A stretch of DNA of 35,908 bases, taken from Deltaproteobacteria bacterium. GTDB lineage: Bacteria > Desulfobacterota > Deferrimicrobia > Deferrimicrobiales > Deferrimicrobiaceae. Shown here piece after piece: positions 1-35,908 of this stretch. Each line of letters opens with the position of its first letter. Position 1 is the first letter of the stretch. The translations under genes and the position numbers were made by a program. The notes beneath the pieces were generated by a model, which saw only the letters and a list, made by a program, of their open reading frames with translations, was not told the DNA's origin and ran no database searches. The stretch covers positions 23,394 through 59,301 of the forward strand of contig JBBISC010000001.1 of NCBI GenBank assembly GCA_037441465.1. The letters run 5' to 3'.

Positions 1-390
1 CACAAGCCGGACCACGACCGGATCGAATGGTGGGAGGCGGCGGCGAGCGGCGTCATCCAGGGTCTGGCGGTCTTTCCGGGACTGTCCCGGTCCGGTTCGA
101 CGATCATCCTTGCCCTCCTCCTGGGGGTCGCCCCGCGCCGCGCGGCGAAGTTCTCCTTCCTCCTCTCCCTTCCGGCGATCCTCGGAGGGGCGCTCTTCAC
201 ACTGAAGAAGGGGGTATCCCGCGTGCCGGGGATCGCCCCTTCCGTCGCGGGGTTTCTCGTCGCCCTCGTCGTCGGGTACCTTGCGCTCCTGCTCGTCGAG
301 CGCCTTGTCGTGAAGGGACGCTTCCAGCGCTTCGCCCCGTACACCGCCTGCCTCGCGGCCCTCTGCTTCTACCTGCAATTCCACGGTTGA
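1..390 (+). CDS. uppP: Undecaprenyl-diphosphate phosphatase, 5'-truncated by the window edge
   Basis: Frame 1 (absent from the ORF track) reads ...GVIQGLAVFPGLSRSGSTI...AAKFSFLLSLPAILGG..., the PGxSRSGxT signature of BacA/UppP, followed by hydrophobic helices. TGA at 388-390. Confidence 0.93.
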   Translation, partial: HKPDHDRIEWWEAAASGVIQGLAVFPGLSRSGSTIILALLLGVAPRRAAKFSFLLSLPAILGGALFTLKKGVSRVPGIAPSVAGFLVALVVGYLALLLVERLVVKGRFQRFAPYTACLAALCFYLQFHG

Positions 391-416
391 GGCCATTACC
401 CACCGTTTGGACGCTT

Positions 417-727
417 CTCCGCGGGGGGCTCCCCGCTCGTGCCCCCCGTTTCTCCTTCAGCGGGGGTACCCCAGCGGCGCGAAGCTTGCATCGGGGCATC
501 CGACCGCGCGACTCGCCGGCTTCATCCAGCGAACGTGGGATGCGCTCATCTCCCGGTCTATTTCGATCATCCATCGATCTGAGAGAGACCTGCGCTTCAA
601 AAAGCACGAGGTCTCCGCCGGTTCCGTACTTACGGTCTCCGCTCGGGGGACCCCCCTGCGTCGTGCCCCTCATGTCGAGTCGGGGGTATCCCAGGGAGCG
701 CAATTCATACGGGAGTGGGGTGCGCTC
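417..727. repeat. Two imperfect direct copies of a GC-rich multi-hairpin intergenic element
   Basis: Copy 1 (~417-547) CTCCGC-GGGGGGCTCCCC-GC-TCGTGCCCC...CGGGGGTACCCCAG...TGGGATGCGCTC. Copy 2 (~637-727) CTCCGCTCGGGGGACCCCCCTGCGTCGTGCCCC...CGGGGGTATCCCAG...TGGGGTGCGCTC. Confidence 0.6.
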
Positions 728-798
728 GTCGAGGTGGATATGCGCGGAACCGGGGGGCGCCGCCGCTCATCGTAGAAGGCGACGGAAAGGAGGGGGAC

Positions 799-2403
799 AT
801 GACGGAAGCGGCGGGGATTCGTTGGAACGGGTGGGATCCGCAAGCCTTGGCTCGCGCCGGGACCGAGGGGAAGTTGATCTTCCTCGACATCGGCGCCACG
901 TGGTGCCACTGGTGCCACGTATTGGACCGGACCTCCCTCGCCGACCCGCGGGTGGTGAAGATGTTGAACGAGGATTTCGTTTCCGTCCGCGTGGACACGG
1001 ACAAGCGGCCGGACATCAACGACCGGTACAACCAGGGCGGGTGGCCAACCACCGCGGTGCTCCTTCCGGACGGGCGACTCCTGACGGGCGCGACGTACCT
1101 TCCCCCGGACGCGCTGGCCGTGCTGCTCGAGAAGTGCAGGGACTTCTACCGGCGGGACCGTGATCGGGTCGACGCCTACCTTCGAAACGCGGCGGACCGC
1201 GCCACCGGGGGAGCCGCGGAGCGGTCCGATGCACCGGAAGCGCCGCGGCCGGAAGACCTTCCGCTCGTCAAGCACGCCGTCCTGGCGCAGTACGATCCGG
1301 CCCACCCGGGGTTCTTCCGGGAGCCGAAGTTCCCCGTCACGGAGATCCTCGCTTTCCTCCGGGACGCGTGGATCGCCGAGGGGAACCATGAGGCGGGGGA
1401 GACGTTGGCGGCGGTGCTTCGGAGGATGGCGGAATCGGAACTGCTCGACCGGGTGGAAGGCGGATTTTTCCGGTACGCCACCCGCAGGGACTGGACCGTC
1501 CCCCACTACGAAAAGTTACTGGCCGATAACGCGGAACTGCTTTCGCTGTATGCCTCCGCATACGAGCTGACCAGGGAGGAGTCGTTCGCCTCCTCCGTCC
1601 GGGACATCCTCCGGTTCCTCCTCACGAAGCTGTACGATCCCGCCACCGGCGCCTTCTTCGGAAGCAAGGACGCGGACGAGACGTATTACCCCCTGCCGGA
1701 GGAGGAGCGGGCGCTCCGGGTGGCTCCGTCGGTCGACCGGACGATTTTCTCCGAGTACAACGGGAAAGCGGTTTCGGGCCTCGTTGCGGCGCACCGCGCG
1801 TTGGGCGCCCCTGTCGACGGGGAGGGAGATTCCCTGCTGGCGCGGGCGGAACGGCTCGGCCGCTTTCTCCGGGAGCGGATGATCTCCCTTGAGGCGGGAG
1901 TGGCGCGATACCTTGCGCCTCCGGGGGAAGAGGAGAAGGTCCCCCATCGGTGGCTCGCCGATCACGCGGCCGTGGCCACCGCGTATCTCGACCTGCACGA
2001 CGCCACCGGAAAGGGAGAGTACCTGCGGTGGGCGGAGGAGACCCTCTCCGATGCCATTCCACGCCTGTACCGGCCGGAAGCGGCCGGTTTTCTGGACCGG
2101 CTGCCCGCGGCGGGAGAATTCGGCGGGCTTTCGCAGCCGCTCTTCCCGTTCGCCCCCAACGCTCAGACCGCGTCCGCCCTGCTGCGGTGCGCACGGGCGA
2201 CGGGGAGGGAGGATCTCTTCACCATCGGGGTGAGGACGCTGTGCGGCTTGTCGGCGGAGTTCGACCGGCGCGGCGCATTCGCCGCACCGTACGGCAGTGC
2301 GTTGCTCGTCTACCTCAAGGGGAGCCCGGGGAATGCTTGTCTCCCCGGAGATCCGACATGTGTACCGGGTGACGGCGGAGTCGCCGCAGGAGGGGGGGCG
2401 TAG
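799..2403 (+). CDS. Thioredoxin-domain protein, YyaL/SSP411 (DUF255) family
   Basis: ATG 799 follows an AGGAGG SD. Motifs ATWCHWCHV, VDTDKRPDI, GGWPTT, KFP, GGFFRYA, VPHYEKLLADNA. Confidence 0.9.
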   Translation: MTEAAGIRWNGWDPQALARAGTEGKLIFLDIGATWCHWCHVLDRTSLADPRVVKMLNEDFVSVRVDTDKRPDINDRYNQGGWPTTAVLLPDGRLLTGATYLPPDALAVLLEKCRDFYRRDRDRVDAYLRNAADRATGGAAERSDAPEAPRPEDLPLVKHAVLAQYDPAHPGFFREPKFPVTEILAFLRDAWIAEGNHEAGETLAAVLRRMAESELLDRVEGGFFRYATRRDWTVPHYEKLLADNAELLSLYASAYELTREESFASSVRDILRFLLTKLYDPATGAFFGSKDADETYYPLPEEERALRVAPSVDRTIFSEYNGKAVSGLVAAHRALGAPVDGEGDSLLARAERLGRFLRERMISLEAGVARYLAPPGEEEKVPHRWLADHAAVATAYLDLHDATGKGEYLRWAEETLSDAIPRLYRPEAAGFLDRLPAAGEFGGLSQPLFPFAPNAQTASALLRCARATGREDLFTIGVRTLCGLSAEFDRRGAFAAPYGSALLVYLKGSPGNACLPGDPTCVPGDGGVAAGGGA

Positions 2404-2417
2404 TGAGGTAAAGCGCA

Positions 2418-2467
2418 GCCGTGCAGGTTCATCGCACGGCGAGCCACGAACGGAGCCCCGCCCTCCG
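2418..2467. repeat. Tandem inverted repeats between convergent genes
   Basis: GCCGTGC-N9-GCACGGC (2418-2440) and CGGAG-N7-CTCCG (2451-2467). No U-tract on either strand. Confidence 0.5.
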
Positions 2468-2482
2468 AGGCGACGCAGCCGA

Positions 2483-3394
2483 CTAAGCCGGGACGAATCC
2501 GCGCGGCGTGAGGATCCCGTTTTCGACGAGCGTCCCGGGGGGCACGACGGCGCCGGGCCAGAGGATCGCGCGACGCACGGTCGCGCCGTCTCCCACGATC
2601 GCGCCCTCTTCGACGACGGCGTCGGGTCCGATGGTCGCGCCTTTTCCGATCGATGCCCCCGGGTGCGCGAAGGAGTGCGGTCCCTTGCCGCCTTCGCGCT
2701 CCGCGAGGAGGGCGAGCGTCCCGCGCAGGTAATCTTCCGGCGTCCCGAATTCGAGGAAGTTTCCCTCCGGCATGAAGGCGCGTATCGGCGCCCCCTCCGC
2801 GATCAGGGGGACCAGGGTGTCCCGGACGATGCAGGACGGCCGGCCGCGCGGGATCCTGTCGAGCAGCTCCGGCTCCGCGATCAGGTACCCGGTGTAGAAC
2901 CCCTCGAACGCCCCGGCGGGGGCGGCGCCGCCGAACCCCGAGATCCGCCCGTCCTCCCGCACGCGAACGGGGGTGTACCGCTTCCATCGGTCGGGAAAGA
3001 GGACGAGGGTGGCCAGCGCCCCGTTCGTACGGTGGCGCGCGAGGGCATCACCGAGCGGGAACCGCGCGACCGCGTCGGAATTGGCGGTCACGAACGTTCC
3101 CCCGCGCAGGTGCTCCCTGGCGTTTCCGATCCCGCCACCGGTCCCGAGGATCTCCGGTTCGTGCGTGAACGCCACCGGGAACCGGTCGGCCGCCCACGCC
3201 GTCACCTTCTCCCGGACCGTCTCCGGACCATTATGGAGGTTGAGGAGGAACGACGCCGCGCCGTGCTCGCGGAGGAACGCCATCGCGTGGCTGCACAGCG
3301 GCTGGCCAAGAACGGGGATGACCGGTTTCGGGATCTCGAGGGAGAGGGGACGCAGGCGCGTCCCAAGCCCCGCGGCGAGGATCATTGCCTTCAT
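2483..3394 (-). CDS. murU: Sugar-1-phosphate nucleotidyltransferase, probable MurNAc-alpha-1-P uridylyltransferase
   Basis: MKAMILAAGLGTRLRPL...PKP, E..LGTGGG, NSD, short C-terminal hexapeptide-like repeats. Start overlaps the stop of the amgK-like kinase. Confidence 0.75.
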   Translation of the reverse strand: MKAMILAAGLGTRLRPLSLEIPKPVIPVLGQPLCSHAMAFLREHGAASFLLNLHNGPETVREKVTAWAADRFPVAFTHEPEILGTGGGIGNAREHLRGGTFVTANSDAVARFPLGDALARHRTNGALATLVLFPDRWKRYTPVRVREDGRISGFGGAAPAGAFEGFYTGYLIAEPELLDRIPRGRPSCIVRDTLVPLIAEGAPIRAFMPEGNFLEFGTPEDYLRGTLALLAEREGGKGPHSFAHPGASIGKGATIGPDAVVEEGAIVGDGATVRRAILWPGAVVPPGTLVENGILTPRGFVPA

Positions 3395-4479
3395 GCCGGA
3401 CTCTCCGCCGCCGCCTTTTCGGCCAGCGCCGCCAGGATCGGAAGGAGCCTTCCCGAGAGGGCGCGCATCGGCGGGTTCCGTTCAAAGGCTCCCCGCAGGT
3501 GGGCGACCGTCGGCGGTATGAAGCGAAGGTAGATCCGTTTCCCGCGGTTGTGCGCCTGGTTGCCGAAGGTCCCGATCGCCTTCACGTTGCGCTGAAGCGC
3601 GGCCAGATCGAACCGCCAGTCGAAGGCACCGGGGTCCCCCGCGGCGCCGCGCAGCTCCGCCGTGGCGACGTGCCGCCAGGCGTAGCGAAGATCCTCGACC
3701 GCGTCCTCCGGCAAGGCGACGTAGGAGTCGCGCAGCAGCGAGGCCAGGTCGTAGAAGACGTTTCCCATCCGGGCGTCCTGGAAATCGAGGATCCGCAGGT
3801 TCCGGTGGCCGGGGGTCTTCGCGTGTCCGAGCACCATCACGTTGCGGCTGTGGTAATCCCGGTGGGCGAGCACACGGGGGAAGGCGGACAGCTGTTCGAG
3901 GAACGGAAGGAAAAGATCCCGGATCGCCCGCTCTTCCCGGTCGGACAACGGGATCCCGCCGTATTCGCGTACGGCGTGCCGGAAGAAGAAGTCGATCTCC
4001 TCGGTGAATTTCGGGACGTCGAAGGGGAGGCGCGGCGGGATCGCCTTGCCGTCGAGCGCGCGGGTACCCTCGGACTGGATCCGGACCAGGATCTCGACGC
4101 ACTGCTCGTAGAGCGGCAGGCAGCCTCGAGCTCCGTGTCCGCGGACCGCGTCCTCCAGCATCGTGTTCCCCGCGTCTTCGAGGAAGAGGAGGTTCGCCTT
4201 CGGGTCGGACCGATACACGGCGGGGACGGGGACCCCGGCGGCCGTCAGGTACCGGTGGACGTTCAGGAATGGAAGTTCCGCCTCCGGCGTCGCCTCGTCC
4301 GGATACCGCATCACGACGACGGAGGGGAGGGGGGCACCGGGGGCATTGCGGACGCGGTAGTAACGGCGGGTGGAGGCGTCCCCCGCGAGTTCGGACACCT
4401 TGGCCGACATCGGGTCCGCGGCTGGAAACAGGGCGGCGAGCCCGCCGCGCAGCGCCGCGAGGTCGATCCCTTCGGTCAA
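3391..4479 (-). CDS. amgK: APH-family phosphotransferase, anomeric MurNAc/GlcNAc kinase-like
   Basis: LAGDASTRRYYR, LLFLEDAG, HRDYHSRNVM, LDFQDARMG, YDLASLLRD, QRNVKAIGTF. Probable TTG start overlapping the upstream stop (TTGA). Confidence 0.85.
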   Translation of the reverse strand: MTEGIDLAALRGGLAALFPAADPMSAKVSELAGDASTRRYYRVRNAPGAPLPSVVVMRYPDEATPEAELPFLNVHRYLTAAGVPVPAVYRSDPKANLLFLEDAGNTMLEDAVRGHGARGCLPLYEQCVEILVRIQSEGTRALDGKAIPPRLPFDVPKFTEEIDFFFRHAVREYGGIPLSDREERAIRDLFLPFLEQLSAFPRVLAHRDYHSRNVMVLGHAKTPGHRNLRILDFQDARMGNVFYDLASLLRDSYVALPEDAVEDLRYAWRHVATAELRGAAGDPGAFDWRFDLAALQRNVKAIGTFGNQAHNRGKRIYLRFIPPTVAHLRGAFERNPPMRALSGRLLPILAALAEKAAAESPA

Positions 4480-5330
4480 GGAGTTTCCCGGAACATCCGG
4501 GCGAGGGAGGCGCTGCACTCGGAGAGGATCCGGTCGAAATCCTTGTACGTCGGGCGCTCCCCGCGGGTGTAGTCCCGAAGTTCCACGGTGAAGGGCCCGT
4601 CGAAGCCGGTTTCCCGCAGCGCCGCCGTAACGCTGTCCCAGCGGATCGTCCCTTTCCCAGGCACGAGGTGTTCGTCCTTTTCCCCGCGGTTGTCCGAGGC
4701 GTGCACGTGGATCAGGCGGGGGCCCGCTGCGCGAACGGCGGAAAGGACGTTCTCCTGGATGTGGGCATGCCCGAGGTCCAGGCAGACGCCCACCCGGTCC
4801 GCCGGGTACCGGTCCACGATGTCGCGGATGATGCTCATCTCGCCGGAGTCGACCGGGGTGTTCTCGACCGCGAACCGGACGCCGGCGGGGATCGCGTCGA
4901 GGAGTTCGTTCATCGAAGAGAGAAAGGCGCCCCAGCGGTGCGGGTACCACTTTCCGGCCGGAAACGAGGTGTGCAGGACCACCGTTCCCCCGCCGTTGCG
5001 GGCGAGCCACCCGGCGGCTCGTGCGGTCACCGCGACGGAGACGAGCCGGTGCGCCTCGTCCACGGAGGAGAGGGAGTACCACCGGTCCTTTTTGTACGTC
5101 CGAACGTCCGGGTACAGGGGGGCGTGTATGCTCGCCACCCGGATGCCGAGCGAAGCCATCCGCCGCGCGACCGCGTCTGCCGCCTGCAAGTCGCCGGTCG
5201 GGAAGTGGGGGGGCATCGCCCAGATCTCCGCGAGGGAAAAGCCGTACCGGGGAAAGAGCGGAAAAATCGCCTCGTCCAGGTCATAAAAGGCGAACAGGTG
5301 CGTCGACAGGGAAACGTTCAAGGATTCCAC
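4476..5330 (-). CDS. Sugar phosphate isomerase/epimerase (xylose isomerase-like TIM barrel, AP_endonuc_2)
   Basis: SIHAP, VVLH, FAVEN, VCLDLGHA, HVHASDN.G..DEHLVPG.G.I.W, FTVE. GTG start is inferred; the long upstream part of the 918-aa ORF is antisense to slt. Confidence 0.85.
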   Translation of the reverse strand: MESLNVSLSTHLFAFYDLDEAIFPLFPRYGFSLAEIWAMPPHFPTGDLQAADAVARRMASLGIRVASIHAPLYPDVRTYKKDRWYSLSSVDEAHRLVSVAVTARAAGWLARNGGGTVVLHTSFPAGKWYPHRWGAFLSSMNELLDAIPAGVRFAVENTPVDSGEMSIIRDIVDRYPADRVGVCLDLGHAHIQENVLSAVRAAGPRLIHVHASDNRGEKDEHLVPGKGTIRWDSVTAALRETGFDGPFTVELRDYTRGERPTYKDFDRILSECSASLARMFRETP

Positions 5331-5362
5331 CCGTGCCTTGTGTTCCTGTGCATTACTCCGCG

Positions 5363-5371
5363 ATAATATCA
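5363..5371 (-). promoter_or_regulatory. Putative extended -10 promoter for the isomerase-amgK-murU operon
   Basis: TGA-TATTAT on the - strand, an AT-rich island in the divergent intergenic gap. Confidence 0.4.
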
Positions 5372-5405
5372 CGACGGTCTGCCTCCGGGCAGTTGCCGCC
5401 CGGAG

Positions 5406-7673
5406 ATGCCATTGACGAACCGACTTCGACTCCTGTGGATTCTCGCCTTTCTCGCCCTGTCCCCGACGTACGTGATTGCCTCCCCTGCCGCGCCGGGGCG
5501 AGACGACGCGTTCCGGGAGGGATGGTCTCTCATGCAGAAGGAGCGGTACGCGGAGGCCCGCGCCGTATTCGCGAAGATTCCCCCCCTTGAATACGACCTC
5601 GGGGATTACGTGGTGTACTTCGACGGGGAGGCCGCCGCGCGCGAGGGGAAGCGGACCGAGGCGGGGGAGTCGTTGCGTCTGCTCGAAGAGAAGTTCCCCG
5701 GATCCCCCCTGCTCCCGTACCTCCGCCACGAAGTCGCCTACGCGGCCGCCCTCGACAACGACGTCGCCGCCTCCCGCGAAGCGTTCGGACTCTCCCGGGG
5801 GAAGGTGAGCGGGAGCCGACGAAAGGCGGAGGAAGGATATATCGCCGCGTTCCTTGCCGGTGGTGGGGGGCCGACCGCGGAAGCGGCAAGGCTGCACCTG
5901 GAGAATTTCTCCGCCTACGCCGCGCGGGATGCCGGCAACCTCTCCTTCGAGCGCCTCTGGAAGTGGCGGGCCGACGGTTTTCTTGCGGGATGGGATCTGT
6001 CGCCGGAGTTCTACTCGAAGTTCGCCAAGGCGGCCGCCCGGGCCGGGGAAGCGGAACGGGCGAGGGCCCTCTTCGAAGAAGCGATCCTCCGGTTCACTCC
6101 CTCCGAGGAATATTTCTCCCTGATCCTGGACTACGCGGAGTTCCACCGGAAGCAGGGGGAGACCGCGGCCGCCTCCGCGCTTCTTGAAAAGCACATGGCG
6201 GACGCACCGCCGGCGATCCGGTCGGAGGTCCGCTTCCTCCAGGCGCGGGTGGAGTGGAAGGCGGGGAGGCTCGCGGAGGCGCGCAACGAGTTCCTCGGAA
6301 TCGCCGAGGGGAGCACCCTCCCCGCGACCGCGGAACGGGCGCGGTACTACGCGGCGTGGATCGCGGAGGAAGAGGGGGATCTCCCCGGGGCGACGGAATC
6401 GTACGAACGTCTCCGAAGCGCCCGGGACGATTCGATCCGGCAGGAGGCGCTGTTCCGGTACGCCTACGGCCTGTACCGGGCGGGACGACACGACGAGGCG
6501 GTCGCGGCGTTCGAAGCCGGGGAGGCGGGCGGAGGCGGGACGGTGGAGCGCGCCCGATACCGGTACTGGAAGGCGCGGGCGCTTCGCGACGCCGGCAGGG
6601 GGGAGGAGGCGGAGCCGATCTTCGCGGATCTCGCCGGTGACGCATTCGCCGGGATCTACGGACTCTTCGCTGTTTCGGCGCGGGGAGAGGAAACGTTCGG
6701 GTTCCTGAACGCCCCCTCCAGCGGCGAGACGCGGGGGTGCGGCGAGGAGCGCGAACGACTCTGGGAGAGGATCCGGAAGGCGGACTGGGGGGAGGCCGAC
6801 GCTTCGATCGTCCGCCGTGCCGAGCGGCTGACCCTCCTCGGGGTGATCGACTATGCCGTCCTCGAGGCGGAGCGCATCGACCGGACGACGGCGCGGAAGG
6901 CGATCGGGATGGGAAACGGCGGTGCGCCGGGCCTCTTCAGGTACCTCGCCGGCGACCTGAAAGGGGGGATCCGCGAGACGTCGAACGTCCCCCTCGACCC
7001 GGAGCACCCGGGGCTCACGGACAGGATCCAGTATCCTCTCGCCCCCGAGTTCCTGGCCGATTGCGACCGCAGGCGCTCCGGGATCGACCCGCTCGTCCTC
7101 CACGCGCTCATCCGCCAGGAGTCGCGCTTCCAGTCGGACATCCTCTCCCCCGCGGGGGCCGTGGGCCTGATGCAGCTCATGCCCCGGACGGCGGCGGAGG
7201 TGGCGCGGAAGGAGAAGATACCGAAGCCACACAGGAAGGATCTGCTGCGCCCGGCCGTGAACGTCCGGCTTGGCGCGGCGTACCTGTCACGCCTGGTGAA
7301 GGGGTACGGGGGGGACTATTTCCGGGCGGTGGCGGCGTACAACGCCGGGGAGGCGGCGGTGGAACGGTGGTGGAAAGGGTCGAACGGCGACCCGGCGTCG
7401 TTCCTCGAGGGGATCAATTACAGGGAGACGCGCTTCTACCTCCGCAGGGTCTTTCTCAACCTTCTCCAATATTACCGGATTTACCGTCCGGAGATGTTCG
7501 CCCGTTATTTCCCCAGGCCTCCCGCAGAAGCGAGGAAAGCAACCGATGCCGGGCCGTCCCCACCGCCCGCGGCGCCGGTCGACAACGTTCTTTCGACGAC
7601 GCCCACGCCCGGAGCCGCCCCGACCGGACCGCCGCCGCCGCCACCGCCCGCCGGAACGCCGGGCGGTCGGTAG
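5406..7673 (+). CDS. slt: Soluble lytic murein transglycosylase (Slt70-like, TPR-like helical N-terminus plus GH23 SLT domain)
   Basis: Signal peptide, helical repeats, then ALIRQESRF, SPAGAVGLMQLMP, AAYNAG, YRETRFY. Pro-rich tail. Confidence 0.92.
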   Translation: MPLTNRLRLLWILAFLALSPTYVIASPAAPGRDDAFREGWSLMQKERYAEARAVFAKIPPLEYDLGDYVVYFDGEAAAREGKRTEAGESLRLLEEKFPGSPLLPYLRHEVAYAAALDNDVAASREAFGLSRGKVSGSRRKAEEGYIAAFLAGGGGPTAEAARLHLENFSAYAARDAGNLSFERLWKWRADGFLAGWDLSPEFYSKFAKAAARAGEAERARALFEEAILRFTPSEEYFSLILDYAEFHRKQGETAAASALLEKHMADAPPAIRSEVRFLQARVEWKAGRLAEARNEFLGIAEGSTLPATAERARYYAAWIAEEEGDLPGATESYERLRSARDDSIRQEALFRYAYGLYRAGRHDEAVAAFEAGEAGGGGTVERARYRYWKARALRDAGRGEEAEPIFADLAGDAFAGIYGLFAVSARGEETFGFLNAPSSGETRGCGEERERLWERIRKADWGEADASIVRRAERLTLLGVIDYAVLEAERIDRTTARKAIGMGNGGAPGLFRYLAGDLKGGIRETSNVPLDPEHPGLTDRIQYPLAPEFLADCDRRRSGIDPLVLHALIRQESRFQSDILSPAGAVGLMQLMPRTAAEVARKEKIPKPHRKDLLRPAVNVRLGAAYLSRLVKGYGGDYFRAVAAYNAGEAAVERWWKGSNGDPASFLEGINYRETRFYLRRVFLNLLQYYRIYRPEMFARYFPRPPAEARKATDAGPSPPPAAPVDNVLSTTPTPGAAPTGPPPPPPPAGTPGGR

Positions 7674-8595
7674 CCTGCCGGGCCAGACGGTCGATCGCAT
7701 CCGCCTGCACCGATTCTCCCCGGCAAACGAGCACGACATCGCACCCTGCCGCCACGGCGAGGACCGCCGCGTCCCCGATGCCGTACCGATCCGCGATCGC
7801 CTTCATCTCCAGCGCGTCGGAGAGGACCGCTCCGCGAAACCGGATCCGTTCCCGCAGCAGGCCGTGAAGGATCCTCCGGGACAGGGTTGCCGGCAAGGCG
7901 CGGTCGAGCGCGGGGTACATCACATGGGCGGTCATGAGCGCCGGGATCCCGGCGCGCGCGGCGCGGTGGAAGGGAAGCAGTTCGCGGCGAAGGAGCGTCT
8001 GCCTTCCCGCCCGGACGACCGGCAGCTCTTTGTGGGAGTCGGCGGACGTATCGCCGTGGCCCGGGAAATGTTTCCCGACCGGGAGGATCCCCCGGGAGAG
8101 AGAACCCCTCGCGAAAGCGATTCCCAGAGCGGCCACGATATGCGGGTCCCCGGAGAAGGCGCGGTCCCCGATCACCGGGTTTCCCGGGTTGCTGTCGACG
8201 TCGAGGATCGGCGCGAAATTCACGTCGATCCCGACCGCGCGGAGCTCGGCGGCGGTCGCGGCGCCCACGCCCTCCGCCATGGCTTCGTTCCCGCAACGGA
8301 AGAGGGAGCAGGCGCGTGCCGGGGGAAACCAGGTGAACGGGGGATCCTTGAACCGCGCCACGCGGCCACCCTCCTGGTCGACGGCGATCAGCGGGAGGGG
8401 GTTCCGCCGGCCGGCGGCGGATCGGATTTCGCGGCACAATCCGCGCACCTGGGCGGGGCGTTCGATGTTGCGGGAGTAGAAGACGACGCCGCTCACCTGC
8501 CCGGCCGCGAGCCATCGCGACAGCGAGGCAGGGAGCGACTTCCCCTCGAAGCCGACCCACAGGGGGGAGGCGAATGTGCTCTTTCCGGCCTTCAT
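7456..8595 (-). CDS. nagZ: Beta-N-acetylhexosaminidase (GH3)
   Basis: IAVDQEGGRV, NFAPILDV, GDRAFS, KHFPGHGDTSADSH, MTAHV, SDALEM. No signal peptide, so probably cytoplasmic. Confidence 0.93.
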   Translation of the reverse strand: MKAGKSTFASPLWVGFEGKSLPASLSRWLAAGQVSGVVFYSRNIERPAQVRGLCREIRSAAGRRNPLPLIAVDQEGGRVARFKDPPFTWFPPARACSLFRCGNEAMAEGVGAATAAELRAVGIDVNFAPILDVDSNPGNPVIGDRAFSGDPHIVAALGIAFARGSLSRGILPVGKHFPGHGDTSADSHKELPVVRAGRQTLLRRELLPFHRAARAGIPALMTAHVMYPALDRALPATLSRRILHGLLRERIRFRGAVLSDALEMKAIADRYGIGDAAVLAVAAGCDVVLVCRGESVQADAIDRLARQATDRPAFRRAVAAAAVRSGRLRAWASSKERCRPAPRAVGTARHRLLSSLLREAWGNNGRTSPDGKSGNIGEG

Positions 8596-8596
8596 C

Positions 8597-9013
8597 TCAG
8601 CCCGGGTGCTCCGCCGGATCGACGATTGTCAACTCGCGGAAGTTTTCCCGGTAGAATCCACGGTCCCGCGTGAGGATACGGTCGCACTGGATCAAGGCGT
8701 GGCCCCCGATCAGAAAGTCGGCGACCACCCTCTCTCGCTTCCCTCCACGCGACCGGTACAGGCGCCAGGAAGCCGTTGCCCTCGACGCCGCGGCTTCCTC
8801 GATGGGAGAGAACGTCACGCCGATCGCCCGCATGGCGTCCGGGAACGGTTTTTCCCCGGGGAAGGCGACGGCGGTCTCCGCCCAGACGGTCCCGCAGGCG
8901 ACCAGGGCTCCTTCCCGGAGCCAGTGTCGCAGCGCGTTCGCGGATCGAATCCCATGCGTGGCGTCGCCGCCGAAGATATCGAGGAGGACGTCCGTGTCCA
9001 CGGAGGTGATCAC
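8597..9013 (-). CDS. vapC: PIN-domain (VapC family) toxin
   Basis: GTG start overlapping the antitoxin stop. VDTDVLLD, VWAE, VVADFLIGGHA, ILTRD keep the acidic PIN residues. Confidence 0.88.
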   Translation of the reverse strand: MITSVDTDVLLDIFGGDATHGIRSANALRHWLREGALVACGTVWAETAVAFPGEKPFPDAMRAIGVTFSPIEEAAASRATASWRLYRSRGGKRERVVADFLIGGHALIQCDRILTRDRGFYRENFRELTIVDPAEHPG

Positions 9014-9171
9014 GCACGCCCCCGGAGCGACCGGACCATCGCATCGGTTTTCAGCCCTCTGCCGAGGCAACCGAACACCCGTCCCACCGGGTCCTCGTCG
9101 CTCACTTTCACCGCTACGAGTTTCCCCCGGTCGTCCTTGAAGTCCAGTCTCGTCCCGGGCCGGATGCCGAG
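9010..9171 (-). pseudogene. 5'-truncated AbrB/MazE-type (VapB) antitoxin
   Basis: LGIRPGTRLDFKDDRGKLVAVKVSDEDPVGRVFGCLG... is the second half of an AbrB fold. The usual N-terminal M...GQ(V/I)TIPK segment and start codon are absent. Confidence 0.7.
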
Positions 9172-9172
9172 T

Positions 9173-9201
9173 ATGATTCCATGGACCAGATTAAGTGTCA
9201 A
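9173..9201 (-). promoter_or_regulatory. Sigma70-type promoter abutting the antitoxin remnant
   Basis: TTGACA (9201-9196), a 17-nt spacer ending TGG, then AATCAT (9178-9173). Confidence 0.6.
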
Positions 9202-9266
9202 ACGGCGAATCGGCGCCGGGTGATGCGCGCAGGGCGGCTGCGCGGAAACCTTGACGGCTCTTGCCG

Positions 9267-10118
9267 CTAATGCGTGTTCCCCTTGACGTCGAGGGCGTCC
9301 CGCAACCCGTCCCCGACGAAGTTGAACGCCATGACGGTGAGAAGGATCGCCGCGCCTGGGGCCGTCACAAGGTGCGGCGCGATGAACAGGAAGTGCCGGC
9401 CCTCGCCGATCATCGACCCCCACGACGCCGTCGGCGCCGCGACGCCCAGCCCCAGGAAAGAGAGTCCCGCCTCCGCGACGATGGCGCGGGCGATCCCGAA
9501 CGTCGCCTCCACGAGGATCGGGGAGATCGCGTTGGGGAGGATATGGCGCAGAAGCAGGCGCGCCGGGGAACCGCCCACGGCACGGGCCGCCTCGACGAAC
9601 CCCCTCGTTTTCACGGAGAGCACCTGCGCGCGGATCACCCGGGCGTACCCCACCCACCCGAGGACCGAAAGGGCGAACAGGACGTTTCCGAACGAGGGAC
9701 CGCGCACGGCGGCGATCCCGATGGCGAGCAGGATCCCCGGGAACGCCAGCAGGACGTCGCAGGCGCCGGTGAAGATCCGGTCGGCGGCGCCGCCGAGGAA
9801 TCCGGCGAGGGAACCGGCGGAAAGGCCGATGAGGAGCGAGATGCCTACCGTTCCCAACCCGACGGAGAGGGAGAGGCGCGCACCGTGGATCAGACGGGAA
9901 AGAACGTCGCGCCCGAACTTGTCCTGCCCGAGCCAATGGGAGGCGGAAGGCCTCGAAAGCCCCTCGTCGAGCGACTGGGCAAGCGGGTCGCGCGGCGAGA
10001 TCACCGGCGCGAAGACGGCGGCGAGGAGGAACAGGACGAGGAGAACCATCCCTACGGCGGCGCCCCGGTGCCGGCTCGTTCGGCGGATGAGCCAGAGGAA
10101 CCCCGATTCCTCATTCAT
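9267..10118 (-). CDS. Peptide/nickel ABC transporter permease (DppC/OppC-like)
   Basis: HWLGQDKFGRDVLSRLIHGARLSL, FVEAARAVG (EAA loop), HILPN, AEAGLSFLGLG, FNFVGDGLRDALD. Confidence 0.93.
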   Translation of the reverse strand: MNEESGFLWLIRRTSRHRGAAVGMVLLVLFLLAAVFAPVISPRDPLAQSLDEGLSRPSASHWLGQDKFGRDVLSRLIHGARLSLSVGLGTVGISLLIGLSAGSLAGFLGGAADRIFTGACDVLLAFPGILLAIGIAAVRGPSFGNVLFALSVLGWVGYARVIRAQVLSVKTRGFVEAARAVGGSPARLLLRHILPNAISPILVEATFGIARAIVAEAGLSFLGLGVAAPTASWGSMIGEGRHFLFIAPHLVTAPGAAILLTVMAFNFVGDGLRDALDVKGNTH

Positions 10119-11031
10119 AGCGGATCCTCGGGTCAAGGCGGGCGCAAAGAATGTCCGTCGCCAGGTTCACCGTCACGGTGGACAGGGCGATGACGAGGAC
10201 GCACCCCTGGACCACCGGGTAGTCCCGCGCGTCGATCGCCTGGATCAGGAGGCGGCCGATCCCGGGCCAGGAGAAGATCGTCTCCGTGATGACGCTCCCC
10301 GCCAGCACCGCGCCGAACGACAGCCCCAGCGCCGTGACGACGGGGACGAGGGCGTTGCGCAGCGCGTGGCGGGCGACGGCGGACCGGTAAGGCAGACCCC
10401 GCGCGATCGCGGCCGTCACGTACTCCTTCCGGAGCTCCTCCAGCAGGGTCGCCCGGACCATCCGCGTCAGCAGCGCGGCCATCCCCGTCCCGAGCGTGAT
10501 CGCGGGCAGCACCAGCGGACGACCCACGCCGTACCCCGACACGGGGAGGAGCCCGAGCTGCACGGAGAAGAGGAGCACGAGCAACGGTCCGAGGAGAAAG
10601 TTCGGGATGGACAGGGAGAGCATCGCCGCGAACCCCGACAGGTAGTCCGCGGTCTTCCCGCGCCGCATCGCCGCCAGCACCCCGAGCGGCAGGGAGACGA
10701 AGACCGCCATGGTGATGGACGTCGCGGCGAGAAGGACGGTGGCCGGAATCCGGCGTGCGATCTCGCCGAGGACCGGCTCCCGGCTGCGAAACGACACCCC
10801 GAAGTCTCCCCGCGGGATCCCCGCGAGAAACGAGGCGTACTGGGAAAGGATCGGCCGGTCGAGATGAAGCTCCCGGCGCAGTTCCTCCTTCTGCGCGGGG
10901 GCGGCGCTTTCCCCCAGCATGATCTCGACGGGATCCCCCGGCAGAAGGTGGATCAGCAGGAAGACGACGGTCACCACACCGAACACCACGGGAACGGTTC
11001 GCAGGACGCGGCCGAGGAGATATCTCCTCAT
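10111..11031 (-). CDS. Peptide/nickel ABC transporter permease (DppB/OppB-like)
   Basis: MRRYLLGR...LPGDP, GDFGVSF, YVTAAIARGL, HALRNAL, ETIFSWPGIG, RDYPVVQG, LDPRIR. ATGA overlap with the binding-protein gene. Confidence 0.93.
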   Translation of the reverse strand: MRRYLLGRVLRTVPVVFGVVTVVFLLIHLLPGDPVEIMLGESAAPAQKEELRRELHLDRPILSQYASFLAGIPRGDFGVSFRSREPVLGEIARRIPATVLLAATSITMAVFVSLPLGVLAAMRRGKTADYLSGFAAMLSLSIPNFLLGPLLVLLFSVQLGLLPVSGYGVGRPLVLPAITLGTGMAALLTRMVRATLLEELRKEYVTAAIARGLPYRSAVARHALRNALVPVVTALGLSFGAVLAGSVITETIFSWPGIGRLLIQAIDARDYPVVQGCVLVIALSTVTVNLATDILCARLDPRIRYE

Positions 11032-12596
11032 CGCCGCCCTCCGGTCGAAGGCGCCGACGAATCCGGGACGATCCGCATCGCGCGGACGGGTGCGTAGCTT
11101 TCGTTCGGCGTGAGCACGAATCCCTCGAGCCTGCGGTCCCGGACCAGCAGGTTCCGGCCCGCCCACAACGGGAACACCGGAAGGTCTCGCGCGAGGATCC
11201 GCTGCACCTGCCGGTACATTCCCCGGCGTCTTTCCCTGGACGGTTCGCTCCTCGCCGCCTCCGTCAGGCGGTCGACTTCGGCGTCGGAGTACCCCCCGCG
11301 GTTCGCGCCTTCGGGGGGAGCGCTCCGGGAATGGAACGCGTGGTGAAAGATGTCGGGGTCCGCGATCCCGACCCATGTGAGGCTGTAGATCTGGAAGTTT
11401 CCTTTCTTGATGTCCGAGAAGAAGGTTCCCCACTCAAGTGATTGTATTTCAATGGAAATACCTACCTGGCGGAGCTGCTCCTGGATGACGGTCGCTACGC
11501 GCCGGCGCACCTCGTTCTGCGACGTTTTGTACGTCATTCGAAGACGGGGGAGAGGACCGTCGCCGTCGGGATCCGGGAACCCGGCCTCGTCGAGGAGATG
11601 CCGCGCCCGTGCCGGATCGAACCGCACCGCGGGAAGATCCGGATCGTGCGCCCACGATCCCGGGGGGAGGATCGATTCCACGGGATCGGCGCGCCCCTTC
11701 CAGATTGTCCGGATGATCGTCTCCCGGTCGATCGCGAGGGCGATCGCGCGGCGCACCCTTGCGTCGGACAGTGCCCGGTCGCGGAGATTGAAACCGAGAT
11801 ACGTGACGTTTCCCCCCGCGCCTTCCTCGACGACGAGCCGTCCGGCCCGCTTCGCCGCCGGGAGCAGGTCGGGGTCGACCCCGTTCAGGGCGAAGTTGAC
11901 GCTCCCCATCTTCAGTTCGAGGAAGCGGACGTTGCTGTCGGGGATGAACTTGACCGTCACCGCCCGGATCGCGGGCGGACCGCCGTAATACCCGTCGTAT
12001 GCCGAAAGAACCGCCTCGCCGTCGGGGGAGAGGTCGTCGATCCTGTAGGGGCCCGCCCCCACGGGCGGCGCGTAGCCGCGCGCCGGGCTTCCGGCGGGGA
12101 CGATGCCCCGCACCATCGTGGAGAGGAACGGGGCGAACGGTTCGGAGAGGCGGAAGACGACGGTCAGCGGATCAGGGGCATCGATCGAGGCAAGGTGTCG
12201 GTACAGCCCCCGGTGCGGGGACCGGTTCGCGGCATCGAGGATCCACGTGAAGGTGTACCGCACGTCGGCAGAGGTGAGCGGCCGCCCGTCGTGGAACCGC
12301 AACCCCGGCCGGAGGTGGAATATATACGTCAAGGGATCGGGCGACTCCCACCGGTGCGCGAGGTCGGGGAGGGGCTCGCCGGCCGCGTCACGGCCGACGA
12401 GGGAGGCGTGCGTCATCTGGAGGATCTGCTCGCCGTAGGCGTCGGTCGCCACGCGCGGGTCGACGTTCACGGGCGCCCCCGGCAGCGCGATCACCATCCG
12501 CCCCTCGTCGATCGGCAGCTTCTGCGCGCAGGAGGCGAGTGTCAGGAATGCGAGGGACGCGGGGAAAAGGATGGATAACCGGAAGATACCGAACAT
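11028..12596 (-). CDS. ABC transporter substrate-binding lipoprotein, family 5 (DppA/OppA-like)
   Basis: Lipobox LASC; PDLAHRWE...YIFHLRPGLRFHDGRPLTSADVRYT; VRRAIALAIDR. Confidence 0.92.
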   Translation of the reverse strand: MFGIFRLSILFPASLAFLTLASCAQKLPIDEGRMVIALPGAPVNVDPRVATDAYGEQILQMTHASLVGRDAAGEPLPDLAHRWESPDPLTYIFHLRPGLRFHDGRPLTSADVRYTFTWILDAANRSPHRGLYRHLASIDAPDPLTVVFRLSEPFAPFLSTMVRGIVPAGSPARGYAPPVGAGPYRIDDLSPDGEAVLSAYDGYYGGPPAIRAVTVKFIPDSNVRFLELKMGSVNFALNGVDPDLLPAAKRAGRLVVEEGAGGNVTYLGFNLRDRALSDARVRRAIALAIDRETIIRTIWKGRADPVESILPPGSWAHDPDLPAVRFDPARARHLLDEAGFPDPDGDGPLPRLRMTYKTSQNEVRRRVATVIQEQLRQVGISIEIQSLEWGTFFSDIKKGNFQIYSLTWVGIADPDIFHHAFHSRSAPPEGANRGGYSDAEVDRLTEAARSEPSRERRRGMYRQVQRILARDLPVFPLWAGRNLLVRDRRLEGFVLTPNESYAPVRAMRIVPDSSAPSTGGRR

Positions 12597-12602
12597 CTGT
12601 TC

Positions 12603-12611
12603 ATCGTACCA
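12603..12611 (-). promoter_or_regulatory. Putative extended -10 promoter, leaderless arrangement
   Basis: TGG-TACGAT lies 6 nt before ATG 12596, with no SD. Confidence 0.45.
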
Positions 12612-12656
12612 TCGCGAACCCGAAGGACGAATGGACCGTTCCACTGCCTGATTTCG

Positions 12657-12665
12657 TGGTATTTT
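12657..12665 (+). promoter_or_regulatory. Putative extended -10 promoter, leaderless arrangement
   Basis: TGG-TATTTT lies 6 nt before ATG 12672, with no SD. Confidence 0.4.
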
Positions 12666-12671
12666 TTGAAA

Positions 12672-13586
12672 ATGGCGACCGACAAGGTGGATCCCGGATG
12701 TTCGACTGCTGCGGGCGAGTCACCCCGTGCCTACCGTCACGGACTCGCCCGTCCGTTCTCCTACAAGATCGGCTATTCCCTCGGGAAGTGGCTTCCGAGA
12801 GGGGCTCTGTTCCTCCTCGCGGACCTCCTTGCCGACGCAACGCACCGGACGAATGCGGAACCGGCCAGAAATCTCCGGGCGAACCTGCGATCGGCCTTCC
12901 CACGATGGTCCGAGCGCGAAGTCGAAGAACTCTCGAAGAGGATTTTCCGGAACTTCGCCCGCAACCTGGTGGATTACGGACGATTCCATACGATCACCGA
13001 CGAGGCGCTGGACCGCCTGATACCCTCCGTTCAGCACCTCCACTTGCTCGAAGAGTCCTTCGCGAAGGGGAGGGGAGTCATCCTCGTGACCGGGCACATC
13101 GGGAACTGGGAACTGGGCGCCCTGTTCTTCGGTCGGCACGGCTTCAAGATCAACGTCGTCACGATTCCCGAAGGGAGCGAGCGGATCGATTCGATCCGCG
13201 GGGCGTATCGTACGCGCCAGAACATCCGCACGATTGTCGTCGACGGGTCGCCGTTTTCCTCTCTCGAGATCGTGGCGGCGCTCCGCCGGGGAGAGATCGT
13301 CGCCATGCTCGTGGATCGGTGGGAGAGGACCGACGGGATCCCGGCGAAATTCTTCGGCGAGGATCGTCGTTTCCCCCGCGGCCCGTTCGTGCTGAGCCGG
13401 GCGACGGACGCCCCAATCATCCCCGCGTTCATCGTCCGGGATGGGAACATATACCGGGGCGTGGTCGATCCCCCTGTTTCCATGGATGAGCCGGAGGATG
13501 AACCCGGGGTCCGACGGGTGAGCGAGTCTCTCGAACGGGTGATCCGGACGTACCCGGACCAATGGTATAATTTCGCACCTCGATGA
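12672..13586 (+). CDS. LpxL/HtrB-like lysophospholipid acyltransferase family protein
   Basis: GRGVILVTGHIGNWE, VAMLVDR, FFG...FPRGP..L, YPDQWYNF. Confidence 0.88.
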   Translation: MATDKVDPGCSTAAGESPRAYRHGLARPFSYKIGYSLGKWLPRGALFLLADLLADATHRTNAEPARNLRANLRSAFPRWSEREVEELSKRIFRNFARNLVDYGRFHTITDEALDRLIPSVQHLHLLEESFAKGRGVILVTGHIGNWELGALFFGRHGFKINVVTIPEGSERIDSIRGAYRTRQNIRTIVVDGSPFSSLEIVAALRRGEIVAMLVDRWERTDGIPAKFFGEDRRFPRGPFVLSRATDAPIIPAFIVRDGNIYRGVVDPPVSMDEPEDEPGVRRVSESLERVIRTYPDQWYNFAPR

Positions 13587-13692
13587 GGAGCATGGAGTCG
13601 GGCAAGGAGACGAACGGATGATGCCGTTGAATCGATCCGCACTATGCAATGCGGCTGGCGCGGAGGGGATGGGGAGGTACGCGCCCGGCGGG

Positions 13693-15195
13693 ATGAAGGT
13701 TCTACCCGTGCGGACGACCCTCCCGAAGGAAACGATTTCCCTGTGCCCGGAATGTCTCCGCACGATCTCCGCCGAAATTTTCGAAGAAAGCGGCAGGGTG
13801 ATGATGCGGAAAAGTTGCTCCGATCACGGCACGTTCACCGACGTCATCTTCTCGGATGTGGAGATGTACCGCCGCATGGGCCAATGGTATTTCGGGGATG
13901 GAGGGGGGTTCGAGAACCCCGCCGGCGGGATGGGAAAGGAGTGCCCGAGCCGGTGCGGTATCTGCGGCGCGCATTCGACGCATACCTCTCTCGCCAACAT
14001 CGACCTCACCGCGCGCTGCAATCTATCCTGTGCGGTCTGCTTTGCGGATGCCAACCGGAACCCGTACGAGCCTTCGTTCGAACAAGTGGTGGAGATGCTC
14101 CGCCGTCTTCGCGCCCAGCGCCCGGCGCCGGCGTTCGCCGTCCAGTTCACGGGAGGCGAGCCCACGCTGCACCCGCGATTTCTCGAAATCGTGGCCGAAG
14201 CGCGGGAAATGGGGTTTTCCCACCTCCAGGCGGCCACCAACGGCATCCGGTTCGCAGATCCGGAGTTCGCGCGAAGAGCGCGGGATGCCGGGCTCCATTA
14301 CCTGTACCTGCAGATGGACGGGACGACCGACGACGTCTTCCTGAAGATCCGCGGGAAGGCGTTGCTGGACACCAAGCTTCGGGTGATCGATTCCGCTAGG
14401 ACGGCCGGGCTGCGCATCATCTTCGTCCCCACCATCATCAAGGGCGTGAACGACCACCAGATCGGGGACCTCTGCCGCCTGGCCTTCGACCACCTCGACG
14501 TGCTGTCGGGGATTTCATTTCAGCCGATGACGTTCACCGGGAGGTACCCCGAATCGGACCGCGAGAAGCTTCGATTCACCCTTTCGGACCTTTCCCGTGA
14601 GTTCAGCCGCCAGACGGGACTCACCCACCCCCTGGAGGATTGGTTCCCCCTGAACGCCGCGGTTCCCCTGGTCCGATACGCGGGGGCCGTAACGGGGAAC
14701 GTGGCGGTGAACCACGCGTGCCATCCCCATTGCGGGTTGATGACCCTGTTTTTCATCGGCCGGAACGGCGAGGCCGTCCCGATCACGAGGTTCCTCGATC
14801 TCCGGGGACTTCTCGGAGAGGTGGAACGGCTGACGGGGAGCGCGAGGACGAGCCGCGTCAAGAGCTTGTCGAAGATCCGCGCCCTCCAGACTTTTTACCG
14901 GTTTTTCCGGGAGGACCGGGCTCCGGAGGGGTTGACGTTCCTCCGCTTTCTCAAGACCCTCGAGGGGTTCGCCGAAAAGAAGTACAGCTGGGACGGAAAG
15001 TACGAAGGGCACACATATAAATCCTTCTATGTCCTCGGGATGCATTTCATGGATGCCTACAATTACGATCTCGAGCGCGTGTCGCGCTGCGGCGTCCATT
15101 ATTCGGCCCCCGACGGAAGAATCTACCCGTTTTGCACCTACAACTCGGGTCCGATGCACCGTCATCGGGTAGAGAACGCGCTTGCGTCTTCTTGA
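13693..15195 (+). CDS. Radical SAM enzyme, tetraether synthase (Tes/GDGT-MAS, MJ0619) family homolog
   Basis: SLCPEC...KSCSDHG (rubredoxin-like), CPSRCGICGAH, LANIDLTARCNLSCAVCFA (radical SAM motif), QFTGGEPT, YLQMDG, VPTIIKGVND, FQPMTFTGR, HPHCG, MHFMDAYNYD..R..RCGVHY..PDG.IYPFCTYN. Start is uncertain (13618, 13669 or 13693). Confidence 0.85.
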   Translation: MKVLPVRTTLPKETISLCPECLRTISAEIFEESGRVMMRKSCSDHGTFTDVIFSDVEMYRRMGQWYFGDGGGFENPAGGMGKECPSRCGICGAHSTHTSLANIDLTARCNLSCAVCFADANRNPYEPSFEQVVEMLRRLRAQRPAPAFAVQFTGGEPTLHPRFLEIVAEAREMGFSHLQAATNGIRFADPEFARRARDAGLHYLYLQMDGTTDDVFLKIRGKALLDTKLRVIDSARTAGLRIIFVPTIIKGVNDHQIGDLCRLAFDHLDVLSGISFQPMTFTGRYPESDREKLRFTLSDLSREFSRQTGLTHPLEDWFPLNAAVPLVRYAGAVTGNVAVNHACHPHCGLMTLFFIGRNGEAVPITRFLDLRGLLGEVERLTGSARTSRVKSLSKIRALQTFYRFFREDRAPEGLTFLRFLKTLEGFAEKKYSWDGKYEGHTYKSFYVLGMHFMDAYNYDLERVSRCGVHYSAPDGRIYPFCTYNSGPMHRHRVENALASS

Positions 15196-15955
15196 TGTCG
15201 CGCGATCCGCATGGGTCTCCAATGGGACCCTCCGGTGGATCGTTTCCGCATTGATCCTTGCGCTGTCCCTTGCTCCCCGGCCGAACCTCGCGGAGGAAAC
15301 CGTCCCGGACGGAAAGACGATTTCGGGAGCGGAGAGGAACCGCTGGTTCGAGGTGGCCCGCGAGCGCCAGAAGGGGGTCACCGGATTGAGTGCGACGGTG
15401 GTGCAGCGGAAACGGGATCCGCTCCTGAAGAACGAGGCGGTCTCCAGGGGGAAGTTGTCGTTCCGGAAGCCGGACTCGCTTCGATGGGAGGTGGAGAGTC
15501 CCGAAAGAATGGTCGTGGTAATGGATGGCCGGACGGTAACCACGTATTATCCGACGAAAAAGGAGGCCGAGCGAAGGGACATGCAGGACGATTTCGCGTC
15601 CCGCGCCGCGCTGGGTTTTATCGAATCCGGAATCTCCGCCTCCCTCCCCGAACTGGAACGGCGATTCCACGTCGACCTTTTCCGGTCGGACGACCAGGTG
15701 GTCCTGCGGTTGATCCCGCGCTCGAAGATGCTGTCCCGCGTCATCGCATCGATCCGGATCCTCCAGGACCCGTTGGAGGGGCGACCGCGTCGAATCGTGG
15801 TCGAGGGCGCCCGCGGGGATCGGACCGAGACGACGTTTTCCGGGGTGACCCTCAATCCCGATTTTCCTCCGGGCACCTTTACGTTGCGACTGGGACCCGA
15901 GGTCCGGGTCACGGAAACGGGGGGACCGGGACGGAACCGGATAGATTCGCCATGA
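15182..15955 (+). CDS. LolA-like outer-membrane lipoprotein/lipid carrier
   Basis: Signal-like hydrophobic N-terminus; SATVVQRKRDPLL, SRGKLSFRKPDSLRWEVESPE, VMDG.TV..Y, ETTFS...LNP....F. Start is uncertain. Confidence 0.8.
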   Translation: MRLLDVARSAWVSNGTLRWIVSALILALSLAPRPNLAEETVPDGKTISGAERNRWFEVARERQKGVTGLSATVVQRKRDPLLKNEAVSRGKLSFRKPDSLRWEVESPERMVVVMDGRTVTTYYPTKKEAERRDMQDDFASRAALGFIESGISASLPELERRFHVDLFRSDDQVVLRLIPRSKMLSRVIASIRILQDPLEGRPRRIVVEGARGDRTETTFSGVTLNPDFPPGTFTLRLGPEVRVTETGGPGRNRIDSP

Positions 15956-16041
15956 CGAGGTTCCTCCCGCTGCCCGTGACCGAAACCTCGCGGGCGATCC
16001 CGATGGCTTGAAGGATCGATGGACCGCGGCGTCCCCGGGGA

Positions 16042-17217
16042 ATGACCATGCCGAGCGCAATGCCTGCCGTCCTGCTTCTCGACGGCCTGTGGAACAAGAC
16101 GGTGGCGGCGGTCCGCTCCCTCGGGAAGCGCGGTTACCGTGTCTCGGTGGGGGAGAGGACCCGGTTCGCACCGGCCCTTTTTTCGAGATACTGCTCGCGT
16201 CGCTTCCTTCACCCGTCGCCGGCAACCTCTCCGGAAGCCTTTCTCGATGCGCTCGAAAAGGAGTTGCGCGTCGGCGCATACGACGTGGTCCTCGCGATGG
16301 AATTCGGTACCCAGGTCCTGATCGCCCGGAACCGTCCTCGCCTCGAGGGGATGGCGTGTTTCCCCTTCGCGTCCGCGGACCTCGCGATCCGGGTCCAGGA
16401 CAAGGGAGAGCTCTCTTCCTTCGCATCGGCCCACGGCGTCGAGTGTCCCGCCACGTTCCGTCCGGAAGGGACGGAGGACGTTCACGCGATGGCGGAGCGG
16501 GTCCCATACCCCCTCCTCATCAAGCCAAGGTTTTCCTCCGGAGGGCGGGGGATCGTGCGGGTGGAAACTCCTTCTCAACTTCGGAAAGAGTATCCGAACG
16601 TCCATGCCGTCCATCCGTCACCGATTCTTCAGGAGCGCCTTCCCCCGGGAGGGGCCGCGTTGGGGGTGGGCGTGCTGATGAACTATTCTTCCGAACCGCG
16701 CGCAACGTTCGCATACCGGCGCCTGCGGGAATACCCCGTCGGCGGGGGTCCCAGCACGTTTCGGGAGAGCGTGCGGGACGAAACGCTCTGCCGGACGACG
16801 GAGCGGCTCCTCTCGGCGCTCGGCTGGACCGGCGTCGCGATGGCGGAATTCAAGGTCGATCCGAGGGACGGCAGGCCGAAGCTTCTCGAGGTGAATCCCC
16901 GGTTCTGGGGATCGCTGAACCATGCGATCCTGTCGGGCGTCGATTTCCCGCACCTGTTGTGCCGGATGGCGATCGACGGGGATGTTCCTCCCCTGCGGGA
17001 GTACCGGGTAGGCGTTCGGAGTCGATCCCTGCTCCATGGGGACCTGATGCATTTCGTGAGAAACCCGAGACGGTTCCACCTCCACCCTCGCTTCTTCGAT
17101 TTTTCGATCCCGGATGATCTGCTGTCGGCGTCGGATCCATGGCCCGTGGTGGGGCGGGTGGCGACGCTGATCCCCGCGTGCTACGACCGGGAGTTGCGGA
17201 AAACGATGCTCGGATAG
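16042..17217 (+). CDS. ATP-grasp (carboxylate-amine ligase-like) protein
   Basis: QDKGEL, YPLLIKPRFSSGGRG, LQERLP, AMAEFKVDPRDGRPKLLEVNPRFWGS. Confidence 0.88.
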   Translation: MTMPSAMPAVLLLDGLWNKTVAAVRSLGKRGYRVSVGERTRFAPALFSRYCSRRFLHPSPATSPEAFLDALEKELRVGAYDVVLAMEFGTQVLIARNRPRLEGMACFPFASADLAIRVQDKGELSSFASAHGVECPATFRPEGTEDVHAMAERVPYPLLIKPRFSSGGRGIVRVETPSQLRKEYPNVHAVHPSPILQERLPPGGAALGVGVLMNYSSEPRATFAYRRLREYPVGGGPSTFRESVRDETLCRTTERLLSALGWTGVAMAEFKVDPRDGRPKLLEVNPRFWGSLNHAILSGVDFPHLLCRMAIDGDVPPLREYRVGVRSRSLLHGDLMHFVRNPRRFHLHPRFFDFSIPDDLLSASDPWPVVGRVATLIPACYDRELRKTMLG

Positions 17218-17254
17218 GGAAACACGGGAAAAAGGTAACGGAGATGGGCGAAGA

Positions 17255-18088
17255 ATGACGACCTGCCGGAACGTGCTGACCGTTGACCTGGAAGACTGGT
17301 ATCACATCTGCGGTACGGGCCGGTCCGGGGACGTCTCTACGTGGGACGCGTACGAAAGCCGCGTGACCCGCAACACGGCGAAGGTCCTTTCCCTTCTACG
17401 GGAACACCAGGCCCGTGCCACGTTTTTCGTCCTCGGGTACATCGCCGAACGCGAACCGGGGTTGATCGCCGACATTTCGAAGCAGGGCCACGAGATCGCC
17501 ACCCACGGCCATCACCACCGAAGGGTGTTCGAGATGTCCGAGGAGGAGTTCGCGGAGGATGTCGATCGCTCCATGGACGCGATATCGTCCGCCGGCGGCG
17601 GCCGGGTGATCGGGTACCGCGCGCCGGAGTGGTCCATTCGTCCCCACACGATGTGGGCGCTCCGGGTCCTGCGGCGGAAGGGGATCCGGTACGACTCCAG
17701 CATGGTCCCCCTGACGCGGATGGGAGACCGCTCCTTCCCGACAAGGCCCTGCCGGATCCCGGCGGGGGACGGGGAGATCCTCGAGTTCCCCTTGACCACC
17801 GTCCGCTGCTTCGGGGAACATCTGCCCTTCACGGGCGGGTTGCCGTTGCGCCTCATGCCGTATTTCTACGTTCTTTCGAGGATCCGACGGATGAATGCGG
17901 AGGGGGACGCGGCGATGGTTTACGTCCACCCATGGGAATTCGACGCGGGGCAGCCGAGGATCGATCTTCCGTGGAGCCGGAGGATCATGCATTATTTCAA
18001 CCTGCGATCGACCCCGGGGAAGATTTCCGGACTGCTCGGCAACCTGCGATTCGCGCCCCTCCGCGAAGTGCTCGGGGTCGGGCAGTAA
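17255..18088 (+). CDS. Polysaccharide deacetylase (CE4) with DUF3473-like C-terminus
   Basis: LTVDLEDWYH, ATFFVLG, GHEIATHGHHH, GYRAPEWS, YDSS, YVHPWEFD. Confidence 0.9.
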   Translation: MTTCRNVLTVDLEDWYHICGTGRSGDVSTWDAYESRVTRNTAKVLSLLREHQARATFFVLGYIAEREPGLIADISKQGHEIATHGHHHRRVFEMSEEEFAEDVDRSMDAISSAGGGRVIGYRAPEWSIRPHTMWALRVLRRKGIRYDSSMVPLTRMGDRSFPTRPCRIPAGDGEILEFPLTTVRCFGEHLPFTGGLPLRLMPYFYVLSRIRRMNAEGDAAMVYVHPWEFDAGQPRIDLPWSRRIMHYFNLRSTPGKISGLLGNLRFAPLREVLGVGQ

Positions 18089-18089
18089 C

Positions 18090-18314
18090 GTGCGCGAGTC
18101 GCGATACTCGATCTCTCTGGTCGTTTCCGCGGTGGTGGCCGCGGGAGTTCTTTCCGGGCTTCTCCTGTTCGTGTCGTGGACGGGATGGGTCGGGGCGGCC
18201 GGAATCCTGTCGGTCGTCGGGATCTTCCTCGCCTGGTTCTACGGGGGGAGACGTCCCGACCTGGAGACGGGGAAGGCTCCACGCGATGGAGGCGGAGATG
18301 CCGGAATGGGCTGA
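18090..18314 (+). CDS. Small two-helix membrane protein (74 aa)
   Basis: GTG 1 nt after the deacetylase stop; VRESRYSISLVVSAVVAAGVLSGLLLFVSWTGWVGAAGILSVVGIFLAWFYGG...; fills the operon gap. Confidence 0.55.
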   Translation: MRESRYSISLVVSAVVAAGVLSGLLLFVSWTGWVGAAGILSVVGIFLAWFYGGRRPDLETGKAPRDGGGDAGMG

Positions 18315-18356
18315 AGCGGAAAGGCTCCGGGTGAGGGTCATCCCGGTGGGGGAAAA

Positions 18357-19463
18357 TTGATGTCCCCGATGCCCGAACCGCTGCGCGGGATCCGTCCGGG
18401 GATGGCGGGGAGGCGGATGCTGCCGGAACTGCTCTCCTTCGTGGTCCGGGAGGGGGTGCTGGAGAGATTTCGCGCCTTGTCCGTGTTCGGCTTCGATGAA
18501 CTTTGCAGGGCGCTCCACCGGGATCCCGGGTACGATATTTCCCGAGGCAACCGGCGGAGGATGCTCCGCCTCCTGATCGACCTTCTCGTGGAATGCGGTT
18601 GGCTGGAGCCGGCCCGATCCGGCGACCGGTGGTCCTGTCGACGGGACGGGACACCCGGACCGGGGGAGTATCGGGCGGACACCGGGGAGGGCGACGGCCA
18701 GGTCAAATTCTTTCGCCGTTGTCTGCGTTTCGTCCCCGGTTACCTGCGGGGAGAGGAATCGCCGATCGACTTCGATTCCGAGAACGTGCGCGTGTGGGAG
18801 GACTTCCTCGGATGCGACGAATTCCAGGCGTGCCGATCCATCCTGCTCGACCGGATGGCTTCGACCGCCGGCGCTTCCCCTTCCCTTCTGGACCTGTGCC
18901 ACGGCCCCGGATGGGGAATAGAGCGGGCGATGGAGCGCTGGCCGGAGGCCCGGATCACCGCGATCGATTTCACGGGCGCTTTCACGGGGAGTGCGAAGTG
19001 CCGGGCGGAGCAGGCGCGCGTGCGGAACGTCGCCCGTTGCCGGCCGTCCTCTCCCGTCGAATGGTTCGGCCCTTCCGACTGGAAAGGATTCGGCCACCCG
19101 CTGCCGTTTCCCGAGGGCGCCTTCGAATCCGTTCTTTTCGGTTGCGGGGACCCGTACATCCGGCCCGACGCGCGGGACGCGGTCTATGCCGATTTGCGCC
19201 GCGTCCTCGCGCCGGGGGGTACGCTGGGCATCCTGACCCGCGGGTACCCCGATCCGGAACACCGCCACGTCCCCTCGTACTGGCCCCGGATCACCACGCT
19301 CATCCATGATTTCACCGAGAGCGTGTGCGCGGGATGGCAAGGATTCCCGAACGTCGGAGAAAATCAGGACATGTTCCCGCGCCTCGGGTTCCGGGGCGCG
19401 TGGGACCCGGGGGGCGCCATGAGCATCCTGGACTCCGCGCTTTGGATCCTGAAAAAGGGGTGA
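18357..19463 (+). CDS. Class I SAM-dependent methyltransferase-like protein
   Basis: LLDLCHGPG (variant motif I), ITAIDFT, LPFPEGAFESV, LRRVLAPGGTL. The helical N-terminus resembles PKS C-methyltransferase domains. Confidence 0.75.
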   Translation: MMSPMPEPLRGIRPGMAGRRMLPELLSFVVREGVLERFRALSVFGFDELCRALHRDPGYDISRGNRRRMLRLLIDLLVECGWLEPARSGDRWSCRRDGTPGPGEYRADTGEGDGQVKFFRRCLRFVPGYLRGEESPIDFDSENVRVWEDFLGCDEFQACRSILLDRMASTAGASPSLLDLCHGPGWGIERAMERWPEARITAIDFTGAFTGSAKCRAEQARVRNVARCRPSSPVEWFGPSDWKGFGHPLPFPEGAFESVLFGCGDPYIRPDARDAVYADLRRVLAPGGTLGILTRGYPDPEHRHVPSYWPRITTLIHDFTESVCAGWQGFPNVGENQDMFPRLGFRGAWDPGGAMSILDSALWILKKG

Positions 19464-19470
19464 GGCCCCG

Positions 19471-19493
19471 AACCCCGGAAGGGGTTATTTTTT
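19471..19493 (+). terminator. Intrinsic terminator of the + strand operon
   Basis: AACCCC-GGAA-GGGGTT followed by ATTTTTT, 7 nt after the stop at 19463. Overlaps the stop of the convergent lipoprotein gene. Confidence 0.65.
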
Positions 19494-20060
19494 CAGGAAC
19501 GCTTTCCGGAACTCGGGGTCCCCGACCATCGCCATGAAAGCGTCATCCACCAACCGGTAGCTTCGCTTTTCCAGTTCCGCGAGATCCGCCGTCCCGGCCG
19601 GAGGCGCCACCACCGTGTATTCCTTCTGGAACGTCGATTCCCCGGGCTTGATCAGGGTCACGCTGAAGACGAATTTCTGATCGGTGACCGAGTTCAGGAC
19701 GATCTGGAGTTCCGGCGACGTTTCGGTTCCGGCGGTCCACGGCGTAACGAGGGTTCTCACGCCGATCCGGTTGAACGACCTGACGAAGCAGTCCCAGAAA
19801 TACGTCTGGAGGGCCGGGGACGCTTCATAGGCGTACTGGGAGTCTACGCTGTAGTAATCCCAGATGCTCGTGTCGGCGGCGTTGTTCGTCACGGAAGAGA
19901 AGTAGAGGGGTTTCCCCTTGTACGCGGACAAGTTCGCGGTTGCGAACGAGGGATTGTAGCTGGTCTGCTTGATGAAAACTTTCGTCCCCCCCCTGGGGCA
20001 ACCGGTCAATGCCAGGAAACAGGCGAACAGCAGGGCAGCCTTGCAGACGATTCTTCCCAT
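19485..20060 (-). CDS. Lipoprotein of unknown function (191 aa)
   Basis: Strong SD GGAGGAGGAGG; MGRIVCKAALLFACFLALTG-C lipobox; globular-looking mature sequence. Confidence 0.8.
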   Translation of the reverse strand: MGRIVCKAALLFACFLALTGCPRGGTKVFIKQTSYNPSFATANLSAYKGKPLYFSSVTNNAADTSIWDYYSVDSQYAYEASPALQTYFWDCFVRSFNRIGVRTLVTPWTAGTETSPELQIVLNSVTDQKFVFSVTLIKPGESTFQKEYTVVAPPAGTADLAELEKRSYRLVDDAFMAMVGDPEFRKAFLKK

Positions 20061-20130
20061 TCGGGTTTCCTCCTCCTCCGGAACCGCCGGTGGCGCGACC
20101 GGGCGAATCCCGCGGTTGTTGATGGAGAAT

Positions 20131-20139
20131 ACTATACCA
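20131..20139 (-). promoter_or_regulatory. Putative extended -10 promoter for the lipoprotein gene
   Basis: TGG-TATAGT overlaps the darB stop codon, about 70 nt upstream of ATG 20060. Confidence 0.4.
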
Positions 20140-21280
20140 CCGTCAGGAGCATGTAGGCCATGGAGAACCGGCCGCTTTCCGGGATCATGCAGAGGAGCCG
20201 TTCTCCCTTCCGAAGCCGGCCGGAGTGGAACAGCTCCTCGAGGAGGATGAAGATCGAGGCCGAGCCGGTGTTTCCCTTCGTCACCAGGTTGGAGAACCAT
20301 CGTCCCGGCGGGATCGGAAAACCGGTCTCTTCCATCCTTCGACGGAGCGGTTCCCGGAAAAAGTCCGAGGAGTAGTGAGGGAGAAACCAGTCCACGTCGG
20401 TCGGGACGATCCCATGCCGGGCGACCACGCGCGACAGGGCACGGTCGACGGCCGTCTTGATGATCTCCCGGTTCAGCAGGTTCACGTCCTGCTGGGTGAG
20501 AAATGCGTCCGACGAGACGGCATCCGGCAGGGAATCGAAGGAGCGCCACCCGGTCAGGCTCCCGTCCGCGTTTTTCACCGCCCCGGAGTACATGCAGGTT
20601 TCCAGTTCGTTGGCGTAGGAGAGAAGGTCGATCCAGTCGATCCGGAGGGCTTGCTTCTCCGCCGGCGGTGTCCCGGAGAGAAAGGCCGCACCCGCTCCGT
20701 CCGACAGCATCCAGCGGAGGAAATCGGCCTGGAAGGCCAGGATCGGCCGGGCCTCCAGCGCCGTTTCGCTCTCGGTCTGCGCATTCCGGAACATCCCGGC
20801 CCTCATGTACGTGGACGCCAGTTCGGAACCGGTCGCGACGGCGTTCCGGACAAGTCCCAGCGCCACGTTCATGGCGGCGTATTTCACCGCGCCGATTCCC
20901 GAGAGGCAGATTCCGGCCGTGGTGACGACTTCGCAGGGGGCGCTGGACAACTCGCCGTGCACCATCAACCCGTGGCCCGGAAGAAGCTGATCCGGGGAGG
21001 ACGTCCCGCAGGCGAGGCACTCGATATCCGCGGGTGTGAATCCCGCGTACGGTTTCAGGCGGCGTACCGCCTCGGCGGTGAGTTGGGCGTTCGTATGCGT
21101 GACGCGGCCGGTTGCAGGATCGATGGCGTAGTAGCGCTCCCGGATCCGGTTTTTCCGGAGGACGATGCTCCGGGTCCGGGACGGCGCCCCGCCGATCATC
21201 CCGAGAATGTTCTCCATGGACCGGTTGTCGACCGGCGCGTTCGGGAGAAACGCCGCCAGGTCGGTTATGTAAGCGTTCAT
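20132..21280 (-). CDS. darB: StlD/DarB-family beta-ketoacyl-ACP synthase III
   Basis: MNAYITDLAAFLPNAPV.N..ME.ILG.I, RYYAIDP, GICLSG (Cys), FLRWMLSDGAGA, FLPHYSS (His), GNTGSAS (Asn), PESGRFS. Confidence 0.85.
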   Translation of the reverse strand: MNAYITDLAAFLPNAPVDNRSMENILGMIGGAPSRTRSIVLRKNRIRERYYAIDPATGRVTHTNAQLTAEAVRRLKPYAGFTPADIECLACGTSSPDQLLPGHGLMVHGELSSAPCEVVTTAGICLSGIGAVKYAAMNVALGLVRNAVATGSELASTYMRAGMFRNAQTESETALEARPILAFQADFLRWMLSDGAGAAFLSGTPPAEKQALRIDWIDLLSYANELETCMYSGAVKNADGSLTGWRSFDSLPDAVSSDAFLTQQDVNLLNREIIKTAVDRALSRVVARHGIVPTDVDWFLPHYSSDFFREPLRRRMEETGFPIPPGRWFSNLVTKGNTGSASIFILLEELFHSGRLRKGERLLCMIPESGRFSMAYMLLTVV

Positions 21281-21293
21281 CTTCGGTCAGCCC

Positions 21294-22589
21294 TCAGAGT
21301 CTGGCGTTGGCGTGGAATGCCTTCATCAACCCGGCATACCGTTCGTAGAACCGTTTTTCCTCCAGCCGGGTAGGAACGACCGCGTTCGTGAGCGTGTAGT
21401 AGTCGAGGTCATGGAGGACGATCCGGTCCGACCAGGCGGAGTGAAGGGGATGGCCGGGGAGGGGAGTGAGCACCGCGAGCAGGGGAAGGTCGATCTTCCG
21501 CCCGGTCACATACCGCTCGAGGGCGTCGAATCGTTCCTCGTCGTAGTCGGGGGAAACGATGAAGTCGCCCACGATGGAGACCCCCATCTCATGGAGGATC
21601 GCGATGGCTTCGTCGTTCACGGCCACGCTGCCGGATTTGTTCAGGGAGGCGAGGGCGTCGTCCGTGACCTCCTCGAAACCGATGATCACGGAACGGAGCC
21701 CCGCCTCTTTCCAGCGGCGCAGCAGTTCCGGGTGGCGGACCACGGTGTCGGATCGGACGTCGACCACGAAATTTTTCCGGATGCCGGCCGAGAGGATCCC
21801 CTCCGCCAGGCGATCCGCATGGCGCGGGTCGCCGAACGTGTTCGCGTCCACGAGACGGATTACCGGGATGTCGCCCAGCGCCCGGATGTCCGCGATCACC
21901 GTTTCGACGGCGTGGTTCAGGTACCGGCCGCCGGTGAGGGAGGAGATGCAGCAGAACGAGCATCGATACGGGCAACCGAACGCCGACGCAACGAAGCCGA
22001 TCCGGAAGCCGAGAGAGGAGAGGGTGTAGCTGTCCCGATACCGGGCGACGAGGTCGTATCGGGGCGGCCCGGTTTCCGCGAGGTCGACGGGGCCGTATTC
22101 CCTGGGGACGAAGGCGAGTCTGCCGCCGGGGTTCGTCCGGGCGACGCCGGGAAGATCGCCGATATCCCGGTCCGCCTCGATCGCCGCCGCCAGTTCGGCG
22201 AAACTGTCCTTGCCGAGCCCCATGACCACGTAATCGATGCAGGACCGGTTGAAGAAGTCCGGATCGCAACTGGCGTGGATCCCTCCCACGACCACGGTGG
22301 CGCCGCGGCTTTCCTTGACCTCCTCCGCGAGACGCACCACCGTGTTCGCTTCGCACGTGACCGCGGTAAAGCCGACCAGGTCCGGGCCGAAGGCCGACAG
22401 GGCGTCGTGGAACCCCTCTGGCTCCGCCTTCAGGTCGAGGATCAGCAGATCGTGATCCTCCAGGTTGCCCGCCAGCACTTCCAGCGCGAGCGGTTCCCCC
22501 CGGAAGATCTGCCGGATGGAGTCGATCCCGTAGCGCTCTTCGGGAATGCTTCGGCCGCAATTCGGCGGATTGACCAGGAGGATCTTCAT
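21294..22589 (-). CDS. B12-binding domain radical SAM protein
   Basis: MKILLVNP, EPLALEVLAG, DLVGFT, VVGGIHAS, FGCPYRCSFC, VDANTF, IIGFE, LTPLPG. Confidence 0.9.
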   Translation of the reverse strand: MKILLVNPPNCGRSIPEERYGIDSIRQIFRGEPLALEVLAGNLEDHDLLILDLKAEPEGFHDALSAFGPDLVGFTAVTCEANTVVRLAEEVKESRGATVVVGGIHASCDPDFFNRSCIDYVVMGLGKDSFAELAAAIEADRDIGDLPGVARTNPGGRLAFVPREYGPVDLAETGPPRYDLVARYRDSYTLSSLGFRIGFVASAFGCPYRCSFCCISSLTGGRYLNHAVETVIADIRALGDIPVIRLVDANTFGDPRHADRLAEGILSAGIRKNFVVDVRSDTVVRHPELLRRWKEAGLRSVIIGFEEVTDDALASLNKSGSVAVNDEAIAILHEMGVSIVGDFIVSPDYDEERFDALERYVTGRKIDLPLLAVLTPLPGHPLHSAWSDRIVLHDLDYYTLTNAVVPTRLEEKRFYERYAGLMKAFHANARL

Positions 22590-22613
22590 GGGAGCGACGC
22601 CACGCGGTCCGTC

Positions 22614-23801
22614 TCAACTTCCCGCCGGCTGGGTGTCCGGGGATCGGTCCGCCCGCAGGGATCGAACCGAGATATAGGTGAGCAACGCTCCTGCGAAGCC
22701 GAGGATCGGGCCGATGGCGAGGGCTCCCAGCAGCCACTCCCACAGGCGGAGGTGGATCTCGTCGATCAGAACGTGCCGATCGAATGCGAACAGGAAACGG
22801 CCGTACCGGATGAAATGACCGGCTTCGACGCAGGCGAGGGGCACGAAGGGAGCGACGCAGACGTTGCTGGCGGCAACTCCGGCAAGCTTGTTCAGATGAA
22901 GGCGGTGGCTGACGTAGACGATCGCAGCGATCCCGAACGGGATGATCGGGAGCGCCCCGATAAAGATCCCGACCCAGACGGCAGCCGCAAGTTCCCCCGG
23001 TCCGGAGTGCTCTCTGCTCAATCGCCGGAAAAAGCGGATCGGATGAAGAAACTCCGCCGTCTTCGGGCTCGCGTCCTCACTGGACGATTGCCGGAGGTGC
23101 GGCCAGGGCAGGAGGGAACGGATCAGCAGCCATGCGTGGAGGCAGGAGAGCCGCAGGTTGTCGAGGAACGGATGGAAATGCGAAATCCGCTCGGCGGCGG
23201 GCGGGTAATGGACCGGAACCGGAACGAAGAGGAGCGGCAAGCCGGCCCATACCGCCCGAACCAGCACCTCCACTTCGAACGGGAATCCCGTCGAGAGGAA
23301 TCGGCCGGCGAGGAGGAAATCCACCGGATACAGCCGATAGCCGCTCTGGCTGTCGGGAAGCGCGTGGCCGCATTCCAGCCGCACCCAGAAATTCGAAAAA
23401 TCGCGGCCGAACACGCTCGAACGAGGCGCATTCGCGTCTTCCATCCGGCGGGCCCCGACCGCGACGGCCGGCCAGGAAGCGGAGGCGGTCTCCAGGAGGC
23501 GGCGGGCGTCCGCCGGGTCGTGCTGTCCGTCGGCATCGATGGTCACGATCGCATCGTACCCCGACCGTTTCGCCAGCTTCGCCGCGGCGAGAATGGCGGC
23601 CCCTTTCCCCCGGTTCGACCGGAACCGGTGGCGGGAGACCGGAAGGTCGACCACCGTGTCGAGCCCCCCGTCCGTGCTCCCGTCATCTACGACGAGGACG
23701 GGGAACCCTTCGGCCAGGCCGTTAAGCGTGACGGCGCGCAGGGACGCGGCGTGGTTGTAGACCGGGATGACGAGCAAGGTCTTGGGTAACGGCGTTCCCA
23801 T
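22614..23801 (-). CDS. GT2 glycosyltransferase fused to a DUF2062-like membrane domain
   Basis: VIPVYNH, VVDDGSTD, NRGKGAA, TIDADGQH, DSQSGYRLYP, ISHFHPFLDNLRLS, then hydrophobic GIFIGALP...LNKLA...SNV. Alternative start at 23816. Confidence 0.88.
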   Translation of the reverse strand: MGTPLPKTLLVIPVYNHAASLRAVTLNGLAEGFPVLVVDDGSTDGGLDTVVDLPVSRHRFRSNRGKGAAILAAAKLAKRSGYDAIVTIDADGQHDPADARRLLETASASWPAVAVGARRMEDANAPRSSVFGRDFSNFWVRLECGHALPDSQSGYRLYPVDFLLAGRFLSTGFPFEVEVLVRAVWAGLPLLFVPVPVHYPPAAERISHFHPFLDNLRLSCLHAWLLIRSLLPWPHLRQSSSEDASPKTAEFLHPIRFFRRLSREHSGPGELAAAVWVGIFIGALPIIPFGIAAIVYVSHRLHLNKLAGVAASNVCVAPFVPLACVEAGHFIRYGRFLFAFDRHVLIDEIHLRLWEWLLGALAIGPILGFAGALLTYISVRSLRADRSPDTQPAGS

Positions 23802-23815
23802 GGAGCAATTGTACA

Positions 23816-25345
23816 TCAGAGGCCGGCCGGGGTGCCCGGATCGATGCTGCGTCGGGCGGCGACTTCCAGCAGGATGCCTCCGGATATCCAGGATTTCAGG
23901 AGGTGGGAGGTGACCCGGATCTCCCCGAATCCCGAAGCCGACAGCATGGACTCTATCTCCCTCCGGCTGTGGGCTTTCAGCCACAACCCCTGACGCATCG
24001 CGTTGCCGATCTGCGCGAACAGACGGAACAGGGAGCGGCGTGCGGTGATGAAATACAGGGTGCCTCCCGGTTCGATGCGATTCGAGAGACGACGGAAAAA
24101 AATCGGGAGATCCGACAGGTATTCGAGCGAGGAGAAGGCGCACGCGACGGCGTACCCTCCGCCGATGTCCACCGTTTCCACATCTCCGGTGATCGTCCGG
24201 ATATTCGTGAGTCCCTCCCCGATCGCTTTCCCTTCCAGGATCTCCAACATGCTCGCGGAGATGTCGACGGCCGTCACCTCCCGGCAACACCGGGCGATCG
24301 CCAGGGTGAAGATCCCGGTGCCGGCGCCGATCTCGAGCACCCGGTCCGACGGGGAAAAGAGCGACGGGAGTCGCGCTTCGAAGAGCGCGTATTCGGTCTT
24401 GCGGACGATCGAGACGGGGGAACAGAACTGCTCCCGGTCGTAGTCGGGCGCCAACACGTCGTAAAAAAGCGCCGCCGGATGGACCTCGCCGGGGGATCCC
24501 CCCCTCCGCATGACCTCTCTGCCGATCAGGCTGCCGAGGGGAACGACCTCCAGACCCTTCTCCGTCAATCCGCGGAGAAGGGCGTCGAACTCGGCCATGA
24601 GACGCTCCGTCCCGGCATGTCGCGGCGCGACGTCGTGGAGCGCGATGATGTCGCCTTGGGAAACCGCCTTCAGCACCTTTTCGGAGAGGCGCCCGATCCT
24701 CCGGTTGCCGATGTCCACAGCGCGGCAGCTGTAGTTGACGCAAAACATTCCCTGCTCGAGGAGAACCCGCCAGAGGAGGGGATTCGTGATCCCGACGGGG
24801 GGCCGGAACGCCAGGGGGACGATGCCGAACCCGGCGAGCAGGGACTGGGTCGATTCGATCTCCCGCCGGAGTGTCCGGATTCCTTTCAGCGTCAGGAACG
24901 GGAAGTGGTGGTAGGAGTGGTTTCCGATCGTGTGACCGCGCGACAGGATGTCCCGGATGATGGAGGGATGCAGGGCCGCCCGCTCCCCCGTCACGAAGAA
25001 CGTCGCCGAAACCGTGTAACGGGCGAGAAGGTCCAGGAGGAGGGGGGTGACCTCGGGGTCCGGCCCGTCGTCGAACGTGAGGGCCACGCCCTTCTCCCCC
25101 GGTTTCCCCCTGCCGACGATCGGGAGGAAGAAGCCTACGCGGGGAAGGAACGGCGCGATGACGCAGGCGAGGAGAAAGGCGATCAACGGGAGCGGGGCCG
25201 TGCGGATGTCGACGAACAGGAGGATCGCGTACAGGTGGAACGCGGCGAACCCCGCGATGTGGGCCGGCGACAAAGGACAAATGATCCGCCGGTTCCGCGT
25301 GTGGAGCGACGGGATCGGCGGCGGTGCCGGAGGCGGGGGAGTCAC
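23816..25345 (-). CDS. Membrane-anchored polysaccharide deacetylase fused to a class I SAM methyltransferase
   Basis: N-terminal TM segments; VALTFDDGP, GHTIGNHSYHH, FRPPVG, IIALHD; then FYDVLAPDYD, VLEIGAGTG, AVDIS. GTGA overlap with the ACP stop. Confidence 0.87.
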   Translation of the reverse strand: MTPPPPAPPPIPSLHTRNRRIICPLSPAHIAGFAAFHLYAILLFVDIRTAPLPLIAFLLACVIAPFLPRVGFFLPIVGRGKPGEKGVALTFDDGPDPEVTPLLLDLLARYTVSATFFVTGERAALHPSIIRDILSRGHTIGNHSYHHFPFLTLKGIRTLRREIESTQSLLAGFGIVPLAFRPPVGITNPLLWRVLLEQGMFCVNYSCRAVDIGNRRIGRLSEKVLKAVSQGDIIALHDVAPRHAGTERLMAEFDALLRGLTEKGLEVVPLGSLIGREVMRRGGSPGEVHPAALFYDVLAPDYDREQFCSPVSIVRKTEYALFEARLPSLFSPSDRVLEIGAGTGIFTLAIARCCREVTAVDISASMLEILEGKAIGEGLTNIRTITGDVETVDIGGGYAVACAFSSLEYLSDLPIFFRRLSNRIEPGGTLYFITARRSLFRLFAQIGNAMRQGLWLKAHSRREIESMLSASGFGEIRVTSHLLKSWISGGILLEVAARRSIDPGTPAGL

Positions 25346-25605
25346 GTCCGATGGTTCTGGATGAAATCGGCCAGCGTCCGAAGGGATCGGAGCACCTTGC
25401 GGCTGGTCTCCTGGGAGCCGATCCGGACGTGGTATTTCCGCTGGACGGCCACGACGATCTCGACCGCATCGAGGGAGTCGAAGCCGAAGGGAGACTCGGG
25501 CCCGATCAGGGGGGCATCCGGCGGCGGATCGGCGGGCGGCGATTCCGTGCACCGGCAGGTTTCGACGATCATCTCGAACAGCTCGCGTTCAAGTGCGGAT
25601 AGCAA
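25342..25605 (-). CDS. Acyl carrier protein (second copy)
   Basis: TTG start after a GGAGGAG SD; FGFDSLDAVEIVV phosphopantetheine Ser motif. Confidence 0.85.
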   Translation of the reverse strand: MLSALERELFEMIVETCRCTESPPADPPPDAPLIGPESPFGFDSLDAVEIVVAVQRKYHVRIGSQETSRKVLRSLRTLADFIQNHRT

Positions 25606-25646
25606 ACGATTCTCCTCCGGGATTCCGGGGCCTTCGCGCGCAATGT

Positions 25647-26987
25647 TCACTCGCCGGAGCGGCTTCTCCGAAGCGACCACCAGGCAACGGATAGGGTTGC
25701 GAGCGAAAAGAGCATCAATCGCGCCAGGTTCGAACCGACCGTCCGCAGCGAGCCTTCCCGGACGAAGACATCCTGGAAGGCGTCCAACCCCCACGCGAGC
25801 GGGGAGATGACGGAAACGGCCTGCATGGAGCGGGGCATCACGTAGACCGGGATCATGACGCCGCCGAGAGCCGCCGCGATCACGATGGACACCGCGCCGA
25901 ACACCGAAGCCTGCTCGTAGCTCCTTGCCAAAACGCCGACCATTATGCCATAGCCGGTCGCCGCCAGGGCGGCGGAGAGCGCGATTACCCCGACGGCCGG
26001 CCATTCGGGTCCCACGACCAGTCCCGACGCACCAAGCAGCGGCAAGGCGAAAACGCCGATCGCCACCATCAGTACGAACTGTGCCATGCAGACCAGGAGG
26101 TAGGCGATGACTTTGCCCGCCAGCAGTCCCGCGAGGGATACCGGCATCGTCATCAGGCGCCGGAAGGTTCCGGTTTGTCGCTCCCGGATCAACGCGCCGG
26201 AAACGGGAACGACGATGAAGAACATTCCGAAGAGGGCCCAGGCGGGAACGTTCTGCTGCGCCGCCGTCGGCCTCCTCGGCGATCGGCCGCCGGGATCCGT
26301 GGCCTCCCTCAGTTTCAGCACGGGATCGGTATCCAGCTCGAAGCGGATGGGCGGTGTCCGTTTCGCGGCGTCGCCCCCGGGGGGGATCGGGATCCCTCCC
26401 CCGATCCCCTGCCGCATCTTCCGTTCGATCGTTTCGGACAGGGCCGCGCCCTTTTCCTGCAGCTCGATCCCGAGCAGGACGCGCTGGAGTGCGTTGAGCA
26501 CGGCCGTCCGGAAGGCTCCCTGGACCGCGGGATCGAAATGGAGGATCAGCCCCGGAACCGTCGCGGGAGGGGGCGGCTTCGCCGGTTTCGGCGTCGGGAC
26601 GAACGACTCCTCGGCCCTTCGCCGGACCTGCTTCCGTAGGGCGGCGCCGGTGCCCGGCGCGATGAGGATGTAAAACCGGAAATCGCCGTCGACGACGGCT
26701 TTCCGTGCCGCCTCCTCGCTGACCTCGCGGCCACCCTGTCTCCGGATCAGTTCCAGTCCGCCATCGAGGCGAAGGTGTTTTTCGACCGCCCGCCCGAGAA
26801 AACCGTTGTCGAGATCGACCAGGAGGACACGGATCGGCGTCTCGCCGGTCGCCTGCATGACGTTGTCCTGCACCAGCGACACGATGAGCACGAGCGCCAT
26901 CGGCATAACGAGGAGAACCAGGATGCCGGCCCGGTCCCTGCGGAGTTCGAGCAACTCCTTCCAAATGGTGGCGAGCAGGGTCGTCAT
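25647..26987 (-). CDS. ABC-2 type exporter permease
   Basis: IWKELLELRRD, QQNVPAWALFGMFFIV, ERQTGTFRRL, LGGVMIP, SPLAWG. Confidence 0.9.
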   Translation of the reverse strand: MTTLLATIWKELLELRRDRAGILVLLVMPMALVLIVSLVQDNVMQATGETPIRVLLVDLDNGFLGRAVEKHLRLDGGLELIRRQGGREVSEEAARKAVVDGDFRFYILIAPGTGAALRKQVRRRAEESFVPTPKPAKPPPPATVPGLILHFDPAVQGAFRTAVLNALQRVLLGIELQEKGAALSETIERKMRQGIGGGIPIPPGGDAAKRTPPIRFELDTDPVLKLREATDPGGRSPRRPTAAQQNVPAWALFGMFFIVVPVSGALIRERQTGTFRRLMTMPVSLAGLLAGKVIAYLLVCMAQFVLMVAIGVFALPLLGASGLVVGPEWPAVGVIALSAALAATGYGIMVGVLARSYEQASVFGAVSIVIAAALGGVMIPVYVMPRSMQAVSVISPLAWGLDAFQDVFVREGSLRTVGSNLARLMLFSLATLSVAWWSLRRSRSGE

Positions 26988-27000
26988 CTCCGTCCCCGTG

Positions 27001-27816
27001 TCAATCGCGCAGATGCCTTCCCGTGAGGCGCAGGAAGGATTCCTCCAGGTTGACGCACCCGTCCATGGCGGCGACCAGCGAGCGCGGGGTCCCTTCGGCG
27101 ACGATCTTCCCGCGGTCCATGATGGCCACCCGCCCGCATATGTTCTCTGCTTCCTCCATGTAGTGTGTCGTGTAAACGATCGTCGCGCCGTCGTCGCGGA
27201 GGGTCTTGAGGTTTTCGAGGATCAGGTTGCGGGACTGGGCGTCGATGCCGACCGTGGGCTCGTCGAGGAACAGGACGCGGGGGGAGTGCAGGATCGCGGC
27301 GGCGAGATTCGCCCGCCGCTTCATCCCACCGGAAAAGGTGTCGATCCGGGTTCCGCCGCGATCGGACAGGCCGACCAGCGCGAGGCAATCCTCGGTGCGC
27401 CTCCGGAGAACCCGCCCGGACAGGCCGTAAAGGCGGCCGAAGTAATGGAGATTTTCCCGGGCCGTGAGGCTCGGGTAAAGGGCGATCTCCTGGGGGGCCA
27501 GCCCGAACAGGCTCCGAATCCGGGTCGGACTTCGCTCCGTGTCCTGCGAGCAGAGGGTCACGCTGCCGCTGGTAGGTCGGAGCAGGGTGCAGATGACGGA
27601 GAGGACGGTCGTCTTCCCGGCGCCGTTCGGGCCCAGCAGGCCGAAGATTTCACCCCGTTTCACGGCGAAGTCGATTCCGTCGACCGCGGGTGTCTCGGCT
27701 CCGCGATACACCTTCACCAGGCGATGCACCTTCAGGATCTCGTCCACGGCCCCGGTATCCGTCGCATCGCCGCGGACGGGTTCCGGTACGGTCGGGTCGT
27801 TACCGTCGGACGGCAT
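27001..27816 (-). CDS. ABC exporter ATP-binding protein
   Basis: Walker A GPNGAGKTT, signature FSGGMKRR, Walker B LFLDEPT, TTHYMEE. Start is uncertain. Confidence 0.93.
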   Translation of the reverse strand: MPSDGNDPTVPEPVRGDATDTGAVDEILKVHRLVKVYRGAETPAVDGIDFAVKRGEIFGLLGPNGAGKTTVLSVICTLLRPTSGSVTLCSQDTERSPTRIRSLFGLAPQEIALYPSLTARENLHYFGRLYGLSGRVLRRRTEDCLALVGLSDRGGTRIDTFSGGMKRRANLAAAILHSPRVLFLDEPTVGIDAQSRNLILENLKTLRDDGATIVYTTHYMEEAENICGRVAIMDRGKIVAEGTPRSLVAAMDGCVNLEESFLRLTGRHLRD

Positions 27817-28825
27817 TCCGACCGCTCCGCATCCGTGCATCGAGCTCCCGGAAGAGCCCGTGTTCCGCGTCGGCGCATTCGCGTACGATCCGGGCCAGTG
27901 CGGGGAAATCTTCGTTCCCCTGGGGGCGTCCCTTGCAGAGGCGCGCTCCGGCGACCGCGAAATCCCGCCAATGGTCGCCGATGGCCGTCATCCGCAGCGA
28001 AAAATCGAGGAGGGTGCGATCGTCCAGGAGCTCCGCGGCTTCCTGGAGGAACGCCGCGTAAATGAAGCGGAATCCTCCTCCCCCGGTGCCGACTTCCTCC
28101 TGCATCCGGATGACGTTGCCCAGGTAAAGGAGCGTTCTCCGGTCCCCCAGGCGGGACGGCCACGATTCCACCTGGCCGGCCAGATACCGCATCCCCCGGA
28201 CGCCGATCAACGGGATCGGAATCCGCGTCATCAGGCGGCACACCTCCCGGATGGCCTCCCGGATCGCCGGAACCGGATCGACCGTCTTCGGGACGTTCGT
28301 CAGGAAGAACAGTTTTCCGTTCGGCGCCAACGGCCCCCTTGCGAAACGGGCCCGCTTCAGGTCGGCGGCGGCGCAGAGGATCGGTTCCTCGATCACCGGA
28401 TCGCTGATCCGGTAGGAGTCGCCCTCTTTGCCATAGACGACCAGGTTATGGGCGTTGAAGTGGAATCGCAGCGCGGGGGGGAAGTAGGGGAGCCAGTAGA
28501 CGCCGGTCTGTGCCCCGACGGGAACGCCTTCGGCCAGGAGCCGATCGAGCTCCGCCATCCCGTTCGCCGCGTCCCGGAAGGTGCGGATCGTCACCCGGAC
28601 GCCGAGACGCTTCGCCACCCGCCGGATGATCCGGCCCGGAGCGCACCGGAAGGTGGTCAGTGGCAGATGGTTGATCCGTACGAAGGGGAAATATGCGAAA
28701 AAAAGACCGCTGCCGATGCCGAACGCCATGGCCTCGGAGAGAGGAAGGCCGTGGTGGGTCAGCAGATTGGCGGCGACGCCGCTCTCGCAATGCGCCGACT
28801 GCCGATGTGGGAAGGAGGGGATCAG
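27800..28825 (-). CDS. BtrH N-terminal domain / DUF4872-like papain-fold protein with a non-canonical start
   Basis: In-frame FPHRQSAHCESGVAANLL...LSEAMAFGIGSG lies upstream of the first ATG (28729). Also FHFNAHNLVVYG, ISDP, MQEEVGTGGGGFRFIYAAFL. Probable CTG start at 28825. Confidence 0.82.
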   Translation of the reverse strand: MIPSFPHRQSAHCESGVAANLLTHHGLPLSEAMAFGIGSGLFFAYFPFVRINHLPLTTFRCAPGRIIRRVAKRLGVRVTIRTFRDAANGMAELDRLLAEGVPVGAQTGVYWLPYFPPALRFHFNAHNLVVYGKEGDSYRISDPVIEEPILCAAADLKRARFARGPLAPNGKLFFLTNVPKTVDPVPAIREAIREVCRLMTRIPIPLIGVRGMRYLAGQVESWPSRLGDRRTLLYLGNVIRMQEEVGTGGGGFRFIYAAFLQEAAELLDDRTLLDFSLRMTAIGDHWRDFAVAGARLCKGRPQGNEDFPALARIVRECADAEHGLFRELDARMRSGRNAVRR

Positions 28826-28844
28826 GGGTGGTATCCGGAAACCG

Positions 28845-29267
28845 CTATTTCCAGGCGCCGGCGGGAGGATCGCATTCCGGGATGCCCATGAGTTCCTCCT
28901 GCGTGATCCGGAAGATAGCGGCGTATCGATCCGCGAGGGCGGGAGAGATGCGCCGGAATGCCGCCGGTTTCATATGCCTCCGGACCTGCCATTGGAAAAG
29001 ACCGGCGTAGCCGGCCAGCAATCCGGGGTCCATCTGGTGACGGACCATGTGGTACGCGAGCGGGCTCAGTGCTCCGCCGCGGATCTTTGCGAGGACCGTG
29101 CCGACCTCCGCCTCGATGGACTCCCAGGCCATGTGGTTCGCGATGTTGGCGGGCTCCCATCCGGCGCTTTGGACCAGTATATACCTCCCGTCGTCGTCGA
29201 CGGCGTAGCTGACTTCCTTCCATTCCCCGAAAAGGCCCTGGTCCTGGGGGACGTCCTTTCTCCGCAT
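28845..29267 (-). CDS. Conserved hypothetical protein of dar/flexirubin-type clusters
   Basis: MRRKDVPQD...YAVDDDGRY..V.S.GWEP..IAN..AW...SPLAYHM...MD..LLA...G...WQVRRHMKP. I recall this family next to BtrH-like genes. Confidence 0.75.
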   Translation of the reverse strand: MRRKDVPQDQGLFGEWKEVSYAVDDDGRYILVQSAGWEPANIANHMAWESIEAEVGTVLAKIRGGALSPLAYHMVRHQMDPGLLAGYAGLFQWQVRRHMKPAAFRRISPALADRYAAIFRITQEELMGIPECDPPAGAWK

Positions 29268-29289
29268 CAGCAATACCGCCCCATCCGCG

Positions 29290-30135
29290 CTAGTCGTCGC
29301 GCTCGATCATCCTGGAAGATTGAAGAGGAATCCAGGCGATCGCGAAGCCGGCGGAAACGTAGTAGTGACGGCGTACCAGAGGACTGTCCTCGAACACGGC
29401 GCCGCACAGCGTGTCGTAACGGGCATAGGCCCCGAACCACGCCTTCTCGAATCGGCGCGACAGCGCGACAAGGAACTGCAGGCCCCCATAGCCGCCGTGC
29501 GCATCGAACGCCGGGCGATCAGGGCGAGCGTCGCTTTCCGACACGCCGTAGAAATATTGATGCTGACGGCGCGTCGCGAAGATCGGCCCGGCCAGCATGC
29601 CGAGTTGCCACGGCCGGCCGCCGAACCCGGCGACATCGAAATTCAGGGTGGGCGAGAGACTCACGCCGGCGTCTCGCGGGTGCGACTCGACGGTGAACGC
29701 CGCCCGGACCGGCGTGCGCACGTCGAGCTTGAAGCGACGACCGTCGCCGCGCCAAAGGTGGATGTCCAGCGACGGGCCGAATTCAACCATCGGCTTGAGA
29801 TCGGTCATTCCTTCGCGCGCGCGATTGTTCTTGCTGCGCACCGGCGGCGTTGCGCTCATGCTGAGATTGACCTCGGCCTCTTTCCGGTCCAACAGGATCG
29901 AGCGAATGCCGGTCCGGTCGGCCTTGAGCCACTCCAGGCGGTAAATAATGTAGGGAACGGGCAGAAGGTAGATGCGGACCTCGTCCGAGCCGCGGTAGTC
30001 GGGCAACAGCAAGCCTACAATGCCTGCGCCAAGCTCCCATTGCGGCGCCGTCTCGGCGGCGGCTTGTTGCGACAACCCAAGGGAGAGCGCCGCGCAAAGG
30101 ATCATGCCGGCGATTCGAGACTGTGTCTTGATCAT
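29290..30135 (-). CDS. MipA/OmpV family outer-membrane beta-barrel protein
   Basis: Signal peptide; WELGAG, PDYRGSD, PVPYIIYR, AREGMTDL, YFYGV, FEDSPLV. Confidence 0.85.
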   Translation of the reverse strand: MIKTQSRIAGMILCAALSLGLSQQAAAETAPQWELGAGIVGLLLPDYRGSDEVRIYLLPVPYIIYRLEWLKADRTGIRSILLDRKEAEVNLSMSATPPVRSKNNRAREGMTDLKPMVEFGPSLDIHLWRGDGRRFKLDVRTPVRAAFTVESHPRDAGVSLSPTLNFDVAGFGGRPWQLGMLAGPIFATRRQHQYFYGVSESDARPDRPAFDAHGGYGGLQFLVALSRRFEKAWFGAYARYDTLCGAVFEDSPLVRRHYYVSAGFAIAWIPLQSSRMIERDD

Positions 30136-30167
30136 TTCGGATCCACCCTGCTGACTCCCGCAGCCGT

Positions 30168-31304
30168 TCATTCCTCCTTGGCGCATTCGCCGGTCGTACC
30201 CGAAAGTTTCCCGAGCGTCGTCAATCCGTACGCCTCGTCTCCGGCGAGCGTGAGGCAGGAAATCCGGTCGCCGCCGACCGGATCGCCGCCGGCAGGAACC
30301 GTTGCGGGGAAGTCGCGGAAATCGGCGCCCGGGGAAGGGAATACGCGTCCCCCCTTGAGCATGAGCGCGGCCGCCGCCGCGTCGAAGGCCGGTCCTGCCG
30401 GCATGGAGCCGTACAAGGGGGTGTAGCAGGCTACGCGGGCGTTTTGCGCCACAGCGGCATAGCGTCGCCCCGATTCGCGACAGCCGTCCGCCCCCAGCAC
30501 CAGCAGGCCCGGTTCAGGGAGGGGAATGCCGGAAATCGGCGGGCATCCCGTGGTCGATGCGTCCAGCGCGCAATACCCGCAGCGGGCCGCGCTCTCCCGG
30601 GCGAGGAGCAGGAATGCGGCCCCCTCCCCGGGGATCGACGTCTCCATCTCCGTCCGCAACGGGGTCATGGGAACGGCCGGCCCCGCGTCCCGCGTGCGGT
30701 ACCGGACGTAGCCGATCAGTTCGGACAGTTCGTCGACCGCTCCGAAGAGGACCCGTTGGGCCTTTCCTTCCGCAAGCCAAAGGCGGGCGGTGGCGAGTGC
30801 GGATGGAACCGACAGGTGAAAGTGGGTGACGGTGAGGTTTGGGCCCATGGCGCCCAGCTGAATGGAGATGTGGGCGGCCGCGGAGTTGTGCACCGAGTTG
30901 GCGAAATAGGTCGGCGATGCGCAGATGTCGCCGTCGTTGATGAACGATTTGAGGAACGCGTAGGTGATTCCCGTCGGCCCGTAGCCGCTGGCGATGATGA
31001 TGCCCAGCCGGGATCTTTCCGCCTCGGGCAGTTCTGCGTCCGCCAGCGCAAGGTGGCTGCCGAGGAGGGCCAGCCGCGAGAAACGGTCGATCCTCCGCAA
31101 TGTGCGAACGGGGATGAACTCCACGAGGCGGGAATCGTCGGCCTGGAAGGCGGGGATCCGGACTGTTCCGGATCCCGTCGACAAGTCGAAGGTCCCGGGG
31201 GAAAAGGCGGCTTCGGTCAACGCCCGTGACAGATCGGAGATGCCGCAGCCGAATCCGCCGACCACTCCGATCCCCTCGATGACGATCCGTTCCGTTCCGT
31301 TCAT
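30168..31304 (-). CDS. Beta-ketoacyl synthase chain-length-factor-like subunit (non-catalytic)
   Basis: LRRIDRFSRLAL, SPTYFANSVHNSAA, GPNLT, FGAVDE, GEGAAFLLL. No TACSS cysteine. Confidence 0.82.
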   Translation of the reverse strand: MNGTERIVIEGIGVVGGFGCGISDLSRALTEAAFSPGTFDLSTGSGTVRIPAFQADDSRLVEFIPVRTLRRIDRFSRLALLGSHLALADAELPEAERSRLGIIIASGYGPTGITYAFLKSFINDGDICASPTYFANSVHNSAAAHISIQLGAMGPNLTVTHFHLSVPSALATARLWLAEGKAQRVLFGAVDELSELIGYVRYRTRDAGPAVPMTPLRTEMETSIPGEGAAFLLLARESAARCGYCALDASTTGCPPISGIPLPEPGLLVLGADGCRESGRRYAAVAQNARVACYTPLYGSMPAGPAFDAAAAALMLKGGRVFPSPGADFRDFPATVPAGGDPVGGDRISCLTLAGDEAYGLTTLGKLSGTTGECAKEE

Positions 31305-32473
31305 GCCTTGCCGAGGACGACGACCGAGTTGTTCCCCCCGAATGCGAGCGATTCGGAAAGGGCGACGGTTCCCTCGACGGTGGTGACTTCCCTGACGGGG
31401 GTGACCCCGATCTCGGGGTCGGGCGTCTCGAACCCGGCGTTGGCCGGGATTTTCCCGATCTCAAGGCAGGCGGCGGTGAACACCGCCTCGATCGCCCCCG
31501 CGGCCCCGAGGGTATGCCCGGTGTACCCTTTTGTGGAGAGGAAAGGGACGCCGGGCAGGATGTCGTGGAGGACACGGCCCTCGACCCGGTCGTTGTCGGG
31601 CGTTCCGGTCCCGTGGGCGTTGACGAACGCAACGGATGCGGAGGAAACGCCGCCGGTCGCCAAAGCTTCCGTGATCGCGCTCCGCAGCCCCGCGCCGTCG
31701 GGTCGTGGGGCGGTCAGGTGGTAAGCGTCGCTGGCGGATCCGTAGCCGAGCAGGAAGGAGCGCGCCCGTATCCCGCTCCGCCGGAGGACCCGCTCCGAGG
31801 CAAGGACGAGCATAGCCGCCCCTTCCCCGAGGTTCAATCCCTTGCGGTGTCGATCGAACGGCTTGCACGGGGAATCGTCGGTGATCATGAGGGAGATGAA
31901 ACCGATGTAGGTGATCCTTCCCAGTTCGTCGGCGCCGCCCGCGATCGCCGCATCGCAGAGGCCTGCCCGGATCCAGGATCCGGCGATTCCCACCGCATCG
32001 GTGCCGGACGAGCAGGCGGTCACCACGGTCTGGCGGGGGCCCGAGAGGTCGAATTCCCGGGCGATGACATCCGCCGGGTTGCTGCGGAGGATCCGATGGA
32101 TGGGCGCCATGTCCGGAACTCCGCCGGCCAGGTATCCGCGGCAGAACGTCTCCTCGCTCATGACGGCGCCGACGGTCGTCCCCACGCAGACTCCCACCCG
32201 CAGCGAGCCAAGGGTTTTCCGGTCGAGCCCGGCGTCGGCGACCGCTTCCCGGGCCGCGTGCAGTGCGAAGGCGCTCGTCCGGAGGAGATCCGGGGGTTCC
32301 TCGAAGCCGACCGCCTCGAACACCGGGTGGGGTATCGGGTGGTCGCTGGCGAAGCGCATCGGGGGTGCCGGGTGACGTTCGCCGCGAAGGAGCGCTTCCA
32401 TGGAATCGGACAGATTTCCGCCGGCGGCGCAGATGCAGCCCATGCCCGTGATGGCGATCGGGGCGCCGCTCAT
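31301..32473 (-). CDS. Beta-ketoacyl-ACP synthase (FabF/FabB-like)
   Basis: VTACSSG, GLNLGEGAA, DAYHLTAP, NAHGTGT, KGYTGHTLGAAG, AFGGNN. Confidence 0.93.
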   Translation of the reverse strand: MSGAPIAITGMGCICAAGGNLSDSMEALLRGERHPAPPMRFASDHPIPHPVFEAVGFEEPPDLLRTSAFALHAAREAVADAGLDRKTLGSLRVGVCVGTTVGAVMSEETFCRGYLAGGVPDMAPIHRILRSNPADVIAREFDLSGPRQTVVTACSSGTDAVGIAGSWIRAGLCDAAIAGGADELGRITYIGFISLMITDDSPCKPFDRHRKGLNLGEGAAMLVLASERVLRRSGIRARSFLLGYGSASDAYHLTAPRPDGAGLRSAITEALATGGVSSASVAFVNAHGTGTPDNDRVEGRVLHDILPGVPFLSTKGYTGHTLGAAGAIEAVFTAACLEIGKIPANAGFETPDPEIGVTPVREVTTVEGTVALSESLAFGGNNSVVVLGKA

Positions 32474-32727
32474 CCGGTTTTCAGCCGTCCTTCTATGTAG
32501 GAGGCAAGGGCATGGACCGACTGGAAAGCCGCTTTCCCCTCGTCCAGGTTCTGGATCTCGATGCCGAAGCGCTTCTGCATGATGACGATGAGTTCCACCG
32601 CGTCCAGCGAATCGAGGCCGAGACCTTCCCCGAACAGAGGTGCGTTTTCATAGATATCCGCGGGGGTCAACTCCTCGAGGTTCAAATCCTCCACGAGGAT
32701 CATTTTCAGCTTCTCCACGGTGGTCAT
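32470..32727 (-). CDS. Acyl carrier protein
   Basis: PLFGEGLGLDSLDAVEL; ATGA overlaps on both sides. Confidence 0.92.
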   Translation of the reverse strand: MTTVEKLKMILVEDLNLEELTPADIYENAPLFGEGLGLDSLDAVELIVIMQKRFGIEIQNLDEGKAAFQSVHALASYIEGRLKTG

Positions 32728-33665
32728 CCCGTCGGCTCCTGATTCCACATGTCGAAGAAATTGAAGAACTGGTAAGGGCGCTCTTCGACGAATCCCTCCA
32801 ACGCCCGGATGAATGCCTCGGCATAGGGGCGGTATGCCTCCGGGGCCCTCCCCAGATCTTCCGGGACCCGAATGACCTTCTCTACCAGCAGGGAGTAATT
32901 TCCCGGTCCGGATTTATATGGGAAAATCACGACCACGGGAGCGCCGGTGGCGGAGGCCAGTCGGTAGGGTGAAATGGGAACCCGTACCCGGGCCCCGAGG
33001 AATTCGACCCCGACCGTGCTCCTGTCGCTCCCCATTGCCCGGTCTCCCATGATACAGAGGACCTCGCCATGTTTCAACACTTGAAGCATCTCCAGCGCCC
33101 CCCCGAGGGGACCGGCAGGATCGATGATCCGGAACGCCGCTTCATCGCCGCTGTGCTCGAAAATGTGAAGGTCGACGTCGCCTTCCTCCCGGTGGAGCAG
33201 CAGGCTCACGGGGGTTTCCAGCATACGGAGACTCTCCATCGCGAATTGCCAGCATCCCGCATGGGCGGTCACGAGAATCAACCCGCGTCCTTCCCGGACC
33301 CGTTCGAGCAGTTCTTCCCGCTTGCCGTAGCGGACGGTCAACTGCCCCGGGCCGAGAATCCCCAGGGCGGCGCGATCCACAAGGATCCGCCCGATTTCGA
33401 CGGTGATCCGGAAGCAGTCCCAAAGGCGGAGGAGGCCGTTTCTCCCCGGGAAACGCCGGGAGAGGTACGGGAGGGAGCGGGCCCGGACGGATGGCCGGAA
33501 CAGTACGTAGTACAGAGCGACGAAAACCACCATGACGTAAGCGGCGCGTCGGCCGGCGAGCCGAATGAGCGCGTAAAAGAAGCGGTGCTGCCACCGGGAG
33601 CCGATGCTCCGCGCGCTCCAGGACTTCCTGTCCTTCCGCGCATCCGTTCCGTCCGACGGCCGCAT
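32724..33665 (-). CDS. LpxL-like acyltransferase (aryl-polyene/flexirubin-cluster type)
   Basis: WSARSIG, GRGLILVTAHAGCWQ, CIMGDR, FLG, PYRLA, PYQFFNFFDMW. Confidence 0.87.
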   Translation of the reverse strand: MRPSDGTDARKDRKSWSARSIGSRWQHRFFYALIRLAGRRAAYVMVVFVALYYVLFRPSVRARSLPYLSRRFPGRNGLLRLWDCFRITVEIGRILVDRAALGILGPGQLTVRYGKREELLERVREGRGLILVTAHAGCWQFAMESLRMLETPVSLLLHREEGDVDLHIFEHSGDEAAFRIIDPAGPLGGALEMLQVLKHGEVLCIMGDRAMGSDRSTVGVEFLGARVRVPISPYRLASATGAPVVVIFPYKSGPGNYSLLVEKVIRVPEDLGRAPEAYRPYAEAFIRALEGFVEERPYQFFNFFDMWNQEPTG

Positions 33666-33670
33666 CGCGT

Positions 33671-35125
33671 TCAGCAGGATTCGTCCATGAGGCGGCGGTT
33701 CGTGCGGGTGAACTTGAGGAAATCGCCCATGTTCCGCGCGAAACGAATCCAGCTGTCGGGCGATCGCCACAGCATGGCGGCATACCCCATCAATACCCTC
33801 GGTCTCTTGAAGTGGGATCGGTAGAAGTCCCGGTACAGTTCCTCGAGCCGCGCGACGGTCATTCCCTTCGTGACGAACTGGAAGTGCATGCAGTCCATCT
33901 TTTCCCAGTCTTCGTCGAAATCGCCCAGTTCGTGAATCGTTTCGTAGATCGGCGAGCCCGGGAAGGGGGTGAACTTGGTCAGGTTGAAGTCATCGATCGG
34001 GAGCGAAAAGACGTAGTCCATGCTTCGCCGGATGCTTTCCTCCGTCTCGCCGGGAAGTCCCATCATCAGAAGTCCCTTGGTCCGCATCCCCGCCTTCTTG
34101 ATCATCCCGATCTTCCGGGCGATGTGGTTCAGGTCCGCGTGCTGCCGGTGCTCCGCCAGCAGTCGTTCGTCGCCCGTCTCGATTCCGAGACTGACCATCC
34201 AGCAACCGGCCGCCTTCATGCGGCGCAGCAGCTCCGGGTCGACGTGCTCCGCACGTACGGCGCAGTTGAAGGTCATCCCGAGGGGACGATCGATCATCAT
34301 CCCCGTGAACGCATCGACCCGCTTCCGGTGGAAGGTGAACTGGTCATCGTAGAAGTTGACGTGCCGGGTGCCGAACCGTTCCTTCAGGTAATGCAGGTGT
34401 TCGTAGAGATATTCGGCGGAGTTGTACCGGAAACTCCGACGGAAGACCGAGCGGTCGCAATAGCTGCAGGAATAGGGACAGCCCCGGCTGGAGATGCAGC
34501 TCGTGTTCGGCACTCGCGGATAGTTGAAGATGGGAAGCTTGTACGAGTCCGGGAACCCGTCGAGCTTCTCGTACGCCGGGAAGGGGAGGGTGTCCAGTTC
34601 GATCGCCCGGTCCCGGAAGCCGGTGAACCGGGCGGTCCCCTCCGTGCCCTCCCGGAAGATGATTCCCGGGATTGCCGACGGATTCTCGCCCCCCGACTCG
34701 ATCAGTTCCCCCATCGTCTCTTCCCCTTCTCCGACCACGGCGAAGTCCATCGCGGGAAAGCGTGGAAAGAGCGCCTCCTTCAGTGCGGAAACGTGGGGAC
34801 CTCCGAACACGGTCCGGATGCCGGGCAAGGTCTCCCGGGCCGCTTCGGCGATCCGGATTCCGTCGAGAAAGCTCGATGTGGTGCAACTGACGCCGAGGAA
34901 GGCCGGGCGCTTCGCAAGGAGGTGGTCCCGGATCGTGCGGTCGGAGCCGGGGCGGGCGTAGCAGTCGACGATGGTGGACCGGATGTCCCGTTGTTCGAGG
35001 CAGGCCGCGATGCTGGCCAGCCCGATGGGCGGCATGATGTTGGCGATCCGGGAGATATCGCCGGAAGCGGCGTCCGCGCGATAGCCGAGAGGATGGACCA
35101 GCAGGACCCTGTCGGGATTCAGCAT
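33671..35125 (-). CDS. B12-binding domain radical SAM protein
   Basis: VLLVHP, MPPIGLASIAA, VFGGPHVS, GEGE, SSRGCPYSCSYC, FYDDQF, LGIETG, GLPGET, TPFPGS. Confidence 0.92.
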   Translation of the reverse strand: MLNPDRVLLVHPLGYRADAASGDISRIANIMPPIGLASIAACLEQRDIRSTIVDCYARPGSDRTIRDHLLAKRPAFLGVSCTTSSFLDGIRIAEAARETLPGIRTVFGGPHVSALKEALFPRFPAMDFAVVGEGEETMGELIESGGENPSAIPGIIFREGTEGTARFTGFRDRAIELDTLPFPAYEKLDGFPDSYKLPIFNYPRVPNTSCISSRGCPYSCSYCDRSVFRRSFRYNSAEYLYEHLHYLKERFGTRHVNFYDDQFTFHRKRVDAFTGMMIDRPLGMTFNCAVRAEHVDPELLRRMKAAGCWMVSLGIETGDERLLAEHRQHADLNHIARKIGMIKKAGMRTKGLLMMGLPGETEESIRRSMDYVFSLPIDDFNLTKFTPFPGSPIYETIHELGDFDEDWEKMDCMHFQFVTKGMTVARLEELYRDFYRSHFKRPRVLMGYAAMLWRSPDSWIRFARNMGDFLKFTRTNRRLMDESC

Positions 35126-35908
35126 CCCGGATCCCCGGGAAACCGGACCAGGTGGTCCCAGAGGAGCCCGCGATATCCAAAGGAGTGCATGACCGCGAGC
35201 CGCTTCTGGCCTTCGAACGGCGGGAAGATCCGGTCCCGCCGGCCGCGGAATGCGTCGGTGATCATCCCGTTCATTACGCCCGCGTCGATTTTGGGCGAAA
35301 AGTAGTATACCGGCTCGAGCAGGGACGCCGCGGGGGAGAGGACCCCCTCGGCGATCGCCTGCCGATGAAGGACGGTGCCCGGCAGGATGCGGATTCCGGA
35401 GTAGGCGAATGCCACGGTGTGTTCCAGTCGTTGCAGGTTTGCGAGCCCTTCCGTCACGGTCTCGATGGTTTCCCCCGGACCGCCGAACATGACGAAGTGG
35501 GCGCAGGGAAGGCGCTCGGCGATGAAGGCCCGGTTCACTTCGAGAACATCCGCGAAGGAGAATCCCTTCCCCAGCGAACGGAGGGTCGCATCGCACGCCG
35601 CATCGGTGCCGAGTTCCACCGCATACAGCCCCGCCCGCTTGAGGAGGGCGATCTCCTTTCGTCCGATCCGCTCGGGGCGCATGTAACAGCACCACCGGAC
35701 CCGGAGCTCCCGCCGGAGGATCTCTTCCGCGATCGACAGATAATGGCCCTGCGGGTCGTTGAAGATCGAGTCGGTGAAAAAGAAGCTGTCCGCGCCGTGC
35801 TCGGCCCCCGCCCTCTCGATGCCGTCCACTACCTCCTTGGGATCGCGAAGGCGGAAGCGGTTCCCCTCGAGGAAGGGGTAGACGCAGTAGATGCAGCCGT
35901 GGGGGCAG
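35119..35908 (-). CDS. Radical SAM protein, probably of the 'lipid biosynthesis B12-binding/radical SAM' type; 5' part is outside the window
   Basis: The window edge reads CPHGCIYC.YPFLEG; then FFTDSIFN, ELGTDA, HFVMFGGPGET, GIRILPGT, LEPVYYFSP, GYRGLLWD. The B12 domain itself is not visible. Confidence 0.85.
   Translation of the reverse strand, partial: CPHGCIYCVYPFLEGNRFRLRDPKEVVDGIERAGAEHGADSFFFTDSIFNDPQGHYLSIAEEILRRELRVRWCCYMRPERIGRKEIALLKRAGLYAVELGTDAACDATLRSLGKGFSFADVLEVNRAFIAERLPCAHFVMFGGPGETIETVTEGLANLQRLEHTVAFAYSGIRILPGTVLHRQAIAEGVLSPAASLLEPVYYFSPKIDAGVMNGMITDAFRGRRDRIFPPFEGQKRLAVMHSFGYRGLLWDHLVRFPGDPGC

What the first reader, a model, noticed from the sequence alone, without database searches (positions are those of the whole stretch)
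12672..35908. Candidate new lipid pathway: a tetraether-synthase operon converging on a B12-radical-SAM type II FAS/PKS island
Seen: two operon blocks meet at one terminator (19471-19493). Together they encode four radical SAM enzymes (one Tes-like, three B12-type), KS plus CLF, KAS III, two ACPs, two LpxL-like acyltransferases, GT2, two deacetylases, two methyltransferases, an ATP-grasp ligase, and ABC/LolA/MipA/lipoprotein export parts. Known: Tes joins lipid tails by C-C coupling; B12 radical SAM enzymes methylate or cyclise unactivated carbons (e.g. GrsA/B ring synthases); LolA-like and LpxL-like genes are standard parts of aryl-polyene/flexirubin clusters. Inference: a dedicated route that builds an unusual acyl chain, modifies it by radical chemistry, attaches it to a sugar head, possibly cross-links tails into a membrane-spanning (bola) lipid, and exports it. 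I know of no characterised cluster with this combination.
Basis: partly seen in the sequence, partly recalled or inferred. Interest (0 to 1): 0.88.

Follow-up and report, generated by a model that had tools for sequence, protein, structure and literature searches.

The report
Bacterial Tes operon inside lipid island
A bacterial relative of the archaeal enzyme that joins lipid tails end to end sits in one removable 36-kb gene island with fatty-acid-type building and radical-modifying enzymes, which offers a concrete, testable setting for what such enzymes do in bacteria.

Summary
The two convergent blocks are one unit. In two congeners that lack Tes, the DNA on either side of the island lies 96 and 54 bp apart, so about 35.7 kb (window 12531 to about 12.35 kb past the window end) is a single insertion or deletion.

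In 28 genomes of the genus, the TIGR04072 B12-radical-SAM gene is in 10 of 15 Tes-positive and 0 of 13 Tes-negative genomes. DarB is in 7 of 15 and 0 of 13. In NC10 bacteria the same gene set, Tes included, lies on one strand.

This Tes passes NCBI's Tes model (506 bits, cut-off 450). It belongs to a separate clade that always has an LpxL-like gene upstream and nearly always a LolA-like gene downstream. Acidobacterial Tes genes stand alone.

Corrections: the "KAS III" is a DarB-type condensing enzyme with DarG and DarH. The last gene of the plus block is a homologue of AmxMT1, the methyltransferase of the anammox "ladderane" cluster. The island is therefore a mosaic of known but uncharacterised cluster types plus Tes. 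The product, and whether tails are coupled, remain inferred.

The parts
12666..13586 (+). LpxL-like acyltransferase 1 (ATG at 12672), first gene of the Tes operon
   Evidence: PF03279, 131.4 bits. The best NCBIfam hits are the PIM acyltransferase and LpxL families, all below their cut-offs. PDB matches to LpxM 5KN7 and PatA 5OCE are distant. It lies directly upstream of Tes in 21 of 21 related loci that have upstream DNA.
13618..15195 (+). Tes-family radical SAM enzyme (tetraether-synthase homologue)
   Evidence: NF045702, 506 bits against a cut-off of 450. PDB 7TOL (GDGT/macrocyclic archaeol synthase) matches at E 1.5e-115 over residues 29-520, with the CX3CX2C motif and the other aligned Cys motifs kept. 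PF23545 zinc ribbon, 63.7 bits.
15182..15955 (+). LolA-like lipid carrier
   Evidence: PF03548, 60.4 bits. LolA 68.8 and flexirubin LolA2 60.5 bits, both under their cut-offs. Found downstream of Tes in 19 of 20 related loci with at least 900 nt downstream.
16042..17217 (+). ATP-grasp ligase
   Evidence: PF15632, 37.7 bits, and PF02655, 27.5 bits. PDB matches are generic only. Conserved next to Tes in the relatives.
17255..18088 (+). Polysaccharide-deacetylase with DUF3473
   Evidence: PF01522, 78 bits, and PF11959, 120 bits. TIGR03006 scores 265.6, just under its cut-off of 276.2.
18357..19463 (+). AmxMT1-like SAM methyltransferase
   Evidence: PDB 8HD2 matches at E 1.9e-65, 224.5 bits, residues 23-346. 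8HD2 is AmxMT1 of the anammox FASII cluster (PMC9821293, passages). A 50%-identical copy lies in the NC10 cluster.
19471..19493 (.). Terminator-like hairpin with T run between the convergent blocks
   Evidence: stem 19471-19486, then ATTTTTT. A second hairpin lies on the other strand at 19476-19462.
19485..20060 (-). Predicted lipoprotein (signal peptide ending LALTGC), no family
   Evidence: Translation. No Pfam family above its cut-off. 83-88% identical copies are in relatives L004 and L010.
20132..21280 (-). StlD/DarB-family head-to-head condensing ketosynthase
   Evidence: NF005293, 553.4 bits against a cut-off of 450. The DarB exception model scores 455.1 against 550. Present in 7 of 15 Tes-positive and 0 of 13 Tes-negative genomes of the genus.
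21294..22589 (-). B12-binding radical SAM enzyme 1
   Evidence: PF02310, 66.4 bits, and PF04055, 52.6 bits. The best NCBIfam hit is HpnR at 165.6 bits, far under its cut-off of 650.
22614..23789 (-). GT2 glycosyltransferase fused to DUF2062
   Evidence: PF00535, 58.8 bits, and PF09835, 47.1 bits.
23816..25552 (-). Deacetylase-methyltransferase fusion. The start is uncertain because the open frame overlaps ACP2.
   Evidence: PF01522, 92.1 bits, and PF13489, 58.3 bits. PDB chitin and peptidoglycan deacetylases match.
25342..25600 (-). Acyl carrier protein 2 (approximate start)
   Evidence: PP-binding, 22.9-23.4 bits against a cut-off of 20.8. A DSL motif is in the translation.
25647..27840 (-). 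ABC-2 permease (25647-26987) and ATPase (27001-27840)
   Evidence: PF12698, 104.2 bits, and PF00005, 110.1 bits. DrrA-type, 260.5 bits, under its cut-off.
27800..28729 (-). DarH, a BtrH-related acyltransferase
   Evidence: NF053550, 415.2 bits against a cut-off of 300. BtrH_N 134.8 and DUF4872 183.5 bits.
28845..29273 (-). DarG-family protein
   Evidence: NF053536, 140.8 bits against a cut-off of 70.
29290..30186 (-). MipA-family outer-membrane protein
   Evidence: PF06629, 134.2 bits.
30168..32473 (-). CLF-like (30168-31304) and KS (31301-32473) pair
   Evidence: The KS has both ketoacyl-synt domains (120.3 and 86.2 bits). The CLF-like protein has only the N-terminal domain (60.3 bits).
32470..32748 (-). 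Acyl carrier protein 1
   Evidence: PF00550, 35 bits. NF006617, 71.5 bits against a cut-off of 70.
32724..33770 (-). LpxL-like acyltransferase 2
   Evidence: PF03279, 48.1 bits.
33671..35110 (-). B12-binding radical SAM enzyme 2
   Evidence: PF04055, 85 bits, and PF02310, 70.6 bits. The best NCBIfam hits are ApyD (168.9) and HpnJ (156.8), far under their cut-offs.
35119..35908 (-). C-terminal part of a TIGR04072 'lipid biosynthesis B12-binding/radical SAM protein'. The gene continues past the window end across a 10-N gap.
   Evidence: TIGR04072 scores 407.9 bits (model 189-443) plus 218.7 bits (model 1-187), against a cut-off of 360. The N run is at L002 2303-2312. Intact copies of 642-661 bits are in seven congeners.

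Best explanation
The window holds most of one accessory lipid-biosynthesis island of about 35.7 kb. The host is a Deferrimicrobium-like bacterium, named from the titles of the nearest records. Both convergent blocks belong to this island.

Shown:
1. The island is gained or lost as a whole.
2. Its Tes gene belongs to a separate bacterial Tes clade. That clade is always wired to an LpxL-like acyltransferase, and nearly always to a LolA-like carrier, an ATP-grasp ligase, a DUF3473 deacetylase, B12-radical SAM enzymes and KS genes.
3. The rest of the island joins two known cluster kinds. One is the anammox/Desulfotalea type of extended FASII. Its parts here are the AmxMT1-like methyltransferase, the TIGR04072 B12-radical SAM, a phytoene-desaturase-like flavoprotein, several FabF paralogues, a KR, a thioesterase and three ACPs. 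The other is an optional dialkylresorcinol module (DarB, DarG, DarH, ABC transporter).

Inferred mechanism:
1. Dedicated KS/CLF pairs and ACPs build special long chains.
2. The AmxMT1-like enzyme and the B12-radical SAM enzymes methylate or cyclise these chains, and the flavoprotein desaturates them.
3. DarB, where present, condenses two chains head to head into a dialkyl-cyclohexanedione or resorcinol.
4. The LpxL-like, PlsC-like and DarH acyltransferases, the GT2, the deacetylases and the ATP-grasp ligase join the chains to a sugar, amino or glycerol head.
5. The cytoplasmic Tes homologue forms a radical C-C bond between unactivated chain ends of this island-made lipid. That would give a macrocyclic or two-headed lipid.
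6. The ABC transporter, LolA-like carrier, lipoprotein and MipA move the product to the outer membrane.
For: One unit. In Tes-negative G002 (6 contigs, 97% complete) the left flank (window 9301-12530) and the right flank (from L002 14653) lie 96 bp apart. In G005 (100% complete) they lie 54 bp apart. The island length is 35,729 bp.

Genus cross-table (28 genomes, own included). Tes is over its cut-off in 15. TIGR04072 is over its cut-off in 10 of these 15 and in 0 of the 13 without Tes. DarB is in 7 of 15 and 0 of 13.

Same order on one contig. G008, G026, G027 and G024 carry the window's gene order.

Other phylum. In NC10 genomes G061 and G063 one strand carries B12-rSAM, LpxL, Tes, LolA, SPASM-rSAM, B12-rSAM, ATP-grasp, hydrolase, B12-rSAM, TPR, deacetylase, KS, CLF, AmxMT1-like MT (50% identity), KS, TIGR04072 (397.8 bits), KR, ACP, CrtD-like and GT2.

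Context across loci. Of the 80 best Tes loci, 22 have at least 59% identity.
- LpxL-like upstream: 21 of 21 with upstream DNA.
- LolA downstream: 19 of 20 with downstream DNA.
- B12-rSAM and/or KS hits: 12 of 13 with at least 7 kb downstream.
- The 58 loci at 54% identity or less show none of LpxL, ATP-grasp, deacetylase or KS. Two have a weak LolA-like hit and one has weak B12-rSAM hits.

Clade. The 22 context rows (21 loci plus the window's own gene; L024 was dropped) form one side of a branch with SH-aLRT 100 (quick tree).

Tes identity. AmxMT1 link. Dar genes.
Against: - No product is known and no enzyme here has been assayed.
- Five of 15 Tes-positive congeners lack TIGR04072 and 8 of 15 lack DarB. 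A short island form exists (L006, L008, L016). Neither gene is therefore needed with Tes.
- TIGR04072 clusters also occur without Tes, in 4 genomes outside the genus.
- In L005 the Tes operon is followed by unrelated DNA after the deacetylase.
- Genus members are kin, so the cross-table overstates independence.
- DarA (the aromatase) was not found by name and could not be tested.
- Apart from the FabG/FlxB-like reductase (FabG model over its cut-off), the APE-type marks are below cut-off: ApeI-like and ApeP-like dehydratases.
- A core DUF2229 (PlsA/Ger-like) gene leaves ether lipids of the bulk membrane open as a Tes substrate.
Confidence: 0.6

Rival explanations
1. The island is the anaerobic bacterial machinery for membrane-spanning lipids of the bulk membrane, brGDGT-like or diabolic-acid-like. 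Tes couples the ends of ordinary membrane acyl or alkyl chains. The B12-radical SAM enzymes add the extra methyl groups or rings. The acyltransferase and LolA genes are accessory.
For: Bacterial Tes homologues were proposed for brGDGT synthesis and have never been tested (PMC8941075 and PMC11868695, passages). A Tes enzyme beside several B12-radical SAM enzymes matches the set of radical steps such lipids need; that match is my inference. The genome has a DUF2229 PlsA/Ger-like gene. Leaving out the best holder as a possible source, near-identical DNA is held by peat metagenomes (one study) and by soil and freshwater-sediment metagenomes (one study).
Against: The DUF2229 gene is in 25 of 27 congeners, Tes-positive and Tes-negative alike, so it does not travel with Tes. 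Tes travels with dedicated KS/CLF/ACP genes and with LolA, MipA and LpxL-like genes, which point to a special envelope lipid. Known bacterial producers of membrane-spanning lipids use Mss, and Tes was not detected in them (PMC13159169, passages). Acidobacterial Tes genes stand alone.
Confidence: 0.2
2. It is an aryl-polyene/dialkylresorcinol-type protective pigment or signal-lipid cluster. The Tes homologue does a different radical reaction, such as a cross-link, cyclisation or methylation inside one chain, and does not couple tails.
For: The island shares many parts with the arcuflavin and flexirubin clusters: DarB, DarG, DarH, LolA, LpxL-like, GT2-DUF2062, MipA, deacetylase with methyltransferase, ABC, KS/CLF, a FlxB-like KR (303.3 bits, cut-off 340) and weak ApeI/ApeP-like hits.
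Against: No aryl-starter enzyme (ammonia lyase, CoA ligase, chorismatase) turned up among the island reading frames scanned. The Dar module is missing in 8 of 15 Tes-positive congeners and in the NC10 clusters. Tes passes the equivalog cut-off and keeps all aligned Cys motifs of the coupling enzyme.
Confidence: 0.12
3. The two blocks are neighbours by chance and work in separate pathways.
For: They are convergent and separated by a terminator. In L005 the Tes operon is followed by unrelated DNA.
Against: The evidence against is the single clean indel, the joint distribution, the co-directional arrangement in NC10, and the AmxMT1-like gene, a mark of the FASII-type cluster, lying inside the plus block.
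Confidence: 0.03

Closest known systems
Archaeal tetraether synthase Tes / GDGT-macrocyclic archaeol synthase (PDB 7TOL)
   Same: Full-length homology (E 1.5e-115). It scores over NCBI's Tes equivalog cut-off. It has the N-terminal zinc-ribbon domain, the CX3CX2C motif and the further aligned Cys motifs.
   Different: The host is a bacterium in which no PcrB/GGGP-synthase gene was found (94.5% complete genome), so the archaeal substrate is probably missing. The gene sits in an operon with LpxL-like, LolA-like, ATP-grasp and deacetylase genes, which I saw described in no paper.
Extended FASII clusters of anammox bacteria and Desulfotalea psychrophila (Kuste3335-3352 type, 'ladderane candidate')
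   Same: It shares the TIGR04072 B12-radical SAM, the AmxMT1-like methyltransferase, a polysaccharide-deacetylase-like gene, a phytoene-desaturase-like gene, several FabF paralogues and several ACPs.
   Different: It adds the Tes operon, LolA, MipA and LpxL-like genes, and a Dar module. No ladderane is implied. The product of the reference clusters is itself unproven (PMC2649909 and PMC13459092, passages).
Aryl-polyene/dialkylresorcinol clusters (flexirubin; arcuflavin of Azoarcus sp. BH72)
   Same: It shares DarB, a BtrH-like protein (DarH here), an ABC transporter, LolA, acyltransferases, a glycosyltransferase, MipA, a deacetylase with a methyltransferase, KS/CLF and a KR.
   Different: No aryl-starter genes and no DarA were found. 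It has six radical SAM enzymes. The Dar module is optional among close relatives.
Bacterial membrane-spanning lipid synthase Mss (Thermotoga, Thermoanaerobacter)
   Same: It is also a radical SAM enzyme that couples two lipid tails, the reaction inferred here (PMC13159169, passages).
   Different: Mss is treated there as a separate enzyme: the Tes query found no homologue in the genomes that carry Mss. Mss is not described there in a cluster like this one. I did not compare the sequences, because no model or sequence was at hand.

Membership tests
Tes (NCBIfam NF045702, tetraether lipid synthase) | Whole-protein score over the curated equivalog cut-off | tested here: met
   506 bits against a cut-off of 450. 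The next family, TrsS, scores 329.2, under its cut-off of 490.
Tes (NCBIfam NF045702, tetraether lipid synthase) | Radical SAM CX3CX2C motif, N-terminal zinc-ribbon domain and the further Cys motifs of the solved enzyme | tested here: met
   The alignment to 7TOL keeps CNLSCAVC, two N-terminal Cys pairs, the CxxxCxxC stretch, HxHC and two C-terminal Cys. PF23545 scores 63.7 bits. Which Cys binds which cluster is my recollection, not tested.
Tes (NCBIfam NF045702, tetraether lipid synthase) | Couples the ends of two archaeol-type isoprenoid chains | not testable with these tools
   No assay was possible. No PcrB/GGGPS gene was found in the genome, so another substrate is likely.
Anammox-type extended FASII cluster | TIGR04072 B12-binding radical SAM protein | tested here: met
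   407.9 plus 218.7 bits in two pieces across a 10-N gap, against a cut-off of 360.
Anammox-type extended FASII cluster | AmxMT1-type methyltransferase | tested here: met
   PDB 8HD2 matches at E 1.9e-65 over nearly the full length. The identity of 8HD2 comes from PMC9821293.
Anammox-type extended FASII cluster | Phytoene-desaturase-like flavoprotein and several divergent FabF paralogues | tested here: met
   PF01593, 67.1 bits, at L002 9616-11160. Four KS and two CLF-like genes are in the island.
Anammox-type extended FASII cluster | Ladderane or polyunsaturated hydrocarbon product | not testable with these tools
   No lipid data exist for this organism.
Dialkylresorcinol/flexirubin-type (Dar) cluster | DarB condensing enzyme | tested here: met
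   The StlD/DarB family scores 553.4 against 450. The narrower DarB model scores 455.1, under its cut-off of 550.
Dialkylresorcinol/flexirubin-type (Dar) cluster | DarG and DarH | tested here: met
   DarG family 140.8 against 70; DarH 415.2 against 300. The flexirubin-specific DarG model scores 133.2, under its cut-off of 170.
Dialkylresorcinol/flexirubin-type (Dar) cluster | DarA aromatase | not tested
   No island frame scanned against NCBIfam took a DarA name. Two guessed model numbers were other families.
Aryl-polyene cluster | Aryl-starter enzymes (ammonia lyase, CoA ligase or chorismatase) | tested here: not met
   None turned up among the island frames scanned against Pfam.
Aryl-polyene cluster | ApeI/ApeP-type dehydratases | tested here: inconclusive
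   ApeI-like 18.1 bits (cut-off 28.5) and ApeP-like 16.2 bits (cut-off 27), next to a 10-N gap.

The most novel reading that the evidence does not exclude
This LpxL/LolA-linked Tes clade, with its attached B12-radical SAM enzymes, is the missing anaerobic bacterial route to end-to-end coupled, methyl-branched or cyclised membrane-spanning lipids, either brGDGT-like or a new class of two-headed envelope lipid. Deferrimicrobia, NC10 bacteria and some Nitrospirota of peat, soil, sediment and subsurface would then be unrecognised sources of such biomarkers.
Probability: 0.17. Interest if true: 0.92.

Novelty: new variant of a known kind. Interest (0 to 1): 0.76.

Why it matters
What bacterial Tes homologues do is an open question behind the widely used brGDGT climate proxies. 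The papers I read say the activity has never been confirmed.

This locus shows that one bacterial Tes clade is not a lone gene. It is a fixed part of a mobile lipid pathway, with named partners conserved in the loci of three bacterial phyla (by record titles). That turns a vague homology into a defined set of genes to express and a defined comparison: congeners with and without the island.

It also ties the long-unsolved anammox-type FASII cluster genes (TIGR04072, AmxMT1) to a C-C coupling enzyme of known mechanism. That may help to decode those clusters too.

Tried and rejected

Supplements. The supplementary tables and trees of PMC8941075 and PMC13159169, which list bacterial Tes homologues, could bear on novelty, and I did not see them.

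Dead ends:
- DarA: two guessed NCBIfam numbers were other families and matched nothing. I gave this up.
- Mobile-element signs: no tRNA in the window or in L002. No direct or inverted repeat of 11 bases or more at the island ends. GC is 0.646 for the island and 0.656 for the genome.
- Archaeal-type lipid route: no PcrB hit.
- ACPs against the PDB: only generic ACPs. The best match is 9LS6, whose origin I do not know.
- ATP-grasp and LpxL-like against the PDB: distant, generic matches only.

A real frameshift in the TIGR04072 gene is rejected. The break coincides with a run of 10 N directly after the window end, only about one model position is missing, and seven congeners have intact copies.

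A ladderane product has no support and I do not claim it.

Expression. Contigs of four metatranscriptome runs from two studies, mostly 88-95% alike, lie on pieces of both blocks. Contigs cannot show transcription, DNA may be in such libraries, and parts without cover mean nothing. I use this only as a weak hint. The runs with small shares were not used for habitat.

Tree. The careful tree did not finish in the time allowed. The quick tree is what I cite, and L024 was dropped for coverage of 0.79.

Caveats on the counts:
- Gene starts are open-frame starts and several are uncertain.
- Neighbour hits used tblastn at E 1e-8 or better and coverage over 0.5, so diverged neighbours could be missed.
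- I defined the context group by its neighbours and then asked whether it forms a clade. That shows clustering, not an independent test.

Full report
**What is there.** The window is G000:C1:23394-59301 of a 2.30-Mb, 176-contig genome that is 94.5% complete. G+C is near 65%, so I picked reading frames by codon-position G+C and named them with Pfam and NCBIfam.

That includes the second ACP at about 25342-25600 on the minus strand and the terminator-like hairpin at 19471-19486 with its T run. The first 12.5 kb of the window hold unrelated genes.

**Three corrections.**
1. The "KAS III" is a StlD/DarB-family head-to-head condensing enzyme (553.4 bits, cut-off 450). It comes with DarH (415.2, cut-off 300) and a DarG-family protein (140.8, cut-off 70).
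2. The last gene of the plus block matches PDB 8HD2 at E 1.9e-65 over nearly its full length. 8HD2 is AmxMT1, the odd methyltransferase of the anammox FASII cluster, which binds that cluster's ACP (PMC9821293, passages).
3. The cluster runs on beyond the window.

**Beyond the window.** I read the contig further as L002 (window coordinate = L002 coordinate + 33606).
- The B12 enzyme cut by the window end is a TIGR04072 "lipid biosynthesis B12-binding/radical SAM protein". It scores 407.9 bits for model positions 189-443 and 218.7 bits for positions 1-187, in two frames.
- The break coincides with a run of 10 N directly after the window end. Seven congeners have intact copies of 642-661 bits. 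I read the break as an assembly gap, not a broken gene.
- After it come a weak B12-like protein, a second CLF/KS pair, a 4HBT thioesterase, sub-threshold ApeI/ApeP-like dehydratase frames, a PlsC-type acyltransferase, a third ACP, a KS, a phytoene-desaturase-like flavoprotein, a KS, a FabG/FlxB-like reductase, and a divergent fifth B12-type radical SAM gene.
- The island thus holds six radical SAM enzymes, counting the weak B12-like frame.

**Is Tes really Tes?**
- The protein scores 506 bits on NCBI's Tes equivalog model (cut-off 450).
- It aligns to the solved GDGT/macrocyclic archaeol synthase 7TOL at E 1.5e-115 over residues 29-520.
- The alignment keeps the CX3CX2C motif, the zinc-ribbon Cys pairs and the other aligned Cys motifs.
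- No PcrB/GGGP-synthase gene was found in the genome, so the archaeal substrate is probably not made.

Empty site. In Tes-negative G002 the DNA matching window 9301-12530 and the DNA matching L002 14653-16001 lie 96 bp apart on one contig. In G005 the gap is 54 bp. The 35,729 bp in between, holding both blocks, are one insertion or deletion. In Tes-positive G018 the same left flank runs into Tes.

Distribution. I searched 61 genomes.
- Tes is over its cut-off in 15, all in the window's genus (15 of 28, own included).
- TIGR04072 is over its cut-off in 14 of the 61: 10 of the 15 Tes-positive genomes, 0 of the 13 Tes-negative congeners, and 4 genomes of other families that lack Tes.
- DarB is in 7 of the 61, all Tes-positive.
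- These genomes are kin, so the table is suggestive, not a statistical test.

Another phylum. In NC10 genomes the same families lie on one strand. L018 with L083, and L021 with L084, read: B12-rSAM, LpxL-like, Tes, LolA, SPASM-rSAM, B12-rSAM, ATP-grasp, hydrolase, B12-rSAM, TPR, DUF3473 deacetylase, KS, CLF, AmxMT1-like methyltransferase (50% identical to the window's), KS, TIGR04072 (397.8 bits in G061), KR, ACP, CrtD-like and GT2.

**A separate Tes clade.** A scan of one genome per species found 281 relatives, of which the best 80 were kept.
- The 22 loci with at least 59% identity carry, by record title, the names Deferrimicrobium/Deferrimicrobiaceae, "Deltaproteobacteria", NC10/Methylomirabilales and Dissulfurispiraceae. 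Two carry titles that look like binning errors.
- The LpxL-like gene is upstream in 21 of 21 loci with upstream DNA.
- LolA is downstream in 19 of 20 with at least 900 nt downstream. L015 lacks it.
- B12-rSAM and/or KS hits occur in 12 of 13 with at least 7 kb downstream. In L005 the contig runs into unrelated DNA after the deacetylase.
- The 58 loci at 54% identity or less, mostly Acidobacteriota, show none of the LpxL-like, ATP-grasp, deacetylase or KS neighbours. L068 and L075 have weak LolA-like hits (25-28% identity) and L042 has weak B12-rSAM hits.
- In two of these loci the neighbours are LepA, an enoyl-CoA hydratase, NusB, a GH42 galactosidase and a GFO oxidoreductase.
- In a quick maximum-likelihood tree of 80 rows the 22 context rows (21 loci plus the window's own gene; L024 was dropped) are one side of a branch with SH-aLRT 100. 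The careful search did not finish.

**Modular make-up.** Close relatives show two forms of the island.
- L004, L009 and L010 look like the window.
- L006, L008 and L016 go from the deacetylase (in L016 also the methyltransferase) to the deacetylase-methyltransferase fusion, MipA, CLF and KS. L006 and L008 go on to B12-rSAM 2 and the B12-like gene; L016 ends within the KS.
- In L006 and L008 this short form has no DarB, B12-rSAM 1, GT2, ABC, DarH, DarG, ACP1, LpxL-like 2 or TIGR04072; L016 ends too early to show the last three.
- The Dar module is therefore an add-on. The substrate of Tes is more likely a product of the constant KS/CLF/B12-rSAM core than a dialkylresorcinol as such.

**What is known.**
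- The aryl-polyene/dialkylresorcinol clusters of Azoarcus and the flexirubin producers hold LolA, acyltransferases, a glycosyltransferase, MipA, a deacetylase next to a methyltransferase, a BtrH-like gene, an ABC transporter, DarB and DarA (PMC3949708, passages).
- The anammox and Desulfotalea clusters hold SAM-radical/B12 enzymes, phytoene-desaturase-like genes, many FabF paralogues, a deacetylase-like gene and an unusual methyltransferase. Their product is still unproven (PMC2649909 and the 2026 review PMC13459092, passages).
- Bacterial Tes homologues were reported in hundreds of genomes and proposed for brGDGT synthesis, without any test (PMC8941075 and PMC11868695, passages).
- Bacteria known to make membrane-spanning lipids use Mss, and Tes was not detected in them (PMC13159169, passages).
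- No paper in the searched library holds "tetraether synthase" with "LolA", or "tetraether" with "aryl polyene" and "radical SAM". In a further search none of the 10 listed papers mentions Deferrimicrobi-.

**Most likely working, and what is inferred.** Shown: one island, one conserved gene set, and a bona fide Tes-family enzyme.

Inferred from the families:
1. Dedicated KS/CLF pairs and ACPs build special chains.
2. The AmxMT1-like enzyme and the B12-radical SAM enzymes branch or cyclise them, and the flavoprotein desaturates them.
3. DarB, where present, condenses two chains.
4. The acyltransferases, GT2, deacetylases and ATP-grasp ligase attach a head group.
5. Tes makes a C-C bond between unactivated chain ends.
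6. The ABC transporter, LolA, lipoprotein and MipA export the product to the outer membrane.

The main rival is that Tes acts on bulk membrane lipids to give brGDGT-like lipids. A DUF2229 PlsA/Ger-like gene exists in the genome. It is in 25 of 27 congeners whether or not they have Tes, so Tes follows the island and not that gene.

**Side evidence.** Leaving out the best holder as a possible source, near-identical DNA is held by peat metagenomes of one study and by soil and freshwater-sediment metagenomes of another. Metatranscriptome contigs from two studies lie on pieces of both blocks. This is only a weak hint of expression.

**Verdict.**
- The parts are known kinds, and the combination with Tes is new.
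- Chemistry and product are open.
- I rate the finding a new variant of a known kind, with high interest, because it makes the function of bacterial Tes directly testable.

Noticed in passing
L002 2303-2312 and 6009-6018 (just past the window end, and about 3.7 kb further): Two runs of exactly 10 N interrupt the contig. One splits the TIGR04072 gene into two frames. The other sits at the start of the second KS, beside the poorly resolved dehydratase and thioesterase frames.
   Followed up: partly
L005 10500-16377: In this relative the Tes operon ends after the DUF3473 deacetylase. The contig then continues, via a short stretch also found on G000 contigs C73 and C19, into DNA 93.5% identical to G000 contig C23. 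This could be a rearrangement at a repeat or a chimeric contig.
   Followed up: partly
G035:C197:1129-2646 and G059:C1:762769-763755: There are weaker Tes-like matches in another genus of the family (330.9 bits, in a 961-aa open frame) and in another family of the phylum (259.3 bits, model positions 2-323 only). Both are under the Tes cut-off, and I did not examine them.
   Followed up: no
G000:C55:5571-6230: A DUF2229 (PlsA/Ger-like) gene lies in a 1496-aa open frame. In most congeners the open frame is about 1040-1060 aa, shorter than the roughly 1400 aa seen in other families of the phylum. Whether it is an ether-lipid enzyme is open.
   Followed up: partly
window 1-12644: The left flank holds unrelated genes: a DUF255 thioredoxin-like protein, a nucleotidyl transferase, a TPR-SLT transglycosylase, a GH3 hydrolase, a weak PIN-domain frame and an Opp/Dpp-type peptide ABC importer. 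The solute-binding gene of the importer ends at the island border.
   Followed up: partly
L002 14678-15244 (right border of the island): An ICMT/PEMT-family membrane methyltransferase lies just outside the island border as defined by G002. The matching DNA was not found at the empty site of G005.
   Followed up: no
L018 12214-13350 and 15747-16937: The NC10 form of the cluster carries a SPASM-type radical SAM enzyme and an alpha/beta hydrolase that the window's island lacks.
   Followed up: no

What the first reader, a model, noticed from the sequence alone, without database searches (positions are those of the whole stretch)
13693..15195. Bacterial homolog of archaeal tetraether synthase with all four metal-site motifs
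Seen: CxxC...CxxH, CxxxCxxCxxH, the radical SAM CxxxCxxC, and C-terminal HCG...MHFMDAYN...RCxxHY...PFCTYN. Known, from my recollection of MJ0619/GDGT-MAS: the same order of rubredoxin site, auxiliary cluster, radical SAM cluster and C-terminal cluster with a Met ligand and a nearby Tyr. The M and HY here are spaced as I recall in that enzyme. Its immediate neighbours are an acyltransferase and a lipid carrier. Inference: it acts on acyl lipids and is a candidate for bacterial membrane-spanning lipid synthesis. Caveats: functions of bacterial Tes homologs are largely unproven, and no ether-forming enzyme is visible in the window.
Basis: partly seen in the sequence, partly recalled or inferred. 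Interest (0 to 1): 0.82.

Follow-up and report, generated by a model that had tools for sequence, protein, structure and literature searches.

The report
Bacterial tetraether-synthase homolog in lipid island
An uncultured sediment or peat bacterium carries an intact copy of the enzyme archaea use to weld two lipid tails together, inside a conserved lipid-building gene cluster; what it makes in bacteria is still untested.

Summary
It aligns end to end with the solved M. jannaschii enzyme GDGT-MAS (E 2e-115) and keeps every named metal ligand at identical spacing, plus Met439 and Tyr459.

In a careful tree it sits inside the Tes family. All named bacterial sequences form one clade next to Thermoplasmata-type archaeal Tes.

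Bacterial Tes homologs are already published and their function is unproven, so the gene itself is not new.

The new part is context. The acyltransferase-Tes-LolA-ATP-grasp-deacetylase order recurs in MAGs titled Deferrimicrobium, NC10 and Nitrospirota (29 of 30 and 28 of 30 loci for the two flanking genes). It is in none of 46-47 acidobacterial-type loci. It travels with B12 radical SAM enzymes, ketosynthases, FabG and a CrtD-like oxidoreductase.

Here it opens a ~35.7 kb accessory island found in 15 of 28 genus genomes. That island also holds a genus-specific flexirubin/dialkylresorcinol module.

No GGGP synthase was found, so archaeal substrates are unlikely. My best reading is tail-to-tail C-C coupling of a non-isoprenoid lipid made by this cluster. 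No assay supports this yet.

The parts
12531..12665 (.). Left border of the accessory island. Genus genomes without Tes keep the solute-binding gene up to about 12530 and nothing after it.
   Evidence: In G002 and G005 the sequence matching own C1:35923 (window 12530) is followed about 100 bp later by sequence matching own C1:71652-76146.
12666..13586 (+). LpxL/PatA-type acyltransferase (Lip_A_acyltrans), the conserved upstream partner of Tes
   Evidence: Pfam PF03279 at 131 bits. Best NCBIfam hit is PIM acyltransferase at 122 bits, below its 209 cut-off. Adjacent upstream of Tes in 29 of 30 non-acidobacterial loci with enough flank.
13604..13609 (+). AAGGAG Shine-Dalgarno-like hexamer 8 nt before ATG 13618
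   Evidence: Read directly from the sequence.
13618..15195 (+). Tes-family radical SAM protein, 525 aa (the finding)
   Evidence: NF045702 at 506.3 bits, cut-off 450. 7TOL E 2e-115. Foldseek top hit 7TOM, TM 0.67. Tree placement.
13744..13827 (+). Rubredoxin-like Fe site C18, C21, C42, H45 (Zn_ribbon_HMPTM domain)
13942..13974 (+). N-terminal auxiliary [4Fe-4S] motif C84, C88, C91, H94
14017..14040 (+). Radical SAM cluster motif C109-x3-C113-x2-C116
14731..15135 (+). C-terminal cluster region: C347, Met450 (aligns with Met439), C466, Tyr470 (aligns with Tyr459), C481
   Evidence: The Cys ligand assignment is inferred from invariance.
15182..15955 (+). LolA-family carrier with a hydrophobic N-terminal segment. 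Its start overlaps the Tes stop.
   Evidence: PF03548 at 60 bits. TIGR00547 at 69 bits and LolA2_flexi at 60 bits, both below cut-off. Adjacent downstream of Tes in 28 of 30 loci.
16042..17217 (+). ATP-grasp ligase, conserved cluster member
   Evidence: Within 7 kb downstream of Tes in 17 of 17 non-acidobacterial loci with enough flank.
17255..18088 (+). Polysaccharide deacetylase with DUF3473, conserved cluster member
   Evidence: PF01522 + PF11959. TIGR03006 at 265.6 bits, cut-off 276.2. Present in 16 of 16 loci with enough flank.
18357..19463 (+). SAM-dependent methyltransferase
   Evidence: A 50%-identical homolog lies in the NC10 cluster (L105).
20132..21280 (-). DarB-type ketosynthase. 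Part of the genus-specific flexirubin/dialkylresorcinol module, not of the conserved cluster.
   Evidence: NF005293 at 553 bits, cut-off 450. Found in 3 of 7 genus loci with enough flank. No hit in the NC10 and Nitrospirota regions searched.
21294..22589 (-). B12-binding radical SAM protein 1
   Evidence: PF02310 + PF04055. Best NCBIfam hit is HpnR at 166 bits, far below 650.
22614..23816 (-). GT2 glycosyltransferase fused to DUF2062
   Evidence: 30% homologs lie in the NC10 and Nitrospirota clusters.
23816..25552 (-). Polysaccharide deacetylase fused to a methyltransferase
25647..27840 (-). ABC-2 exporter: permease 25647-26987 and ATPase 27001-27840 (variable module)
   Evidence: Absent between the deacetylase-methyltransferase gene and MipA in L019.
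27800..29273 (-). DarH acyltransferase (27800-28729) and DarG (28845-29273), variable module
   Evidence: NF053550 at 415 bits, cut-off 300. NF053536 at 141 bits, cut-off 70.
29290..30186 (-). MipA-family outer-membrane protein
   Evidence: PF06629 at 134 bits.
30168..32473 (-). Ketosynthase pair: CLF-like 30168-31304 and FabF-like 31301-32473
   Evidence: Homologs at 25-41% identity follow the deacetylase in NC10 and Nitrospirota clusters.
32470..32748 (-). Acyl carrier protein candidate, 92 aa, with a GLDSLD motif
   Evidence: Motif scan of small ORFs in a script. Not scanned against a family library.
32724..33770 (-). Second Lip_A_acyltrans acyltransferase
   Evidence: PF03279 at 48 bits. 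Weak NCBIfam hits only.
33671..35908 (-). B12-binding radical SAM protein 2 (start uncertain), followed by a TIGR04072-like B12 radical SAM gene that seems split over two frames and runs off the window

Best explanation
The ORF encodes a working Tes-family radical SAM enzyme. [quoted passage not shown]

Catalytic steps, inferred by homology with M. jannaschii GDGT-MAS and not shown here:
1. The CX3CX2C cluster cleaves SAM reductively.
2. The 5'-deoxyadenosyl radical removes a hydrogen from a chain terminus.
3. That radical is parked on a sulfide of the C-terminal [4Fe-4S] cluster once Met450 swings off.
4. A second SAM activates the second chain, which attacks the cluster-bound carbon. Two SAM are used per bond.
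5. The rubredoxin-like iron and the N-terminal cluster relay electrons.

The substrate is not archaeol. It is most likely a non-isoprenoid chain built and decorated by the co-inherited cluster:
- Chain building: ketosynthase pair, ACP, FabG and a CrtD-like oxidoreductase.
- Decoration: B12 radical SAM enzymes acting as methylases or cyclases.
- Loading: LpxL/PatA-type and PlsC-type acyltransferases and a GT2, which attach the chains to a polar backbone.
- Head-group tailoring: the deacetylase and the ATP-grasp ligase.
- Delivery: the LolA-like periplasmic carrier, which takes the coupled bipolar or macrocyclic lipid toward the outer membrane.

Shown here: family membership, ligand conservation, tree position, conserved gene order, and presence or absence of the island as one block. 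Inferred: every chemical step, the substrate and the destination.
For: Family:
- NF045702 scores 506.3 bits against a cut-off of 450; TrsS scores 329.5 against 490.
- 7TOL matches at E 2e-115 over the full length.
- All named ligands, Met439 and Tyr459 are kept at the same spacing. They are invariant among 11 relatives.
- The SAM-loop residues Gln268 and Arg275 align with Q277 and R284; Ser271 aligns with T280.
- The model's top fold hits are 7TOM and 7TOL (TM 0.67 and 0.66 over about 500 columns). The next hits are generic radical SAM cores at TM 0.28-0.33.

Tree (41 rows, LG+C20+F+G4, ultrafast bootstrap / SH-aLRT):
- Tes family against the TrsS-type outgroup: 100/99.
- All named bacterial rows sit in one 23-row clade: 100/100.
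- That clade is sister to Methanomassiliicoccales/Thermoplasmata Tes: 100/99.
- The query's clade: 100/100.

Context (loci with enough flank):
- Non-acidobacterial loci: acyltransferase 29 of 30, LolA 28 of 30, ATP-grasp 17 of 17, deacetylase 16 of 16.
- Acidobacterial-type loci: 0 of 46, 0 of 47, 0 of 38 and 0 of 37.
- The NC10 and Nitrospirota clusters continue co-linearly with ketosynthases, a methyltransferase (50% identity to the window's), a B12 radical SAM gene, FabG, a CrtD-like oxidoreductase and GT2.
- An own-island B12 radical SAM protein is 73% identical to the one that precedes acyltransferase-Tes in NC10.

Inheritance as a unit:
- 15 of 28 genus genomes hold the cassette, 11 keep only the flanking gene and 2 have no match.
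- G002 and G005 join the flanks directly, which marks out about 35.7 kb.

Substrate:
- No PcrB/GGGP synthase was found in the 94.5% complete genome.
- Lloyd et al. saw density in E. coli-made GDGT-MAS that they interpreted as two phosphatidic acids (passage). The fold can therefore hold acyl lipids.

Weak hint of use:
- Contigs from RNA libraries of two studies, 90-99% alike, lie on all six plus-strand genes. One bridges the Tes/LolA junction.
Against: - No bacterial Tes homolog has been assayed. A 2025 survey and a 2026 review still call the function unconfirmed (passages).
- Sahonero-Canavesi et al. 2022 found no Tes homolog in the non-acidobacterial diabolic and iso-diabolic acid producers they screened. 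They found one in only 3 of 14 iso-diabolic-acid-producing Acidobacteria. A different enzyme, Mss, does the coupling in Thermotoga (passages).
- Gene order shows co-inheritance, not a shared substrate.
- The closest relatives with any lipid evidence, the acidobacterial clade, lack this cluster altogether. The cluster is therefore not needed for whatever Tes does there.
- The lipid pockets could not be inspected. The model has mean pLDDT 67.9 and falls below 50 around the cluster loops and the C-terminus.
- The RNA-library contigs may contain DNA. No silent control stretch was laid.
- The roles of the ATP-grasp ligase and the deacetylase are guesses.
- The domain of origin of 8 unnamed rows in the 23-row "bacterial" clade is unknown, and MJ0619 itself is not in the tree.
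Confidence: 0.55

Rival explanations
1. It is the iso-diabolic acid / brGDGT synthase proposed for bacterial Tes homologs. It would couple the omega carbons of ordinary membrane iso-branched acyl or alkyl glycerolipids, and the neighbouring cluster would be irrelevant to its substrate.
For: - Zeng et al. 2022 proposed this, noting that iso-fatty-acid tails and phytanyl tails end alike (passages).
- Ca. Solibacter usitatus, found through its Tes homolog, makes brGDGTs at up to 66% of its major lipids (abstract and passages).
- Solibacteraceae and Korobacteraceae sequences group with the query's clade at 97/96 support.
- A protein with two BcrAD_BadFG domains plus DUF2229 is encoded elsewhere in the genome. 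That is the part of the Ger ether-forming enzyme conserved in all alkyl ether producers (passage).
- Two runs of one peat-metagenome study hold more than half of the stretch's sampled words.
Against: - Unlike the acidobacterial clade, this clade is locked to its own ketosynthase/ACP/acyltransferase/LolA cluster.
- The Ger-like protein is present in 27 of 28 genus genomes whether or not they carry Tes. No HGD-D domain was found in it at E 0.001 or better.
- Tes homologs were missing from most iso-diabolic acid producers tested.
- Mss was not searched for here.
Confidence: 0.22
2. It works only within one molecule, as a macrocyclase like the macrocyclic-archaeol activity of GDGT-MAS. Or it performs another radical reaction on the cluster's product, so no membrane-spanning lipid results.
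For: - GDGT-MAS makes both macrocyclic archaeol and GDGT (abstract and passages).
- The cluster resembles pigment and specialised-lipid clusters (aryl-polyene, flexirubin or ladderane type) more than bulk-membrane pathways.
Against: Nothing here distinguishes intra- from intermolecular coupling. Conservation of Met450 and the C-terminal cluster argues for the two-step coupling chemistry rather than, say, methylation.
Confidence: 0.12
3. It couples the alkyl tails of the dialkylresorcinol or flexirubin-type pigment encoded next to it.
For: DarB, DarH and DarG pass their NCBIfam cut-offs 5-14 kb downstream of Tes. They lie in the same accessory island.
Against: - DarB is present in only 3 of 7 genus loci with enough flank.
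- In L019 the deacetylase-methyltransferase gene abuts MipA, with no ABC-2/DarH/DarG between them.
- No Dar homolog was found within about 30 kb downstream of Tes in the NC10 (G044) and Nitrospirota (G045) genomes.
Confidence: 0.04
4. It is a true GDGT synthase acting on archaeal-type isoprenoid diethers made by the bacterium. Alternatively, it is the pterin C-methylase first proposed for MJ0619.
For: It passes the Tes equivalog model. Some database names for homologs still read "7,8-dihydro-6-hydroxymethylpterin dimethyltransferase".
Against: - No PcrB/GGGP synthase was found in the 94.5% complete genome, while the controls matched in the archaeal genomes.
- Lloyd et al. could not corroborate the pterin methylase activity, and they found a narrow hydrophobic tunnel at the active site (passages).
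Confidence: 0.03

Closest known systems
GDGT-MAS / Tes of Methanocaldococcus jannaschii (MJ0619; PDB 7TOL, 7TOM)
   Same: - Full-length four-domain alignment (E 2e-115).
- Identical ligand pattern and spacing for the rubredoxin-like iron, the N-terminal cluster and the radical SAM cluster, plus the Met and Tyr of the C-terminal domain.
- It is the top fold match.
- It belongs to the same NCBIfam equivalog.
   Different: - The host is a bacterium in which no GGGP synthase was found.
- The gene sits in a ketosynthase/ACP/acyltransferase/LolA cluster.
- Asn108 is Asp and Ser271 is Thr, from my reading.
- The window's protein has a 25-residue N-terminal extension.
- Its activity is untested.
Acidobacterial Tes homologs (Ca. 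Koribacter versatilis and Ca. Solibacter usitatus type)
   Same: They are the nearest named clade, at 50-54% identity, and group with the query's clade at 97/96. They are also bacterial and also unassayed, but are tied by correlation to brGDGT or iso-diabolic acid producers.
   Different: None of 46-47 such loci has the acyltransferase or LolA neighbours. None of 46 has a B12 radical SAM homolog nearby. Their flanks look like housekeeping genes and are conserved in only 9-13 of 47 loci.
Mss, the membrane-spanning lipid synthase of Thermotoga and Thermoanaerobacter
   Same: It is a radical SAM enzyme that couples two fatty-acid tails under anoxic conditions. It is the only bacterial tail-coupling enzyme shown by heterologous expression (passages).
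   Different: It is described as only remotely related to Tes. I could not compare sequences because no Mss reference was available to the tools.
Archaeal GDGT-tailoring radical SAM set (Gms, Gmm, GrsA/B) and the reported bacterial gms-tes clusters
   Same: The NC10 and Nitrospirota versions of this cluster place a radical SAM/SPASM protein and several B12 radical SAM proteins next to Tes. That echoes the Tes + Gms (SPASM) + Gmm/Grs (B12) sets. Garcia et al. 2024 state that bacterial gms genes cluster with tes or mss in Acidobacteria and Planctomycetes (passage).
   Different: - No homology test against Gms, Gmm or Grs was possible, because no reference sequences were available.
- The window's genome has no homolog of the SPASM protein.
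- Their supplementary figure was not visible to me.
Ladderane-type / aryl-polyene-type lipid clusters (TIGR04072 B12 radical SAM, FabF pair, phytoene-desaturase-like enzyme, ACP)
   Same: The island holds a TIGR04072-like protein (300 bits, cut-off 360), ketosynthase pairs, an ACP, FabG and a CrtD-like oxidoreductase. That is the gene set the 2026 review lists for the candidate ladderane cluster (passage).
   Different: No Tes is described in those clusters in the passages I read. The TIGR04072 match is below its cut-off and seems split by a frame change.
Flexirubin / dialkylresorcinol clusters (DarB, DarG, DarH, LolA2)
   Same: DarB, DarG and DarH pass their cut-offs. The LolA gene has a sub-threshold match to LolA2_flexi.
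   Different: This module is an add-on that varies even within the genus, and it is not linked to Tes elsewhere.

Membership tests
Tes / GDGT-MAS family (NCBIfam NF045702) | Whole-protein score above the curated equivalog cut-off | tested here: met
   506.3 bits against 450. The nearest other model, TrsS, scores 329.5 against 490.
Tes / GDGT-MAS family (NCBIfam NF045702) | Rubredoxin-like site CX2C-X20-CX2H | tested here: met
   C18, C21, C42 and H45 align with C9, C12, C33 and H36.
Tes / GDGT-MAS family (NCBIfam NF045702) | N-terminal auxiliary [4Fe-4S] cluster with three Cys and one His | tested here: met
   C84, C88, C91 and H94 align with C73, C77, C80 and the following His.
Tes / GDGT-MAS family (NCBIfam NF045702) | Radical SAM CX3CX2C cluster and SAM-binding loop | tested here: met
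   C109, C113 and C116. PF04055 at 93 bits. Q277 and R284 align with Gln268 and Arg275; T280 aligns with Ser271.
Tes / GDGT-MAS family (NCBIfam NF045702) | C-terminal [4Fe-4S] cluster with three Cys and the labile Met439, plus conserved Tyr459 | tested here: met
   M450 and Y470 align with Met439 and Tyr459 and are 20 residues apart in both proteins. C347, C466 and C481 are invariant. Which Cys are the ligands is my inference.
Tes / GDGT-MAS family (NCBIfam NF045702) | Four-domain fold of 7TOM | tested here: met
   Foldseek E 2e-36, TM 0.67 over 503 columns. The model is only moderate: pLDDT 67.9, pTM 0.78.
Tes / GDGT-MAS family (NCBIfam NF045702) | Branches inside the clade of named Tes proteins, apart from TrsS | tested here: met
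   One search gives 100/99 for Tes against the outgroup. Two of three outgroup rows pass the TrsS cut-off, and 7 of 7 ingroup rows tested pass the Tes cut-off.
Tes / GDGT-MAS family (NCBIfam NF045702) | Two hydrophobic lipid-binding pockets leading to the 5'-dA site | not testable with these tools
   No model coordinates are returned. pLDDT is below 50 in residues 335-345, 383-392, 427-441 and 467-500.
Tes / GDGT-MAS family (NCBIfam NF045702) | Catalyses C(sp3)-C(sp3) coupling of two lipid tails | not testable with these tools
   Needs an anaerobic assay or heterologous expression.
GDGT (isoprenoid tetraether) synthase in the strict sense | The host makes archaeol-type diether substrate (GGGP synthase present) | tested here: not met
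   PF01884 has 0 matches in the own genome (94.5% complete). The control matched in the four archaeal control genomes and in three bacterial ones. Only this one pathway gene was searched.
brGDGT pathway (coupling enzyme plus ether-forming enzyme) | Ger-type glycerol ester reductase: two BcrAD_BadFG domains + DUF2229, followed by HGD-D segments | tested here: inconclusive
   One frame on contig C55 has two BcrAD_BadFG stretches and DUF2229, but no HGD-D at E 0.001 or better. It is present in 27 of 28 genus genomes regardless of Tes.
brGDGT pathway (coupling enzyme plus ether-forming enzyme) | Mss, ElbD or Agps homologs | not tested
   No reference sequence or diagnostic family model was at hand.
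TrsS radical SAM (seleno)protein (NF045646) | Score above cut-off over the whole model | tested here: not met
   329.5 bits against 490. The best stretch covers only residues 13-315.
Flexirubin / dialkylresorcinol cluster, with Tes as a member | Tes-Dar linkage conserved wherever this Tes clade occurs | tested here: not met
   DarB is in 3 of 7 genus loci with enough flank. No Dar homolog was found in the two extended NC10 and Nitrospirota regions.

The most novel reading that the evidence does not exclude
This Tes clade marks an undescribed, horizontally mobile gene cluster of about 25-35 kb, shared by MAGs titled Deferrimicrobium (MBNT15), NC10 and Nitrospirota. The cluster would make a new class of bacterial bipolar or macrocyclic lipid in four steps:
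1. A dedicated ketosynthase/ACP line builds the chain.
2. Up to four B12 radical SAM enzymes methylate or cyclise it.
3. Tes welds two tails together.
4. A LolA-like carrier takes the product to the outer membrane.

Such organisms would be an unrecognised anaerobic source of brGDGT-like or orphan membrane-spanning lipids in peat, sediment and subsurface settings. They would also offer a compact operon for proving what bacterial Tes does.
Probability: 0.3. Interest if true: 0.85.

Novelty: new variant of a known kind. Interest (0 to 1): 0.58.

Why it matters
Branched tetraether lipids (brGDGTs) underpin widely used temperature and pH reconstructions, yet their producers and enzymes remain unsettled. 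Bacterial Tes homologs have been candidates since 2022 without a functional test.

This locus does not settle the question. It does show that one well-supported bacterial Tes clade is inherited together with a fixed set of lipid-building, lipid-decorating and lipid-export genes in MAGs titled as three phyla.

That gives three things:
- A defined gene set to express.
- A natural plus/minus comparison within one genus, since 15 of 28 genomes carry the cassette.
- A reason to look for tail-coupled lipids outside Acidobacteria.

If the cluster's product is a fatty-acid-type lipid, it would add to the few ketoacyl lipids thought to be modified by radical SAM enzymes (review passage).

Tried and rejected
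- **Labelling tree rows.** I looked up 10 representatives with the listing of cluster members. Only one cluster gave an organism name (Phycisphaerae). I obtained named archaeal sequences from a profile search instead.

- **Placing MJ0619 in the tree.** Its sequence is not a stored protein, so I left it out. Three unnamed representatives scored 342-347 bits against 7TOL, lower than the window's protein at 389 bits. That does not locate MJ0619.

- **Tes as part of the Dar/flexirubin module.** Rejected for lack of conservation. The 80 loci carry at most 10 kb of flank, so DarH and DarG (12.6-14 kb downstream) could not have been seen in them. Only DarB and the two extended regions bear on this point.

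- **Conserved partners in acidobacterial loci.** ORFs of L049 recur in only 9-13 of the 47 other loci. They are housekeeping types: PPK2, a methyltransferase, an M1 peptidase, a release factor and Lnt.

- **The NC10 radical SAM/SPASM protein in the own genome.** No hit at E 1e-10 or better with at least 50% coverage.

- **Expression.**
  - Only contigs from RNA libraries were available. They cannot show starts, strands or levels, and they may include DNA. No silent control stretch was laid.
  - Bins without cover mean nothing.
  - Runs with small word shares that I did not lay (X8-X14, X18, X20) are not used for habitat.

- **Island base composition.** The island is 64.6% G+C, against 65.6% for the genome and 67.1% for the rest of its contig. 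It is lower than all 32 windows of 35 kb. This is too slight to argue transfer on its own.

- **Lipid channels.** Not assessed: no coordinates are returned and confidence is low near the clusters.

- **Complex prediction.** Not used; no binding claim is made.

- **Supplementary files.** The bacterial Tes trees and cluster figures of Zeng 2022, Lloyd 2022 (sequence similarity network) and Garcia 2024 (Fig. S15) may already show part of this context.


Full report
**1. The observation**

The window holds a 525-codon ORF at 13618-15195 on the plus strand. ATG 13618 has an AAGGAG 8 nt upstream. The 11 closest database homologs, at 84-92% identity, are all 525 aa.

I worked with the 500-residue version, P0001.
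- C18-x2-C21-x20-C42-x2-H45.
- C84-x3-C88-x2-C91-x2-H94.
- C109-x3-C113-x2-C116.
- HPHC347G, GM450HFMDAYN, RC466GVHY470 and PFC481TYN.

**2. Family membership**

- Pfam finds Radical_SAM and the N-terminal Zn_ribbon_HMPTM domain.
- NCBIfam's equivalog model "tetraether lipid synthase Tes" (NF045702) scores 506.3 bits against a cut-off of 450. The next family, TrsS, scores 329.5 against 490, and its best stretch covers only the first ~315 residues.
- A search of the solved structures gives GDGT-MAS of M. jannaschii (7TOL/7TOM) at E 2e-115, query 5-495 on chain 16-502. The next hit is at E 1.4e-9.

I read that alignment against the residue numbers in passages of Lloyd et al. 2022 (PMC9433317); the chain carries a 20-residue tag. 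The window's residues fall on C9/C12/C33/H36, on C73/C77/C80 plus His, on the radical SAM cysteines, on Met439 and on Tyr459. The spacing is the same throughout.

The loop residues Gln268 and Arg275 are kept. Ser271 is Thr and Asn108 is Asp.

All ligand positions are invariant in 11 relatives at 58-84% identity.

An AlphaFold2 model built on that alignment is moderate: pLDDT 67.9, pTM 0.78, and weak around the cluster loops. Its best fold matches are 7TOM and 7TOL (E 2e-36, TM 0.67 over 503 columns). Everything else is a generic radical SAM core at TM 0.28-0.33.

**3. Tree**

I collected 150 representatives from the 50%-identity library, named archaeal and bacterial proteins from a profile search, and Tes ORFs from 80 named genome loci.

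- A FastTree of 130 rows used the query, 22 of the 80 loci, and the 107 of 150 representatives that are 430-700 aa long.
- A quick IQ-TREE of 64 rows gave the same picture.
- The careful tree used 41 rows that I chose:
  - the query;
  - 11 of the 80 loci;
  - 11 named archaeal and 2 named bacterial proteins;
  - 13 unnamed representatives;
  - 3 outgroup rows.
- It was run under LG+C20+F+G4. Supports are ultrafast bootstrap / SH-aLRT:

| Split | Support |
|---|---|
| Tes family against the outgroup | 100/99 |
| 23-row clade holding every named bacterial row | 100/100 |
| That clade sister to Methanomassiliicoccales/Thermoplasmata Tes | 100/99 |
| Acidobacteriota plus the query's clade | 97/96 |
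| Query's clade (Deferrimicrobiota, NC10, Nitrospirota, one Thermodesulfobacteriota and one "Deltaproteobacteria" MAG) | 100/100 |

Two of the three outgroup rows pass the TrsS cut-off and the third is just below it. Seven of seven ingroup rows tested pass the Tes cut-off.

Caveats: the domain of origin of eight unnamed rows in the 23-row clade is unknown, and MJ0619 could not be included.

**4. What is already known**

- Zeng et al. 2022 reported 456 bacterial Tes homologs and proposed a role in brGDGT synthesis (passages).
- Lloyd et al. noted bacterial homologs in their similarity network (passage).
- A 2025 Black Sea survey found them in 281 bacterial MAGs and states the activity is unconfirmed (passages).
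- A 2026 review says only that they were detected bioinformatically (passages).
- Sahonero-Canavesi et al. 2022 found none in the non-acidobacterial diabolic and iso-diabolic acid producers they screened. They found one in only 3 of 14 iso-diabolic-acid-producing Acidobacteria. They showed that a different enzyme, Mss, does the coupling in Thermotoga (passages).
- Ca. Solibacter usitatus, picked because of its Tes homolog, makes abundant brGDGTs (abstract and passages).
- One of the window's near relatives is already named "tetraether lipid synthase Tes" in NCBI (P0009).

So the gene as such is a further member of a known, unassayed group.

**5. Organism and distribution**

Titles of the closest loci name Candidatus Deferrimicrobium. 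A search listing ties that genus to candidate phylum MBNT15.

The window's genome is a 2.3 Mb, 176-contig assembly that is 94.5% complete, with one Tes copy.

- Tes passes the cut-off in 13 of 25 sampled genus genomes, counting G000. It passes in 0 of 16 genomes from other families of the class or phylum.
- A DNA search with window 11000-21300 over 28 genus genomes finds the cassette in 15. Eleven hold only the flanking solute-binding gene, and 2 have no match (64% and 57% complete).
- In G002 (97% complete) and G005 (100% complete) the flank ends at the position matching window 12530. About 100 bp later comes sequence matching own contig C1:71652-76146.

The Tes cassette therefore opens an accessory block of about 35.7 kb (window 12531 to about 48258). 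The last ~12 kb lie beyond the window.

**6. Gene context in the window**

Plus-strand string:

| Coordinates | Product |
|---|---|
| 12666-13586 | Lip_A_acyltrans acyltransferase |
| 13618-15195 | Tes |
| 15182-15955 | LolA-family protein (14-nt overlap with Tes) |
| 16042-17217 | ATP-grasp ligase |
| 17255-18088 | Polysaccharide deacetylase with DUF3473 |
| 18357-19463 | Methyltransferase |

Minus-strand string facing it, in window order:
- DarB-type ketosynthase (553 bits, cut-off 450).
- A B12 radical SAM protein.
- GT2-DUF2062.
- A deacetylase-methyltransferase fusion.
- An ABC-2 exporter.
- DarH (415 bits, cut-off 300).
- DarG (141 bits, cut-off 70).
- MipA.
- A ketosynthase pair.
- An ACP candidate.
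- A second Lip_A acyltransferase.
- More B12 radical SAM genes.

Beyond the window the island continues with three more ketosynthases, a PlsC-type acyltransferase, a CrtD-like FAD oxidoreductase, FabG and a fourth B12 radical SAM gene.

**7. Which neighbours are conserved**

I ran tblastn with 21 window proteins against the 80 loci (E 1e-10 or better, at least half the query covered). Counts are for loci with enough flank.

| Neighbour | 32 non-acidobacterial loci | 48 acidobacterial-type loci |
|---|---|---|
| Acyltransferase directly upstream | 29 of 30 | 0 of 46 |
| LolA directly downstream | 28 of 30 | 0 of 47 |
| ATP-grasp within 7 kb | 17 of 17 | 0 of 38 |
| Deacetylase within 9 kb | 16 of 16 | 0 of 37 |
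| B12 radical SAM homolog nearby | 17 of 24 | 0 of 46 |

- In one NC10 genome and one Nitrospirota genome the cluster is co-linear. It runs on through a ketosynthase pair, a methyltransferase 50% identical to the window's, another ketosynthase, a B12 radical SAM gene, FabG, a CrtD-like oxidoreductase and GT2.
- Those versions also carry a radical SAM/SPASM protein after LolA. The window's genome lacks it.
- The island's last gene is 73% identical to the B12 radical SAM protein that precedes acyltransferase-Tes in NC10.
- The Dar module, by contrast, is variable:
  - DarB is in 3 of 7 genus loci with enough flank.
  - L019 joins the deacetylase-methyltransferase gene directly to MipA.
  - No Dar homolog was found in the extended NC10 and Nitrospirota regions.

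I found no paper that combines "tetraether synthase", "gene cluster" and "LolA" (0 papers). Garcia et al. 2024 do report bacterial gms-tes clusters in Acidobacteria and Planctomycetes (passage).

**8. Substrate clues**

- No PcrB/GGGP synthase was found in the genome, while the control matched in the archaeal control genomes.
- A protein with two BcrAD_BadFG domains plus DUF2229 is encoded on another contig. That is the part of Ger conserved in ether-lipid producers (passage). It is present in 27 of 28 genus genomes regardless of Tes, and no HGD-D segment was detected in it. It neither supports nor excludes ether formation.
- Lloyd et al. saw density interpreted as two E. coli phosphatidic acids in the enzyme's pockets (passage). 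Acyl lipids therefore fit the fold.

**9. Occurrence and possible expression**

Three runs hold at least half of the sampled words of 12666-19463. One is a subsurface metagenome (study P1) and two are peat metagenomes (study P2).

Contigs from RNA libraries of two studies (sediment, P8; soil, P9), 90-99% alike, lie on all six plus-strand genes. One bridges the Tes/LolA junction, one spans LolA to the deacetylase, and one spans acyltransferase to Tes.

These libraries may contain DNA and no control stretch was laid. This is only a hint.

**10. Reading**

I put about 0.75 on Tes-type tail-to-tail coupling of a non-isoprenoid lipid. Within that:
- About 0.55 that the substrate is the product of the co-inherited cluster.
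- About 0.22 that it is ordinary membrane lipid, as in the brGDGT proposal.

Smaller rivals are macrocyclisation only or other radical chemistry (0.12), dialkylresorcinol tails (0.04), and true GDGT synthesis or pterin methylation (0.03).

The gene is a new member of a known family. The conserved cluster around this clade looks like a new variant of the known Tes systems and gives a concrete set of genes to test.

Noticed in passing
window 20132-21280, 25647-29273: A flexirubin/dialkylresorcinol-type module lies next to the Tes cassette: DarB, DarH and DarG all pass their NCBIfam cut-offs, with an ABC-2 exporter beside them. It is present in only some genus members.
   Followed up: partly
window 12531 to about 48258 (own contig C1:35924-71651): About 35.7 kb is missing as one block from two high-quality genomes of the same genus (G002, G005). 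The island's G+C (64.6%) is lower than all 32 windows of 35 kb in the genome.
   Followed up: yes
window 35119-36500 and L104:68-3622(-): A TIGR04072-like "lipid biosynthesis B12-binding/radical SAM" gene seems split over two reading frames. The N-terminal half lies in a 1185-codon frame and the radical SAM part in the 35119-35829 frame. This could be an assembly error or a pseudogene.
   Followed up: partly
window 13636-13709: One RNA-library contig of a close relative skips 72 nt (24 codons) inside the N-terminal extension of Tes. That extension is therefore variable and probably dispensable.
   Followed up: no
L101 (G000:C55) 2091-6527(+): A long frame carries two BcrAD_BadFG domains and DUF2229, the core architecture reported for the ether-forming enzyme Ger/PlsA. 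Homologs of about 1040-1060 codons occur in 27 of 28 genus genomes.
   Followed up: partly
L030 12226-13326(+); also L036, L038, L044: NC10 and Nitrospirota versions of the cluster carry a radical SAM/SPASM protein right after LolA (42-48% identical across the two phyla). It may be a counterpart of the archaeal bridging enzyme Gms. It is absent from the window's genome.
   Followed up: partly
L016, L034: MAGs titled "Actinomycetota" (L016) and "Bacteroidales" (L034) carry Tes cassettes 88% like the Deferrimicrobium type and about 72% like it (NC10-type). This points to mis-binning, mislabelling or recent transfer.
   Followed up: no
window 8597-9070(-): A small ORF has a weak PIN-domain match (E 3.9e-4, below the gathering score). 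It lies between a GH3 glycosidase gene and an oligopeptide ABC transporter operon (9267-12644).
   Followed up: no
G012, G024, G007: Some genus genomes hold extra, separate copies of the ATP-grasp/deacetylase part of the cassette on other contigs.
   Followed up: no
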